Part shown: in pieces, positions 1-64,000 of the stretch | How positions within the stretch are numbered: position 1 is the first letter of the stretch | How the letters are laid out: every line of letters starts with the position of its first letter | Source: Candidatus Latescibacterota bacterium | GTDB lineage: Bacteria; Latescibacterota; UBA2968; GCA-2709665 | Assembly (NCBI GenBank): GCA_965222075.1 | Contig: OZ244937.1 | Coordinates: 4,160,001-4,224,000, forward strand | DNA: 64,000 nt | Direction of reading: 5' to 3' | Notes under the pieces: generated by a model | What the model saw: the letters and a program-made list of their open reading frames with translations, nothing else | What the model was told of the DNA's origin: nothing | Database searches by the model: none | Program-made: the position numbers and the translations under genes

Positions 1-199
1 GCTTTAAGAATCGCTCACCACCTCCCGTGCCCAAGTCAATAACGGATGAAGATCGACGCATAAGCTCAGCAGCCCGCGAAGAATAAGACCAGGGAGCTTG
101 CTCTTCTACCATTCTGCCATCCAGATAGGAGAAATCCCACCCCGAGAGGAACTGTTCCTCTTCGCCTTTCCATATGTCAACAAGATTATCTGGATTCAT
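1..199 (-). CDS. Class I SAM-dependent methyltransferase, 5' part (runs off the window); integron cassette gene
   Basis: Manual translation from ATG at 199 gives MNPDNLVDIWKGEEEQFLSGWDFSYLDGRMVEEQAPWSY...VIDLGTGGGERF, with SAM motif I (DLGTGGG). Absent from the ORF track because it is truncated. Confidence 0.8.
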   Translation of the reverse strand, partial: MNPDNLVDIWKGEEEQFLSGWDFSYLDGRMVEEQAPWSYSSRAAELMRRSSSVIDLGTGGGERFLK

Positions 200-269
200 A
201 CTGGATGCTATCTATACCTTCACCAACCTGGTAATTGACTAGTGGTCGATTTCATAAGTTCGCATGAGT

Positions 270-1404
270 TTATGCAGCCAGCCGGATTCGCTGCATTCGT
301 TCTTCCAAGTCCTGCCTTGTAAAGCGCCAGTTGAAAGGTTCGGCAGTGAGATTATAGTATTTCTCAAAGCCCAAGATCCTAACTTCCATCGCCTGTCGAT
401 CTGCCAAGTCATTGGGCGTGAGTGCTTTTCTTTGCAGGATCGAGAAATAGATCTCAATCTGGTTGAGCCAACTGGCATGGATGGGCAGATGAACAGCGAT
501 GGCATTTTTATAGGCATCGGCAAGCCGTTTAGGGAACGTAGTGGTGTAATGAGAGGATCCATTATCCACAATCCAGAAGACCCGGTCTGCCGAAGCATAA
601 GGCTCCTGTTCCATCACCAAGTCCACCAGCTTTTGAAAAGGCACGATGCCGGTTTTTTCATCCACACGCCCAAAGATGTGCCCTGAGAACACATCCAGTG
701 CAGATAGATAGGCCACTGTGCCCATCCGTTTGTAGTCATTTTCCATACGAATGGGTTTGCCACAATCAGGTGGCAATGTGGCAAACTCTCGGGCTAAGAT
801 CTGGAGTTGGGATTTTTCATCGGCACAGATGACGAAGTCTTTCTTGCCCAGGGGAACACCCTCCCATATGCCTTGATACAGGTCCAGAATGCGACTGGCT
901 TTCTCTAAAAAGTTGGGATCTTTGATATGAAGCCAGGAACGATGATACCAGGGACGAAGGGCATCCCTGTTGAGAATACGCCAAATCGTTGTGGGTGAGA
1001 TTGAAGTGATCAACGCACACCTCAACACTTCCTGTTGAATCTCAAACAGGCTGAATCGAGACAGAGGCAGACCCCGCTGTGCAGGCAGTTGACAAGCGAT
1101 GGCTTTGACCTCACTGACTTGCACAGGGGGAAAAAGTGGGCGGTCGCCCACTGCGGGGAAGATCGTCCAAAGTGAAGCATTGTTCTACCCACCTTTTTCG
1201 CCACTTCTGCGCTGTGGGGGAACTCACCCCCCCACGGTCGGCTAACTTCTGGTTGCCTATGGCTGGACCCTCTGCTAAAGCGACCACCATCTTTGCCCGT
1301 TGCACCTGACTTTGAGGTGCGTTACGCTGACGGATGATTCTTTGGGCTTGGGCAACTTGAGCTTTTGTGAAGCGGGGTTGATATTGGGGAAGCGGACCTG
1401 ACAT
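270..1404 (-). CDS. IS630 transposase split over two ORFs (1111-1404 HTH part, 270-1151 DDE part), probably joined by frameshifting
   Basis: HTH ORF ends with DLPRSGRPPTFSP; DDE ORF has ICADEK, WIVDNGSSH and HASWLNQIEIYF; the overlap holds a slippery CCCACTTTTTCCCCCT tract near 1125-1140. Confidence 0.85.
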
Positions 1405-1489
1405 TATACACCTCCTTTACCCATTAGATGATCCGAAGAATAAAAAATTAGACGGTCTCTGCCTTCGATTCTATTTTCCTTATCGTTTA

Positions 1490-1514
1490 CCTGTCTGCCA
1501 TCTGCACAGGCAGG
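1490..1514. repeat. 25-bp REP-like palindrome, copy A
   Basis: CCTGTCTGCCATCTGCACAGGCAGG, identical to 1804-1828. Confidence 0.9.
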
Positions 1515-1663
1515 TCCGAGGATTCGGTCCAGTTGCACCAAGCCTACAACGGCTCCTGCAATCATCGGGAACAGCCCCGCTCCCAGGCGATAATCTTCGC
1601 GAAGGATGCGCCATCCTTTGATGCGACGGATGCTGTGTTCCACATAAATACGCTGTTGGGCTA

Positions 1664-1690
1664 CCTGTCTGCGTGCGACGCACAGGCAGG
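1664..1690. repeat. 27-bp REP-like palindrome, copy B (different loop)
   Basis: CCTGTCTGCGTGCGACGCACAGGCAGG, same arms as copies A and C. Confidence 0.9.
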
Positions 1691-1803
1691 TCTGCCTGTT
1701 CTCCAGACGTTGTTCTGAGGTGAGTTCACCCCCCTTTGGCTTTTTATGGGGTGAGATGATCTGGGGATGGGCTTGACTCTGATAGCCTTTATCTCCCAGT
1801 TTA

Positions 1804-1828
1804 CCTGTCTGCCATCTGCACAGGCAGG
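1804..1828. repeat. 25-bp REP-like palindrome, copy C
   Basis: CCTGTCTGCCATCTGCACAGGCAGG; causes the transposase frameshift. Confidence 0.9.
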
Positions 1829-2653
1829 TCGGCATTGGGAAATTGGGAGTCCACGCCACTTTCTTCGTAAACTCGAATATCAGCTTTGGGTCCACGATGG
1901 CCTGCATCCACGCTGAGGATCTCTCCCTTTTTATCTGTGGCCACTTGGGTCTTGATCGTGTGGCGCTTGCGCTTACCCGAGTAGACCTGCCTTTGTCTGT
2001 GGTCCACAGAAGGCCTGCAAATGGGCGTTTCAAAGCTGTCAATTAGAACCCGATCCACCTCATCGGGATGCCAGGAAGGGTCGCTTTTCTTCCACTTCTT
2101 CTCCCCATCAAAGCGCTGAGTGGGGCAGACCGCTTGCAGAATCGGCACCACTTCGTGAAAGGTGTTTTCGGAGGTGTCCGCACTCACACCAAACAGTTGC
2201 CCCACCAACGCGTGGGATACGTTGTGACGCAAATAGAGCAAACTCATCAACACCTCTTGATAGGGCCTTAACCGTCGCTTGCGTCCTCCCCCTACCCTAC
2301 GCTTGCGATCAGGACGTGATGCTTGGGCTTGCTGGCGACGTTCTATCATCACCGGCAACACAGCCTCCAGCAGTTGGGACAAAGCCACTGGCGTAAGACC
2401 AAACAGAGCACGGATCTTTCCCGGATGGGTCGTATCAAGGGTGTGCAGATTCATCATCGCTGGCTCCTTGCGTAAATAGTCAAACAACCTACTCCTGAAG
2501 TAGCAGTGAGACAGTATTACGCAAATGGCTTGCCAAAGTCCAGCACTATTTCTCGGATCATCTATTGGAGTGAGGTGTATAACATAACTCTATTTCTCTT
2601 TCTACACAACCTCATGTGTATTTGCGAAATTGACCACTAGGGGTTCATTTTTC

Positions 2654-2735
2654 GCGTAACGTCTCAGTGCCCCCGAACCGCGAAGCGGTTGGGTGAAGGC
2701 GTGCATGCGCCGGAACCGGGGGCACGGTGTTAGGC
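2654..2735 (-). repeat. attC site 1
   Basis: GCGTAAC...GTGCCCCC...GGGGGCAC...GTTAGGC; the sulfotransferase stop codon lies in the inverse core. Confidence 0.9.
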
Positions 2736-2852
2736 GTTCGTTGGCGTTTCAAGGTCGCGACAGACTTTCAGCAAAGCCTCTTGAATGTTTAGGAACTCAA
2801 GGTACCCGGGTGGCAGTGGATACTTGGCGCTGTTGAACGGCTGAAATGGATT

Positions 2853-4572
2853 GAGTGTGTAGGAAATCGCGGGGGTATCAACTGACTGTAAAATCGATAG
2901 TTTTTGAAGTATGAAAATTTGATAGGACGCCTATATTGGCAAACATCCAGAACACTATCTCATGTTTGATCAAAAAGGAGCCCTATCATGATGACAATGT
3001 ACGAAAAGGAAGCCTTGTTTGAAAGCCTAGATGACACATTTTCTGAGATCAAGGCATATCTTATAGGAGCTATAGACCGAGAAGAACTCCATGGGGTTGA
3101 GCACCATCTGTTTCGCCAGATGCAGCGCTTGGGTCGTGGTTTTCTGGAGGCCTTTGTTGCTCTGTCGGGCACGGGATATGAAGCTGGCAATCCAGTGCTG
3201 AGTGAAGAAGGGCATAAAATGGAGTATAAGGGAACCGAGGCGGAGGGTTCGCCCTATATGTCCATCTTTGGAGAAATCAGGATCTACCGTGCAGCCTATG
3301 CCCATCCTGCTGGTGGGAGGGTATATCCCATCGATGCGCAACTGAATCTGCCAGCACATAAATACTCTTACTTGCTTTTGAAGTGGCTACAAGCTTCAAG
3401 CACACAACAGGATTTTCGCAGCGCGGTCAACCGATTCAACGAGATCTTCGATTTTTCCTTTTTCCCGGATCTGCCTCAGCGTCAGGGCCTACCCATTGCG
3501 GAGTATATCGAGCCTTTCTATGAGCAGGTTGAAGCGCCACCCCTACAATCAGAAAGCAGTCATATAGCCATCAGCGCCGATTGTAAGGGCGTACGTATCC
3601 TGAAAAGTAAACGGGAAGAGACAAAGGAAGAACCGCCTGCCAAACCCCGTCGGGGCAAAGGAGAAAAGCCCGGCATCAAGAAAGATGCGGTGGTCGTCAC
3701 AGACTTTTCATTCGACCCACACGCACGCGATTCTGAAGAAATCGTCAAAGGCTTGCTTTCCCAGTTCACAAAAGAAGAACAAGAACAGAAAAAACAGGAT
3801 CGGAAATGTCGCCGAGAAGAAGGTCTGCCTGAGCCTCGGGTACCACACAATAAGCACATCTTTGCGACTCTCCAGGGCAAAAAAGCCGCCTTCGACCATA
3901 TGCTTGAGCACGTCCAGAAGCGAGATCCCCAGGGCCAAAAACTACTGATCGCGCTACTGGATGGCGATCCTTATCTGGAGGATCGGTTGCTCAAAGACCT
4001 GAACATCCACGGCATGGAGGATCAACTCGATGCGCTGATCCTGGATATCATCCATGCCAGTGAATACCTCTGGGATGTGGGCACAGCGCTCTATGGCGAA
4101 AAAGGACCTGAACGAATCAAGTGGATCGAAGAAAAGCTCTATGCCCTCCTGGAGGGTAAAGTCGGCTACCTCATCGGGGGACTACGCCAGATGCTGACCA
4201 AAAACCAAGACCGGCTCACCCAGCCTCAAAAGAAGGCTCTAAAAAAAACCATCATCTACTTCGATAACCACCAACATATGATGCACTACGACGTCTACCT
4301 CAAGAAAGGTTACCCGATTGCTACAGGCGTAGTCGAAGGCACCTGCGGCTCTCTCGTCAAAGACCGGATGGAGCAATCAGGCATGCGATGGTCCATCAAC
4401 GGTGCTCAGGCTGTCTTGGCTCAGCGCGCCGTTGTGAAAAATGGCGACTGGAATGACTTCTTTACATACTACATTGACTCCGAACGTGACCGACTCTACC
4501 CAACTGTATATGAGAGAGTCGCACCTTACCAAAAAGCTGCTTAAACCTGCTCCCGTGAACTCCTACACACTC
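2853..4572 (+). mobile_element. ISKra4-family insertion sequence
   Basis: Inverted repeats GAGTGTGTAGGA (2853) and TCCTACACACTC (ends 4572); 9-bp target duplication AAATGGATT at 2844-2852 and 4573-4581. Confidence 0.92.
2988..4544 (+). CDS. ISKra4-family transposase
   Basis: 518 aa with SADCKGV, LLDGD, ILDIIHASEYLW and GYPIATGVVEGTCGSLVKDRMEQSGMRW. Confidence 0.9.
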   Translation: MMTMYEKEALFESLDDTFSEIKAYLIGAIDREELHGVEHHLFRQMQRLGRGFLEAFVALSGTGYEAGNPVLSEEGHKMEYKGTEAEGSPYMSIFGEIRIYRAAYAHPAGGRVYPIDAQLNLPAHKYSYLLLKWLQASSTQQDFRSAVNRFNEIFDFSFFPDLPQRQGLPIAEYIEPFYEQVEAPPLQSESSHIAISADCKGVRILKSKREETKEEPPAKPRRGKGEKPGIKKDAVVVTDFSFDPHARDSEEIVKGLLSQFTKEEQEQKKQDRKCRREEGLPEPRVPHNKHIFATLQGKKAAFDHMLEHVQKRDPQGQKLLIALLDGDPYLEDRLLKDLNIHGMEDQLDALILDIIHASEYLWDVGTALYGEKGPERIKWIEEKLYALLEGKVGYLIGGLRQMLTKNQDRLTQPQKKALKKTIIYFDNHQHMMHYDVYLKKGYPIATGVVEGTCGSLVKDRMEQSGMRWSINGAQAVLAQRAVVKNGDWNDFFTYYIDSERDRLYPTVYERVAPYQKAA

Positions 4573-5392
4573 AAATGGATTGTTGATCTTCTGCCTTGCA
4601 AAGGAGTAGAGAGCCTTCTGGTGCTCTGTCGCCTCAGATACTTGGTCAAACGGGATCCTACAATCATTTCGCCAAAGTTGAGGATCAACGGCATCAACTA
4701 TCGCCTGGATTCGTGAGACTCGGTTTTCAAACTTCGAGTTCAGGAACCCGGACAATCTCTCGGCCTGCACACGTGGTTTTCGCATGATATCTTCGTACCC
4801 AAGAAAGAGACGGTGCGCTGCATCTTCTGTGTGCTGCAGTATCAGCGTCATCATGTGCTGCCAACGCAGCAAATTCATCGCAACAAACGAGATCCGGACT
4901 TTCACATTGGACGGAATAGTGAACTTCTGCCACGACACTGCCGCGTCGAGAGGGTTGCGAACCGTGATTACATAAATCGCATCTTCCCATATCTGTTTCC
5001 AAAACGGCAAAAAGTGGCTGAGAGCAGGATCCTTCCAGAACCAGGGGCCACCTTTGTACATTTCTGACACCAGTTCAGTGGCTTTAATTCTATACACTGG
5101 GTCAGAGGCTTTGTCTTCTATTCGCTGTTGGAAGTCAGGGTCCCACCAAGTCGCCCCAGAAGCAAAATCCCCTAACTCGGCCAGCAAATCCCATAAGGGC
5201 AGAAATTCCCAATAACCTCTGGGCGCATGTGCATCAGCTTCGTGTAGCTTGTCGGAAGCGCCAGCATACGCACCCCATCTGTGTACCATCTCAGCAACGA
5301 CAGAGGTCCCACTGCGCTCTACGCCAAGCACAATAATTGGATGGCTTTCAGAGCTGATCATCCAAACGCCTCTCAAGGCTTTAGCCAATGAC

Positions 5393-5495
5393 GCCTAACG
5401 TTCTGGCCACTTGCGAACCCGCCGAAGCACAGCGTAGGCGGGTTGCCGTCAGGCCAAGGAGCGCAAGCGACGCAGCGCAAGTGGACCTGTTATGC
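5393..5495 (-). repeat. attC site 2
   Basis: GCCTAAC...CCACTTGCG...CGCAAGTGG...GTTATGC. Confidence 0.9.
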
Positions 5496-5523
5496 GTTGG
5501 TGCAACTCTCTGGAAGCAAAACG

Positions 5524-6357
5524 TCAGGGCTGTCGACCGTCGACGTCTTTAAATCCGTACTCTCGCGCTAAGTCCGGGACTTCAAGATATGGTTTCGTTC
5601 CGGCCTTGCTCATCACCTCTGGATCACCTGCCAAAGCTGCGATCGCTCGACCTGAGTACACCGGCGTAAAGGTCTTCTTCAGATCTTCGGGTTTCGTGTC
5701 CTCATCCGGTCCCCACGTTCGCATGTAGAGGTGTTCGTCGCCAAGTGATAGCAGGATGATTGCTATTCCTTTCTCTCTGCATTCCTCTGCCATTCCATGC
5801 GTCATTCGATATATCGCGGCCTTGAAAGTGTCATAGAACAGATTCGGGTGGAACTTGCTGTCCGGAGTGATCCCAGTCGTGGTGTTGACGATCAAGCCGT
5901 GGCCCTGTTCCAGCATCATCGAAATGGCGCCCCGAGCACCAGTCATATGGGATCTCAACCCAGCTCCATACATGAGTTCCCATTGTCGCATTGGTAGTTC
6001 CCAGAATGGTTTCTTTTCCCAGAATCCATCGGGCATCTCGTAGCCACCCCAGGCGTTGTTGACGAGCACATCCAGCCGTCCATGTTCTTCCCTGACTCGA
6101 CTGAAGAGTTCTTCAACTTGCTCGTCCTTTGTGTGATCTACCTGGACAGGAATCCCGACGCCTCCTCGTTCGGTCACCGTCTCCGCCGTGTCATCTATCG
6201 TTTCGTTGGGGATGTCTGTGGTCTGGTTTCCGCGGATGCTCCGTCCCGTTACGTATACGGTCGCACCGGCCTCGCCGAGCGCAGTGGCGATGCCCATCCC
6301 CCCTCCACGACTTGATCCAGTCACCACGACTACTTTGTTCGCCAGGGTTTTCATCAT
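5524..6357 (-). CDS. SDR-family oxidoreductase (DHRS1-like); cassette gene
   Basis: TGSSRGGG, LVNNAWGG and YDTFK catalytic motif. Confidence 0.9.
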   Translation of the reverse strand: MMKTLANKVVVVTGSSRGGGMGIATALGEAGATVYVTGRSIRGNQTTDIPNETIDDTAETVTERGGVGIPVQVDHTKDEQVEELFSRVREEHGRLDVLVNNAWGGYEMPDGFWEKKPFWELPMRQWELMYGAGLRSHMTGARGAISMMLEQGHGLIVNTTTGITPDSKFHPNLFYDTFKAAIYRMTHGMAEECREKGIAIILLSLGDEHLYMRTWGPDEDTKPEDLKKTFTPVYSGRAIAALAGDPEVMSKAGTKPYLEVPDLAREYGFKDVDGRQP

Positions 6358-6388
6358 CTGGGTTTCCTATTCCTCGAGTTGCACTGAC

Positions 6389-6477
6389 GCATAACGTCTC
6401 ACGGTTTGCGAACCCGCGAAGTGGGTTGCCGAAGGCCAGGGCGGCACATCCGCCGCAGCGCAAACGATGTGTTATCT
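6389..6477 (-). repeat. attC site 3
   Basis: GCATAAC...GTTTGCG...CGCAAAC...GTTATCT. Confidence 0.88.
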
Positions 6478-6607
6478 GACGTGCAATTTGGTGAGTTTCA
6501 GGTCGAATAGATGCCCTCCCTCGGGGCGGGAATACAGCACACGACATCAGTTTTTCAGTTTTTCTCTGTCTTTGTTTTTGTGTCTCTTCCTGTCATCAAA
6601 CTTGACC

Positions 6608-7438
6608 TCACGAAGATGTGCTCTCCATCATTGTTCCCGCTTGAAATTGGCCTCCAAGGATGTTATACCCACCATCCACATGGATCACCTCACCGGTGAT
6701 CCCGCTTGATAGATCGCTTAATAAGAACATTGCCGTTTTCCCAACTTCCTTCTGAGTAATCATCCGGCGGAGAGGCGTGTGCTCTTGATAAGTCTGACGA
6801 AAATCCCCAAACCCTTTCACGCCGCGTGCAGATTTTGTACTGACGATTCCAGGCGAAATGGCATTGACTCTGATATTTCTTGAGCTCAACTCGTAGGCTA
6901 ACTGCTTTACCGAATGCTCAAGCGCTGCCTTGGCCGTGCCCATTACATTGTAAGAAGGGAATACTTTCTTTGAAGCCATAAACGTTAAAGCAATTACTGA
7001 TCCTCCCTCAGACATCAGCTCTGAGGCAGCCCGAGTCATGGATACGAAAGAAAACGCGCTAATATCAAGGGCAACATTAAAAGCTTCTCTTGAGGTTTCT
7101 CTGAACTCGCCCTGAAGCGTATCGGGAGGGGCAAAGGCGATACAATGTGCGAAACAATTGAGATATCCGATCTCTTTCTTCACAAAATCGAATAGACCTT
7201 GAACCTGAATATCGTCCCCAGCATTGCATGGTTGAGGAGGAATGAACACGTCCTTCCACCCTTCAGCGGCTACCATTTTCTCAATCCCTTTTTTCCTTCG
7301 CTCCCTTGAATAAGGCAGAATAAGCTGCATCCCTGCTTCGTGAAGAATTTGTGCAATTGCCCAGGCGATACTCCATTTATTGGCTACACCAGCCACTACA
7401 CCGGCTTTTCCACTTAGATCGATTGTATACATTAGCAT
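6608..7438 (-). CDS. fabI: Enoyl-ACP reductase FabI; cassette gene
   Basis: GVANKWSIAWAIA, HCIAFAP, ISAFSF, YNVMGTAKAALE, RVNAISPG and ITGEVIHVDGG. Confidence 0.92.
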   Translation of the reverse strand: MLMYTIDLSGKAGVVAGVANKWSIAWAIAQILHEAGMQLILPYSRERRKKGIEKMVAAEGWKDVFIPPQPCNAGDDIQVQGLFDFVKKEIGYLNCFAHCIAFAPPDTLQGEFRETSREAFNVALDISAFSFVSMTRAASELMSEGGSVIALTFMASKKVFPSYNVMGTAKAALEHSVKQLAYELSSRNIRVNAISPGIVSTKSARGVKGFGDFRQTYQEHTPLRRMITQKEVGKTAMFLLSDLSSGITGEVIHVDGGYNILGGQFQAGTMMESTSS

Positions 7439-7562
7439 CTATCTTTCAAAAAAAATGAAAACGACAGGAAAATGAGCGCTGAATGTAGGATTTTGGTTTT
7501 GTGTGCTATCACCGCTTTTGGGGGTGGTGGTGGCGCTTTTGACTTGACAGCTATACTCAGAT

Positions 7563-7652
7563 ATCTAACGTCCTCCGGTTTGCGAACTTGGCGCAGCCAG
7601 ATTGCCGGAGGCCAAGGAGCGTAGCGACGCAGCGCAAACCGCGTTGTTACAC
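7563..7652 (-). repeat. attC site 4
   Basis: ATCTAAC...CGGTTTGCG...CGCAAACCG...GTTACAC. Confidence 0.9.
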
Positions 7653-7703
7653 GATGTGGGATATGACCTCCGCTCAAGCACTGTTCGGTTTCCCCCTCGA
7701 CGC

Positions 7704-8357
7704 TTAGGTTTGTTCAGAAAGACCCTCCACACGAGAATCAGGCCTAAAGGGCGTCACTCCATTGGCGCGCGAAAATGCCTCAACTTCGGCCGATGACCCA
7801 AGACGCAAGAACTGTATGTGTTGCCAACGGGGCTCCGACATGTAGGCTCGCATGTTGCGACGTTTACGCCTATGCTGCGTGACAATCCACGACACGAGAG
7901 AGTCCTCCTTGTTCCAAACCATCAGTTGGGGCCAAAACCGCTCATAGTTGGTGCCCCAAAGCAGTTCCTTTGACCGCCAGCGTGTCCATGATCGCGAGAG
8001 CACGCGCCAGATGAGCTGACACATGGGTAGATCCAGCCAAACAACCGTCTCCAAACGCGGCCAAAAGACACGCTGTGAAAAACCGGTATATGAGCCAGTG
8101 ACAACCCATCCATCACCATCGGTTGCCCTTGCTATGAGACGCTCAAGCTCCTCAGGATTCGTCTCGTTTAGACCCACCCAGCCAGGTCGCCAATTGAGTG
8201 CGTCCAACTCCACAAAGAGGACCTGAAGAGCAGTTGCCAACTGTTTGCCCAGGGTGCTTTTCCCAGAGCAACAATTGCCAATTATATGGATTCGCCGGCC
8301 GATCTGTGCGCCGCGATAGTAGTTAACCGTGTTGCCACGCACACTCATTCTGCACAC
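7704..8357 (-). CDS. Adenylate-kinase-like P-loop protein (FlaR/topology modulation family); start uncertain
   Basis: RIHIIGNCCSGKSTL, ELDALNWRPGW and WVVTGSY. Confidence 0.8.
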   Translation of the reverse strand: MCRMSVRGNTVNYYRGAQIGRRIHIIGNCCSGKSTLGKQLATALQVLFVELDALNWRPGWVGLNETNPEELERLIARATDGDGWVVTGSYTGFSQRVFWPRLETVVWLDLPMCQLIWRVLSRSWTRWRSKELLWGTNYERFWPQLMVWNKEDSLVSWIVTQHRRKRRNMRAYMSEPRWQHIQFLRLGSSAEVEAFSRANGVTPFRPDSRVEGLSEQT

Positions 8358-8412
8358 CTCAATGCATTACAGGTCCCGAGTCTGGCTCAGATGGCCCATC
8401 TGGTCCCATGTC

Positions 8413-8503
8413 GTGTAACGTCTCACGGTTTGCGAACCCGCGTAGCGGGTTGCCGAAGGCCAAGGCGCGATCAGCGCCGCAGCGCAACACCGCTGTGTTA
8501 CAC
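8413..8503 (-). repeat. attC site 5
   Basis: GTGTAAC...GTTACAC, interior very similar to attC 3. Confidence 0.9.
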
Positions 8504-8524
8504 GATGGCGGCACCCCATCAAGC

Positions 8525-9271
8525 TCAGGACTCCTCACCTGGTACGAAAGCCAGCAGGATCGTGTCGGCAAACATTCGCCAGACGATAGCAACTTCATCG
8601 AACCCAGCCTCGGTCATCGCGCTGATCATGTTCTCCGCGCCATGTTCGTACTCAACATCCTTCCCAGTAGCCTTCATCTCTCGCTTGTACTCCAGCCTGG
8701 CATCAATCTCTTGCTGAGTAGCTACGCCTGAAGCAACTGCACTTTGGAGATGACGCTGGCGGAAGCGCGACGACTCCACCCGAACCCTTGCCCCCCAGTG
8801 GGGACCGACCGACATCGCGTCGTAAAGGACGAAGCAACCGCCTGGCCGGAGTGCACCCTCAATGCCTGCAAAAAGCGAGGGTAGATCGGCCCGAGGCACA
8901 TGATGAATGGCCTTTGCCGAGAAAACCACATCACACGGCGGAATGTCACAACTGGTCATGTCCGCTTCCCGTACCTCGATCCGACCTGAATATGACGTCA
9001 GTTTCCGCCTGGCGAGGGAAAGCATCTCCGGTTCGCTGTCCATGCAGGTGCCGGTGGCGTGACGGAAGTGTTCCAATACTCGCGCAGTCGGCTCCGCTGT
9101 GCCACAGCCGAGCTCCACAAACTCAAATATATCATCGGGATCGAAGGGAATCAGATCCACAATCATGTCCAAGCCCTTGCTGTAGGGTGGACTTAGGATT
9201 GGCTGGAGCCGATCATACGAATCTGCGACAGTTGCGAAATAACTGCAACATTCAAATGATGAGGAATCCAT
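8525..9271 (-). CDS. Class I SAM-dependent methyltransferase; cassette gene
   Basis: ELGCGTA, DSEPEML and ALRPGGCF. Confidence 0.88.
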   Translation of the reverse strand: MDSSSFECCSYFATVADSYDRLQPILSPPYSKGLDMIVDLIPFDPDDIFEFVELGCGTAEPTARVLEHFRHATGTCMDSEPEMLSLARRKLTSYSGRIEVREADMTSCDIPPCDVVFSAKAIHHVPRADLPSLFAGIEGALRPGGCFVLYDAMSVGPHWGARVRVESSRFRQRHLQSAVASGVATQQEIDARLEYKREMKATGKDVEYEHGAENMISAMTEAGFDEVAIVWRMFADTILLAFVPGEES

Positions 9272-9383
9272 GGTTTACCCTCGACTTGACCAAACATTTT
9301 TTTAGATGTATGGCTTGCGCATTGTTTGCGCGATTTCATTTTTCGGAATGCGGAGATCGAGTTTTGGCCTCTACACCGCTTTC

Positions 9384-9469
9384 GTGTAACGTTTCAGTGC
9401 CCCCGAACCGCGAATGCGGTTGGGCGCAGGGCCGAACGGTCCGAAGCCGGGGGCACGGTCGTGTTATGC
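9384..9469 (-). repeat. attC site 6
   Basis: GTGTAAC...GTGCCCCC...GGGGGCAC...GTTATGC, similar to attC 1. Confidence 0.9.
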
Positions 9470-9483
9470 GGCGTGTCTTGGTT

Positions 9484-10281
9484 TCACACTGGCTTTTGAA
9501 CAGCCACCGTGAGCCAAACAGGAAGTGCTGTCCTGGGGTTCTTCTTCCAGTCCAGTAGACTCTCGTCCGTCCCCGGTTGATAGGAGGAATCCTGCCAGTG
9601 CCTCGAGTCTTCCGCAGGACTCTCCAGAATACGGCGAAGAGAGAAGCCAGTACCTACCAACGGATTGAGCACGTCAGCCAGCGTCCAGTTCCACGTAAAC
9701 GTGCCATTTTTTTCATCACAAATCGGTCCAGTCTCCCAGTATGGTTTCTCCACTTCGATAGGATAAACTTGCTCTTTCCACGGACGCTGGAAAGGATGGA
9801 TGTCATAGAAGACGTAGTGACCCCCTGGCCGCAGGATCCGAAAGACTTCGCCAAACACCGACTTCAACTCGGCAATCCAAACGAAGAAGCCGTTGGAAGA
9901 GCACACGAGGTCGAACGAAGCAGCTTCAACAGAGTCCAGGCTTGCTGCATCGGCTCCAATGAACTCTATGCTCAAGCCTAGCTGCTGGGCTCGCTTGGAG
10001 GCTACGTCGAGTTGTCGCTCCGAGATGTCGATCGATGTGACCTTTGCCCCAAGTCCACATAAGGCAAATGCAGCGTAATTATCACCGCTGCCTATCACGC
10101 ACACATCCTTCCCTTTTGGCTCGCCCGAAACCTGACGGACCAACCCAAGGGCATCACCTTGAAACCCGAGGTCAGGCTCGCGCGGACACCGTTGCCAAAG
10201 GTCGTCCTCATCTCGAAGTCGCTCCCACCCGTCAGCTGCGTTGTTCCAGTGACGTCGGTTAGCGCTGTGCATGCTGTTCAT
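9484..10281 (-). CDS. Class I SAM-dependent methyltransferase; cassette gene
   Basis: VTSIDISERQL, FDLV and RILRPGGHYVFYDIHP. Confidence 0.88.
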   Translation of the reverse strand: MNSMHSANRRHWNNAADGWERLRDEDDLWQRCPREPDLGFQGDALGLVRQVSGEPKGKDVCVIGSGDNYAAFALCGLGAKVTSIDISERQLDVASKRAQQLGLSIEFIGADAASLDSVEAASFDLVCSSNGFFVWIAELKSVFGEVFRILRPGGHYVFYDIHPFQRPWKEQVYPIEVEKPYWETGPICDEKNGTFTWNWTLADVLNPLVGTGFSLRRILESPAEDSRHWQDSSYQPGTDESLLDWKKNPRTALPVWLTVAVQKPV

Positions 10282-10309
10282 AGCTCAGTACCGGACCTCA
10301 GGGCATGCC

Positions 10310-10387
10310 GCATAACGTTCAAGAATTCTCGAATCTGCGGAGCAGGTTTCTCCGGAGCAAAGCGAAGGCGAGAATTCTGTGTTATGT
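10310..10387 (-). repeat. attC site 7
   Basis: GCATAAC...AGAATTCTCG...CGAGAATTCT...GTTATGT. Confidence 0.88.
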
Positions 10388-10499
10388 GCTGGGCTGTTTT
10401 TGTCATCATAAGGAAAGAAATAGAGAGACACCCATCACATTTTCTGCTTTTTTGAAAGCATCTGTCTGGAAGCTACCCTACACCCGATAGAGAAGACTT

Positions 10500-11285
10500 T
10501 TATCTTCTTTTTTCACCAATTTCACCGATGGTATCGCCGGTTATTTTGATGGTGTGGGTGTCTACTCGCTCAACGTCCTCACGGGCAGCTCTGGCCTCGG
10601 CACTGGCAGCGGACTGATATTCGGTCACGAAAATATACGGGGATGGGATTGTATAAGGTGTGATTTCCCCGATCCGCCCCATGGCTTTGCGAGCGCCCTC
10701 CCGGATCAAATCCCGAGCTTTGGTGGGAGAGAGGGTGAGAGCACCCGTGCGGCTGAGCCCCTCTTTCACGACAACGCCTTCAATGGCAGGAACGTAACGT
10801 CGGGCCTCGTCCACAGCAGCCCGATCCCCGCTGACGAAAACCGTGGGCACGCCAACCTCACCGGCATAAGCCATGTTGAAACCAATTTCACCGATCAGTT
10901 CATCGTTCAACCAGCAGTTGGCAATGCTTCGGGAGCTCCAGCTGTGACACAGCACACCATCAGGTGTGTTGTCCATCGCGTGATGGCCATACAAAAACTG
11001 CGCCTCAAATGTCAATCCCATCTCCCACACAGATCCCCTGGGGCGGCCGAATATCACCCGGGCTTCACGGTGGATATGTTCGATATTGATTCCACCACTG
11101 CCGTGTCCGTCCAGCACGATAGGATCTGTGGCGCCTCCTTCCATAGCACCGTCTATGAGGGCGTTGATCTCCAGAGTGGCCAGATATTTGGCCTGTTCGT
11201 TGTCGCGACCCCCATCGTAAGTCTGAGTTTTGAAATCTACGATGCCGGCAGTGCCCTCCAAATCGCACAAGATAAGAATTCTCAT
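10500..11285 (-). CDS. M55-family D-aminopeptidase (DppA-like); cassette gene
   Basis: DLEG, DGHG, GHHAM..GVLCHS, GEIG and VFVSGD. Confidence 0.9.
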   Translation of the reverse strand: MRILILCDLEGTAGIVDFKTQTYDGGRDNEQAKYLATLEINALIDGAMEGGATDPIVLDGHGSGGINIEHIHREARVIFGRPRGSVWEMGLTFEAQFLYGHHAMDNTPDGVLCHSWSSRSIANCWLNDELIGEIGFNMAYAGEVGVPTVFVSGDRAAVDEARRYVPAIEGVVVKEGLSRTGALTLSPTKARDLIREGARKAMGRIGEITPYTIPSPYIFVTEYQSAASAEARAAREDVERVDTHTIKITGDTIGEIGEKRR

Positions 11286-11392
11286 GGAAAGCCTCCTGAT
11301 GAACTTGACGGGAAGATATTATCAAATTGTGTTCACGTCTGAACGTATCTTCACCGATTTCTATTTACTCATTCACACAAAAACAGCCTTGC

Positions 11393-11486
11393 ACATAACG
11401 TTTTCGCCGTGCCCGAACCGGCGCAGCCGGTTGCGCGAAGGCCCATCAGCGCCGAACGGCGCGCAGCGTGAATTGCTGTGATATAT
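11393..11486 (-). repeat. attC site 8 (non-canonical GAT at the right end)
   Basis: ACATAAC...internal hairpins as in the other sites...GATATAT. Confidence 0.75.
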
Positions 11487-11578
11487 GAAGTGGAATACTC
11501 TGCATCTGATGGAACATATGTGTGGGTTCATTTGTACTCAGCCATTCGGTCGAATGCGGTGGGGCGACGTCGGGATTT

Positions 11579-12094
11579 TCAAGCATCAATTAGAGCGTCC
11601 ACATTGTCCTGGTTCGGTTGCGTCGAATCAATTTCCAGATCGTACTCCGTGAAACCGTGGACTACTTGATAGTCCATTCGAGCTTCCCCAACTCGTCGAT
11701 TTCCCCTCTCGCGCTCCCTTCGCTCCAGCTCAGAAAGCGGACAGTGTATACCAACGAAGAACACGTCAAACCCAGCGAGAAGCCTCACCAGATCCGACAT
11801 CCACTTCTCACTCTCCACGATGTGATCAACGATGAGATTGTTGCCTGCTTCAGCCAATACCGGCAGACAGCGATGAAACCCATCGAAAACGGCGGGACGC
11901 ATGGCCGACCAATCGATTTCCCCACTGTGAATACGGGCCATTGGCAGGGCGTTGGAATCCCGAAGATGGTCAAAAGAAAAATGCCAGAACGGTATTGGTA
12001 GTTTCTGCTGCAAAAGGCGGGCAAGCGTAGACTTTCCGGCGCTCGACGGTCCGTTGAGGAGTATAATCTTTCCTGGTTCGCGATTGGCGTTCAT
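11579..12094 (-). CDS. Chloramphenicol phosphotransferase (CPT)-like kinase, possibly truncated by a nonsense mutation
   Basis: IILLNGPSSAGKST, GNNLIVDH, LERRERERGNR and YDLEIDS; the reading frame continues past the TGA. Confidence 0.85.
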   Translation of the reverse strand: MNANREPGKIILLNGPSSAGKSTLARLLQQKLPIPFWHFSFDHLRDSNALPMARIHSGEIDWSAMRPAVFDGFHRCLPVLAEAGNNLIVDHIVESEKWMSDLVRLLAGFDVFFVGIHCPLSELERRERERGNRRVGEARMDYQVVHGFTEYDLEIDSTQPNQDNVDALIDA

Positions 12095-12157
12095 GGATTT
12101 CAATTGCCCAAGAAATATTCTGAAGATGCCATGGGTAAGCCTCTGCTTATCCATTTC

Positions 12158-12242
12158 ATATATCGTTTCCGCCGTGCGCGAACTGCCGCAGGCAGTTGAA
12201 CAAAGGTGCGGATACACCGAGCCGCACACGGACGTGTTAAGC
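12158..12242 (-). repeat. attC site 9 (non-canonical ATC at the left end)
   Basis: ATATATC...CCGTGCGCG...CGCACACGG...GTTAAGC. Confidence 0.8.
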
Positions 12243-13299
12243 GCCGGTGCGACTCTGCCAATCCCAACTCACAACCTTACGAAGCAACTCCATCCTCTCC
12301 GAGATGTGGTAGTTCAAGAGCAATCGGCGTAGCACGACTACTGTCAGAAACCACCGCAGGACGCCGTCCTCCCAAATGGGTTCAGGCTTGTCCGTCGCCG
12401 CCGTGTACGCCTCGACAAATTGCCTGCCCAAATCCAGCGACACTTCAGGGAAAAGACCTTCTCGACCTCCGTACTGGAGTGACGCGAATGCCACATCATA
12501 GAGCGAGTAGTCAATGACAGCCATGTCGAAGTCCCAAACGTTAGCGATCTTCGACTCCCATATCCGCAAGTTACAGGGGCGGTAATCTTGGTGGGTAATC
12601 GATAGCACTTCCCACTCGTCGCATAATGACTAAACCGAGGAGGCATTGGATTGTACGAAGCGGAGTTGGGATCTAAGGAATACTGTGTCATCCTCACTTA
12701 GCTCGTTCCACCGGAAACCTCCAGAAATTTGCTCCGACGACTCAGCCCACCTGGTCGAAGGTAGGTAGTACCAACCCAAGTCCTCTCTATCTGACTCGGC
12801 TCGGAGTTCGTCCCTGTATTTACGACCCGCCGAGTGAAGCTCCGCCAGAGTCTGGGCTGCGTCAGTAATCAGATCGTGTGAGTCCCAAGGCGGATTCGCA
12901 TCGGATGGCATGTAAGGGTTCAGCACCCACCAGTCTTCACCTCCCCAGTAGCAGTAACTTCCATCCAGTGTCTGAACCGGCAATGAAACTCGGTCAAAAC
13001 CGTTGTACTTGAGGACCTCCATCAGCCGGAACTGGTAGCTTTTTACTGTCTGCCTGGAATTCTGTCTGCAGGAAGAAGTGGCTGAAATTCAGCCAACCGC
13101 AGACCAACCGAGAAGCAGCAGGTTTCTCCGGAAACTCGGTGTTACTGTGGCAGTTTGGGAATTCGCCTTCTTTGGTTTTTCTCTTCCCCTGGGATGACTC
13201 CAGGAAGAAGTGGCTACTGAAATGAGCTCGAAATTCAGCCAACCGCAGACCAGTGAGACCGTAGGCGGCGGTGGCTATGTCCTTCCAGCGATTGTCCAT
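12237..13299 (-). pseudogene. APH/type II homoserine kinase-like phosphotransferase, fragmented
   Basis: Three ORF pieces with LAELH, THQDYRPCN and WDFD motifs; stop codon lies in the attC 9 inverse core. Confidence 0.7.
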
Positions 13300-13327
13300 G
13301 GTCGACTTGGAGAGTTGCAGCACTGGC

Positions 13328-13416
13328 GCTTAACGTTCCCGCGGGCTGCGAACCTGCCGCAGGCAGGTTGGATTGTAGGCCCGAAAGGGCCGGAGCCGCA
13401 GCCCGGCGTGTTATGT
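13328..13416 (-). repeat. attC site 10
   Basis: GCTTAAC...CGGGCTGCG...CGCAGCCCG...GTTATGT. Confidence 0.9.
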
Positions 13417-13497
13417 GAAGTGCAAGCCTTGGACGTGGTAAACAATACAGCGTGCGACATAGCCTAATTTCTCTTCGTCAAAAATGCAAGCACCCAG

Positions 13498-14653
13498 CTA
13501 CGACCCAATCAATGCAGCCTGGAATTCAGGATCATCTTGAACGTCTTCGAACTCCTCGGCTCTACCATGTTTCCCAAAGCGAGAGTATACAACGCCCTGC
13601 TTGAGGAGTGATAATACTTGAGTTCGATCCCTTTTCGGTCGCCCAAATTGATGCAGCAAGCCACAGGTAAGAGTGACTCGAAGGAATTCCCAATTCAATT
13701 GCTCGACGGAAAAGCGGTATCGCCAAATCGTATTGCCGAGCGCGGTAAATAGGTGCCGCAGTATTATGATACAAACCCCACAAAACGCTTACTTCCTCCC
13801 GTTTCAATTCTGCACGGTGCTCATACTGCTGTTCCAAACGAGAAGTGACGATCTGTGCGACCCGCCGTAAATTGGGAATATCATCTAGAATTCGATATGC
13901 CTCAATCTCAACAGCCCTTGCATCAAACTCAGTTTCTGCGGCCTCCTCCCAAAATTTCTCCTCCCGACTGAGTCGATCCAATGCCTCTGCTTCCTTGAGT
14001 GCTTCGGTCGGTCTACCTGAGTAATTCAAAACAACGCATGCAGTGCGGATGTAGTAACGCCTCTCCACCTGGTTGTGGGTGGTCGGAGGGACTTCACGGG
14101 TTAGTTCTCGGTAAATATGAAGCCATTCGTCCGATCTGGCTACCTCTATCCAGCATCGGGCTTGAGTTCCATCATACATAATTCTAAAGAGCAAACATTC
14201 GTCTGCGGGCACTTCTTTTCTGTACGGTCTCCAATCGTGCCCAAAATCGAAAGGCCATTCAGCCGGAAGCCACCAATCCGGAGAAGGAAGAATTTGACGG
14301 CCCCAATCAAGATACTCCTTTTGAGTTTTGACTGCCTCTTCACATCGGCGCAACATAGCCAGATTGTCTATCAGATTCCACCTTGTCCAATTTTCTTCGG
14401 ATATTCCCAGTGATGGAATACCAAGATATCGATCTAAGAGATCAACAATTGCTTCTTTGTCGCCCAGTCGAGAAAATAGCTCAAAACCTTTGTGAACGAT
14501 CTCCGAATTCCAGGATGTTTCTTCAAGTTCATCATACAGTAAGGTTCTACTATTTTCCAGAAGTGCGCGGTCTGCTTTGGTGGCATCCTTTTCGAACTGT
14601 CGTCTGTAATCTTGGACGATCTCCACAATTGATGGATTTGGTTTTACTTGCAT
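13498..14653 (-). pseudogene. TPR-like helical protein with an apparent frameshift near the C-terminus
   Basis: TPR motif YDLAIPLFRRAIELG...YLWLA; a second frame gives a typical ending ...EEFEDVQDDPEFQAALIGS. Confidence 0.6.
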
Positions 14654-14807
14654 GTGAAACTCCTCTATTATTAGAGTTAGATTGATCAGGGATCTACTTT
14701 ATTTGACACCATACAAGGTGGGGAAGTTCATTGCATCAGAAATCATATAGATTGGGCAGGGCAGATTGCCGATGTTTCTGCATGCTATCGAGATTTTTGA
14801 CGTTGGC

Positions 14808-14893
14808 GGGTAACGTTTTCCGGTTTGCAAACCCGCGAAGCGGGTTGGTGCGCAGGCGCGAATGCGCCGGAGCCGTGGGTGCTCGTGTTACAA
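14808..14893 (-). repeat. attC site 11 (degenerate)
   Basis: GGGTAAC...AACCCGCGAAGCGGGTT...GTTACAA; main stem poorly paired. Confidence 0.72.
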
Positions 14894-14931
14894 GTTGCTC
14901 GCAGCGCTCAGCAGAGAAGTGGATTACCGTT

Positions 14932-15462
14932 CTACAGACGTCTGGAATTGATGGTTAGCTGAGTCAGAAGCAGGGTCGAGGTGAGCATAACCAGAACAAG
15001 CAATACCAATACAAGCCCCAGGGGTGATATGGCAAGGGACTTCGTGGCATGCAGCACCTGTCTTGTCACAATGGGAATCGTCACGGCAGCGCTCAGGAAG
15101 GCTTCCCCCACTCCGCGCAAGGCCCCGATCATTCCGCGGAGTTCCTGGTAGCCCAGGGTGGCTGAAACACCCCCAGCCAGAAGAAAGACACTAGCGACAT
15201 AGGCCACAATAGCAGCAGTGGCCCCATTGCTTTTCGTTGTGCGCTGCCGAGCAGCAGATGCAACAATGAGCGTTGTGAAACCGGCGGGTGGCACGCTCAG
15301 CGTCTGCCCCTGAAGTGCTCTCTCCAGCCGCCTTGCTGCCTCAAAGTGCATTTGGCAAGTCTTACATTCACGTATGTGGCCCTCTACATCGGCCTTCTCT
15401 CCAGGCGAGAGCGAATCCTCAAGGTAGTCCTGCAGGTCGGATTGGATGTGCTCACAGTTCAT
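14932..15462 (-). CDS. Zinc-binding (zf-HC2) membrane anti-sigma factor
   Basis: MNCEHI...HIRECKTC (HxxxCxxC) plus two hydrophobic helices; overlaps the sigma factor stop (ATGA). Confidence 0.9.
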   Translation of the reverse strand: MNCEHIQSDLQDYLEDSLSPGEKADVEGHIRECKTCQMHFEAARRLERALQGQTLSVPPAGFTTLIVASAARQRTTKSNGATAAIVAYVASVFLLAGGVSATLGYQELRGMIGALRGVGEAFLSAAVTIPIVTRQVLHATKSLAISPLGLVLVLLVLVMLTSTLLLTQLTINSRRL

Positions 15463-16025
15463 TCAGTAGCCGTCCCTTCTTCCAATGCCCACTTCCGCAG
15501 TAGCTCCCTTGCGCGGAACAGGTAAGTCTTCACCGTCCCGATCGGTATGCTCATCACGTCCGCAACCTGCTGGTAGCTTCGATCCTGTAAGTAGAAGAGT
15601 GTCACTACCAGCCTGTAATTAGGCTGTAATCTGCCCAGCCACCGGTTCAGATCCTTTGACACATCTACTCGATGGAAGGCGGGATCAGACTGAGATGCCA
15701 GGTCCTTGTCGATGGCATTCTCAGCGGGATCCTCGTCCAGGCTCACGTGTTGCCTTGATTGATGCGGACGTCTTAGTTCCTCTAGACAGACACGGGTAGT
15801 GATGCCGTAGATCCACGTTGATAGCTTCGCCTGTCGTCTGAACCGAGGCAAGCCCCGAAAAACCCTCAAAAAGACCTCCTGGGCAAGGTCTTCCGTAGCT
15901 GTTGGATTCTGCACTACACGATCAATGATGCTGAACACCAATGCTTTGTGCTGATCCACAAGTTCAGCATAAGCATCTTGTAATCCTCTGAGACACCTGT
16001 CAATGAGGTCGTTCTCATCGGCCAT
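15459..16025 (-). CDS. ECF sigma-70 factor
   Basis: EDLAQEVFLRV, LSTWIYGI and IPIGTVKTYLFRAR. Confidence 0.93.
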   Translation of the reverse strand: MADENDLIDRCLRGLQDAYAELVDQHKALVFSIIDRVVQNPTATEDLAQEVFLRVFRGLPRFRRQAKLSTWIYGITTRVCLEELRRPHQSRQHVSLDEDPAENAIDKDLASQSDPAFHRVDVSKDLNRWLGRLQPNYRLVVTLFYLQDRSYQQVADVMSIPIGTVKTYLFRARELLRKWALEEGTATE

Positions 16026-16090
16026 TTCGCGCCCTTGATCAAGACTGCGCTCCGACTGCTTTCACAACAAGAGTGAGTACCTTTCACAAC

Positions 16091-16160
16091 ATGAGTGAGC
16101 ACTCGAAGTCAGGATGTTTCAAGAAAGTTGAAACAAATACCATTGCTACCATCACACATG
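16091..16160. promoter_or_regulatory. Back-to-back putative ECF promoters, TGAAACA-N16-TCAC(A/T)CATG on each strand
   Basis: Plus strand: TGAAAC at 16129-16134 and TCACACATG at 16152-16160. Minus strand: TGAAAC at 16121-16116 and TCACTCATG at 16098-16090. Confidence 0.6.
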
Positions 16161-16209
16161 ACACAAGAGCCCACGAGTGCCTATCAAAATCTATCGAGGA
16201 GGCTATCTG

Positions 16210-16644
16210 ATGAAGCCGCGATCCGGTCTTTGTTTGCTTGTCGTCACCATCCTGGCTTTTGTCGCCAGCCCTGCGGAAGCTGTAGACGAATCAACAATGG
16301 AGATGGTTGTGGGAGGGATTCTATTCTTGCCACTTCCCATAATTGCAGCAGGAATCATCCTCTATCCCATCCTCAAGCAGTACAATCGAAGGAAAGTGTT
16401 CATTGCCGCGATCGAAAAGGGAGCATCCCTCGTTGACATCCCTCAAGAGGCAGAAGGCGACCTTCGCAAGCCATCGCTTGTGCTGATCGCTATCGGATTG
16501 GGGTTCTCGATTGCTACGTTTGTGACACTCTCCTATGTCGATGTTTCTGAGGCCCCTCCGCTGATGGTAAGCATTTGGGGTATTGTGCCCATTCTCGTCG
16601 GTATAGCACTCATGATTTACAGGCGGCTAGCTGATAGTGATTGA
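16210..16644 (+). CDS. DUF6249-like membrane protein divergent from the ECF sigma
   Basis: GAGGAGG RBS; signal-like N-terminus, AAIEKG motif and three TM helices. Confidence 0.7.
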   Translation: MKPRSGLCLLVVTILAFVASPAEAVDESTMEMVVGGILFLPLPIIAAGIILYPILKQYNRRKVFIAAIEKGASLVDIPQEAEGDLRKPSLVLIAIGLGFSIATFVTLSYVDVSEAPPLMVSIWGIVPILVGIALMIYRRLADSD

Positions 16645-16679
16645 TTGAAGGCGTTGGTAGAGAATCAAGTTTTCAGCAA

Positions 16680-16696
16680 CTTGCATTGCACATAAC
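16680..16696 (-). other. Isolated GTTATGT core site marking the 5' boundary of the array (attI- or secondary-site-like)
   Basis: Minus strand reads GTTATGTGCAATGCAAG; no attC hairpin on the far side; base composition changes here. Confidence 0.55.
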
Positions 16697-16820
16697 GAAG
16701 CGGCGTGAACTATCTTCCTGAGGTTATTATCAATCTCAACGCCCCGAGTGGGCACAGGAAGGAGCATGAAGAAGATAGCAAAACAGTGAAGTGGCCGATT
16801 GTAGAAAGGAGTATACCCAC

Positions 16821-18128
16821 GTGAGCCCATCCCCCAGAGACGACGGCTACCGGGGCATCTGGTTTACGCTCGGCCAGATGTGCGACTACGGCGACAAGTA
16901 TTCCGGCGGTCTGGGCACCTACACGGCCAAGCACGTTCCCTTAGCCGTGTACGCGCCTCAAGCCAACAAAACCTTCTTTGTCTACGGCGGTGCCAGAGGG
17001 GGACGGCGCCACCTGCTGGCTATGGCCTCCTATTACGACCACGACCGCCACCGCGTGCCCCGTCCCACCATCGTCCATGACAAAGGGGGTGTGGACGACC
17101 CCCACGACAACCCCAGCATCGCCTTGGACGAACAGGGCCACGTCTGGGTCTTTGTCAGCGGCAGGGGCCGCAAACGGCCCGGCTTCAAATACCGCAGCCT
17201 GGAACCCTGCAGCATCGACGCCTTCGAGCAGATTAGCGAAGAGGAAATGACCTACCCCCAGCCCTGGTGGATCGAAGGGCAGGGATTTCTTCACCTCTTC
17301 ACAAAATACACCGGCGTGCGCGAACTCTACTGGAACACCAGCCCCGACGGCAGGGCCTGGTCTCCGCATCGTAAACTCGCGGGCATGGACGGCCACTACC
17401 AGACCAGCCGGCAGCAGGGCACACGTGTCATCACCGCATTCAACATGCACCCCGAAGGCAAGCCGGACAAGCGCACCAACCTCTATTTTGTGCAGACCGA
17501 CGACATGGGCCAGACCTGGCGCACCGCCGACGGCTCACCCGTCGACACCCCCCTGATTGACATCGACTGTCCTGCGCTCGTGCGCGACTTCAGGTCCGAG
17601 GCCCGGCTGGTCTACATAAAAGACATCACCTTCGACCCCGAAGGCCGACCCGTCATCCTGGTCGTAGCCAGCCGGGACTATGCCCCCGGACCGGGCGGGC
17701 ATCCCCGTATCTGGACCCTCTGTCAGTGGACGGGGGAAAGCTGGCAGTTCAACGAGGTCACCACCTCCACCCACAACTACGACATGGGATCGCTCTACAT
17801 CGAAGAGGACGGACAGTACCGAATCATCGCCCCCACCGGTCCCGGGCCGCAGCGTCATGGAACGGGGGGCGAAATGGCGCTCTGGACAAGCGCCGACCGG
17901 GGCAGAACGTGGCGGAAAGAACGCGACATCACCCACAGCAGCCCCTTAAACCACGCCTACGCCCGGAACCCCGTCAACGCGCACCCCGGCTTCTATGCCT
18001 TCTGGGCGGACGGCAACCCGGATGAAATGTCGGAATCACAGCTCTATTTCACGAACAGAACGGGCGATCAGGTATGGGCGTTGCCCTACACCATGGCCGG
18101 TGATTTCGCCGAGCCTGAACCGGTTTAG
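16821..18128 (+). CDS. BNR-4 repeat (Asp-box) beta-propeller protein
   Basis: DKYSGGLGTYTAKH, DPHDNPSI and Asp boxes SPDGRAW, TDDMGQTW, SADRGRTW; GTG start after AAGGAG. Confidence 0.8.
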   Translation: MSPSPRDDGYRGIWFTLGQMCDYGDKYSGGLGTYTAKHVPLAVYAPQANKTFFVYGGARGGRRHLLAMASYYDHDRHRVPRPTIVHDKGGVDDPHDNPSIALDEQGHVWVFVSGRGRKRPGFKYRSLEPCSIDAFEQISEEEMTYPQPWWIEGQGFLHLFTKYTGVRELYWNTSPDGRAWSPHRKLAGMDGHYQTSRQQGTRVITAFNMHPEGKPDKRTNLYFVQTDDMGQTWRTADGSPVDTPLIDIDCPALVRDFRSEARLVYIKDITFDPEGRPVILVVASRDYAPGPGGHPRIWTLCQWTGESWQFNEVTTSTHNYDMGSLYIEEDGQYRIIAPTGPGPQRHGTGGEMALWTSADRGRTWRKERDITHSSPLNHAYARNPVNAHPGFYAFWADGNPDEMSESQLYFTNRTGDQVWALPYTMAGDFAEPEPV

Positions 18129-18179
18129 GCTCTCACGAAATATTTCACAGCCCCTGAAATCGCTTCAAGTCCAAACCTT

Positions 18180-21100
18180 CTACCCCAATCCCGAGAACCG
18201 CCAGCCCTCCGCCGTGTGTCCGAACATCAGGCGATCCCGCTCCCCATCTGGACGCACCACGGTAAGCTGCGATCCGTCCCACTCGCAATCCGGCGCCTCT
18301 GCTTTCCCTTTCGCCGGCCAGATCACCGTCACCAGTTCGATCCGCCGGTCCGGATCGGTCGTCGCGTGGAGCGCCCGTTCGGTAAGCTGCTGCATCACGC
18401 ACACAGGGGGATCGACACAGGCCTGTTCGACCGCCGGCGATACGAATGTGAGCGACAGGGCCGTCCCTACACCGGCGATCTCACAGCGGCCGTCGAACAG
18501 ATCGGGCTGTCCGGCCGTATGCGCCATAAACGTCACGCGCACCGGTTTGTCCGCCTTGACCTCGTCCACAATGACAAGATATCGGCCGTCCACCATCACC
18601 ACGTGCCGGCGCACACGGCGGACCTCTGGCCCGAACGACCGGTCGGCCTCGGCCGCGATTGCCCGGTAGCGCTCCGTCTCCTGCCAGTAGATAAACGTGC
18701 CGGTTCCGGGGCCCTGGGCCTGGCCGTCGATCAACACCGTACTGTAGCCATCGGGCGGGGTGCGGTAGTTGTGGCTCCGGCGGACCAGCGGCTCTCCTCC
18801 TGCAACCACCTGGATGGCATTCAGGTCCAGGCTCGTGTGTCCAAACCCCTGGACCGCATATCCGCTCTTAAACGACACGTAAAGGTCCGGATCGGGCCAG
18901 CCGGACGCCATCGCGGCCCACCGGATCTCCTCGTAGACCTGAAGGGTCTTCAACTTCAACCGGGAAGCTAAGGCAGGCGGCGCTGGGAGGTCCCCGACCT
19001 TCGTCCGTTCAACCGACCTGGGGTACTCGATGTCGGGAGAACGCCACAGCACGGTATACCAGTCTGAAGACGCACCCGTATAAGCGTCTGCATAAAGCGA
19101 GAACAGGGACTCGCCGTACCTGCGCGCCAGGAGGTGGAGAAACGGACACGCCCCTGTATTCATGCCGTCGTTGAACCCCGCCGGTACCCCACGCGGCGTG
19201 AAATACATCGGGAAGTACCCCGCCTGTCTCATCCCCGGGTGCGAGAACACCCCGTCGTCTGTCCCCAGCCCCGATTCCAGAACCGCGCCGTAGAAAACCA
19301 TGCCACTCAGAAACACCCCCCAGTAATTGATCGATTCCGGCCAGGAGCCTTCCGGCGGGAAGGCCCGCATCGGCGTCTGGACGTCCTCCCGGGCCATTGC
19401 CAGCACCGCCTCGGCGTCCAGAACCTCATCGCGCACAACCAGCGCCAGTGCGGCCGCCACACCGTCGGAAATCGGCGTCAGATTTTCAATACGTCCCTTC
19501 CAGGGCGCCGCGTCGTTCTCCATGGACCACAGATAGACCATCATCCCGTTTTCCACAAGGCTGTCTCGAAGCGCCCGCCGCTCGTCCGGGTCGAACAGCT
19601 CGTCCAGCCAGTCCAGAACGAGCGTGCAGAACATCGCCTTCCACATCAGATCCGGGTCCGCCCCGTACACCCTTGGGTCTCCCCACAGCACGTGGTCTAC
19701 CAGCACCCGCACCATATGCTTGGCCAGCAAGCCGTATTTCTCGTCACCCTCTATCAGGTAAACCAGGGCCGTGGCCATCATCAGGTGCGGGTTCCGCTGG
19801 GGAAGGGTAGCCTTCCCCAGGCCCTGCAGCAGCAACTCGTCGCTCGCCAAAATCTCCTCAATCCCAAACTCTCGCAGCTCGGTCCCGGTCGGAGTCCAGG
19901 TCGTCTCAAAAATGCTGCCGCACGCGAGCACCTCGTCCACCTCCTGCAACATCCGTTCGTAGTGAGGTCTCAACCCGCCCCGCCGCACATCTTCACGCAG
20001 CCGCACCACATCCTCGGGCCGCAGCAACACGGAAGGACAGGGCCTTTCGCCCATCACATTGCAGGGACATTCCACGCAACACGCCGCGTCCACCCCCGCC
20101 GGTGTCAGCCTCAGCCGGTACCTGCCCCTTGGCACCTCGCCGATCTCCACCTCAAAAACCTCCTCGTCGGAACCCGCAACAACCCGCCCTCGGTCCAGCA
20201 TCTTTCCCGCATCGTTCACCAGCGCAATACGCCATTCCGAACCGGCCAGGTCCGGCCCGGCCAGCCGGAACCGCCCTGTGCCCCGCTGTTCGTGGCCCCG
20301 TTCCAGGGGATCGAGCCGGACCCGTGGGGAAGGCAGAAACCGACACGTCCGTGTGGCCAGTGGGGCGCCGGTATCCGGATCGGAAAGCAGGATCTCGATG
20401 CGGTACGAATACAGAAATCCCCGGTAAGCCCCGAACAGGTAGGACAGCTCAATCACTGACCGACCCTCGCTCGGTATCCTCTCTGCAAACGGCATACGGC
20501 GGTCAAACGGGTCAACCAGCGTGACCAGCGCGTCGATCCGCTCCGTAAGTTCACCGGCGGGCTTGAGGGAGAGGTTCAACTCCTTTCGGGTCAGCCCCCG
20601 GTCCGACAGTCTCACCTCCTCGATAACCAGAGCGGGACTCAGCACCAGGCTGCCCAGCCGGTCCGCCTGCAGCGGGTCATTCACGACCGGGTATCGAACC
20701 GCCCGGCTGAGTGTGCTGACTTCCAGACCCGGCGTCACCCGGGCCTGCCCGTTGACCAGGTACCCGTCGGGGAGCATATCGGGCGGGTCCACGTCCGTCC
20801 AGTCCACCATCCGAACCACATTAAACGGCAGGTCCAGCCCGGGCCGTGGATGCACCCCCAGCATCGACCACGGCACGGTCAACACCACCGACCACCCATC
20901 CTCTCGCCCCGTCACTTCACAGCGTGCCGGTTCGCCCGACCCGGAATCCGCCCCCCGTGACAGGCTCAGTGTACCATCCGGCGAACAATCGAACCTCCAG
21001 GGTGTCTTTCCGTGCGGCACCACCGCCACGATCACCCGGTCGTCTCCCTCGTCTCGCCCCTCGCAGTCGACCGCGACCACCAGGTTTTCGGGCGTCCAAC

Positions 21101-21329
21101 GCGCCAAAACACGGGTCCGCCCCCTGGGTGTTTCAAGCGTCGGGCGCACCGGATTCATCATGTTCCGGGTGCCGCGCTTTTTGGCGTATTCAAACCCCGT
21201 CATCTTCGAGCTGTGCCGGCTGTCCCAGATGTGCTTGGCGATTTCCATACCGGCGAGCTCACCCAGAGCCGTCATCTCCTGTGTGGCCACCCAGACGTCA
21301 TTGCCGGCGAGTTCGATATCTGTTTTCAT
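18180..21329 (-). CDS. Heparinase II/III-family lyase-like protein with an N-terminal CBM9-like domain
   Basis: GWSVVLTVPW..FNVVR, EGSWPESINYW, FND, GHTSLDLN, STVLIDG and RRHVVMVD. Confidence 0.75.
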   Translation of the reverse strand: MKTDIELAGNDVWVATQEMTALGELAGMEIAKHIWDSRHSSKMTGFEYAKKRGTRNMMNPVRPTLETPRGRTRVLARWTPENLVVAVDCEGRDEGDDRVIVAVVPHGKTPWRFDCSPDGTLSLSRGADSGSGEPARCEVTGREDGWSVVLTVPWSMLGVHPRPGLDLPFNVVRMVDWTDVDPPDMLPDGYLVNGQARVTPGLEVSTLSRAVRYPVVNDPLQADRLGSLVLSPALVIEEVRLSDRGLTRKELNLSLKPAGELTERIDALVTLVDPFDRRMPFAERIPSEGRSVIELSYLFGAYRGFLYSYRIEILLSDPDTGAPLATRTCRFLPSPRVRLDPLERGHEQRGTGRFRLAGPDLAGSEWRIALVNDAGKMLDRGRVVAGSDEEVFEVEIGEVPRGRYRLRLTPAGVDAACCVECPCNVMGERPCPSVLLRPEDVVRLREDVRRGGLRPHYERMLQEVDEVLACGSIFETTWTPTGTELREFGIEEILASDELLLQGLGKATLPQRNPHLMMATALVYLIEGDEKYGLLAKHMVRVLVDHVLWGDPRVYGADPDLMWKAMFCTLVLDWLDELFDPDERRALRDSLVENGMMVYLWSMENDAAPWKGRIENLTPISDGVAAALALVVRDEVLDAEAVLAMAREDVQTPMRAFPPEGSWPESINYWGVFLSGMVFYGAVLESGLGTDDGVFSHPGMRQAGYFPMYFTPRGVPAGFNDGMNTGACPFLHLLARRYGESLFSLYADAYTGASSDWYTVLWRSPDIEYPRSVERTKVGDLPAPPALASRLKLKTLQVYEEIRWAAMASGWPDPDLYVSFKSGYAVQGFGHTSLDLNAIQVVAGGEPLVRRSHNYRTPPDGYSTVLIDGQAQGPGTGTFIYWQETERYRAIAAEADRSFGPEVRRVRRHVVMVDGRYLVIVDEVKADKPVRVTFMAHTAGQPDLFDGRCEIAGVGTALSLTFVSPAVEQACVDPPVCVMQQLTERALHATTDPDRRIELVTVIWPAKGKAEAPDCEWDGSQLTVVRPDGERDRLMFGHTAEGWRFSGLG

Positions 21330-21364
21330 GCTGTCGATCTCCTAAAATTACTGAACGACCCCTT

Positions 21365-22171
21365 TCAGGACGTAACCCTATTCTCATGCGGCCGGACATA
21401 ACTGAAATACCGGGTAATTTCGACAAAGCCCATCCGGCGGTAAAGCGGCTCCCCCATCTTCGACGCCTGGAGTGAGGCCATCCTCGCCCCCAGGTCGAAC
21501 CCGGCATTGGTCGCCGTCCGGGTAACCGCCTCTCCCAGGCCCCTTCCCCTTACCGCCTCCTTTGTCACCACCCAGCCCACCCACGCAACACCGTGACTCA
21601 CAAGGGTCAACGCGGCCGAAACAGGAGCGCCTTCGAGGTAGGCCACAAAGCCGGCGATGTGGGGCGCAACCAGGCTTCGAACATCGGCAAACAGGGTATG
21701 GACAAACCCTTTCATCCCCGCATCGTCGCCTTCGAAGACCTCGGCGTTCACCCCTGCGAAATCGCGTGCCTCCGGCTCGCCGCTCACCCGCCGAATCTCA
21801 ATGCCGGGCGGCGTCTCATAGTCCTCAAAACGGTGCTCTAAAATCATACCCGCGTTATCGTACATACGGGTAAAACCCGCCTCCAGCAGCCGCTTTTCAA
21901 GGTCGGAATCGGCGTGAGCGCGGACCATAACGGTATAGTCGTGTCCCCGGGCGCCAAAAAACGCATCGGCCTGCGCAAGCACCTCCTCCGCCGGCATCAA
22001 CACATCGGTCCGCTTGGCCCCGTTGACAAATGCACGGGTCGGATGGGCCCCGGCATGGAGCAACAGCCCGTCTCCCTCCTGGATCACGCCTCCTCGGGAC
22101 CGGCGGATATGTTCGCGGTAGGCCTCCCACAAACTGATATCCGACAGCCGCACCAGTTCATCCTGTTCCAC
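21365..22171 (-). CDS. GNAT-family acetyltransferase
   Basis: VRGRGLGEAV and LQASKMGEPLYRRMGF; GTG start after AGGAGG. Confidence 0.88.
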   Translation of the reverse strand: MEQDELVRLSDISLWEAYREHIRRSRGGVIQEGDGLLLHAGAHPTRAFVNGAKRTDVLMPAEEVLAQADAFFGARGHDYTVMVRAHADSDLEKRLLEAGFTRMYDNAGMILEHRFEDYETPPGIEIRRVSGEPEARDFAGVNAEVFEGDDAGMKGFVHTLFADVRSLVAPHIAGFVAYLEGAPVSAALTLVSHGVAWVGWVVTKEAVRGRGLGEAVTRTATNAGFDLGARMASLQASKMGEPLYRRMGFVEITRYFSYVRPHENRVTS

Positions 22172-22193
22172 GGTCCCTCCTTTCCGGCACGCG

Positions 22194-23642
22194 CTATACA
22201 AACGGATACATCCGATCCGGATCGTATCCCGGCATCAGATTCCTGTGCGCCTGTCCCACGATCAGCTTCTCCCCGTCGGTAAACCCTTCGGGCCGCTCCT
22301 TGAGAAAATCGATCAGTTTCTCCCGCCAGGGCCCAAGCCCGGCCTCGGCGTCGGCTTCCAGTGCCAGGTCGTGCATCTCGTTCGGATCTTCATCCAAGTT
22401 GAACAGGTGCTCCGTGCCCGTCTGCGTATACCAGATATACTTGTGATGACCGTCGGTAATATACTGGTTGCCCTGCTTATACTCGTAACACCCCGCGTGC
22501 TCCCCGTGCAGCAGGTCCCGCACCCGCTCTGCCTCTCCCCGCATCATCGGCAGCAGGCTCTTGCCCGTGCAGGTCTCCGGAATCTCCAGACCGGCCGCAT
22601 CCAGCACCGTCGGCATAATATCCTGAAGCCCCACGGGACTGTCGCAGACGGCCTCCTCCGGATACCCCCAGCTCCTGGGCGCGCGCACGATGAACGGGAT
22701 GCGGGCAGACGCCTCGTACGGCCAGGTCTTGCGAAACAGATTGTGGTCGCCCAGCATCTCCCCGTGGTCGGACGTAAAAATAATCAAACAATCCTCAAGA
22801 ACGCCCCTGGCGTGCTGGTACAACCGGCCGATTTGCTCGTCGATAAAATTCACCATCCCGTAATAGGCCGCGCGAGAACATCGCATATCGTTTTCGTCCA
22901 GGCAGATCCGGGATGCGTTCGGGTCCAGCCCTTTTTGCGGCCCGTCGAACGCGGGCGCCCAGTCTCCCACCACCGGCTCGGGCAGATCCCTTCGGATGTA
23001 GCGATCGTAATAGAACCTCGGCGGTGTGAACGGCGGGTGAGGATCGATCATAGAAATCTTCAAAAAAAACGGCGCCGTCGGGTCGTGCTTCTTCAGAAAC
23101 GTCATCGCCTGGTCTATACACCAGAACGTGTGCATCTGTTCCTCGGGCAGATGGTGGGGCCGGCCCACCCACCCGTTGGACGAAAGCCCGTGCGCCATCC
23201 CCGGGTCGACCTCCATCCGTCCGTGTTGATCCCGCAGCCAGTCCACATAATCGTTCTCCCTGCCCCGGGTCGCATCGGCCAGGAGCATGTGGTCGAACCC
23301 GTAGCGTTTTCTAACCGGATGCAGGTGGAGCTTGCCGATCAGCTGCGTCTGGTACCCGGCCTTAGACAGCTCTCCCGGCAGCGTGTGCGCCGTATGCCAT
23401 TCCACCCCCTGAAACCCCACCACCCCGTTGGCCGCCGGCGCCGTGCCCGTCATCAGGCTCCGCCGGGCCGGAATACAACTGGGACATTCCGAATACCCGC
23501 GCCGGAAGTGCGTCCCCGTCCTGCCGATCCAGTCTAAGTTGGGCGTCTGAAGCGCCCCTGGCGCGCACGGATCGATCCCTACACAGTCCCCCCGCTGCTG
23601 ATCGGTGATAAACAGGATAATATTCGGACGAGATTGGGGCAT
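22194..23642 (-). CDS. Formylglycine-dependent (Cys-type) sulfatase
   Basis: PNIILFITDQQR, CIPARRSLMTG, GKLH, PHPP and SDHGEMLGDH. Confidence 0.93.
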   Translation of the reverse strand: MPQSRPNIILFITDQQRGDCVGIDPCAPGALQTPNLDWIGRTGTHFRRGYSECPSCIPARRSLMTGTAPAANGVVGFQGVEWHTAHTLPGELSKAGYQTQLIGKLHLHPVRKRYGFDHMLLADATRGRENDYVDWLRDQHGRMEVDPGMAHGLSSNGWVGRPHHLPEEQMHTFWCIDQAMTFLKKHDPTAPFFLKISMIDPHPPFTPPRFYYDRYIRRDLPEPVVGDWAPAFDGPQKGLDPNASRICLDENDMRCSRAAYYGMVNFIDEQIGRLYQHARGVLEDCLIIFTSDHGEMLGDHNLFRKTWPYEASARIPFIVRAPRSWGYPEEAVCDSPVGLQDIMPTVLDAAGLEIPETCTGKSLLPMMRGEAERVRDLLHGEHAGCYEYKQGNQYITDGHHKYIWYTQTGTEHLFNLDEDPNEMHDLALEADAEAGLGPWREKLIDFLKERPEGFTDGEKLIVGQAHRNLMPGYDPDRMYPFV

Positions 23643-23858
23643 GGTCGTCGGACTCCTTTTGGGTGGAAATATGGAAAGGGGGGCGAATAACAGTTGTGTT
23701 TTCTACTTCAATTGCGCAGTATAAGAGGCCCTCACCCTCGCATACGGGAAAGGAGGAGATCGGGTCTGCAGAAAATCAATCCTTTTAAGAAGCTGCTACT
23801 ACTTTGGAAAGTAACCTTTCGGTACTCAGGTCCAACTGTCTTAACAGGAGCAAATATC

Positions 23859-24593
23859 ATGATCACGAACAAAATCCTCGAAAGAATCCGGAACGGTGAA
23901 AAGGCTCTGGGGGTAAGCATGAGCCAACCCTCCACCGAGATTGTGGAACTGGCCGGCCGCATGGGCCTCGATTTCGTCGGCCTCGACGCCCAGCACTCGC
24001 CGGTTTCGCCGGAAATGGTCCAGGAGATCTGCCGCATCGCCGACGGCTTCGGCGTTACCGTCACCATGCGCATCCCGGACGGCCGGGAAAGCACGATCCT
24101 CAGCTATCTGGACCGGGGCGTGAGGGAGATCCAGATCCCCAACCTCCAGACCAGGGAAGAGGCCAAAGCCCTGGTCAAATACGCCTACTTTGCGCCCGAA
24201 GGGCTGAGAAGCGCCACCAGTGTCCGCACCGCCTTCAACCAGAAAACCGGGGACTACACGCAGCTGTATGCCAAAATCAACGCCAATACCGTCCTGGTCC
24301 CCCAGCTTGAAAGCATCACCGTCCTGGAGAACCTGGACGACATCCTCACCGTTGACGGTATCGACTATTTCGCCCGGGGGCCGGAGGACATGGCCCAGTC
24401 CCTGGGGTTGACGGGGCAGGCCACGCACCCCAAAGTCCAGGAAGCGTATGCCAGAATCGACGAAAAACTCCACGCAGCCGGAAAACACTGGATCAACGAG
24501 TTCACCGAAAGCGTCTCCGTCTTATTCCTGGTGAATGAGGCGGCCGAAGCCCTGCTGAAAAAACACGGCCGCGAGTCTCAGCTGAGGTGGTAA
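23859..24593 (+). CDS. HpcH/HpaI aldolase-family protein
   Basis: DFVGLDAQH, PQLES, GIDYF.RGPEDMAQSLG. Confidence 0.85.
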   Translation: MITNKILERIRNGEKALGVSMSQPSTEIVELAGRMGLDFVGLDAQHSPVSPEMVQEICRIADGFGVTVTMRIPDGRESTILSYLDRGVREIQIPNLQTREEAKALVKYAYFAPEGLRSATSVRTAFNQKTGDYTQLYAKINANTVLVPQLESITVLENLDDILTVDGIDYFARGPEDMAQSLGLTGQATHPKVQEAYARIDEKLHAAGKHWINEFTESVSVLFLVNEAAEALLKKHGRESQLRW

Positions 24594-24652
24594 CACACCA
24601 GATCCGGAATGAGGTTTAAAAGAATAAAACGTACTAATGTATCCCTCTCTTT

Positions 24653-25711
24653 TCAGTACCGATAAGCCTCAAGCGTCAACCCTGCAATCGATTCCCAGGA
24701 CAGAGACTCGGCCTGGCGATATGCAGCCCTCCCGCAGGCCGCCAGGTCGCGCTCCTGAACGGTCACCATCGCCTCCTTCAGCGCATCCGGTTGACCCGGA
24801 TCGTAGACAACCCCCATGCGCTTATCCACCAGCTCCGGCAGGCAGCCGATGCCGGGCACGATCACTGGTCGGGCAAACGACATCGCCGTAATGGCCGACC
24901 CGGATGTCAAAACGTCCACGAACGGCAGAACCACAACGTCTGCGGCGTTGAGGTAAAGCTGAAAATCCTCACTGGGAAAAAAGCTCGACGTGCGGACAAC
25001 AATGCGCGGGTCGGCCTCCTGGGCCCCCTCGACCAGCTTCTCGCCATAGTCGTTGTACACCTTGGCCGCCATAAGCAGGGCCAGGTCGTCGCCGGGCAAA
25101 CCGGAAAAAACCTTCAGGAGCTGTTCCAGTCCTTTGTACGGCCGTACATTGCCAAAGAAAAGGTAAACGAACCGCCCCCCGGCCAGGCCCAGTTTCCGGC
25201 GGGCCTCTTCGCGGGAGATCGTATTCGGATACGCGTCGATAAAATGGCCGTGTGGGATCGTAAACACCCCTCCGCTGCGGTAGAAATGCTCCTGCACGCG
25301 TTCTCGGGCGTACTCGCAGTGCACGATAAGCGCCGTTGCCAGCTGGGTAATCGCAAGACGGGCCAGGCGGTGCAGCTCGAAATGGGCACGCTCGTGGGGA
25401 TAGAGATTGTGCACCGTCCAGACCACCTTATACCCCAGCGAACGCGCCCGGACCAGGTGTCCGATCAGTTCCGTACATCGGGAAACGCAGTCGTCCAGAT
25501 CAGGCGCGTCGTACATGTAATGCGGCCAGTTGAGATGAAGCACATCCACCTGGCCCTGGTTCTCCAGAAGCCAGGCCTCGTTGAGGTCTTCGTCATAACC
25601 GGCAATCAGTTCGGCGCCCAGTCCGGCCATCGCCCGGGCGAGCAGCCCGCCGTAAGGATTGGACCGCACCAGCGAAAGGCCCCCAGACCCCCAGTAGAAA
25701 ACGGATCGCAT
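24653..25711 (-). CDS. GT4-family glycosyltransferase
   Basis: NPY, LHLNWP, WTVHN, FFGNVRPYKGL and TSGS. Confidence 0.88.
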   Translation of the reverse strand: MRSVFYWGSGGLSLVRSNPYGGLLARAMAGLGAELIAGYDEDLNEAWLLENQGQVDVLHLNWPHYMYDAPDLDDCVSRCTELIGHLVRARSLGYKVVWTVHNLYPHERAHFELHRLARLAITQLATALIVHCEYARERVQEHFYRSGGVFTIPHGHFIDAYPNTISREEARRKLGLAGGRFVYLFFGNVRPYKGLEQLLKVFSGLPGDDLALLMAAKVYNDYGEKLVEGAQEADPRIVVRTSSFFPSEDFQLYLNAADVVVLPFVDVLTSGSAITAMSFARPVIVPGIGCLPELVDKRMGVVYDPGQPDALKEAMVTVQERDLAACGRAAYRQAESLSWESIAGLTLEAYRY

Positions 25712-25744
25712 CTGTATGGTTTCTCCTGTAGATCGAAACAATAT

Positions 25745-27142
25745 TCATTCTGCAATCACATGTTTCTTGAACACGAAAGCACCCAGCTCATAGCTCAGCA
25801 CACGGCCGTCCTCGCCAAACGTGAACACCGCCCGTTCGCCCGAAGCCCGGCCCCCGCGAACGACCCATTCATCCTCTCTATCCGTAGGTTGCAGCTCCGC
25901 CGGGGCGTGCAGAGAATACGCCGATCTCCCGTGCCCTGCAAGCCGCAGCCTGCCGTCGCGATACTCGATGTCCACATCGATCCCCGGTTCGGCGCAGTAG
26001 TGACCCAGAAACCGCTTGAGCGCCTCCGGCGTGGGATCGAGCCTCGGCCGCTCGGGTGGGGAACCCTCGGCTTCCTCTTCTTCCAGGACCATCTCCAGCA
26101 CCTCCTGCGCAAGCTCAAGCCCCCCGTGCGGCGGCCACATATTGATCAGCAGAACCGCACCGGTCCTGCTCGGCGCGTTGAACCACACCTGCGTGCCGAA
26201 CCCGTGAATCCCGCCCCCGTGATTGTGGTAAACGTGATCCTCGACCCGCGTCGCCCGCCAGCCCAAGCACTGCCCTGCCGACCAGTCCGGCTCGACGTAC
26301 TGCGGCCGCTGGATCTCCGCAAGCGTGGACCCGTTCAGCACCTGCGCGCCGCCCCGGTTCCCGCCCTCCGTGCGAAACTGGAACGATACCCACTTTGCTA
26401 AGTCGCTCACCGTCGAATGCAGCTGACCCGCCGCCGAGATCCCATCCAGATGCGCGTAAGGCGCCCGTTCCGGCCGATCCTGGTAGGGCGTCGGGTTGTA
26501 GCCCACAAAAAAGTGGGGTCTCAGCTCGTCGGTCAGGTCGAAAACCGTAGACGTCAAACCGAGCGGCTCGATAATATGCTCGCGGACATACTCGGTATAC
26601 GGCTGTTCGGAGAGCCGGTACACCACCTCCCCCAGCAGCCCGAATCCCAGGTTCGAATACTTCCACGCCGAATCCGATGGAATCACGACCTCCGTCTCCG
26701 GCAGCTTCTCCAGGACCTCTTCCCGACTCGGAAACCGCAGCACCCCCCAGCCCTGTGTTGGCGACTCCGTAACCAGGCCGGAGCGATGGGTCAGCAACCG
26801 CCGGATCGTCACCCCTTCAACACTGCCGCACCTCGCCCGGACCTCCGCGAACTCGGGCACATGCTGCACCAGCGGATCGTCCAGCCTCAGCTTCCCCTCG
26901 TCCCGCAGTTGCATAATCGCCGTCGTCGTAAATGTCTTCGTCACCGAAGCCACCCGCGCAATCGTATACGCATCCGGCCTTCGGTCAGAATCCAGGTCCA
27001 CAGACCCGAACCCCCCGAACCAGGCCAACTCCTGGTCGCGAACAATTCCCAGCGCCAGACCCGGAATACGGTACTCTGCAACCCTCGCCTCGGCCAGACC
27101 TTCGATCTCCGGAATCAGCTCCCTTAGAACACAATCTGCCAC
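25745..27142 (-). CDS. Serine hydrolase, class C beta-lactamase family
   Basis: SVTK (SxxK), LLTHRSGL, YSN and HGGG. Confidence 0.9.
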   Translation of the reverse strand: MADCVLRELIPEIEGLAEARVAEYRIPGLALGIVRDQELAWFGGFGSVDLDSDRRPDAYTIARVASVTKTFTTTAIMQLRDEGKLRLDDPLVQHVPEFAEVRARCGSVEGVTIRRLLTHRSGLVTESPTQGWGVLRFPSREEVLEKLPETEVVIPSDSAWKYSNLGFGLLGEVVYRLSEQPYTEYVREHIIEPLGLTSTVFDLTDELRPHFFVGYNPTPYQDRPERAPYAHLDGISAAGQLHSTVSDLAKWVSFQFRTEGGNRGGAQVLNGSTLAEIQRPQYVEPDWSAGQCLGWRATRVEDHVYHNHGGGIHGFGTQVWFNAPSRTGAVLLINMWPPHGGLELAQEVLEMVLEEEEAEGSPPERPRLDPTPEALKRFLGHYCAEPGIDVDIEYRDGRLRLAGHGRSAYSLHAPAELQPTDREDEWVVRGGRASGERAVFTFGEDGRVLSYELGAFVFKKHVIAE

Positions 27143-27309
27143 CGGCGGCCTCCTCTTGGAACAGACAATGGACGGCAGACAAAGCGATCAACTACCAAAC
27201 CGAACACCCGCCGATTTCGATGCTGTCTCTGACTTCGCCATCCCGCAGACCCTCTCGACTGTATCGGACACCGCTCCAAGTGCAATTTCCCCTTGAAATA
27301 TGAACAAGC

Positions 27310-27546
27310 GTGCGTATATTACGCCTGTCACGCCCAGGAATGCCTGATAACCCCGATGCCATCGATATCCACTGCTGCCCGTTGAAGTACTGCCGGCAGC
27401 ACCCGGAAGTCCTTCGCCGGATTGGCGATGCAGACCTGATATCGCTTGCCAGGGAGAGCCCCGCCCACCTCCTGGACAGCACGCCCGAAGTCCTCATGAA
27501 AACCTGTCTGAAGGTCCTCAAAGCCGTCACAGGAGAATCACCATGA
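27310..27546 (+). CDS. Small hypothetical protein coupled to the PhyH gene
   Basis: ATGA overlap with the ORF at 27543; no recognisable motif. Confidence 0.35.
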   Translation: MRILRLSRPGMPDNPDAIDIHCCPLKYCRQHPEVLRRIGDADLISLARESPAHLLDSTPEVLMKTCLKVLKAVTGESP

Positions 27547-28316
27547 CACCCGCAGAACAGATCGTCCACTACCACACCTTCGGCTTTCTGGCCCTTCGTC
27601 AGGCGTTCGGCCCCGACGAAATCGCCGAGATCAGCCGGACCTACGACGACCTGCTCGAGCAGGACCGCCAGGGAGAGGCCTTTTCGGGCGAAAAACGGCA
27701 GACCCTCTTCGGCATCGCCGAAAAGCATCCCCTCCTGATCCGTCTTGTTGAAGACGACCGCATCTACGAAACCGTCGAACGCCTGCTGGGCCCCGGCTTC
27801 ATCTGGCTCTGCTCCGAGGGCAACCTCTACGTCGGCGACACCGAGTGGCATCCAGACGGCGGCAGCATCCTCGACTATTCATTTATGAAAGTCTCGCTGT
27901 ATCTGGATCCCCTCACCCGGGACACCGGCTGCCTGCGCGTGCTCCCGGGCTCCCACCGCCTGCCCTTCCACGGCGACCTCAAGCCCTTCGACAAATTCGG
28001 GTTCTCCGGGCCCGACGTTCCATGCTTCTTCCTGGAATCGCGTCCCGGAGACGTCTTTTTCCTGAACATGAACATGTGGCACGCCTCTTTCGGCGGCAGC
28101 CCCGGTCGGCGTCACCTCGCCCTCAACTTTTCTCCCGAACCGACGCAAGAGGAACACATCGCCATGTTGAAGCGGGACTATCAGGGCATCTTCAGGCTGA
28201 TGGAACGGTTTCAATACAGTCGTCCCGACCGTGTGTACACAGACGCCTTCCTCCACAGCGACAGCCCGCGTATCCAGCATCTGACCTCAACGTGGGTGGA
28301 ACTGGGGTTAAAGTAG
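27543..28316 (+). CDS. Phytanoyl-CoA dioxygenase (PhyH)-family Fe/2OG enzyme
   Basis: WHPD, GCLRVLPGSH and PGD...WHAS. Confidence 0.9.
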   Translation: MTPAEQIVHYHTFGFLALRQAFGPDEIAEISRTYDDLLEQDRQGEAFSGEKRQTLFGIAEKHPLLIRLVEDDRIYETVERLLGPGFIWLCSEGNLYVGDTEWHPDGGSILDYSFMKVSLYLDPLTRDTGCLRVLPGSHRLPFHGDLKPFDKFGFSGPDVPCFFLESRPGDVFFLNMNMWHASFGGSPGRRHLALNFSPEPTQEEHIAMLKRDYQGIFRLMERFQYSRPDRVYTDAFLHSDSPRIQHLTSTWVELGLK

Positions 28317-28397
28317 ACACGACATTGGTAATTAAGGTTGTAATGCGACCGGTACCACCTCCCTCAGGCGTCTGACACTCCTGCCCCGATTAAAGCC

Positions 28398-29213
28398 CTA
28401 CCGGTATGCCGCTACCGCCTGCATCGCCCCCTCCCGGATCAGGGTCAGCTCGTCGACCAACTCGAAAAACCCGCACCCCCTGGCGATCCACCTCGTCCCC
28501 GCCTTCGGCCCCGAGGGCGTCGTGCCGAACGGCACCCCGTGCTTCACACATAGCTTCAGGATCTCATCCATCGCCTTCCGCACGCGGGGGTGGTCGTAGT
28601 CCCCGGGGTGTCCCATCGAAATCGAAAAATCGTACGGCCCCACGTAGATCATATCTAAGTGCGGCGTCGTAATAATCTCCTCCGCATTCTCATACCCCAG
28701 CCCCGTCTCGATGTGCGCCACGATCAGCGTCGACTGGTTGGCCTTCCGCAGCCACGCCCGGTCGTCTTCGGGCAAGACACAGTCCGTATTCCCAAAACCG
28801 GGCGCCCCTGCCCGCGTCCCCACCGGGGGGAACTTCACGAAATCGGCCAGCGTCAGCAGGTCCTCGCGCGACTCCGTGCGCGGAAGCTGGATGCCCACCA
28901 CGCCCGCCTCAAGAAGCCGTGCCACCTCAGGCCGGTTCAGCTCGCCCACCTTGGAAATCACCGGCATCCGGTTGTCCCGAGCGCACAACACAAAATCCGA
29001 CATCTCGGCACCGTCGCAGAAGATATGCTCCTTATCCACGAAAATAAAGTCGAACCCCGCATCGCAAAACATCTTAACCAGTGAAGGCCGCAGGTACTCG
29101 GACGCCATCGCGCCTAAAACCACATCCCCCGATTTCAGACGCCGTTTGAAATCGCGTCCCAGGGCGGTGGGATCCTGCCTGCGACTGCGCCGGGCCGTTC
29201 TCGTTTTGGCCAT
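28398..29213 (-). CDS. HpcH/HpaI aldolase-family protein
   Basis: GFDFIFVDKEH, FPPVGTR, AHIET and YVGPYDFSISMG. Confidence 0.88.
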   Translation of the reverse strand: MAKTRTARRSRRQDPTALGRDFKRRLKSGDVVLGAMASEYLRPSLVKMFCDAGFDFIFVDKEHIFCDGAEMSDFVLCARDNRMPVISKVGELNRPEVARLLEAGVVGIQLPRTESREDLLTLADFVKFPPVGTRAGAPGFGNTDCVLPEDDRAWLRKANQSTLIVAHIETGLGYENAEEIITTPHLDMIYVGPYDFSISMGHPGDYDHPRVRKAMDEILKLCVKHGVPFGTTPSGPKAGTRWIARGCGFFELVDELTLIREGAMQAVAAYR

Positions 29214-29284
29214 GCGTATCCTCCGAAAAAAATGTTAACTCAAGCAACTTATGATATATCTGGGACCTGCAACTCGTTTCACGC

Positions 29285-30253
29285 TCAGAACTTCAGTACA
29301 ATCTTAACCGCACGCTCCCTTTCGGGGTGGTCAAACGCCAGTTCGAACGCCTCCTGGATCTCCCCGAAGGGCCGCACGTGGGTCAGCATCGGGCGCACAT
29401 CCAGCCGTCCCTGCGTAATCCAGTCTAAGGCAATCGTGTAGTCCACCTCCGGGTTGGGTCCCACAGATGTCACAATACGCAGCTCCTTGCTGAACATCTC
29501 CTTAAAGCGCAGGGTCATAATCCCTTCGGGGTTCTCCTTGTTTGGAACCCCGAAATAAACCAGCGTCCCGTTGCGGCACGTCAGCCTCCCGCACAGGTTA
29601 AACGTCTCCTCCCTGCCCACCGCCTCCACAACGAGGTCCGCCATCTGTCCCCCCGTGATATCCGACACCGCCTCTACCGCATCGCGCTCAGCCGGGTTGA
29701 CCGTGTGCGTCGCCCCCATCGTCTGCGCAGCCTCCAGCCGGTGGACCAGCGGATCGACTCCGACAATATACTTCGCCCCCAGGTTGCGCAGCGTCGCATT
29801 GAAAAGCTGTCCAACAGGACCCTGGCCCACCACCACCGCCTTCTGGTTGATCACGTTCCCCAGCTTGTAGAAACAGTGAATCACCGTACCCAGCAACTGG
29901 CTCATCAGCACGACCTCAGGCTCGAAATTCTCCGGCAGCTTTATGCACCCCCGGGGATCGGCCAGTACGTACTCCTGAAAAAGCCCCCGATCGAACCCCC
30001 ACAGAAGCACCCGGTCCCCCTCCCGGAAGGCTCCCGAAGGGCAGGCCTCCACAATTCCCAGACCTTCGTGTCCCGTGCTTCCGGGGGAAAGCAAGTAGGA
30101 GGGACTGATCCCGCAAAACGCCGGCTTATCCGTCCCGCAGATTCCCACTCGCTCCAGGCGCACGAGCATCAGATCGTCCGTAGCCTCCGGTTTCTCCACC
30201 TCGACAATCTCCCACTTCCGCGGCGCAACCAGTTGAGCTGCTCTCATCGGCAC
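29285..30253 (-). CDS. Zinc-binding (MDR) dehydrogenase, short form without the structural Zn lobe
   Basis: GICGTD, GHE and GQGPVG. Confidence 0.88.
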   Translation of the reverse strand: MPMRAAQLVAPRKWEIVEVEKPEATDDLMLVRLERVGICGTDKPAFCGISPSYLLSPGSTGHEGLGIVEACPSGAFREGDRVLLWGFDRGLFQEYVLADPRGCIKLPENFEPEVVLMSQLLGTVIHCFYKLGNVINQKAVVVGQGPVGQLFNATLRNLGAKYIVGVDPLVHRLEAAQTMGATHTVNPAERDAVEAVSDITGGQMADLVVEAVGREETFNLCGRLTCRNGTLVYFGVPNKENPEGIMTLRFKEMFSKELRIVTSVGPNPEVDYTIALDWITQGRLDVRPMLTHVRPFGEIQEAFELAFDHPERERAVKIVLKF

Positions 30254-30286
30254 CTGCCTTTCTCTGCGTCTTTAATCTGTGATTCG

Positions 30287-31549
30287 CTATTCCCACACCG
30301 GCCAATCCGTCTGCTGCAGCCGTGTCCATATCCTGTCGAATTTCTCGCTCCCGTCGTCTTCCCACTCGTCCAGCCGCACGTCCGGCGCGAACGACTCGTC
30401 CACCCCCTGCTTCATCAGCCGCTCGGCCTGCTGTAAATTCCGGTAATAGTGTTTGATCCCGCCCGGCAGGCTCACCACCGAAACATGCCGGAGCCAGTCC
30501 ACCGCAGGTGTTCGGGCATACCGCGCCACTGCATCCTCGTCCAGTTCCACCCCCAGCCCCGGTTCCTCCGGCACCTTCATAAACCCCCGCTGCACCGCGT
30601 GCGCCTCCACAATCAGATCGTCCTGGTACGTGTGGGAAGCCGTCACTCCCGGCAGCGTCGCCGTGGGCATCACCGCCCCCATCTGGCAGGCGAACGCCGT
30701 CGTAATCCCCGTGCCCACGTACTGCAGCAGAATCGGCGTGTTCGCCGCTGCGAACACCCAGCCCGCAGCCAGCGCGTTTCCAATCTGCTCGTGGCTGCAA
30801 AGCGCCCCCTCAAAATCCCCGGCCCGCAGCCCGGTCCACGGCCCCGAAGGCTGCCGCGACGCCGGCTCGCACAGCACCCCTACCCCGTGCAGGTAAAACG
30901 GAATCCGCACCTCCCTGTGCAGCCGCCGCCACCCCTCGATATCGTAGGCAAAAATCGGCTCCTCCACCCCCTTCACCACCGGAAACCGCTCAAGCTGCCG
31001 CAGCACCGGCAGCGCCTTCTCCACGCAGATCAGCGCCCCGTTAAAATCGAACTCCACCCGAAAATCCGGGGGCGCGACCTCCTGGATCGCCTGCGCACAT
31101 TCCACCACATCGTAAAACGCCCGCGCCTTGCACTTCAGCCCCCGGTAGCCCCGTTCTGCGGCCACCTCGACCTCCACCGCCGTATCCTCCGGAGACATCG
31201 AAGGCATCCACCAGCCCATCGCTACCCACTGCCTTGCCTGCTGTCCCATCAGCTTCCATGCCGGCAGCCTGAGGTGTTTGCCCATCAGATCGTAGCAGGC
31301 CATATCCAGATTGAACGACCCCTGCCCCATTACATGGTCGAACGGATCGGTGCCCAGATAGGCGTCCAGCGCCTCCTGTCCGTAAGGCGGCCCCACCTTT
31401 TCCCCCAGACCGACCAGACCGGTATCGGTATGAAACTTATAAACCGTCACCTCTTCCGTCATCGCAAAATGGTAAAACCGTTTCCGAATCCGTTCCTCGT
31501 AGGGCACGCGCAGGGCGATCGGTTCGATCTCGGTGATTTTCATCATCAT
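30287..31549 (-). CDS. Mandelate racemase/muconate lactonising enzyme (enolase superfamily)
   Basis: TDTGLVGLGE, KCK, DFN, EEP and PGLGVELD. Confidence 0.87.
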   Translation of the reverse strand: MMMKITEIEPIALRVPYEERIRKRFYHFAMTEEVTVYKFHTDTGLVGLGEKVGPPYGQEALDAYLGTDPFDHVMGQGSFNLDMACYDLMGKHLRLPAWKLMGQQARQWVAMGWWMPSMSPEDTAVEVEVAAERGYRGLKCKARAFYDVVECAQAIQEVAPPDFRVEFDFNGALICVEKALPVLRQLERFPVVKGVEEPIFAYDIEGWRRLHREVRIPFYLHGVGVLCEPASRQPSGPWTGLRAGDFEGALCSHEQIGNALAAGWVFAAANTPILLQYVGTGITTAFACQMGAVMPTATLPGVTASHTYQDDLIVEAHAVQRGFMKVPEEPGLGVELDEDAVARYARTPAVDWLRHVSVVSLPGGIKHYYRNLQQAERLMKQGVDESFAPDVRLDEWEDDGSEKFDRIWTRLQQTDWPVWE

Positions 31550-31592
31550 GCTCCTTTGAAATGGCGGGCGGGCGCAACGTCGTGGAAAATTT

Positions 31593-31620
31593 TTGACATC
31601 GCATGCTTCTTGTGTATATT
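31593..31620 (+). promoter_or_regulatory. Putative sigma-70 promoter for the sulfatase
   Basis: TTGACA-N16-TATATT. Confidence 0.5.
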
Positions 31621-31813
31621 GGGCCTAACCCCCTGTCTCCCTTCCCGAAAGGGAGAGCCTCCTAACAGACATCTGTGACGGACAACTTACGTTCTTCCTT
31701 CCACAAACGGTTCTCAATGCCCGTAAGCATTGGGGTCCTGCACCGATCGTACCCGAAGCACGGCGTTCCGGTCTTCCACAAGGCCAAACGAAAATTTTTC
31801 AAAGAGGTCCTCC

Positions 31814-33262
31814 ATGGCAAACCGACCCAATATCCTGATGTTTCTGCCCGACGGCATGCAGGCGCAGGTCGTCCGGCCCGGCCACGACTGTCAGACCCCC
31901 AGCTTCGACCGCCTGGCCGAACGCGGCATCCGCTTCAACCGCGCCCACACGCCCTTGCCCACCTGCTCTCCTGCCCGCGCCAGCCTCATGACCGGCCTGC
32001 TGCCCCACAACCACGGCGTCCTCCAGGTGGAACACTGTGTGGACGACGACCAGTGTGTGCTTCGCACCCGGCACCCCCACTGGGCGCAGCGGCTAAGCGA
32101 GGTCGGCTACCGCACCGGCTACTTTGGCAAGTGGCACATCGAACGCACCAACCGGCTGGAAGACTTCGGGTGGCAGGTCAACGGCTGCGACGCGGCCGCC
32201 GCGTTTCGCGCCCTTGGTGAGGGTGTCGCCAGCACCGAGCAACTCCTGGACGACAACAGCCTGGTCGGGTACAAAACCGGTCCCGAAGGGTACAAGCCGG
32301 TCCTGCACTACGGCGTCACCGAGGTCCCCTCCGAACAGCGCAGCTTCAGCATCACCACGCAGCTCGCGCAGGAATTCCTGACCGAATCTTTCGAATGTGA
32401 CGACCCCTGGGCCTGCTGCGTCAGCTTCCCCGAGCCCAATGTCCCCGTCATCGCCGGCCGCGAGGCCTTCGAGCAATACGATGTCGACGCCATCAAACTC
32501 CCCGAAAACCTGCACGACGACTTTGCGGGCAGCCCTGCCTTCTATCGCCGTCAAAAAGAGATCTTCAAAAATATCTCCGAGCAGCAGTGGCGCGAGTCTC
32601 GGGCGGTCTACTACGCCCTCATCTCCGAGTTGGACCAGCAATTCGGCAAACTCCTGGACCTGCTCGAAGCGGCCTGCCAGCTCGACAACACCGTGGTCAT
32701 CGCCGTCAGCGACCACGGCCGTTACATGGGCGCGCACGGCTTCGACGCGCACAACTACGGCGCTTTTGAAGAGATCTACAACATTCCCCTCATCGTCGCC
32801 GGACCGGGTGTTGCGGAAGGCGTAGACACCGACGCCCTCGTCTCCTTCCACGACCTGGGCCCCACCCTGCTCGACTTGGCGGGCGCCGAACCGATCGATG
32901 TGCCCGACTCGAAATCCTTCGTCCCCCTGCTTGCGGACCCGGCTGCCGGTGCGCCCAACTTCAACACCGGCTATGCCGAATTCTACGGCACGCGCTTTCT
33001 CATGACCCAGCGCATCCTCTGGCAGGGCCCCTGGAAATTCGTCTTTAACGGCTTCGACTACGACGAACTCTACAACCTGAACGACGACCCCCACGAACTG
33101 AACAACCTGGGCAACGATCCCGTGCACCGGGACCGCATCCGGGCGATGATGGCCGACATCTGGCGCATCGTCCGCGACACCGGAGACCGCGCCCTCTTAG
33201 AAACCCACTACTCCCCCATGCGCTTCGGGCTTGTGGGTCCTGACGTGGTCAAAGACGGGTAA
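31814..33262 (+). CDS. Sulfatase-like hydrolase (Cys-type)
   Basis: RPNILMFLPD, CSPARASLMTG, GKWH and SDHG; GAGG RBS. Confidence 0.92.
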   Translation: MANRPNILMFLPDGMQAQVVRPGHDCQTPSFDRLAERGIRFNRAHTPLPTCSPARASLMTGLLPHNHGVLQVEHCVDDDQCVLRTRHPHWAQRLSEVGYRTGYFGKWHIERTNRLEDFGWQVNGCDAAAAFRALGEGVASTEQLLDDNSLVGYKTGPEGYKPVLHYGVTEVPSEQRSFSITTQLAQEFLTESFECDDPWACCVSFPEPNVPVIAGREAFEQYDVDAIKLPENLHDDFAGSPAFYRRQKEIFKNISEQQWRESRAVYYALISELDQQFGKLLDLLEAACQLDNTVVIAVSDHGRYMGAHGFDAHNYGAFEEIYNIPLIVAGPGVAEGVDTDALVSFHDLGPTLLDLAGAEPIDVPDSKSFVPLLADPAAGAPNFNTGYAEFYGTRFLMTQRILWQGPWKFVFNGFDYDELYNLNDDPHELNNLGNDPVHRDRIRAMMADIWRIVRDTGDRALLETHYSPMRFGLVGPDVVKDG

Positions 33263-33380
33263 AGATAGGCACCGCGCACCGAAAGATGCAACGTCTTTCA
33301 GAAGAGGCCCTCATCTCCCAATCCCTTCTTGGGTTTGTTTACTCACGCTGCTTCACCCCTACCAGACGACGGGAGTCCCC

Positions 33381-36134
33381 ATGAAAACCCTTTACCTCTT
33401 AGACGGCATGGCCCTGGTCTACCGCGCCCACTTCGCCCTTATCCGCAACCCGCGCATGTCCTCCACCGGCATGAACACCTCCACCCTCTTCGTCCTCACC
33501 TCCACCCTCCTGGACATCTTCAACAATGCCCAACCCACGCATATTGCCGCCGTCTTCGACACCCCCGAGCCTACCCATCGTCACAAATGCTTCCCCGAAT
33601 ACAAAGCCCAGCGAGAGGCCATGCCCGAGGATCTCAGTGCAGCCCTTCCCTACGTCTTCCGCCTGTGCGAAGCGTTCAACCTCCCCGTCCTCCGGATACC
33701 GGGCTGGGAAGCCGACGACCTCATCGGCACCTTAGCCAAACAGGCCGAAGCGCAGGGCTTCACGACTTATATGGTAACCCCCGACAAAGACTACGGCCAG
33801 CTCGTCTCCGAGAAAACTTTCATCTGCAAGCCCGGCCGCACCGGCAGCGACGCCGAGATCCAGGGCATCCCGGAAATCCTTGACCGGTGGAAGATCGAGC
33901 GCGTCGAGCAGGTCATCGACATCCTCGGCCTGATGGGCGACAGCAGCGACAATGTCCCCGGCGTGCCGGGCATTGGCGAGAAGACCGCCCAGAAACTCAT
34001 CGCCGAATACGGCAGCATCGAAAACCTCTTAGACCACGTTGATGAGCGAAAGGGCAAACAGAAGGAAAACCTGAAGACCTACCGCGAACAGGCCCTCCTC
34101 TCCAAAGCATTGGTCACCATCGAACGCAGCGTCTCCTTAGACATGAGCCTGTCGGACTTAGAGCGAAAAGACTGGGACGGCGAACGCCTCAAAGCCCTCT
34201 TCCTCGAACTCGAATTCAACACCCTGGGCAAACGTCTCTTCGGCGAAAACTTCCAGGCCACCCCCACGCGGGCCGTGGCATCCGAATCGGGCGAGGCAAA
34301 GCAGACCGATCCGCCCCTCAAGACCATCCACGACACGCCGCACGACTACCGTCTCGTCAACAATCCCGACGCCCGGAAGGACCTGATCGGTAAACTGAAC
34401 CTGCGGTCCGCCTTCTGCTTCGACATCGAAACCACCGGCCTGGATCCCAAAACGTGCGCCCTCATCGGCCTGGCCTTCTCCTTTGAAGCCCGCACCGGTT
34501 TCTACGTCCCCTTCCCCGAAGACCGGGATGAGGCGCAGACGATCCTCGAGGAATTCTGCCCTGTCCTTGAGGATCCGGCCATTGAAAAGATCGGCCACAA
34601 CCTCAAATTCGACCTCAGCGTCCTGCGCTGGCACAACATCATGGTGCATGGCCGCTTCTTCGACACCATGCTGGCCGCCCACCTGGCCGTGCCCGACCTG
34701 CGCCGCACCATGGACTACCTCGCCCAGGCCCTGCTCGGCTACCGGCCCATTCCCATATCCGACCTCATTGGAGAGCGGGGTGAGAACCAGCTCAACCTGC
34801 GCGACGTCCCCTTAGACAAAATCACCGAATACGCCGCCGAAGACGCCGACATCACCCTCCAGTTGTGCGAGGTCCTCAGGCCCCTGATAGCCGAAAAAAA
34901 CCAGGGACAGGTCTTCGACGGTGTGGAATGCCCCCTCATCCCGGTGCTCGTAGACATGGAATACGAAGGCATCCGCATGGATGTGGACGTCTTGCAGAGC
35001 CTCTCGAAAGACTTGAGCGACGAGATCAAAAGCACGGCCGAGTCCATTTTCGAACTGGCCGACGAACGCTTCAACCTCAACTCGCCCCAGCAACTGGGCA
35101 CGATCTTATTCGAAAAGCTCCAACTCGATCCCTATGCCCGCCGCACGCAGAAAACCGGGCAGTTTCAGACCAGCGAACAGGTCCTGCGGCGTTTGGCCCC
35201 CAGGCACGAAATCGTGGAAAAGGTCCTTCACTACCGGATGTGCACCAAGCTCACATCGACCTACGTGGACATACTGCCCGGCTCCGTCTTCAAGGGCACC
35301 GGCCGCGTCCACACCCACTATGAGCAGGCCGTCACCGCCACCGGCCGCCTCCAGTCCCACGGCCCAAACTTGCAGACCATCCCCATTCGTACCGACATGG
35401 GCCGCAAGATCCGCAGGGCCTTCGTCTCCCGCAGCGACGCGTATGTCCTGCTCTCCGCCGACTATTCGCAGATCGAACTCCGCATCGTCGCGGAACTGAG
35501 CGGAGATGCGGGCATGGTCGAAGTCTTCCATACCGGCGGCGACATCCACACTGCAACGGCGATGAAAATCTACGGCGTGGATGAAAAAAACGCCTCCGCC
35601 GACATGCGGCGCAAAGCCAAAACCGTCAACTTCGGCATCATCTACGGCATCTCCCCCTTCGGTCTGGCCGAGCGCTTAGACATCCCCCGCTTCCAGGCGG
35701 CCGACCTCATTGAACAGTATTTTGCGCAATACCCCGGCGCCCGCCGCTACATGGACGAAACCGTCGCCTTTGCCCAGGAACACGGCTACGTCGAAACCAT
35801 CACCGGCCGCCGCCGCTACCTGCGCGACATCAACTCCCGCAACGCCACGGCCCGCAAGGGGGCCGAACGCAACGCCATCAACGCCCGCATCCAGGGCACC
35901 GCGGCCGACATGATCAAGATCGCGATGAGCGCCATCCACCCTGAATTTCAAAAGCGCGGCCTCAAGTCCAGAATGCTCCTTCAGGTCCACGACGAACTCC
36001 TCTTCGACCTCCACAAAGACGAAATGGACACCGTGCCTCCCTTAGTCGAAGAAGCCATGAAAAACGCCATTCCGATGGAGGTGCCCATTGTGGTGGAGAT
36101 GGGTACGGGAAACAACTGGCTGGATGCGCATTGA
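33381..36134 (+). CDS. polA: DNA polymerase I
   Basis: LLDGMALVYRAH, EADD, DIETTG, GHNLKFD, ADYSQIELR, AKTVNFGIIYG and QVHDEL. Confidence 0.98.
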   Translation: MKTLYLLDGMALVYRAHFALIRNPRMSSTGMNTSTLFVLTSTLLDIFNNAQPTHIAAVFDTPEPTHRHKCFPEYKAQREAMPEDLSAALPYVFRLCEAFNLPVLRIPGWEADDLIGTLAKQAEAQGFTTYMVTPDKDYGQLVSEKTFICKPGRTGSDAEIQGIPEILDRWKIERVEQVIDILGLMGDSSDNVPGVPGIGEKTAQKLIAEYGSIENLLDHVDERKGKQKENLKTYREQALLSKALVTIERSVSLDMSLSDLERKDWDGERLKALFLELEFNTLGKRLFGENFQATPTRAVASESGEAKQTDPPLKTIHDTPHDYRLVNNPDARKDLIGKLNLRSAFCFDIETTGLDPKTCALIGLAFSFEARTGFYVPFPEDRDEAQTILEEFCPVLEDPAIEKIGHNLKFDLSVLRWHNIMVHGRFFDTMLAAHLAVPDLRRTMDYLAQALLGYRPIPISDLIGERGENQLNLRDVPLDKITEYAAEDADITLQLCEVLRPLIAEKNQGQVFDGVECPLIPVLVDMEYEGIRMDVDVLQSLSKDLSDEIKSTAESIFELADERFNLNSPQQLGTILFEKLQLDPYARRTQKTGQFQTSEQVLRRLAPRHEIVEKVLHYRMCTKLTSTYVDILPGSVFKGTGRVHTHYEQAVTATGRLQSHGPNLQTIPIRTDMGRKIRRAFVSRSDAYVLLSADYSQIELRIVAELSGDAGMVEVFHTGGDIHTATAMKIYGVDEKNASADMRRKAKTVNFGIIYGISPFGLAERLDIPRFQAADLIEQYFAQYPGARRYMDETVAFAQEHGYVETITGRRRYLRDINSRNATARKGAERNAINARIQGTAADMIKIAMSAIHPEFQKRGLKSRMLLQVHDELLFDLHKDEMDTVPPLVEEAMKNAIPMEVPIVVEMGTGNNWLDAH

Positions 36135-36259
36135 AAATCCACCGCGGAGATGCGGAGATCGCAGAGCGGGTGGTTGTTGATTCTGGTTCTTTTCTGTTAT
36201 CCTCCAGCACACGATTATTGACGAGGAGACAATGGGACACTCCCGATTAACGGTCTTCT

Positions 36260-39200
36260 CTACTCCCGCTTTAGTGCGGGAAGCAGTGGGATCCGCATTG
36301 CCAGGTAGGCCGCGGCGGCGCTGGACAGGATGCCGATGAGAAATACCAGCGCCAGGGTGAGCAAAAGCGATGTCCAGGGTACCGACACGCCGGGGGCCAT
36401 CAGGTGGGGGGCGACGGCAAGGAGTGCGGACAGCGCGCCGATGAGCAGGCCGATGAGCAGGAGAAAACCGTTTTCCGCAAGCAGCATGGTGGATAGGGTG
36501 GACCGGCGAAATCCGAAGGCCCGGAGGGTTGCGAGTTCGCCCCGGCGTTCCATCACGTTTCTCAAGAGGATGATTCCCAGGCCGATTGTGCCAAGAACCA
36601 ACCCCAGCCCGCCCAGCGTCTGGAAGGTGGACAGGTAGGTGTTTTCAACGGCCTGATAGCCGGCGAGTTTTTGGGTTGTTGAGGTTGCGTCGTAGCCGAA
36701 ATTTCGCAGCCTGCTTTCCAGAATTGCTGACAGTTGTTCGACATTTTCCGGAGGGGTCTGAACCAGGAAATAGCGATATCCGCTCTGGTTGGAAAAGTGC
36801 TTGAGAAAATTGGATTCGGAAATCAACAGTTCGCTTTGAAAGATGCTTGTTTGCAGGAGCCCGACCAGACGCAGTTTCACTTCCTCGCCCGCACTGTTGT
36901 AAAGGAGGATGTCCTCGCCCAGGCCGAGGTGTAAAATCCACACCACCGAGTTGAAATCCCCGATGGCCGGAAGGACGCCCGGTTCCAGATCTTGTTCAAG
37001 CAACTCCCACGGATTGCCTATCTCCTCTGTTGTCTGCTGAAACCGAAACCCGCCCCGGCGGATGAGTTCGTTGGGGACTCCCAGGACTCGGGGCGTTTGG
37101 GGCCGGTAGAGGTTCAGGCAACTGACATCCTCTCCCGGTAAGGCCCGAAAGGGCAAAATTTGAGCCCGGTTTAAGGTTTCGGCGTCTGCTTCGGAAAACC
37201 CCAGTTCGAACCGTCCCGTTTCGGTATTTAAATCGTGATGCAGGGGGATGTCGGCCTGCGCCACCAGTGCGAATCCCCCCGTACCGGCATCTTTTTCCAA
37301 GAGGGTGCGGCCGGACGGCTCAGCGCGGCGGTTGGCCCCCACGGCGACGATGACGAAGCAGGCGCAGCCGATGAGCGCCGCACAGAGGAGGCTCCGGCCG
37401 GGATGCCGGGCGCTGTTTCTGATGCCGATACGGGCGATACGGGCGACCCCGAATGGGGCGTCCTTTTCTTTTTTTTCACGGCGGAACCACAAAGCGGCAA
37501 AACTCAGTCCGGCAATGAGGAGGAGCGCGCCACTGCCGAAAAATAAGCCCACGGAGGCTGTTGTATCCGCAGCCAGTCCGGCCGCCATCAAAGCCACGGC
37601 CAGCCCCAGGCTGGCAAAAGCGTAGATCTGCGGTTTGCGCCCGGACGCGGAGCGGTCCAGAGTGGTTGCGCCCTCCAGCAACGCACGCACGGGTACCCTG
37701 CCGAGCTGGCGTACGGTCCGCCAGATGGAGAACAGGACGACGGCTGTTGAGATCAGGTATCCCAGGGCCAGGCTGGAGGGGGTCATGTAAAGGGATAAGA
37801 ACGGGGTGCCGACCGCCGACACCCACCAGGTCCGAAGGCCCACGATCATCAGCCACGCATAAAAGGCAGCGCCTGCCAGGCCCAGCAGGCCGCCGGAACC
37901 GGCAAGGATGGCGGCCTCAGACATAAACCGCCTGCGGATTGCCGCAAGCGGGTGACCCGAGGCCAGCAGAATGCCCACCTCTTTCGCCCGCTGCTCCACG
38001 CCAAGGCGGAAGAGCAGGCCGACCAGAAGGGCGGCGGAGACGATGAGGAACTGGCTGAATCCGATAAAGAGCACGCTGAAGTCGGTTGCGCCCGAAGCGG
38101 CGCTTAGGCCCCGAGCTTTGACCGGCTGAAATTCCAGGCCCACCTGTTCGGGACGGATTTTTCTGAGCAGATCTGCTTGAAAATTCGCCAGGGTGGTAGA
38201 TACGTCCAATCCGGGCGAGGCGCCGATCCGGACCGCGCTGATCGTGCCAAATCGACTGCGCCACAACCGCTGGCCTGTTTCCTCCGACACAAAGGCTTTC
38301 GGAGCGGCGCCAAACGTATCCCAGTACGCTTCATCCCGGGAACGTATGCGATTGAGGTCCACAGGGAAAGGCGCTTTCCAGGCCGACATGTTGTCCGCGT
38401 CCTGAATTCCAGGGAATTCCGGGGTCAACTTCGGATCCGCTGCCATGCCCTCTAAGGCCACGGTTCCCTTTAAACGAAATGACGCGCGTCTGGTAAATAA
38501 TTGCTCTCTGGGGCCGACCAGAAAGTACGTGAGTTCAATCCTGTCTTCGACCCGCACGCTTAGATCGTTCGCCGCCCACGCGTTGAGGAGAATTTCATCC
38601 TCACCCAGTTGAGGCACGGGCGAACCATCGGTCAGTTTGAATGTACCGAAGGGCGCAGAGGCGGTGTTTTTTTCCGCCGCTCCGTAGTTCAGCGCTGTGA
38701 CCGTGGAATAGGGGATTTCGCGATCGCCTGCGCTTATGGTGTTGGCCAGGTAGGTCAGAACGGGCAGGAATGGCGTGCGGTGCGTCGATGCGAGCGTTTT
38801 GATGGTTTTTACGATATCGGGCTTGAGGATAAACTGTGTGCTTTCTATGGAGAAATAATCGGGCTGCTCATAGAAGACCAGGCCGATGTCATCCAGGTGT
38901 AGAACGCGGGAAAGGGCCGCCTGCAGATCCTGTGGACGCGTATTTTCATCCCGGCGGGACACCAGGATGGCGTTTACCCGGCCGCGCTGTCCAAGCGTTT
39001 TTTGCAGAACGGGGAGAGAGACGAAGGCATTTAGCGGAAGGCTCTGGTGAGACCACAGGCCGAACCGGCCCATGCCCCGGTCTGGAATGACGTGCGTGAG
39101 GGTGAGGCGGAGGGTCTGAACGGTCTGCGAGGCGCCTTCACGGCCGAACAAGAATTCACGGTGGATGTCGCTTGGCCTTTCAAATGAGAGCAGGATCGGG

Positions 39201-39661
39201 TCGCCCACGTGGGCGTTCAGTTCCTTCTGGAGGGATTGGTTGATGATGACCGGCGGGAAGACCTGATTCTGTTTGCCGGGCAAAAAAAGGCCCGGTTGCT
39301 CTGTACCGGGACCGGGTTTAAAAAGCGCGGCAAACCGATGGTCGATGCCCTGAATCTGGACGCGAGAGGCCCGGGAGCGGGTGCTTGCGTTTACCGCGGA
39401 TCCACCCAGAAAAATGGCGGGCACCGCATGCTTTCCAAAGGCGGATTCGCCGGAGAGGTCGGTCGCCAGTTCGGAGCGGAAAAAGCGCGTTGAGACGAGG
39501 ATGTCGTCGATGCGGCCCAACCGCTCCAGGGAGAGGTTCCGCAGGCTGCCCCGGACCGAATCGCCTACCAGCAATGCGCCGGAGAGCACCGAGGTTGCCA
39601 CGGCTGCACCCAGGACCACCGCGAGGTGGATCTGCCAGAAGTGGGTTAGACTTCGACGCAT
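36260..39661 (-). CDS. Large ABC transporter permease with duplicated FtsX/MacB domains
   Basis: 1133 aa; GALLVGDSVRGSL, EQRAKEVGILLASG and ERRGELATLRAFGF. Confidence 0.9.
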   Translation of the reverse strand: MRRSLTHFWQIHLAVVLGAAVATSVLSGALLVGDSVRGSLRNLSLERLGRIDDILVSTRFFRSELATDLSGESAFGKHAVPAIFLGGSAVNASTRSRASRVQIQGIDHRFAALFKPGPGTEQPGLFLPGKQNQVFPPVIINQSLQKELNAHVGDPILLSFERPSDIHREFLFGREGASQTVQTLRLTLTHVIPDRGMGRFGLWSHQSLPLNAFVSLPVLQKTLGQRGRVNAILVSRRDENTRPQDLQAALSRVLHLDDIGLVFYEQPDYFSIESTQFILKPDIVKTIKTLASTHRTPFLPVLTYLANTISAGDREIPYSTVTALNYGAAEKNTASAPFGTFKLTDGSPVPQLGEDEILLNAWAANDLSVRVEDRIELTYFLVGPREQLFTRRASFRLKGTVALEGMAADPKLTPEFPGIQDADNMSAWKAPFPVDLNRIRSRDEAYWDTFGAAPKAFVSEETGQRLWRSRFGTISAVRIGASPGLDVSTTLANFQADLLRKIRPEQVGLEFQPVKARGLSAASGATDFSVLFIGFSQFLIVSAALLVGLLFRLGVEQRAKEVGILLASGHPLAAIRRRFMSEAAILAGSGGLLGLAGAAFYAWLMIVGLRTWWVSAVGTPFLSLYMTPSSLALGYLISTAVVLFSIWRTVRQLGRVPVRALLEGATTLDRSASGRKPQIYAFASLGLAVALMAAGLAADTTASVGLFFGSGALLLIAGLSFAALWFRREKKEKDAPFGVARIARIGIRNSARHPGRSLLCAALIGCACFVIVAVGANRRAEPSGRTLLEKDAGTGGFALVAQADIPLHHDLNTETGRFELGFSEADAETLNRAQILPFRALPGEDVSCLNLYRPQTPRVLGVPNELIRRGGFRFQQTTEEIGNPWELLEQDLEPGVLPAIGDFNSVVWILHLGLGEDILLYNSAGEEVKLRLVGLLQTSIFQSELLISESNFLKHFSNQSGYRYFLVQTPPENVEQLSAILESRLRNFGYDATSTTQKLAGYQAVENTYLSTFQTLGGLGLVLGTIGLGIILLRNVMERRGELATLRAFGFRRSTLSTMLLAENGFLLLIGLLIGALSALLAVAPHLMAPGVSVPWTSLLLTLALVFLIGILSSAAAAYLAMRIPLLPALKRE

Positions 39662-40317
39662 GTGCCCTCCTGCAGCTCAAAGCGCCGCTCAAAGCGTCCG
39701 GCGAGGTCCAGGTTGTGTGTGACCACGATCAGGATGTTCTGTTCGGCCTGGTGCAGATCGAAGAGGAGGGCGGCGACCTCGTCGGCCCTGGAACGGTCGA
39801 GACTGCCGGTGGGCTCATCACAGAGCAGCAGGCCGGGGTGGTTGATCAGCGCCCGCGCCACCGCCACACGCTGCCGCTCGCCGCCCGAGAGTTCGGCCGG
39901 GCGATGGTCGATGCGATGCGAAAGCCCAACGCGCTCGATCAATTCCAGCGCCCGCGCTTTCGCATCGCCATCGGGCTGTTTAAACGCCAGCGTGGGCACC
40001 AGCACATTTTCCAGAACAGAATACTGAGGCAGCAGGTGGTGATCCTGAAAGACAAATCCGATCACCCGATTTCGAAACCGGGCGAGTTCGGGTTCGGGCA
40101 GCACAAACGGATCTTCGCCGTTGATCTCAAGATGCCCCGACGAAGGGCGGTCCAGCGTCCCGATTACGTGCAGAAGCGTACTCTTCCCCGACCCGGAAGG
40201 CCCCATCATAACCAGCGACTGTCCACCCGCCATTTCAAACGAAATACCGCGAAGAACCTCCACAGGCCGATCACCGCTCCCAAAGCGTTTTGAAATGTCG
40301 GATACCTTCAGTGACAT
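39646..40317 (-). CDS. LolD/MacB-type ABC ATP-binding protein
   Basis: GPSGSGKST, LSGGERQR, DEPTGSLD and VTH. Confidence 0.95.
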   Translation of the reverse strand: MSLKVSDISKRFGSGDRPVEVLRGISFEMAGGQSLVMMGPSGSGKSTLLHVIGTLDRPSSGHLEINGEDPFVLPEPELARFRNRVIGFVFQDHHLLPQYSVLENVLVPTLAFKQPDGDAKARALELIERVGLSHRIDHRPAELSGGERQRVAVARALINHPGLLLCDEPTGSLDRSRADEVAALLFDLHQAEQNILIVVTHNLDLAGRFERRFELQEGTCVEV

Positions 40318-40754
40318 GACGCCCTATCCCCTTCGCCTTCGGGTGCTTCTTCAATCCGCTCCGCAACAGAATCCGGGATCGGAATCGACCTCAATTTCTC
40401 CTCCGGATTGCAGATACAGCACACAGCCTTCAATTCTCCCCGGGCAACCACCTCGCCATCTCTGGTAAAAACGAAGCCATAGGTGATGGACATAGCGCCC
40501 TTTCGCATCACCCTTAACCGGATGTCCAGCTCCTCTTCAAACCGGACTGGATTCAGATATTCGCAGAACGCCGTCAGTCTGGGCCACCCGATCTTGTTGC
40601 CCTCCCATTGGGTAGAAACGCTCGTCCCCAGCGAACGTAAAAACGCGTGCTCGGCAGCCTCCATAAAAACAAAAAACCGGGCAAAGTGTACAATGCCGGC
40701 CATGTCCGTATCGGAAAATTCGACCCTGCGCTTTGTATAATACTCGTAAGGCAT
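40308..40754 (-). CDS. 4HBT/YbgC-type hotdog thioesterase
   Basis: VEFSDTDMAGIVHF. Confidence 0.9.
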   Translation of the reverse strand: MPYEYYTKRRVEFSDTDMAGIVHFARFFVFMEAAEHAFLRSLGTSVSTQWEGNKIGWPRLTAFCEYLNPVRFEEELDIRLRVMRKGAMSITYGFVFTRDGEVVARGELKAVCCICNPEEKLRSIPIPDSVAERIEEAPEGEGDRASCH

Positions 40755-40782
40755 ACACCGTTTCCTTCATCCAGACGCTCGT

Positions 40783-41283
40783 CTACGATCCGGGCCTGAA
40801 CAGCGTAACGAGACATCCTCCTACAGCCGCCAGTAGAATACCCGCTACAAACTGCCAGTTCAAACTGCTCAGTCCCCCGGCAGGAGGATGCAGCGCCATT
40901 GCTACAACCGCATTCACAACCGGCGCTCCGGCAAACACAATTGACATCACCACCGACGGTGTCCCCTTTGCCCCAAACGCCAACAAGACGCCGAATGCGC
41001 CCAGCGCCCCTGCAACGCCTGCAAGGGTGGACCACGTCATGCCCTTCGCCGTAAAGGACCACGAGGCGCCCTGAACGGCCAGCACGATAAGAGAGCCGAT
41101 CACCGCCGTTAACAGGTAGGCCAGTCCAACAAAAAGGAACGCTTTGTACCGTCCGTTTACCGCATCCCCCATCGCCATCTGTCCCGTATGCAGCAAAACG
41201 CCGTACAGACCCCAGGAACAAACGGTCATCATCGCAAAAACAAGCCAGGTCAAACCCGGTGATGAAACATCTTCGGTCAGCAT
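40783..41283 (-). CDS. Five-TM DMT/EamA-like membrane protein
   Basis: WGLYG and VMSIVFAGAPVVN; AGGAGG RBS. Confidence 0.7.
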   Translation of the reverse strand: MLTEDVSSPGLTWLVFAMMTVCSWGLYGVLLHTGQMAMGDAVNGRYKAFLFVGLAYLLTAVIGSLIVLAVQGASWSFTAKGMTWSTLAGVAGALGAFGVLLAFGAKGTPSVVMSIVFAGAPVVNAVVAMALHPPAGGLSSLNWQFVAGILLAAVGGCLVTLFRPGS

Positions 41284-41345
41284 CGAAAACCCTCCTGAGA
41301 AAAATTTCAGACCTTTGAGCCATCCGCCGTAGGGACGGATGGTTT

Positions 41346-42632
41346 TCACACATACATCCTGTAAACTCCCAGCGTTGCCTCGGCCATCACCTCGTCTCCA
41401 AATGCCCGGTGCACCACCTCCTTACCTTTCCGCCCCAGGGCTTCCCTGTAGTCTGCATCTTTCATCAGTTGAAGCATGCCTTCTGCAATCGCACCCGGAT
41501 CATCCGGCTCCACCAGGATGCCGCCACCGGTCTCCTTGATAAGCTCGGGAAACGCCCCATGTCGCGGTTGTACCACAGGCACGCCATTGGCAAGCGCTTC
41601 TAAGACAAACAGCCCCTTGGGCTCTTTGTAGGGCGTTGGCACGGACAAAACATGCAGACCATTGAGAAAATCGATCTTTTGTGTGCGGTCGACTTCCCCC
41701 CGGTGATCAAACGCATCGGTTAGTCCCCAGGCATCGACCTGGTCCACGATCTTCTCAAAATAGGCCCGATCTCTCCTGCCCAGGTAACCTGCGACCTTGA
41801 GCCGAACGTGCTCTGCGCCGACCTCCTCCGTTAACCGGCGAAACGCTTCAACCAGCAGATGGAGGCCCTTTTCGGGACAAATGCGGGCCAGGTATCCCAC
41901 TGTAAAAGGTGCGTGATCCAAAGGTCTCCGGCTCTCTCCATGACCTTTCAGATTCAGCCCCAGCTTGACCACATGGATTTTATCGCCGGGAACATTCAGA
42001 TAATCCGCCATAAAATCGGCGTAGTATTGGCAGGGCGCGATAAACCCATCCATATCCACGGCCCGATCCCGCAGGAGCGCAAGCGTCCTCGATCTGTACG
42101 GCTCGACCAATCCCTCCAGAAAGATATCCTCTCCCTGAAAGGCACACAGCACAGGAACCCCCAGCTCCTTTTTGAGTTTCCAGGCCATTCCCGAAAACAT
42201 GGAATTGGTCAGCTGTACGATATCCGGACGGTAAACCTTCTTCAACCATTGAACCAGCTTCGCCAGCTCCTTCTTCTGCGCCCCCGCTTCCCCCTCCAGC
42301 ACGGAAACCGTAAGGGCGCCCAGGTCTTCGGCGCGAGCCGCACCGCTGAAGCGGGACAACCCCTTCAAAAGCGCCGGCCGATCCAGCACCCGATCCAGGG
42401 TCCAGGGTGTATGCCGGAACAGCGCGATCTTCTGCTGGAGATATACATTTATCCCACCATAAAAAATCTGACCGATGCTCACATCCGGTTCATCGGTGCG
42501 AAGGGGCGTATAGGTAGGCACAAGCGCAACTTCCGCCCCTTTTCTTTGCAGGGCCGCCGCCAGTGTATTATCGTGGATACAACTGCCGCAGTACATCCCC
42601 GCAGCGCCCGCAGCAATATAGGCGATTCTCAT
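41346..42632 (-). CDS. GT4-family glycosyltransferase with an N-terminal CxxC
   Basis: GAAGMYCGSCIHD, ARICPEKG and EPKGLFVLEALANG. Confidence 0.9.
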   Translation of the reverse strand: MRIAYIAAGAAGMYCGSCIHDNTLAAALQRKGAEVALVPTYTPLRTDEPDVSIGQIFYGGINVYLQQKIALFRHTPWTLDRVLDRPALLKGLSRFSGAARAEDLGALTVSVLEGEAGAQKKELAKLVQWLKKVYRPDIVQLTNSMFSGMAWKLKKELGVPVLCAFQGEDIFLEGLVEPYRSRTLALLRDRAVDMDGFIAPCQYYADFMADYLNVPGDKIHVVKLGLNLKGHGESRRPLDHAPFTVGYLARICPEKGLHLLVEAFRRLTEEVGAEHVRLKVAGYLGRRDRAYFEKIVDQVDAWGLTDAFDHRGEVDRTQKIDFLNGLHVLSVPTPYKEPKGLFVLEALANGVPVVQPRHGAFPELIKETGGGILVEPDDPGAIAEGMLQLMKDADYREALGRKGKEVVHRAFGDEVMAEATLGVYRMYV

Positions 42633-42664
42633 ATTAATCGAGGGGAAACGTGTTTTTCACGGTC

Positions 42665-43918
42665 TCACTCCAGACGCCACAGAGCCAAGGTTGAAATATC
42701 TTTGACGAAAATCTGTCTTCCCAGCACAGCCGGATGGGCCCACGTCGGGCTGTCGGCCACCGAATATCGAGCAACAGACTCAAATCCCCTGGCACTTTTC
42801 TTAACCACAACCAACTCGGCCTCGGTCGTCAGACAGAACATCACCTCTCCGGCGCCAACAAGCGCAGCGTTTTTACCCTGCCGTCCCTCGCTCGTCCAGA
42901 GCATCGATCCGGTTCGAGCGTCCAGACAGAAAAATCGCCCCTTGCGTTTGTGGTCCAGCCCAAATAAAAGGTCATCGCACAGGACCGGCGAACTCATATA
43001 CATCGAAACCTCTGCGTTATGCCAGACCTGTTCGGTTGACCATGTATCGCCATCCCTGGTAACTTTAATCGCCGTTGTCCCCCTGTCCAGACCTGAGAAA
43101 ATCACCGTCTCCTCGAACACGACCGGCGTCACGATATTCTGGTCCCACGCGGTTGTAAACGGAATGCTCCAGAGCAACCGGCCTGTGTCTAAAGCAACCC
43201 CCACACAGTAATTTTGCGTCTGGGTCACCACCTGTTTTGTGCCTCCAAACACAGCCACAATCGGCGAGGTGTATGCCGGGCCGTCCCCGTCCCAGCGCCA
43301 TTTCACATCTCCGGTCTCCGCGTTAAAAGCCATCAGTGCGCCCTGGTCGTGCCCCCCAACGTGCGCGATCAGCATACGATCTGCCACCAGGGGCGACATC
43401 GCTGTGCCGTAAAGGGGTGAGGTCTTCTCAAATCGACTCGAAAACGCGTGACGCCACTTCAGCTTGCCCGTACTGGCCTCAAAACAGGATAAAATGCCGC
43501 TGATCCCCAGGGTATAGAGCTTCCCGTTGTGGAACACAGGTGTCGACTTCGGCCCCTTGCCGTGTCCTCTTGCAGCCGAATTCATACGATAAGGCGCCCG
43601 ATAGCGTTCCTGCCAGATCAACCGACCCGAATCCAGAGAGAAACAGGAGGCCGCCTCCTGCCCTTCCAGACGGGAGTGCAGATAGACCTTTTCACCCACA
43701 ACAACCGGCGATGCGTGTCCCGTTCCAACCGGTACCTTCCATCCAAGCTTCAACGAATCCGGCCAGACCCCCGGCATCGAAACCGATTTCGCCACCCCAT
43801 CCCGATTCGGGCCCCGCCATTGGGGCCACATACCCTCAGCAGAAACGCGTCCCAACCCCACCGCACCCACGCCCCACATCCAGGCGACCGTCCACGCGAT
43901 CACACGCAACCGCTTCAC
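42665..43918 (-). CDS. PQQ-binding-like beta-propeller protein, secreted; start uncertain
   Basis: Signal peptide, WPQWRGPNRDG and repeated A/DxxTGxxxW. Confidence 0.85.
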   Translation of the reverse strand: MKRLRVIAWTVAWMWGVGAVGLGRVSAEGMWPQWRGPNRDGVAKSVSMPGVWPDSLKLGWKVPVGTGHASPVVVGEKVYLHSRLEGQEAASCFSLDSGRLIWQERYRAPYRMNSAARGHGKGPKSTPVFHNGKLYTLGISGILSCFEASTGKLKWRHAFSSRFEKTSPLYGTAMSPLVADRMLIAHVGGHDQGALMAFNAETGDVKWRWDGDGPAYTSPIVAVFGGTKQVVTQTQNYCVGVALDTGRLLWSIPFTTAWDQNIVTPVVFEETVIFSGLDRGTTAIKVTRDGDTWSTEQVWHNAEVSMYMSSPVLCDDLLFGLDHKRKGRFFCLDARTGSMLWTSEGRQGKNAALVGAGEVMFCLTTEAELVVVKKSARGFESVARYSVADSPTWAHPAVLGRQIFVKDISTLALWRLE

Positions 43919-43919
43919 G

Positions 43920-45194
43920 TCACACTTTAGCAGCATAAGAACCCGCATCTTCCGGAAGTTCACACATCTGTCCCATAGGCTCAAAGATTGCGCTGACATC
44001 CTTGATAAAAACGTGGCCGCTGAGGATGTCCACAACCCCCTGCTGGCACTCTGGAAACCGCTTCAGAAATCTGGCAAAACTGAACTCCCTGGTATAGAAG
44101 GCATAGACCAACTTCCGGATCGCTTCCATACCCCTCACAAACTCGGGCCCCCAGTTCCCCAGTTGATCGCCTGAAAAATCGTCTCTCTCGAATCCTTCAT
44201 TGATCGCATCAGCAGCCATTTCGCCGGACTTGAGCGCCAGAAACACGCCCGACGAATAGATCGGATCCAGGAACCCGAACGCATCCCCAACGAGCACCCA
44301 GCCGTTTCCTGCGACCTGACGGGAACGGTAGGAGAAATCTCTGGTCACCCTGACTGGAAACACCTGCGTTGCATTCGCCAACCGCTCCTGCATGCGCGGG
44401 CATTTTTCCAGCTCTTCGTCAAAAATCGCCTGTGCGCTCCCGCTACGATTCTGCAGAAGATGATCCAGGGCACCGACCACCCCCACGCTCACCCGGTCAT
44501 CTTGAAGCGGAATGTACCAGAACCACGCGTCCTTATCCCGCGTATGGAGAATCAACGTTGCCCCCTCATCAATCCCCTCGTCCCGCAGCCCGCCTTCAAA
44601 ATGGGTGAAAATGGACGCCTTTTTCAGGTTCGGCTCCACCGCTTTCACCTTTAACTTTCGGGAAATCAGCGCACTCTGCCCGGTCGCATCCACAACCACC
44701 CTGGCCGAAACCTCCTCAACCGCCCCATCCGGCAATTTTACCCGGACGCCCACCGCCCGATCTCCCTCAAACAGCACATGGCGAACGCCGACCCCATGGC
44801 ACACTTCTGCGCCTTTCGCCCCTGCATTGTCCAGCAGCATCTGATCGAACGCACTGCGCAGGACCTGCCAGGTCACGGAGCTCTCGTGCGGATTGTTCTC
44901 TGAAAAATAGAAAGGCGCAGACGCCTTCCCGGAACCGCCGAAAAACTGAACGCTGTGCTTCCTGGGAAAAACGCTCGCCTTCAACCGATCCAGAACGTCC
45001 AGCCGCTTGAGCGTCCAGTACGTCCCGGGCATCAAAGATTCCCCGATCTTGAAGAACGGAAATCTCTCCCGCTCCAGCAGAAGTACCCGATGCCCCTTCT
45101 CTGCCACCAGGGCCGCCGTCGTACTGCCCGCAGGCCCCCCTCCGGCAACGATCACATCGTAGGTGTCATCTTGAATGCTATTCCTCTTATTCAT
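43920..45194 (-). CDS. Flavin-dependent halogenase-like oxidoreductase
   Basis: GGGPAG, KIGESLMP, FPRK, WFWYIP and GDAFGFLDPIYSSGV. Confidence 0.88.
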   Translation of the reverse strand: MNKRNSIQDDTYDVIVAGGGPAGSTTAALVAEKGHRVLLLERERFPFFKIGESLMPGTYWTLKRLDVLDRLKASVFPRKHSVQFFGGSGKASAPFYFSENNPHESSVTWQVLRSAFDQMLLDNAGAKGAEVCHGVGVRHVLFEGDRAVGVRVKLPDGAVEEVSARVVVDATGQSALISRKLKVKAVEPNLKKASIFTHFEGGLRDEGIDEGATLILHTRDKDAWFWYIPLQDDRVSVGVVGALDHLLQNRSGSAQAIFDEELEKCPRMQERLANATQVFPVRVTRDFSYRSRQVAGNGWVLVGDAFGFLDPIYSSGVFLALKSGEMAADAINEGFERDDFSGDQLGNWGPEFVRGMEAIRKLVYAFYTREFSFARFLKRFPECQQGVVDILSGHVFIKDVSAIFEPMGQMCELPEDAGSYAAKV

Positions 45195-46476
45195 CTTCCC
45201 GATGGTCCCTAAACCGTCTCGCCTTAAGCTCAAAACGGGGCAACGTATTGTGAGGCACCGCCTCTACGGTCGCCCGAATGCCCAGAACATGCCGGACCTC
45301 TTTGGCCACTGTGCTCACAACCCGGTCGGGATCGGCTCCGTTCACCTCCAATCGGATCTCCAGCTCATCTAAGGCATCCCGTCGATAGACGTCTACGGCG
45401 AACTCTCCGACTTCCGGAAAACGCCGCACCGTGTTCTCAACCGCACCGGGATAAATATTCACACCACGGACGATCAACACATCGTCGATCCGTCCGACAA
45501 CCCCACCTTCAAGGCGCCAGAACGTGCGGCCGCATTCACAGGGCGCCCTCAGCAGCTTCACCCGATCTCCGGTGCGATACCGGATAACCGGCATGCCGAC
45601 CCGTCCCAGGTTGGTAATCACCAGTTCCCCTTCTTCTGCAGGGTCGCCGGTTACGGGATCGACCACCTCGCAGATGAACTCACCTTCATTGAGATGCACC
45701 CCCGCCTGGGCCTGGCATTCATACCCCCACGCGCCGACCTCGGTCGCACCGGCGTGATCGTAACACCGGGCGTTCCAGGCCTGTTCGATCCGCTGCCTGG
45801 TCGCCGGCAAACTGGCGCCGGGTTCCCCGGCATGAAGGGTAATCCCGATCCCGGAATGGGCGATATCGATCCCCTCCGCGGCGGCGACCTCGGCAAGGTA
45901 CAGGGCATAGGTAGGCGTGCAGACCAGCACCGAAGCTTCCTCAGACAGAATCGCCCTCAACCGCTGTTCCGAGGGCATCCCGCCCCCGGGAATCGACAGC
46001 GCGCCTGTGAACCGCGCCCCCTCAAGCGCACTCCAGAAGCCGATAAAAGGGCCAAAAGAAAAAGCGAAAAAAATGCGGTCCGCCGCCGTTACGCCGCCCG
46101 CCCAGTACACTGCTCCCCAGCAGCGGGCCCACCAGCCCCAGCTCTCCTTTGTATCCAGCCACCGAAGCGGGTCTCCTGTGGTACCCGACGTTTGATGAAC
46201 CCGGATGTAGCGCTCGGGGGGAAAAGTCAAATTTGTGCCATAGGGTGGGTGATCACGCTGATCTGCGGAGAGTTCCTGCTTGGTGGTAAACGGCAGTTGA
46301 AAATAATCTTCAGGTGTTTGCACATCCTCCGGCTGCTTCACGCCTGCCCTCACCAACTTTTGCCGGTAGAACGCGTTGGTCTTCAGCAAAGGACAAAGCA
46401 TTTCCCGCAGCTTTTTCAACTGCAGATTGACAAGCGCCTCTCGATCCAAAAATTCAAAATAAGTGTTTGCACCCAT
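45187..46476 (-). CDS. Phenylacetate-CoA ligase (PaaK)-family adenylating enzyme
   Basis: QTSGTTG, AGEPG, DHAGATEVG, YRTGD and GRIDDVLIVRGVN. Confidence 0.9.
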   Translation of the reverse strand: MGANTYFEFLDREALVNLQLKKLREMLCPLLKTNAFYRQKLVRAGVKQPEDVQTPEDYFQLPFTTKQELSADQRDHPPYGTNLTFPPERYIRVHQTSGTTGDPLRWLDTKESWGWWARCWGAVYWAGGVTAADRIFFAFSFGPFIGFWSALEGARFTGALSIPGGGMPSEQRLRAILSEEASVLVCTPTYALYLAEVAAAEGIDIAHSGIGITLHAGEPGASLPATRQRIEQAWNARCYDHAGATEVGAWGYECQAQAGVHLNEGEFICEVVDPVTGDPAEEGELVITNLGRVGMPVIRYRTGDRVKLLRAPCECGRTFWRLEGGVVGRIDDVLIVRGVNIYPGAVENTVRRFPEVGEFAVDVYRRDALDELEIRLEVNGADPDRVVSTVAKEVRHVLGIRATVEAVPHNTLPRFELKARRFRDHREDE

Positions 46477-46501
46477 AAGTTCTCAAACGCACCGTTCGTC
46501 T

Positions 46502-47860
46502 TTACGTGTATCTTGCATTTCGGTATTTTGAATCGTAAAATTCCGGCAACAGCTGGTCAACCCGAAGCAAGCCCTTCCGTGTTAAATGCACCCCGTGCTT
46601 ATCAAACATCAGCATCCCGTCATCCTGGAGCCTGTGATAGGTTGGGCCATATGCTTCCAGAATATCCACGCCAAATTTCTCTTGAAAATAACCTGTGCTG
46701 ATTTTTCCAAGTTTCAACTGCAGGATCATTTCCCGGGTGAGCCGTTCTTCCCGGGTGGTTGCAAATGCCCGGTTGAGCGGAAGCTGCCCCGCGCCCAGCG
46801 CCCCGATATACGCATCCCAGCTGGTGACATTCTGGAAATGCAGCCCGCCCATGTGAGAGAAAGAAGCGACCCCGGTACCGATCATATCGCTGCTGCGCCA
46901 GAGCGCATCCCGGTAGACGAATTTGTCCGGCCTCCCTTTTTTTACTACCGTATAAGCGCTGGAAATCTCATATCCGGCTTGCGTAAACCACTCAATCGCA
47001 TAATGATGCCATTCCCGCTTCGTCTCCCAATCGGCCACAGGCACCGGATCGCCATCCTCTGTCAGAATACGTTTCGAATAGACCGTGTTAAATGGCAGTT
47101 CCATCTGATAAACCGTCACGCTATCCGGGTCCAGATCAACCGTCTTCTGGACCGTATTCCGCCAGCTCTCCCACGTCTCTCCCACCATTCCGGCGATCAA
47201 ATCCACATTCACCTGCTCAAATCCAAGCGCCTTGATCCAGGGCACAACGGCAAAGACCTCCTTAGACAGGTGGGCCCTGCCATTTTCCCTCAAAATGTCG
47301 TCATTGAGATTCTCAACCCCAAGGCTCAACCGGGTAACGCCAACCTCCTTGACGGCTTCCAGCTTGCTTTGTGACAGGGTGCCGGGCTCGCATTCAAAAG
47401 CCACTTCCTCCACCTCATCCCACGGCATCGCCCCTTGAAGCCGCTCCACAAGCGCTTTCAGATGCTTGACACCGATATAAGAAGGCGTCCCACCGCCAAA
47501 ATAAACAAACTTCAGGGACCGTCCCGAAATCCTGGGCAATTCGCTGTACATCTCGACTTCATCGCCCAGCGCATCCAGATAGGCCTGAATCTGGGCGCTG
47601 TTTTTGTCGGTATACACCCGGAAATAACAGAATTTACAGCGCTTCCGGCAAAACGGAATGTGCAGGTAAAGGCCCAGAGGCGTTTCGAGCGAAGCCGAAT
47701 CTGAAGCGTTCAGCATCTTTATCACCTCCGGAACGCGATCTTCGCTCCAGAATGAGTACGGGGGGTAATTAGAAACAAAAACGCTCCCCACATCCGTCTT
47801 CTTCCAATCCTTTTTGGTGGTCGCCGGTTCAAGAGCCGCCACTTCTGAACGCTCACTCAT
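46502..47860 (-). CDS. HemN-like (class C) radical SAM enzyme
   Basis: SNYPP, YLHIPFCRKRCKFC, YFGGGTPS and RLSLGV. Confidence 0.9.
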   Translation of the reverse strand: MSERSEVAALEPATTKKDWKKTDVGSVFVSNYPPYSFWSEDRVPEVIKMLNASDSASLETPLGLYLHIPFCRKRCKFCYFRVYTDKNSAQIQAYLDALGDEVEMYSELPRISGRSLKFVYFGGGTPSYIGVKHLKALVERLQGAMPWDEVEEVAFECEPGTLSQSKLEAVKEVGVTRLSLGVENLNDDILRENGRAHLSKEVFAVVPWIKALGFEQVNVDLIAGMVGETWESWRNTVQKTVDLDPDSVTVYQMELPFNTVYSKRILTEDGDPVPVADWETKREWHHYAIEWFTQAGYEISSAYTVVKKGRPDKFVYRDALWRSSDMIGTGVASFSHMGGLHFQNVTSWDAYIGALGAGQLPLNRAFATTREERLTREMILQLKLGKISTGYFQEKFGVDILEAYGPTYHRLQDDGMLMFDKHGVHLTRKGLLRVDQLLPEFYDSKYRNARYT

Positions 47861-48983
47861 CGTTCTGCCTTTCGCCGAAACAGTATAAAATGCCATCTAC
47901 CGAACCGATCACCAGCTTCCCGGCCGCAACGCTTGGGGAAGCCACAATAGATGATCCTGTTACAAACGTCCAATCCGGTTCGCCTGTAAAAAGACCAAGC
48001 GCCAGGATCGCCCCGCCCATTGTGCCCACAAAGATCCGATTCCCAACAATCACAGGCGAAGAATCAATACGCGACCCCGTTGCATACGTCCACAACGGCT
48101 TCCCGGTTTGTGGGTCCAGCGCGTGGACCATCCTATCCCGCCCGCCCACAACCACCCCGCCAGCCGTCACTGCGGGAGATGCGTAAAATGGAAACCGCCG
48201 CTTTGGATGCTCATATTGCCAGAGAACCTCCGACCGCTCCAGATCGATACACAGAACCTGGTTCCCAAACGTACCCACATATGCCCGACCGTCCAGCACA
48301 GCCGCACTGGCCCCCACATAATCGCTCAACTCCACCTGCGTCTGCTCTGTGCCGTCCCGAATATTGACAACGCGCAAGTACCCATCGCACCCTGCAATTA
48401 AAGTCCTCCCATCCACAACCGAGGGCATGCCGTGAACAAAACCCTCCGTCTCCAGTTTCCAGATCAAGGCCCCATCTTTCATAGAAAGACAGTACAGATA
48501 CTGGTCGTAGGAGCCAAACAGCACACAGTCCCCGCCAGAATTCGCCGAAGAAACAATCCCCCCCTCTGTGCGAAACGCCCACTTACCCTCACCCGTCCGG
48601 GCGTCTACAGCGTGAAAATTACCCCCCTCATCCCCGAAATACACCACATGGTCGAATACGGACGGAGAAGACTTAATCTCGTCGGACGCCTTATATTTCC
48701 ATTTCAACTTCCCACCGGCAAGCTCGATGGCGTACAGGAAGCCGTCCAGACCGCCTACAAAAACCGTTCTTTCCCAGATTGCGGCCGTCGACTCAATCCC
48801 ACCTCCGACCTCTGTGGTCCAGAGCAGGCGCAAACTATCTGGCAGATCGCTTTTAGAAACGCCTGTTAACCGGGCATCCCCCCGGAAGCTGGGCCATTTA
48901 TCCTGCCCGTAGCCGGCCTGGACAAAAACCAGAAAAACCAGCAATCCGCACCCGGAGCGTACTTTCGACAAGGTATCCACCAT
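47853..48983 (-). CDS. PQQ-binding-like/BamB-like beta-propeller protein
   Basis: Signal peptide, WPSFRGD and regular SSP...G...W repeats. Confidence 0.85.
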   Translation of the reverse strand: MVDTLSKVRSGCGLLVFLVFVQAGYGQDKWPSFRGDARLTGVSKSDLPDSLRLLWTTEVGGGIESTAAIWERTVFVGGLDGFLYAIELAGGKLKWKYKASDEIKSSPSVFDHVVYFGDEGGNFHAVDARTGEGKWAFRTEGGIVSSANSGGDCVLFGSYDQYLYCLSMKDGALIWKLETEGFVHGMPSVVDGRTLIAGCDGYLRVVNIRDGTEQTQVELSDYVGASAAVLDGRAYVGTFGNQVLCIDLERSEVLWQYEHPKRRFPFYASPAVTAGGVVVGGRDRMVHALDPQTGKPLWTYATGSRIDSSPVIVGNRIFVGTMGGAILALGLFTGEPDWTFVTGSSIVASPSVAAGKLVIGSVDGILYCFGERQNDE

Positions 48984-48986
48984 TGC

Positions 48987-50129
48987 TCAGTAAACCGCTT
49001 CATAAAGCTGTAAAAAATCACCCTCGGTCACCCGACGCGGGTTAAACGTCCCCGTCCACTGCCCGGCGGCTTCTTTCGCCAGCAGAGGCAAATCGCCTCT
49101 CTCAATCCGGAAATCTCTCAGACATTCGGGCAACCCCGCCGTGGCCTTCAACCTGACAATGCGGTCAACAAGAAGAGCCACACACCTCTGTCGGTCTGCC
49201 TGGGCCCGATGCGCAGCCAGACCCTCATAAAGCCCTGCTTCCACCTGGCCGTTGAACCGGATCACCACAGGCAGCATAAGTCCCACCGCAATCCCGTGCG
49301 TCATTCCATATCGGGCTGTCAGGGGATTTGCGCACGCATGGGCAGCGCCCAGCATAGAATTCTCGATGGCTGCGCCGGCCAGATGAGCTCCCAGAAGCAT
49401 CTTCCCCCTGGCCTCAACGGACGCCGGTTCGGACAAACTTATCTCAAAACTCCCTTCGAGCAACTCCCATGCACGCAGGGCGAACATCTGCGAAACAGGA
49501 TTCCTCCGCGTTGAAACATAGCTCTCCAGAGCGTGGGAGACGGCGTCCATACCGGCAGCGGCAGCAACGGATTTCGGCACGCTCTCTGTCAGAACGGGAT
49601 CGAGAATCACCGCCCAAAATCGCGCCTTCACATCCCCGCACGCCATCTTCTGGTGGGACGCTTCCCGGGCGATTAGCGCATACGACTGCGCCTCACTGCC
49701 CGTCCCCGCAGTTGTCGGAATCCCGATCGATGGAAGCATGGGCTGGACTGCCTTGCCCATACCCCAATAATCCTCCATCTTCCCGCCATTGGTCAGAATA
49801 AGATTGACCCCTTTGGCGCAGTCCATCGCACTGCCCCCCCCCAGCCCCACAATCAGATCGACTTCCCCCTGCGCCTTCGCAAAATGCACCCCCGCTTCAA
49901 CATGCCGTGTGGTCGGATTCTCTTCCGTACCCTCAAAAACGCAAACCTCCAGGGATGCCTGCCTCAACGACCGAACCGCCCGCTCCACAATACCCACCTT
50001 CACGATCCCCGGATCGGTAACAATCAAAACACGCCCACCACCCAGTTCTTCCACCAGATCTCCCAGTCGGTCTAAGGTACCTTCACCAAAAATCACCCGT
50101 GTGGTAGGCTGGAAATCGAAAGGTTGCAT
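48987..50129 (-). CDS. Iron-containing alcohol dehydrogenase
   Basis: GGGSAMD, PTTAGTGSE, DAVSHALE and GAAHACANPL...HG. Confidence 0.92.
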   Translation of the reverse strand: MQPFDFQPTTRVIFGEGTLDRLGDLVEELGGGRVLIVTDPGIVKVGIVERAVRSLRQASLEVCVFEGTEENPTTRHVEAGVHFAKAQGEVDLIVGLGGGSAMDCAKGVNLILTNGGKMEDYWGMGKAVQPMLPSIGIPTTAGTGSEAQSYALIAREASHQKMACGDVKARFWAVILDPVLTESVPKSVAAAAGMDAVSHALESYVSTRRNPVSQMFALRAWELLEGSFEISLSEPASVEARGKMLLGAHLAGAAIENSMLGAAHACANPLTARYGMTHGIAVGLMLPVVIRFNGQVEAGLYEGLAAHRAQADRQRCVALLVDRIVRLKATAGLPECLRDFRIERGDLPLLAKEAAGQWTGTFNPRRVTEGDFLQLYEAVY

Positions 50130-50166
50130 AGAAGTTCAATTCAGGAGATTTTGACCCTGATGCGCC

Positions 50167-51594
50167 CTACGCCCGCTTCGCCCACTGCAGCGCCCGCTGT
50201 CGGTAGAGATGCTCGAACAAATTCCCTTCGTGAGGCTGATCCCAGGAAACATGGGTGGTGGGAATGGGCCCCACATTCAGGCGTTCCACATCCGGAGAGC
50301 CCAACAGCGCGTCGATCAATGCGCCGTCCTCCGTAAGCGCGGTCACTGCGAGACTTGGGCCGATCCGGTCCAGGATCTCCTCCTGGGGCGCTTCGACCAC
50401 ACTGACAAACGGGAACAGGAATTCCGTATTGGCCAGGGGGTGTTCGGGGTCTTCGCACCAGATCACCGTCGGATTCAAAAAGGTACATCCCGCCTTCTCA
50501 ACCACCCGATCCGTCCCCCTGAGCCCAACCGTCAGGTCCACGGCGCCGGGAACCTTAAGCTGGCTGTCGATCAAACCGGAAAGCCGTCGGGCAAATTCGG
50601 GCCGGGTAAACGCGGCAATCTGCGCCTCCGGATCATCCAGCGGCCGGGCGGTAATCTGGACCAGGCACTCCGCCAGCGCCTCTGCGATCTCACGGCCATG
50701 TCCGGGCACCCATACACCGGACGCATTGATACAGGACCTGCCGCCGTTTTCGGCGATAGAGGCCACCATCACATCCAGGCCATCTTCCCATGCCGAAACC
50801 CGATCGGCCCCAATAATTACCTTGCTCCGCCCCGGCCCGTGAATCTGCACACGGGGATCGGCCTCCCAGGGCGCCACTGTCGGTCCGCCGCCAAACAGCA
50901 GCGACCGCCCGCAGCGGAGTAAAAGTTCACCTGCCCCTGCATGGTCCGTCGGATAAACCCCGAATGCCTCCGGCGGGCAGCCCGCCGCAATAAACGCCTG
51001 CGCAATGCGAAACGGCGTCCAGGGCTCCTCGCTGCCGGGCTTGAGAACAAGCGGTACTTTTAAAGGAATCGCAGGAATCCAGAGAGAATGCACCCCGGGC
51101 GAGTTGCTGGGCAGCACGGCGCCCAGGGCTTCGGTCTGGCAGACGTAGCTCAAAGGCCGTTCATTTTGAACCTTCCACCCTTCGTCCAGCACAGAAAGAT
51201 CGAGCCCGCGCGTCAGCCCGTCCAGAACAGCCTCCATCTCTTCGGAAACCAGGCGGATCTTATCCATATTCTGCCGGCAGAGAGATTCAGGCATACCCGT
51301 CGTCCCCGACACCTGCCGACCGTAATCTTCGGGCGACTGCGCATCCCCGTCCAGCGGCAAATCCGCCTCCATAAAAAGCCGGGCGGCCCGTTTACAAATC
51401 CCCAGCAGTTCCGAAACACCGTAAGCCTCAAGCGCCCGCTTATTGGACGCCGCCGACAGCAGATCCTTTGCCACCAGCCCGCGGTTGGCCTGACTGACAG
51501 CCCCCAGGGGTTCCCCGGTCTGAACGTGTGAAACATGGGCTACACTCAAACTCCTGTAAGCCCGCCCGGCCCGTAGAATTGGGAGGTGTACCAT
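50167..51594 (-). CDS. ALDH-superfamily acyl reductase (GriD/EhpG/LuxC-like)
   Basis: LPSNSPGVH, LKPG, NGGRSCINAS and EFLFPF; HGPGRSK replaces the ELGG general-base motif. Confidence 0.8.
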   Translation of the reverse strand: MVHLPILRAGRAYRSLSVAHVSHVQTGEPLGAVSQANRGLVAKDLLSAASNKRALEAYGVSELLGICKRAARLFMEADLPLDGDAQSPEDYGRQVSGTTGMPESLCRQNMDKIRLVSEEMEAVLDGLTRGLDLSVLDEGWKVQNERPLSYVCQTEALGAVLPSNSPGVHSLWIPAIPLKVPLVLKPGSEEPWTPFRIAQAFIAAGCPPEAFGVYPTDHAGAGELLLRCGRSLLFGGGPTVAPWEADPRVQIHGPGRSKVIIGADRVSAWEDGLDVMVASIAENGGRSCINASGVWVPGHGREIAEALAECLVQITARPLDDPEAQIAAFTRPEFARRLSGLIDSQLKVPGAVDLTVGLRGTDRVVEKAGCTFLNPTVIWCEDPEHPLANTEFLFPFVSVVEAPQEEILDRIGPSLAVTALTEDGALIDALLGSPDVERLNVGPIPTTHVSWDQPHEGNLFEHLYRQRALQWAKRA

Positions 51595-51613
51595 AGCTAA
51601 ACGTATTCCTGAT

Positions 51614-52702
51614 TTAATACACTCCCACCACAACGGATTCCTGAAGTTCGGAAAGAAGCCTCAGGTTGCGCACGCCGTCCCAGGGGTAGGGCTCGATCGG
51701 TTCTGCCCGTTCCGCTTCATCCCGTTCTAAAAATCGCGGCATAAAAAACTCTTTGGTCAGCGTCGTCAGCATCACCCGGCCCGTTTCGCCGTAATCCACA
51801 GGTTTGTCGGGATTGGCGGGATCTACAAGCTCGATAACCGCTCGAGGGCAGGGTGAATAGTAAATAATCGCGTAATCATCTGCAGGATCAAACGGCTTGG
51901 AGTGCGCCAGCCCCATCAGCGTGTTCCCGTACGTGGGTACAAAATCAACGCCTGGAACCAGCTCTTCCCGGGCAAAGCGGTGAAATTGGGCATTCATCTC
52001 TGTGCCGCCGCAAAAAATCCCGGCGATGCCCACCTTCTCCAGCGAGACTTTTTCACACAGGGCTTCCAGCAGCCTGGGGGTAGTGAAAATGCACCGGATA
52101 TTGTCATTGGCTCTTAAAATCGTCAGCGCCTGATCAATCACGTGGGCCTTGTACGTATCCATCTCCTGAAGCTTGCCATGCCCGATCAGCTTATTCACCC
52201 ACCGCGGGTCCAGATCCACCAGAAAGCAGATCCCCCCCCGGATCTGGGCCAGGTACTCAATCGCAAGGCGCAGCCGCCGCGGCCCGGTCGGCCCCAGCAT
52301 CAGCCAGTCGCTCCCCCTGGGAAACCCCTCCTCCGACAGGTGCTCGCTGAACATCTCGTAGTCGGTCTGAAAATCGTGAATATTAATCCGATACTTGGGC
52401 ACCCCGGTGGAGCCGCCCGTTTCAAACACATAAACCGGTTTATCGGCAAGCGCCCGGGGCACCCAGCGCCTCACGGGCCCGCCGCGCAGCCACTCGTCCT
52501 GAAAATGGCCCAGCGCCTTGAGGTCGCCGTACCCGCCGATCTCTTTGCACGGGTCAAAATCGAGGCCCCCGGCAAATTCCAGCCAGAACGGACAGCCGGT
52601 CTCCGGACTGAAATGCCACTGCACGATGTCACGAACGTGGGCATCCAGCTCCTGGCGTGCTTTTTCAACCTTCTGGGATAAGGTTCGATCTAAGATCTCC
52701 AT
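51614..52702 (-). CDS. EhpF/GriC-like truncated adenylate-forming enzyme
   Basis: WHFSPETGCPFW, ETGGSTGVPK, PTGP, DLDPRW, GGTE, YGETG, ERD and C-terminal GVY, matching my recollection of EhpF. Confidence 0.78.
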   Translation of the reverse strand: MEILDRTLSQKVEKARQELDAHVRDIVQWHFSPETGCPFWLEFAGGLDFDPCKEIGGYGDLKALGHFQDEWLRGGPVRRWVPRALADKPVYVFETGGSTGVPKYRINIHDFQTDYEMFSEHLSEEGFPRGSDWLMLGPTGPRRLRLAIEYLAQIRGGICFLVDLDPRWVNKLIGHGKLQEMDTYKAHVIDQALTILRANDNIRCIFTTPRLLEALCEKVSLEKVGIAGIFCGGTEMNAQFHRFAREELVPGVDFVPTYGNTLMGLAHSKPFDPADDYAIIYYSPCPRAVIELVDPANPDKPVDYGETGRVMLTTLTKEFFMPRFLERDEAERAEPIEPYPWDGVRNLRLLSELQESVVVGVY

Positions 52703-52722
52703 TCAACCCCCAACCGTCAGTC

Positions 52723-52771
52723 AAATTGCGGATTGCAGAATAAAGGGTTTTCAATCCGCAATCCGCAATTG
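52723..52771. repeat. Intergenic palindrome (AATTGCGGATTG...CAATCCGCAATT), REP-like or RNA-stabilising hairpin
   Basis: Inverted repeat with a tandem CAATCCG unit, inside the operon. Confidence 0.55.
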
Positions 52772-52774
52772 TCT

Positions 52775-54238
52775 TTACCGGCCTCTGTCTTCAATCGCAA
52801 AAAGCGTATTGCGGCCCCCAATATAAAGCACCCCGTCTTTTGCCACAGGCGTGGTGTATACGGCGCTGCCCATGTTCACTTCATAAAGCAGCTCCAGCTT
52901 TTTGCCTACCTTCAAGACGGCAACATCCCCGTCCTCGTCTCCAATATAAACCTTTCCGTCGGCCACAAACGGCGATCCCCAGATTGCGGCAAACGTGTCG
53001 TACTTCCAGTGAGATTTGCCCGTCTTGACATCCAGGCAGTAGACAAACCCGCTCAGATCCGCCGCGTAGAGCAGGCCGTCGTGAATGGCCACGGTAGACA
53101 TCGTCCGGTTAAAATCCTGCCCCCCAAAATGCCACACCGTGCCGCTCCCGGTCACATCCCCTTTGCCCGTCGCGTCGATCGCCCACAGGTGGCCGACGCC
53201 TTCTCCGTGCTCGGGATCCTGTCCCACACCGATAAAGACCTTGTTGTCGTACACAACCGGCGTTGCAACAATGTTATTGCGCGTTCCCCTTCCGCCCAGT
53301 TCCCAGACCGACTCCTTGGGATTGCAGTCAAACTTCCAGATCAGCTCCCCCGTCTCAGGCTCTAACGCATAAATCCACCCATCTCCCCCTGGAAAAATCA
53401 CCTGCGGCTTGCCGTTAATCACCCCGTAGGCCGGATTGGACCACTGCCCGTGCAGGATATTTTCTCCGGGAAGGTCCTTTTCCCAAACGACCTCACCCGT
53501 CTTCGTGTTGACCGCAATAAAACTCGGCGCAAACGGGGAAGGAATGTGGAAATGCCCCTCGTCTACCCCGTTGCTGGTCACCACAAATAGGAGGTCGCCT
53601 GCGCCGACGGGGGAGCAGGTGGCCAAGTTGTGCGGGAAAACCTCCAGCTCCGCCATCATGTCCAGCTTCCAGATCATATCCGCACCGATGTCGCTCGTAT
53701 CGGCTTCCGCTTTGAACGGCCCGTCGTTCTCACCATCCCGGAATCCCTCGGTATCCACACACACCACCTCACAGCGATTGGAGATATAATACAGCCGATC
53801 CTCCTCCACATAAGGCGTTGAGCAGATCCCCTGCTGGGGCCAGTCGTTCACCCGTCCGGCAGCCAGCTTCGTATGCGTGGACTGCCAGAGAAACCGGCCG
53901 TCCGCCTGCCGAAACGCCATTACAACGCCGCGGTCGCCCGTGAGTTTGGGGTCCCGTAAGCCCTGGTTGTTCGTGCCCACAAAGATTTTACCGCCCACAA
54001 TCACGGGCCCCGCATACGTCTGGGACCCCAACACTTCTTTCCATTTAATATTCTCCCCTGTAGCGGGGTCCCACTTTGTCGGCAGGCCTTTCTCGTCAGA
54101 GACCAGATTGCGATCAGGCGTGAAGCCCCACATCGCAGCCTCCTGGGCAGCGGCCGCCGGCGCAATTGCCAAAACTGTTACCACTGTGACGTAAGCAAAC
54201 AGAAAAATATTCCCCATCGGGATGCGTTTAGATTTCAT
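52775..54238 (-). CDS. PQQ-binding-like beta-propeller protein
   Basis: Signal peptide, LPTKWD, LGSQTY, HGQWSNP and TGxxxW repeats. Confidence 0.85.
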   Translation of the reverse strand: MKSKRIPMGNIFLFAYVTVVTVLAIAPAAAAQEAAMWGFTPDRNLVSDEKGLPTKWDPATGENIKWKEVLGSQTYAGPVIVGGKIFVGTNNQGLRDPKLTGDRGVVMAFRQADGRFLWQSTHTKLAAGRVNDWPQQGICSTPYVEEDRLYYISNRCEVVCVDTEGFRDGENDGPFKAEADTSDIGADMIWKLDMMAELEVFPHNLATCSPVGAGDLLFVVTSNGVDEGHFHIPSPFAPSFIAVNTKTGEVVWEKDLPGENILHGQWSNPAYGVINGKPQVIFPGGDGWIYALEPETGELIWKFDCNPKESVWELGGRGTRNNIVATPVVYDNKVFIGVGQDPEHGEGVGHLWAIDATGKGDVTGSGTVWHFGGQDFNRTMSTVAIHDGLLYAADLSGFVYCLDVKTGKSHWKYDTFAAIWGSPFVADGKVYIGDEDGDVAVLKVGKKLELLYEVNMGSAVYTTPVAKDGVLYIGGRNTLFAIEDRGR

Positions 54239-54275
54239 CTCTCACCTCGGTGAAATTGAAGATCGAATATTGAAT

Positions 54276-56489
54276 TCAATCTTCAATAACCTTGATATTA
54301 TCGTAGTATATCTCCGCCGGCGAATACCCATACAGCCCCGGGCTCCCTTCCCGGTTGGGCAGCGGGTCTTCCGCCGTAATCGTCCAGGCCCCGGGCTCGG
54401 GGTCGGAGGTCCGCCAGACCTTCCCCTTGACAATCGCTTTCTCGCCGACAACATCCACCTTCAACTTCATCGTATACCACACATCCGGGTCCCACTGAAA
54501 GTCGATCGTCTTGGCCATCCTCAGATCCGACGTCCAGGAACGGACCTGCAGCCGCTGGTGGTTGCCCATCATATCCAGCGTATAGCGGTTGGCGATCAAC
54601 CCCATATCGGAACGCCTCCGTCCCCTTTTGGCGCCCATCAGATCGGCCTGAATCGTGTAATTCGCCATACCGGGCGGGCCCAGATAAACATTGGAACGGT
54701 TTAACCCCCGTCTTACCGGCGCTTTGACCAGCACCTTGTTCCCGTCCTTCACCTTAACCAGAAACTTGGTCCCTGCCCCCACCCAGTGGGAGGGATTCTT
54801 GTCCACCTCAACCGATTCAAAGTCTTCAGACCACGGCAGAGGAGGCACAACCCGAACCCGTGCGGCCCCTTTTAAATCTCCCACCTGAGCAAAAAGGAAG
54901 CCTGCTTGCGCGCCCCGTTTTTTATCCGGCGTAAACCGTCCTTTCTCACCCATCTCTCCCAACAGCCCTTTGAGCGACCACGCGGCGTTCACCCTCCGTA
55001 TAAATCTTCCCTGAGCGTCAAAAGTCCGCACGCTGAACCGAACCGTCTCGCCCGGGCGAACCAGAACCTCCGCAGGGACGACCCGGATGGTGGCCGGTGG
55101 GGCGTTCCGATCGGGTCTCCTTCCAGCACCCGCCATCGCTTTGGAGGGTATAACGGTGAATTCGGCCTTTTTGTCGCCCAGGCAGTAAAGCCCCTCTTCT
55201 GTTGTAAAATAGATCCGCCCATAAGCAACCGCAGGCGACCCGTAGATCTCCGCAGGGCGTCCACCGGGCAACTTGATTTTTTCTTTATCGAGCGCTTTGC
55301 CGGCATCCTTCCCGGCTTGAACCACCTGAAACGCACCGTTCACTTCCGTTACGTACAACTTTCCATCCGCCCACACCGGAGACCCCTTGCCCACCGTACC
55401 GACATTGTAATGCCAGTAAACCGTGCCATTTTCGGCATCCAGACAGTGAAGGTTCGCCGAATTGTCGACAACATAAAGCCGCCCGGCGTGCACCACCGGC
55501 GAGGCATACCCCACCATACACTCGTCGTAGCGCCAGGCTTCGTGCGTTTTGGTCACATCGCCCGTCCCGGTTCCATCAATGCACACCACCCGTCCCATGG
55601 ACGTATTGTCCAGATTCTCTTCGCTGTGGGCCGCATACACCCGGTCCCCGTCCACCACCACCGAGGCATTGATGCCGCGCTTGCTAAGCTGGAATCCCCA
55701 CACCTTCTCTCCCGTTTGCACCTTAAGCGCATAGATCGCGCCATTCGCATTTCCGGCAATCAGGAGCCGCTGCCCGTTGATCACCGCCACAACCGGTGTG
55801 GAGTACGTGGTATCCTTTGGCGGCCCCCCCGGTGTCGAAATCCAGACCACCTCACCCGTCCGTTTATCAAACGCATAATAACGGTGTCTGCCCGGCACCT
55901 GGTCTCCCCAGCTGGAATTGAGAAAACTGATAATCACAAGGTCGCCGTCCACAAACGGCGTATGGACGCGCCCCCCATAACCCGAAATCCGACCCAATTC
56001 TTCGGTTAAAGAACGCGACCACAAGATATTGCCGTCTCTGTCAAAACAGAAAAACAGCCCCCCGATCCCGTGGGCATATACATTCCCGGTTTCAGGATCG
56101 CCGGCCGGACTCGCCCAGCCCACGCGGTTAAAAGGAATGGTCGTGTGAAAAACGTTGAACCGGTGCTCCCAGAGCAATTTTCCGGTCTCGGCGTCAAAAC
56201 AGGCGACCCGTTCCTGCTCGGTGATATCTTTGCCGATTCGCCCGATCGCATACACCCGGCCGTTGAGCACAACAGGTGTGGAACGGCCGATAAAATCCGC
56301 CTTCCAGATCAGGTTTTCGTCCTCTAAAGACCAGTTTGAGATCAAACCCCTTTCCGGGGAAACCCCGGTTTGCAGGGGGCCGCGCCAGTGCGGCCAGTCT
56401 GCGGCCAGAACGCTCTGACAGCCAGCGCTCCCCACCAGGTGCAGGCAGAGCGAGATACCGATCATCTTAAGTGTAATTTGAGTTCTCAT
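54276..56489 (-). CDS. PQQ-binding-like beta-propeller protein with extra C-terminal Ig-like and jelly-roll domains
   Basis: Signal peptide, DWPHWRGP, propeller repeats and a C-terminal GSPGLYG...YYDNI segment. Confidence 0.85.
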   Translation of the reverse strand: MRTQITLKMIGISLCLHLVGSAGCQSVLAADWPHWRGPLQTGVSPERGLISNWSLEDENLIWKADFIGRSTPVVLNGRVYAIGRIGKDITEQERVACFDAETGKLLWEHRFNVFHTTIPFNRVGWASPAGDPETGNVYAHGIGGLFFCFDRDGNILWSRSLTEELGRISGYGGRVHTPFVDGDLVIISFLNSSWGDQVPGRHRYYAFDKRTGEVVWISTPGGPPKDTTYSTPVVAVINGQRLLIAGNANGAIYALKVQTGEKVWGFQLSKRGINASVVVDGDRVYAAHSEENLDNTSMGRVVCIDGTGTGDVTKTHEAWRYDECMVGYASPVVHAGRLYVVDNSANLHCLDAENGTVYWHYNVGTVGKGSPVWADGKLYVTEVNGAFQVVQAGKDAGKALDKEKIKLPGGRPAEIYGSPAVAYGRIYFTTEEGLYCLGDKKAEFTVIPSKAMAGAGRRPDRNAPPATIRVVPAEVLVRPGETVRFSVRTFDAQGRFIRRVNAAWSLKGLLGEMGEKGRFTPDKKRGAQAGFLFAQVGDLKGAARVRVVPPLPWSEDFESVEVDKNPSHWVGAGTKFLVKVKDGNKVLVKAPVRRGLNRSNVYLGPPGMANYTIQADLMGAKRGRRRSDMGLIANRYTLDMMGNHQRLQVRSWTSDLRMAKTIDFQWDPDVWYTMKLKVDVVGEKAIVKGKVWRTSDPEPGAWTITAEDPLPNREGSPGLYGYSPAEIYYDNIKVIED

Positions 56490-56578
56490 GCAAAACCTTT
56501 GTGTGAATAATCACCCAGAGACATCAGGGCAAAGCGACTGGAAGTCTTGAACCGATCTACGGAAACGAGCGATGGTAT

Positions 56579-56607
56579 ATAATATCCTGTATCACAGCGG
56601 AAATCAA
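56579..56607 (-). promoter_or_regulatory. Putative sigma-70 promoter of the 15-gene operon
   Basis: Minus strand TTGATT-N17-TATTAT, about 90 bp upstream of the ATG at 56489. Confidence 0.5.
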
Positions 56608-56838
56608 GCAAAAGAACGCCCTTCCCCCGTGTTCGGTCGCCTCGATTGAGGCTCCTGCTTGGAAGAAGGGCATTAGCCTCGGCTCACGCCGACGTGTGGA
56701 CTTGCAGATCAGAAAAAAATTGTTGTCATTATGACATCTTGTTGTATAGATTTATAGGACAGGCAGCTTCTGGGATCGCGAACGCCAAACAGGAACCCTT
56801 GTTCTGAAACCCATCGGCTTCTCGCAGGAGGTCGTAAG

Positions 56839-58089
56839 ATGACAAAAGGTGGGTCTATTTCGGCCAGAAGACTCCCCTCCGGCCGGCTGATCGTACTGGC
56901 TGTAGCAATGCTGGCAGGCGCCCTCACCCTGGCGGGCTGCGAGGGCAGGCAGCAGGCAGACCCGTCCCTGGAAGCCCAGACCGGCGCCATCCCCCTCGAC
57001 GGCCTTTCCCCGTCTCAGAAAGCCGCCTTTATCAGAGGCGCCGAACAGTTCGAGCGCTCCTTTACGATTCCGGAGGGGTTGGGCCCTCTCTTCAACCAGT
57101 CGAGCTGTGTCTCCTGCCACCCGGGTAACGGCCGGGGAACCCCCGCCACCGCCCTGACCCGCTTCAGCAAAAAGGACGATCCTGTGCTGCACTTAGGTGG
57201 ACCGCAGCTCCAGGATAAGAGCATCCCGGGCGTGCCTCCCGAAGTCCTGCCGCGCTATGTGGACACCTCCGTTCGGATGCCTCCGCAACTCTTCGGCGCG
57301 GGGTTGATCGAGTCGATCCCCGAAGAGGCGCTGATCGCCCTTACAGACCCGGACGATGCGAACGGCGACGGCATCTCGGGGCGCGTGAACTTGGTAAAGC
57401 GCACAGTCTCTTCGCCAGAAGGCAAGGGGGGGGCAGAACCCGGCCGAGTTGTGGGCCGGTTCGGGCTTAAGGCGAACGTGTCCTCGTTGCTGGATCAGGT
57501 GGTCAGCGCCTACCGCGAAGATATCGGGATCACCTCCGATTTCCTCCCCGAAGAGGTCCCGCATCCGCAGTTCAACGGCGACGCGATCGGTGACATCGTC
57601 CCCGACCCGGAGCTCTCCGCCTCACAGGTCCGAGACGTGGTGACCTACGTGCGCCTTCTGGCGCCGCCCCAGCGGGGGGAGATCACCGACGAAGTCCGGA
57701 GAGGGGAGGCGCTTTTTACCCGGATCGGCTGTGTCTCCTGCCACGTGCCCACCCTGAAGACGGGGCCAAACCCGATACCGGCGCTCAACGAGGTTGAGGT
57801 GCGCCTCTATTCCGACCTGCTCCTGCACGATGTGGGCTACTTCCTGGGCGACGGCCAGCAGGAGGAAGGTGACAACGGCTACGAATGGCGCACGTCCCCC
57901 CTGTGGGGACTGCGGCTGGCCGGCGACCGACACGGCGGGACACCCTTCTACATGCACGACGGCCGGACCTCCGACCTGAGGGAGGTCATCTGGATGCACC
58001 TTGGCGAGGCCACAGAGGCCCGGAACCGCTTCCTGTCCCTCCCCAAAGGGGATCAGAAGGCGTTGATTGCCTTCCTGATGTCCCTTTGA
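56839..58089 (+). CDS. Di-heme oxidoreductase (DHOR) family lipoprotein
   Basis: Lipobox LAGC, two CVSCH heme motifs, GLGPLFN, GRFGLKA, YSDLLLHD and MHDGR. Confidence 0.88.
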   Translation: MTKGGSISARRLPSGRLIVLAVAMLAGALTLAGCEGRQQADPSLEAQTGAIPLDGLSPSQKAAFIRGAEQFERSFTIPEGLGPLFNQSSCVSCHPGNGRGTPATALTRFSKKDDPVLHLGGPQLQDKSIPGVPPEVLPRYVDTSVRMPPQLFGAGLIESIPEEALIALTDPDDANGDGISGRVNLVKRTVSSPEGKGGAEPGRVVGRFGLKANVSSLLDQVVSAYREDIGITSDFLPEEVPHPQFNGDAIGDIVPDPELSASQVRDVVTYVRLLAPPQRGEITDEVRRGEALFTRIGCVSCHVPTLKTGPNPIPALNEVEVRLYSDLLLHDVGYFLGDGQQEEGDNGYEWRTSPLWGLRLAGDRHGGTPFYMHDGRTSDLREVIWMHLGEATEARNRFLSLPKGDQKALIAFLMSL

Positions 58090-58115
58090 GTGTTGGCTTT
58101 ATCAGAGGAACACCG

Positions 58116-58928
58116 ATGAGACCATTCGGGATCTTTTTAACAGGATTGGCGCTTGTGGTGGGGTGCGGTGAGAAAATCGAAGTTGAAAGAGAGATCCACG
58201 CCCAGACCGGCCAGGTGATTACAGAATATGAATACTACCACCATCCGGAGACGCACGAAAAGGTAAAACATGGATATCACAAAACATACCATGTAGCAGG
58301 AAAGAAAGGATATCGGGAAGTAGGAAACTACAACCATGGGAAGAAGGCAGGCGTCTGGACTTACTACCAGGAGAACGGAAACAAATATTTAGACCTGATA
58401 CTGAAAGGCGGCAATGAACAGAGATTCACCTTCTATTACAAAAATGGAAATAAGAAATATGAAGGAAAAACAAAAAATGGGCTGAGAGAAGGATTCTGGA
58501 CCTTCTATCGTGAAAGTGAAAAAAAAGAGAGTGAAGGAATATATAAAAAGGCCAAACGAGAGGGATTCTGGACCTTCTACGACGAAAACGGAAAGAAGGA
58601 GAGCGAAGGAAACTGGAAGGACGACAAACAGGAAGGCCTCTGGAGGTTCTATCATCCAAATGGAAAGAAGAGAGAAGAGGTCACGTTCATAGGTGGAAAA
58701 AGAGAAGGCGCTGTTACGGTTTATGACAAAAATGGGAACAAAAGAATGTCAGGAAGCTATAAAAACGGCAAAATGGAAGGATTCTTTACGCTCTACCACA
58801 CCAATGGGAACAAAAGAACAGAAGGAATATTTGCAGACGGAAAAAGAGAAGGCCTTTGGACACAGTATGATGAAAGTGGAACCGTCCTATCCAGAAAGAC
58901 CTACAAAGAGGGGAAAGAGGTGGAATGA
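58116..58928 (+). CDS. MORN-variant repeat (YwqK-like) lipoprotein
   Basis: VVGC lipobox; roughly 24-aa repeats G.W.FY.ENG.K..EG.YK.G; purine-rich and AT-rich. Confidence 0.85.
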   Translation: MRPFGIFLTGLALVVGCGEKIEVEREIHAQTGQVITEYEYYHHPETHEKVKHGYHKTYHVAGKKGYREVGNYNHGKKAGVWTYYQENGNKYLDLILKGGNEQRFTFYYKNGNKKYEGKTKNGLREGFWTFYRESEKKESEGIYKKAKREGFWTFYDENGKKESEGNWKDDKQEGLWRFYHPNGKKREEVTFIGGKREGAVTVYDKNGNKRMSGSYKNGKMEGFFTLYHTNGNKRTEGIFADGKREGLWTQYDESGTVLSRKTYKEGKEVE

Positions 58929-58980
58929 TTAAGGAGGGCTTCGGCTTTTCTGTTGGCATGAAACGTCTCTGGGAAAATAG

Positions 58981-60564
58981 CTACAATAGACCTGCGCCCT
59001 GAATAGGAGAGGCCACGATGTTTTTTTCTTCTATGTTACGAGGCCGATAGTATCTCGCACGCATGGCATCTATTACAGAATCAACGGCCTCTGTTTTTAC
59101 CAGAACCATCATGCTGCCGCCCATACCTGCACCCGATATCTGCGCTCCGTCAGCGCCGGTTTCTAAGGCTATGTCAACCATTCCATCAATTTCAGGGATG
59201 CTGCAGTTATAATCCCCTGGTTGTAAATGCAGGTCTTGTTCCGGATTGAATCTGGGTGAGCTTAAGGAGACTCTATCTCCATCGTGGGAGACGTTCATTA
59301 ACTGACCATAAATATCTACTCTATTTTGGTTTAATACTTCTTTTAACATTCTGCTGCGTTCGGCTTCAGCAATACCGTAGGTCAACACCATGCGAATCTG
59401 ATAATCACCTTCAGGTTCACTATGCGTGGCAAACTGCTGCTTCAGTAAAGCTTGATCTTCAGGCCATTGTTTTAACAACTCCTGTCTGTTGATGCGCTCT
59501 GGCAGGTGTTGTATCAGTCTGTATGTCTGCTGCTGGCGCAGACATTCGACCACATCGCCCAGGTGGAATTTTTTTTCTATTTCTAACCCCTGCCTGCTAT
59601 CCACAATTCTCTGGAATATGTCCCCATGCTGTTCTTGCATATATCCTCTTAGGTAGATCTCTCCGATTTCATAGGTCGCCGTCTTTTCGTTAAATTTCTG
59701 TCCGGCTGCCCCTGTTTTGACCGCTTCTATCCCCGAATCGAATATGACGATCTGGTACCCCTCCGGGAAGGGAAGGTAAGCGTCGATCATGAGTTCGGGA
59801 AGCGTTCTCATGTGTGTGATCTTCCCTAACCGACCGAATTTGATCGCAGCGTGGTCGCCTGAACCCCCTCTGGTGCCGACATACCATTCTGCAGCGCCAC
59901 AGTACCTGACGAATTGCTGGTCGTCTAAAGAGATACTATTGACGTCCATCATGATTTCCATCGATGCTACAACAATGGCTGAAGAGGAACTCAGACCTGC
60001 CTTGCCGGGGATGCTGCTGCTCACCACAGCCTCAAATCCCAGCAGTTTCTCACCGGGGAATTGCAGGTGAAGGTATACAGGGGCCGCTTTCAGTTTAGGG
60101 CTCCAATCCTCGTTCGTCCCCGCCGCTTTACGTTCGTCCGTTTTTTTTTGGGTCCAGTCTAACCATTCGCTGTCTGAGGTTATTGGAACAGAGGCACATG
60201 CTTCCGTAATTCTAAAGCCCCTTGTTCCATACGACCGGTCTAAATTATATACTTCAACAGAATCGTCGTTTCTGCCAGCATAACAGAGGAGGATTTCTTT
60301 GTCTATGGACATCGGATTGATATATGCGCCCCGGTGGTCGGCGTGCCTGCCCAGAGTATTTAATCTTCCCGGCACTCTGACGAACCCGACCTCTTTGGCG
60401 CCATAGATTTCTCCGAATTTGTCGGTCAAGCTCAATAAGGCGTTCAACCGTTCCTCAAGAAGCGCACGGTTTTCACCGTAGATGGATTCAAGCCGAGAGA
60501 TTAAATGGCGATCTCTCTTCCGGATCAAGTCCCTCCATTCATCGGTGTTTTTTTTGCCAATCAT
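58981..60564 (-). CDS. GHMP sugar kinase (galactokinase/GalNAc kinase-like)
   Basis: PGRLNTLGRHADH, IPGKAGLSSSSA, GTRGGSGD and QISGAGMGG. Confidence 0.85.
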   Translation of the reverse strand: MIGKKNTDEWRDLIRKRDRHLISRLESIYGENRALLEERLNALLSLTDKFGEIYGAKEVGFVRVPGRLNTLGRHADHRGAYINPMSIDKEILLCYAGRNDDSVEVYNLDRSYGTRGFRITEACASVPITSDSEWLDWTQKKTDERKAAGTNEDWSPKLKAAPVYLHLQFPGEKLLGFEAVVSSSIPGKAGLSSSSAIVVASMEIMMDVNSISLDDQQFVRYCGAAEWYVGTRGGSGDHAAIKFGRLGKITHMRTLPELMIDAYLPFPEGYQIVIFDSGIEAVKTGAAGQKFNEKTATYEIGEIYLRGYMQEQHGDIFQRIVDSRQGLEIEKKFHLGDVVECLRQQQTYRLIQHLPERINRQELLKQWPEDQALLKQQFATHSEPEGDYQIRMVLTYGIAEAERSRMLKEVLNQNRVDIYGQLMNVSHDGDRVSLSSPRFNPEQDLHLQPGDYNCSIPEIDGMVDIALETGADGAQISGAGMGGSMMVLVKTEAVDSVIDAMRARYYRPRNIEEKNIVASPIQGAGLL

Positions 60565-60590
60565 TTGAATAACTCCCAGTATAAATCTGT

Positions 60591-60658
60591 CTTGACGGAT
60601 TTTTGAAATAAAAAAAACGGCAATTCCGCCAATAGAATGGCGACAGCCCTCTATCGGT
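60591..60658 (-). terminator. Possible intrinsic terminator or structured intergenic RNA
   Basis: Minus strand AAACGGCA...TGCCGTTTTTTTT with an internal CCGATAGA/TCTATTGG stem. Confidence 0.4.
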
Positions 60659-60709
60659 TTGAGAAGAAATGCCGTTTGGAACGTGCTTAGAAGCTCGTCA
60701 GGGGTGATG

Positions 60710-61690
60710 CTAAAGTTTTTCCACGTCAAATACGCCTTCTTGCGTGTCCACAACTCTTTCGGATCTGGTTTTAAACATGGTACCGGCCGGATAATAGCCT
60801 GCTTTGACATAGGCCAATCCATACGATATACACATCGGCCCCAACAAGGTTCCCGGATCGGTTAGTGATTCACATGCCAATTGCGCCCTGTCCCCAAGAA
60901 CGACTCCCATCTTAGACCCGCCCAGGTCGTACCATTTGCCGTTAATTTCTACTTTCAGGTTTACCCTTTTATCCCTTTCCCTAACACCCTGGATGATTCC
61001 CAGATTGGCTGCTGTTGCCTGGTTGCCAAAATGGGTGGCAAATCCACAGACGCTGTCTCCTAAATAGGATAGATGCGGAAAATTCGCTTCATCCATCATC
61101 AGGACATTTTTCAATTCACCTCGGATTGCATTGTCTCCCTGTTTCTGGTGGCTGCCGATGATGATGTTGCCCCTGAGATAGGCCCCTTGTCTTATTTCAT
61201 TTCTTTTTCCAAAGATGGTTGGCCCTTTTACACCGGCTGTGGGTTCAACGACGGTTTCTTCTCCGACGTAAATGTCCCCACCATCTAAGTAGATAACAGC
61301 CCCTACAACTTTTGCATCCTTTGCAACATAAAGGGTATGGCCGTCTCCATTCAAAGATCCGTGAACAAACAGGGGTTCGCATACCGCGCCTTTTTCTACT
61401 AATACTTTGAATTTTCCAACCCCCGGTACACCGGTTCGTTCTTCTACGTTACCGCTGCCCTCTTCTGAACGGACTTTTTCCGCCAACCACTCTGTTGCAT
61501 ATTTCTCAATCCCGTTCTTTCCGATAATATCAACGACCGATCTGGCTCTGTCTACCAGGGCCCGGTGTTCGAACGGATGTGCCTCAAGATCGAAGAAATT
61601 CTCCGGCCTTAACTCAGGTGGAACCTCTTCAGCATCTAATTCGGTCACTACGATTGGATCTTGTTTTGTCCCTGTGCCTTTGATAGCCAT
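60710..61690 (-). CDS. Stand-alone left-handed beta-helix (hexapeptide) protein resembling the GlmU C-terminal domain
   Basis: IRQGAYLRGN, ELKN, HLSYLGDS, ANL and KMGVVLGD. Confidence 0.8.
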   Translation of the reverse strand: MAIKGTGTKQDPIVVTELDAEEVPPELRPENFFDLEAHPFEHRALVDRARSVVDIIGKNGIEKYATEWLAEKVRSEEGSGNVEERTGVPGVGKFKVLVEKGAVCEPLFVHGSLNGDGHTLYVAKDAKVVGAVIYLDGGDIYVGEETVVEPTAGVKGPTIFGKRNEIRQGAYLRGNIIIGSHQKQGDNAIRGELKNVLMMDEANFPHLSYLGDSVCGFATHFGNQATAANLGIIQGVRERDKRVNLKVEINGKWYDLGGSKMGVVLGDRAQLACESLTDPGTLLGPMCISYGLAYVKAGYYPAGTMFKTRSERVVDTQEGVFDVEKL

Positions 61691-61693
61691 TTC

Positions 61694-62641
61694 TCAACCC
61701 TTTCTACTTTCTGCGATTTTTGCCAAGGTTTGATCGTGCAACACTTGGGTTCTGCTGACGAGAACGTCAAAAACGGTTTCGTGGTCTTCTGTAGGTTTGG
61801 GTATATTATTTCCATCAAAATCGGTTATAATCAAACCGCTCTGTTGCGCCAATTGAATCCCTGAAAATATATCTACATACGGTTGTTGTCTTGCAAAATA
61901 GACGTCTATCTGTCCTGCCGCAGCTTCGGCAAATGCGTATGGGCCGCCATTTGGATGCAGCATTTTGAAGGCATCGATAACCGGCCTGTATTCATCAATC
62001 AGAGGCAGCATAAATTTGGCGGGTTTTAAGAGGTACGACTCCACACAGGCGTCAGCGATACCAGCAGCGGGTTCACCGTGCCTCTTTCTTCTGTATTCCT
62101 CATCCAATTTTTCTACACTTTCTAATTGGTCACCGCTTAACCTGGCCATAAAAGCGCCGTTGGTGTTGGCAAATGCTACATCTTTGTTAAAGACATCCCC
62201 TGTTACAGAAGTCAGGGCATTGAACTCCGAATCGTACAACGCCAGTGAACTGTATTGCATAAAAGGCAACCCCCTTTTATACAACCAGCTCCCATCGAAG
62301 GGATCGGAAATACCGTATAACTTATCCCCCAGTTTGCCTTCTGTTAAATCAACCCTTCCGGCTTCTTCGGACAATAAAACGACCGGATGAGCACTTTCTT
62401 TCAGCCTTGTAATATAGGCGCCTTCAGCGGCTTCGTCGACACCGAAGATCTCTGCATCCCAGCTCTTGTATTCTCCCTCCCTGGTTCGAATAACCATAGC
62501 ACCGCTCTCTTTGCCCTGCAGGTCTTCCAGAATATCCAGGGTTTCAGCAACAATTGCCAGATTAAGAACGGTTAAGTCATTTACATTACCAATTCTACTA
62601 AACTTCTCCACTCTTTTTTCAAAAAGCTTATCATCATCCAT
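61694..62641 (-). CDS. Inositol monophosphatase/FBPase (FIG) superfamily protein
   Basis: LLSEEAG, SDPFDGS, AAGQID and ITDFDG. Confidence 0.85.
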   Translation of the reverse strand: MDDDKLFEKRVEKFSRIGNVNDLTVLNLAIVAETLDILEDLQGKESGAMVIRTREGEYKSWDAEIFGVDEAAEGAYITRLKESAHPVVLLSEEAGRVDLTEGKLGDKLYGISDPFDGSWLYKRGLPFMQYSSLALYDSEFNALTSVTGDVFNKDVAFANTNGAFMARLSGDQLESVEKLDEEYRRKRHGEPAAGIADACVESYLLKPAKFMLPLIDEYRPVIDAFKMLHPNGGPYAFAEAAAGQIDVYFARQQPYVDIFSGIQLAQQSGLIITDFDGNNIPKPTEDHETVFDVLVSRTQVLHDQTLAKIAESRKG

Positions 62642-62902
62642 TTTTTGTCCTCTCCAGAAAAATATCTTATAAATTGTTGTTTTAAAATTATTTGATTGGA
62701 TATATCCAGCACAAAAGACGCTGCAACATACCACAAATAGGGACGCCATTTCTCGTTACCCAGTATACCACATTGGTTCTGAAATGTCAAGGCAAAACAT
62801 ATTGCGGAATCCCGGTTTGGATGTTATCATTCAGGGTGGGCCAAAGCATTGGCGGATAGGCGAAAAGAGCGTATGTAGAAGCTGAGGCTGAAAGGAGAGG
62901 CG

Positions 62903-64000
62903 ATGGTTATTCGGGGCAAGGTTGTTGGGACGGCGGAGCCTGTGACGGTAGAGGTCGAAGGGGCGACGATTTCGGCGGTGGGAGACGGGCCTGCACCGGT
63001 GCAGGCGCTGGGGGAAGAAGACGTCTGGATTTCGCCGGCAATCTTCGATGTGCAGGTCAACGGCGCAGGCGGGATCAGCTACAGCGCTGCGGACTTGACG
63101 GTGGACCGGGTGCTGGAAACACAGGCGTGGGTGTACAAGACAGGGACGGGGCTTTTCTGTCCCACGACGACGACCTCTCCGGTCGAACAGGCGATTGCGG
63201 CGCTGGGCATCTTGGCCAGGGCCTGTGAAGAGGAAAAGACGGCGGATGCGTCTTTTGTCGGGTTCCATATAGAGGGCCCCTATATCGCATCGGAGGATGG
63301 GCCGCGGGGCGCCCATCCCTCAGCGTATATTCGGGATCCGGACTGGGACGAGTTCTGTCGCTACCAGGAGGCAGCGGGAGGGCGGATCAGGATGCTTACG
63401 CTGGCGCCCGAGCGGGAGGGGGCGCTGGCGTTTATCGAGAAGGCCACCGAGTCGGGAGTGATTGTGTCGCTGGGGCATACGGGGGCCAGCCGGGAGCGGG
63501 TGCGGGAGGCGATTGCGGCAGGCGCCCGGATGTCCACACATCTGGGGAACGGGGCGCACGCGATGCTCCCCCGGCACGACAACTATATCTGGGAACAGCT
63601 CGCCGCAGACGACCTCTGGGCGGGGATCATCCCCGACGGACACCACCTGCCTCCGCCGGTGCTGAAGAGTTTTTACCGTGCAAAGCAGAAGGGGCGGATC
63701 TGCCTGGTAAGCGATGTGTCTTCTATCGCCGGGCTACCGCCGGGGGTCTACGACCGAAGCTACGGGAAGGACGAGGTGGAGATTCATCCGGACGGCAAAA
63801 TTTCGTTGGTAGGTACGCCGTACTTAGCAGGCGCGTCTCTCTTTTTAGATCGGGGGATTCCCAATACCACGGCGTACACGGATGCGACGCTGGCGGATGC
63901 GGTGGAGATGGCGACGGCCAATCCGGCGCGGTTGCTGGGCGTGGATGACCGGCTGGGCAGCGTGGAGGTTGGAAAGGAGGCGAGTCTGACGCTGTTTCGG
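62903..64000 (+). CDS. nagA: N-acetylglucosamine-6-phosphate deacetylase-like amidohydrolase (runs off the window)
   Basis: Manual translation: MVIRGKV...FDVQVNG...HIEGPYI...GAHP...TLAPE...LGHT...THLGN...DGHH...ATANPA; AGGAG RBS. Absent from the ORF track because there is no stop in the window. Confidence 0.88.
   Translation, partial: MVIRGKVVGTAEPVTVEVEGATISAVGDGPAPVQALGEEDVWISPAIFDVQVNGAGGISYSAADLTVDRVLETQAWVYKTGTGLFCPTTTTSPVEQAIAALGILARACEEEKTADASFVGFHIEGPYIASEDGPRGAHPSAYIRDPDWDEFCRYQEAAGGRIRMLTLAPEREGALAFIEKATESGVIVSLGHTGASRERVREAIAAGARMSTHLGNGAHAMLPRHDNYIWEQLAADDLWAGIIPDGHHLPPPVLKSFYRAKQKGRICLVSDVSSIAGLPPGVYDRSYGKDEVEIHPDGKISLVGTPYLAGASLFLDRGIPNTTAYTDATLADAVEMATANPARLLGVDDRLGSVEVGKEASLTLFR

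Follow-up and report, generated by a model that had tools for sequence, protein, structure and literature searches.

The locus studied here raises the question of what is made by an operon that combines carboxylate reduction, radical SAM chemistry, halogenation, and glycosylation with four PQQ-type propellers, and how its product relates to the propellers. All 15 ORFs of the operon (g01–g15) lie on the minus strand at positions 36260–56489 of the window, the 64,000-nucleotide stretch of a Candidatus Latescibacterota genome that was analysed. With the longest starts, the junctions from g01 to g15 measure 37, 72, −20, 37, 3, −44, 25, −47, −116, 32, −4, 28, −10, and −16 bases; the longest gap is 72 bases, in agreement with the preliminary description of co-oriented genes with overlapping or short junctions. 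The family calls made there hold, by profile matches for 14 genes and, for g12, by hydrophobic segments and DMT/EamA look-alikes, and it was right that none of the 15 genes is of the PKS, NRPS, carrier protein, terpene synthase, or pqq type. The promoter-like site did not stand up. A σ70-like sequence, TTGATT-17-TATTAT (56579–56607, minus strand, 9/12 matches), is located ~90 bases upstream of g01, but is no better than chance, since the scan found 8 sites versus 5.2 ± 2.5 in shuffled sequences; terminator counts were also at chance level. In one sponge metatranscriptome, 8 short pieces with 99% identity fall on the operon and 11 on a neighbouring 20 kb, on contigs that carry neither strand nor level. 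A divergent di-haem DHOR gene (56839–58089) was set apart from the operon, being absent from every other locus examined.

A check proposed earlier, whether operon presence tracks the propeller family, was run and showed that it does across 342 genomes of three phyla, related genomes being counted though kin are not independent, with a propeller profile built from operon members and cut-offs varied by phylum (1e-25, 1e-40, and 1e-60). An EhpF-like gene (g03 type) was present in 116 genomes, and the propeller family was found in 116/116 of these; the gene was absent from 226 genomes, and so was the family in 212 of them. In the host's own phylum (n = 140), 91 genomes contained both, none EhpF only, 7 propeller only, and 42 neither; the corresponding Acidobacteriota (n = 81) comprised 23 with both, 58 with neither, and no discordant genome, while Verrucomicrobiota (n = 121) comprised 2 with both, 7 propeller only, and 112 with neither. 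A requirement of all propellers for the halogenase module was rejected, as it fails in the seven propeller-only Verrucomicrobiota. Of the 14 propeller-only exceptions, 12 contain GT4 and FtsX orthologues and 11 the marker of an alternative module, module B (below); G024, G136, and G137 have propeller matches with neither module marker. Losses are repeated within genera (G058, G062, G081), and in genus g3 they leave 1 and 3 PF13360 matches versus 17–35, copy counts being matches listed and hence at least these numbers. No GT4 orthologue was found in five loss genomes (the three named and two of genus g3). All propellers listed for G305 (10/10) and G267 (11/11) sit far from EhpF, and the coupling is therefore more than linkage. 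The reading that we favour, while holding it to be not quite probable, is that the operon produces a small molecule, reduced and sugar-tagged, with which dispersed and probably periplasmic propellers are loaded as their cofactor or ligand.

Gene order is kept in Latescibacterota, Poribacteria, Acidobacteriota, and Verrucomicrobiota, which bears out the expected co-conservation of the gene set across phyla. Planctomycetota were, separately, the commonest taxon of some Atlas clusters. Comparison of loci revealed two parts, a core that is conserved and a reductive module that can be exchanged. The core consists of the GT4 glycosyltransferase with a CxxC motif (g11, 41346–42632), the LolD-like ABC ATPase (g14, 39646–40317, ABC_tran) with its duplicated type VII (FtsX/MacB-type) permease (g15, 36260–39661, FtsX), and the g06- and g02-type propellers. 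In 11 EhpF-less genomes, GT4, LolD/FtsX, and propellers are retained beside an Fe-S electron-transfer module (module B) composed of NuoEF, NuoG/GltD-like, NapH-like, and Tat-exported NapG-like proteins; g06 immediately precedes GT4 in 8 loci of the exceptions, and a g02-like gene is retained in module-B genomes too. Apart from GT4, no biosynthetic enzymes were found in module-B operons; PaaK matches in B genomes were just generic (35–38%, 3/5), and DMT was matched in 0/5, by a search that ran without a positive control. A dependence of module B on terpene-cyclase genes was rejected, a cyclase-like gene occurring in 2/4 B genomes and also in type-A G141. In 38 acidobacterial-type GT4 loci, halogenase, radical SAM, PaaK, Fe-ADH, and thioesterase genes were all absent within 10 kb. 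The 11 module-B genomes and these compact loci contradict the earlier view of the 15 genes as one fixed pathway. As the core is kept after the module swap, the operon is not a stand-alone halogenated-metabolite cluster, and as it occurs without EhpF in 11 genomes and without a nearby halogenase in 38 loci, the halogenated aromatic proposed previously is unlikely to be a universal product.

The same swap suggests a different role for the modules, which we consider unlikely: that A and B are two routes for low-potential electrons to the periplasm. Module A would supply a diffusible shuttle, an aryl acid/aldehyde/alcohol reduced by g03–g05, exported, oxidised by propellers, and returned by SSS/TRAP transporters, and module B a wire of NuoEF, NuoG/GltD-like, NapH-like, and NapG-like proteins. 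Both modules are reductive and mutually exclusive (markers of both together in 0/261 genomes tested), EhpF/EhpG is the part of module A most tightly tied to the core in acidobacterial-type loci, and carboxylate-type importers lie inside A operons. Relatives' loci contain additional genes for an SSS symporter (10/80), a TAXI binding protein (27/80), and a TonB-dependent receptor (18/80). Vitamin and cofactor operons likewise carry such importer and receptor genes, which speaks for the favoured reading. An electron route leaves the shared GT4 and type VII ABC transporter without a role, however, and no SSS or TonB-dependent receptor orthologue was found in the window's genome. A point against the favoured reading is that A and B may each employ the same protein family for a purpose of its own, and be mutually exclusive solely through an oxygen need of A.

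The marker of module A, g03 (51614–52702, AMP-binding), is the adenylating subunit, of EhpF/GriC type, of a carboxylate reductase made up of two proteins. It is a truncated ANL adenylating protein with homology to EhpF along its length, and EhpF (3hgu) was its sole match in the PDB (residues 19–362, E 1.5e-49). Its homologues fall into at least 8000 clusters; Streptomyces plasmid homologues are ~36% identical to g03-type EhpF, and plasmid searches gave distant EhpF homologues only and no match to GT4. In g04 (50167–51633, Aldedh), the EhpG/GriD-type ALDH-fold reductase subunit, Cys301 is invariant in 36 sequences and aligned to the catalytic Cys of ALDH, and the general-base Glu is replaced by His. 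We infer from these similarities that g03/g04 would form an aryl-acid carboxylate reductase of the EhpF/EhpG type that uses ATP and NAD(P)H. EhpF/EhpG, of the Pantoea D-alanylgriseoluteic acid pathway, and GriC/GriD, of the grixazone pathway, are two-protein aryl-carboxylate reductases. The likeness to both lies in g03 being followed by an ALDH-fold gene with a catalytic Cys; unlike in those pathways, g03/g04 are tied to GT4, ABC, and propeller genes, and no phenazine (phz) or grixazone (amino-hydroxybenzoate) core scaffold genes were found among the 15 genes and recurrent neighbours. The ehpF and ehpG genes are adjacent in a table of phenazine clusters (PMC11278526). Module A further includes an iron-containing alcohol dehydrogenase (g05, 48987–50129, Fe-ADH), a PaaK-like acyl/aryl-CoA ligase (g08, 45187–46476, family match), a 4HBT/YbgC hot-dog thioesterase (g13, 40308–40754, 4HBT), and a five-helix DMT/EamA-like membrane protein (g12, 40783–41349), which has five hydrophobic segments and 0 Pfam matches. 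The HemN-like radical SAM enzyme g07 (46502–47896, Radical_SAM+HemN_C) has CxxxCxxC at 83–90 and HemN_C, and scores below NCBIfam cut-offs (HemN 190/325, HemW 176/205, HutW 176/400 bits); its sequence makes it a likely class C radical SAM methyltransferase. A separate g07 paralogue (27% identity) is present in the window's genome.

The remaining module A enzyme, g09 (43920–45233, Trp_halogenase), belongs to the short flavin-dependent halogenase family. It keeps GxGxxG, Lys92, and WFWYIP, with Lys and WFWxIP invariant in 17 sequences of its family, and Lys92 aligns with CndH Lys76, which we take to be the catalytic Lys. With the catalytic signature (GxGxxG, Lys, WxWxIP) intact, g09 remains a predicted halogenase, as first called. 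The short form and these motifs resemble the carrier-dependent flavin halogenases CndH, PltA, and Bmp2, although the operon encodes no carrier protein. Because g09 also has below-cut-off matches to QhpG (151 bits) and LodB (110 bits), and invariant Cys residues occur in g06 and g15, we considered whether the enzymes modify the propellers themselves, by glycosylation or by forming a protein-derived quinone through a QhpG/LodB-like flavoprotein. This is very improbable: g09 agrees better with halogenases, scoring 204 bits for CmlS and, in the PDB, up to 229 bits for halogenases versus 23 bits for the QhpG structure; no conserved small precursor ORF was found in the window or in 15 loci when up to 500 bases ahead of g01 were compared; and module B contains no QhpG/LodB-like flavoprotein.

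In the core, the N-terminal CxxC of g11 (Cys15, Cys18) is invariant in 66/66 sequences. The g14/g15 pair has the features of a type VII ABC transporter, namely a LolD-like ATPase and an FtsX permease whose first helix is followed by a large periplasmic domain; g15 has 10 hydrophobic segments and two such domains, its Cys848 is invariant, and against PDB sequences it gave no YbbP match and weak C-terminal MacB/YtrF matches only. As a predicted pair, g06 and the periplasmic domains of FtsX scored 0.49 versus 0.01 for the best control, with contacts agreeing at ≥83% and partner pLDDT ≥84. The mark used for pairing was reached by 116/157 solved and 2/215 mismatched pairs, but only 18/157 solved pairs, and both mismatches, reached it with scores of ≤0.60. 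The model thus lends weak support to g06 as a candidate partner of the permease. Known EhpF relatives, with which g03 groups, act on aryl acids, and this speaks against another product that the transporter brings to mind, an envelope glycolipid or amphiphile, such as the glycoside of a fatty or aryl alcohol, that LolD/FtsX would extract as YbbAP does and that propellers would carry or bind structurally. That product is improbable, if no more so than the electron route: the operon has no acyltransferase or ACP, whole genera have lost the system cleanly, and tens of scattered paralogues are hard to account for by a lipid. In its favour, the propellers are structurally near BamB, and in Verrucomicrobiota they also adjoin polyprenyl-synthetase and squalene-hopene-cyclase-like genes. 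Hydrophobic cargo is handled by type VII transporters, which can pull such a molecule out and hand it over to a partner in the periplasm (PMC12646458), a point for the favoured reading as well; YbbAP-TesA, described there, resembles the operon in its LolD-like ATPase, single large duplicated permease, and co-encoded periplasmic partner, which is an esterase in that system and would be a propeller here.

The propellers, all with PQQ_2 matches, are g01 (54276–56489, 737 aa, with a ~300-residue C-terminal extension; orthologue identity 33–82%), g02 (52775–54238, 487 aa; His203/229/263/344 conserved), core g06 (47853–48983, 376 aa; Gly198-Cys199-Asp200 invariant), and g10 (42665–44035), whose true start probably lies downstream of 44035 and whose expanded WPQWRG family has chiefly Gly, Trp, and Pro as invariant residues. 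Of the four signal peptides proposed earlier, three are backed by a hydrophobic stretch ahead of the mature domain, scoring 2.0–2.5 (at most 1.64 in nine cytoplasmic controls), g10 being borderline at 1.57; 68/69 scored related sequences reach 1.8, and export of g01, g02, and the propeller family to the periplasm is likely from these scores. The propellers are below the cut-offs for PQQ-dependent alcohol dehydrogenase (TIGR03075, 39–86 bits versus 480), BamB (TIGR03300, 58–149 versus 285), and Acido-empty-quinoprotein group A (TIGR04528, 38–66 versus 650). Fold searches with the g02 model (pLDDT 93.7) gave general propeller matches alone, at 9–25% identity. The g02 family comprises 1346 clusters at 50% identity (E ≤ 1e-30), and g02 homologues are fused to BlaR1/M56 in 13/30 and to Ser/Thr kinases in 5/30 scanned, which fits ligand sensing.

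If a sugar-tagged ligand is indeed loaded onto these propellers, as we favour, g08 would convert an aromatic acid into a CoA ester, g09 would halogenate or oxidise the tethered acid, and g13 would release it from the CoA tether; g07 would methylate it, g03/g04 would reduce it to the aldehyde at the cost of ATP and NAD(P)H, and g05 would reduce the aldehyde to the alcohol, the order of these module A steps being a guess. A sugar would be added by g11, g12 would take the product across the membrane, g14/g15 would lift it from the outer leaflet of the inner membrane to g06, and g06 would pass it on to other propellers. Where module B takes the place of A, the reducing step would fall to an NADH-to-Fe-S electron chain, so that the shared product cannot depend on halogen. 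This scheme leaves the aglycone source unexplained in module-B operons, where GT4 is the only biosynthetic enzyme; moreover, PQQ alcohol dehydrogenases have a vicinal Cys pair that is found in 0/4 window propellers, and these are no less similar to BamB, YxaL, and tetrathionate hydrolase than to quinoproteins. It is possible, but on balance doubtful, that the product is an undescribed glycosylated redox cofactor for a periplasmic "empty" PQQ-like superfamily, made or reduced by aerobic enzyme or anaerobic Fe-S modules, and, under the same doubt, that this superfamily would span Acidobacteriota, Latescibacterota, Poribacteria, and PVC bacteria. PQQ and mycofactocin provide precedents, each with a cofactor operon and a dependent paralogue family. 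The likeness consists of one operon strictly co-occurring with a dispersed enzyme-like family, and importer genes in the operon; unlike in those systems, there is no precursor peptide or pqq gene, the radical SAM enzyme is HemN-type rather than SPASM-type, and the module is swappable.

A literature search revealed no description of the system and, as claimed previously, no characterised pathway or cluster of such a make-up. The term "orphan" is nonetheless somewhat too strong, since a 2026 preprint lists halogenase plus AMP-binding (Halo_AMP) clusters with many PQQ-like domains from sponges, in the same phyla (bioRxiv 10.64898/2026.08.03.742642). Its listed clusters share GT, TE, rSAM, and TonB receptor genes and occur in Acidobacteriota, Latescibacterota, and Poribacteria; grouped in 20 components, they probably include the operon of the window, whose adjacent g08 and g09 form the AMP-binding and halogenase pair by which Halo_AMP clusters are recognised. 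The pseudoclass is a search rule rather than a characterised system, its focus component CC A has P450s while the operon has none, and its text does not contain the words aldehyde, FtsX, propeller, or cofactor. The products are read there as halogenated and peptidic. On such a view, the operon would be a secondary-metabolite cluster whose product is a halogenated small molecule, and the propellers would serve in accessory or resistance roles; this would accord with the g09 signature, the patchy distribution, and a below-cut-off match of g08 to BagE/FevW, the commonest A-domain match in the preprint. We regard this as distinctly improbable, because EhpF is single-copy and 77–86% identical over many lineages, the core survives without halogenase, and far-off propeller copies are lost along with the operon. 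Term searches for essentiality in parts of the supplements of PMC10632474 and PMC12283558 gave nothing.

What is new here is the near-exact coupling of operon and propellers in 342 genomes and the core/module split. The split is a warning to genome miners that such halogenase clusters may be something other than natural-product pathways of sponges. In abundant bacteria of soil, sea, and sponges, few unexplained protein families are as expanded as these PQQ-like propellers, which are routinely annotated as BamB; since they depend almost exactly on one gene core, single-gene deletion can put their function to the test. A cofactor as the product would take its place beside PQQ, F420, and mycofactocin, and if it is a shuttle or a lipid, the system would nonetheless be a new envelope pathway.

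The 15 co-oriented, closely packed genes of the preliminary description were recovered as 15 minus-strand open reading frames running from 56489 to 36260, with gaps of no more than 72 bases and overlaps at seven of the 14 junctions, and their family labels were upheld by Pfam and NCBIfam. All of the propellers fell short of the NCBIfam cut-off of any named equivalog, and so did the radical SAM protein, ligase, and flavoprotein. A promoter-like site reported upstream of the operon was at chance level. EhpF was the sole match of g03 among solved structures; g04 keeps the aldehyde dehydrogenase catalytic Cys and carries His at the general-base position, which we take to mark an acylating or reducing type. 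The nearest relatives of g09 are short carrier-type halogenases, and its Lys and WFWxIP motif were kept in 17/17 aligned sequences. The propellers are likely exported, judging from hydrophobic N-terminal stretches. We take as background the functions of EhpF/EhpG, GriC/GriD, NapG/NapH, class C methyltransferases, and CndH Lys76, together with those of the mycofactocin and PQQ systems. The gene-set observation was confirmed, and the interpretation first attached to it was supported in part and refined. At 56839-58928 lie a divergent di-haem oxidoreductase (DHOR) gene and then a MORN-repeat protein gene, elsewhere not seen adjoining the operon. A low-GC block (46-47%) at 58981-62749 encodes a galactokinase-like GHMP kinase, a hexapeptide-like protein with no assignment, and inositol monophosphatase. 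Positions 1-16000 (GC ~51-53% vs 59% for the genome), with numerous short minus-strand ORFs, are a possible acquired island.

At least 590 relatives of the radical SAM gene g07 were found, the best 80 of them mainly from Poribacteria and Latescibacterota, and also from Acidobacteriota, KSB1, and Verrucomicrobiota. Judging by these relatives, the host itself probably belongs to Latescibacterota. Within 10 kb of these 80, at identity of at least 35%, orthologues of propeller g06 (75/80), Fe-ADH g05 (66/80), ligase g08 (57/80), and halogenase g09 (52/80) were most frequent, followed by g04 (36/80), g03 (24/80), propeller g02 (21/80), the GT4 g11 (17/80), propeller g01 (14/80), thioesterase g13 (13/80), LolD g14 (13/80), and DMT-like g12 (12/80), counts in which the flank limits exclude outer genes. 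Gene order was that of the window throughout, barring small swaps. Extra genes at the 80 loci encoded further propellers (32), a TAXI binding protein (27), a TonB-dependent receptor (18), and an SSS symporter (10). In genome G000 (C1:3481644-3485898), a propeller paralogue is followed directly by a TAXI-TRAP pair; the binding protein of this pair shares 64% identity with its counterpart within Poribacteria operons. The EhpF-like family numbers at least 8000 candidates. In four genomes (G135, G138, G139, G140) the EhpF-like match sits within reading frames 833-835 aa long that may represent an EhpF-EhpG fusion, and in G317 (C2:728795-729869) the gene is split in two by a frameshift or an assembly error.

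The coupling of operon and propellers was studied by searching identical genome sets with an EhpF alignment and a propeller alignment (g10 and 14 operon paralogues; cut-offs of 1e-25, 1e-40, and 1e-60 across the phylum searches), copies being counted among the matches listed. Within Latescibacterota (n=140), 91 genomes had both, seven propellers only, and 42 neither; the corresponding numbers were two, seven, and 112 in Verrucomicrobiota (n=121), and 23 Acidobacteriota genomes (n=81) had both and 58 neither. The propeller family thus tracks the operon marker, being present in 116/116 EhpF-positive and absent from 212/226 EhpF-negative genomes, counts in which the centre genomes G000, G141, and G143 are positive by choice; Fisher values are overstated, because related genomes are not independent. 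Joint loss of EhpF and propellers was repeated within genera g7, g9, and g15, and occurred in genus g3; the GT4 orthologue was also not found in the joint-loss genomes searched. Propellers were remote from the operon for 10/10 copies listed in G305 and 11/11 in G267, and the window's own genome has several outside it. We argue from the repeated within-genus losses and the mostly remote copies that the coupling exceeds mere linkage.

Exceptions, with propellers and no EhpF, were revealing of operon structure. Five examined from Latescibacterota gave HemN-like matches of a generic kind only, and the halogenase was absent from five verrucomicrobial ones, which retain a g02-like propeller. Their propellers occupy a different operon (L089, L094, L099, L102-L106, L120-L128), in which propellers, an NHL-repeat protein, a NapG-like ferredoxin of the twin-arginine type, a NapH-like membrane Fe-S protein, a NuoEF fusion, and a NuoG/GltD-like protein (module B) precede g06, GT4, LolD, and FtsX. 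The order from NuoG/GltD-like onwards is recurrent, also in genome G024. A NapH-like marker alignment, built from three exceptions and searched in Latescibacterota and Verrucomicrobiota, matched 4/140 and 7/121 genomes, all EhpF-negative and propeller-positive; the marker, in 11/261 genomes, never occurred together with EhpF. Orthologues of g11 and the FtsX permease g15 were present in all 11, plus G024, and neither was found in G136 and G137, each of which has a single propeller match. Around acidobacterial GT4 genes (38 metagenome loci spanning 9 kb or more, out of 80 fetched), EhpF was seen five times, EhpG seven, LolD/FtsX nine, and DMT five, with g05, g07, g08, g09, and g13 at 0/38 of these loci, whole genomes aside. 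The exceptions and these loci together define GT4, LolD/FtsX, and propellers as the core. EhpF/EhpG is the tightest portion of module A, the window's enzyme set, and the halogenase block is looser. The operon, proposed earlier as one pathway, is a real and conserved gene set made up of a core and a swappable module, A in the window and B in most of the exceptions. A putative terpenoid cluster adjoins verrucomicrobial propeller genes (L089:11227-16149, L099:1708-8665, L101), encoding a fusion of DUF116 with polyprenyl synthetase, a protein of prenyltransferase repeats, and a squalene-hopene-cyclase-like protein, along with two unassigned genes. In type-A genome G141 (L091:2484-7691), a secreted-looking squalene-cyclase-repeat protein is followed by three tandem propellers.

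Core proteins have invariant features: Cys15 and Cys18 of GT4 in 66/66 sequences spanning both modules, Gly198-Cys199-Asp200 of g06 (33/33), and Cys848 of g15, which has ten hydrophobic segments and two large periplasmic domains. Modelling of g02 gives a propeller at high confidence (pLDDT 93.7), and a fold search with the model returned no close solved relative, its matches being YxaL (VIA Z 33.1, rmsd 2.2, 310 aligned), BamB (28-30), tetrathionate hydrolase (28.4), and PedH (26.6). Four His, conserved in 39-44 of 54 sequences, may form a metal or ligand site. Homologues of g02 are frequently fused to M56 peptidases or kinases; fusions to BlaR1/M56, Ser/Thr kinase, WD40, caspase, and FGE-sulfatase domains (P0124-P0247) suggest that this propeller type serves as a sensor domain. 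In a complex prediction, g06 and the periplasmic domains of g15 scored 0.49 versus 0.01 for the best control (contacts agreeing in 83% or more, partner pLDDT 84 or higher). This supports the pair weakly, since most passes at this level are false unless the pair is likely on prior grounds.

The component proteins are from known families, and as tested the system falls outside the phenazine, grixazone, PQQ, BamB, and quinoprotein families. The available text of PMC3909097 mentions Poribacteria PQQ-repeat genes, and that of PMC6644159 holds nothing pertinent to the operon. No description of the core or module B was found in the literature searched, its coverage lying outside most subscription journals. 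The accessible part of a preprint (10.64898/2026.08.03.742642) describes halogenase and AMP-binding (Halo_AMP) clusters in which PQQ-like domains are common. They belong to the same sponge phyla and probably include the window's cluster; reductase, FtsX, and cofactor go unmentioned there. It interprets the clusters as natural-product pathways. Our reading differs: the operon may be a supply system feeding the propellers, a proposal to which we give somewhat less than an even chance. A free secondary metabolite, as the preprint's interpretation would have it, is improbable, and modification of a protein by the enzymes very improbable; these two fit most poorly of all readings.

The main gap of the supply model is module B, which supplies electrons and lacks scaffold enzymes. 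Two further readings therefore stay in play: that modules A and B are an electron shuttle, which is unlikely, and that the product is an envelope glycolipid, which is likewise doubtful. Under the supply model, module A would construct and reduce an aromatic acid, GT4 would likely add a sugar to the product, and, in a handover modelled on the accessible account of YbbAP-TesA (PMC12646458), the type VII transporter would pass the glycosylated product to g06 and the other propellers.
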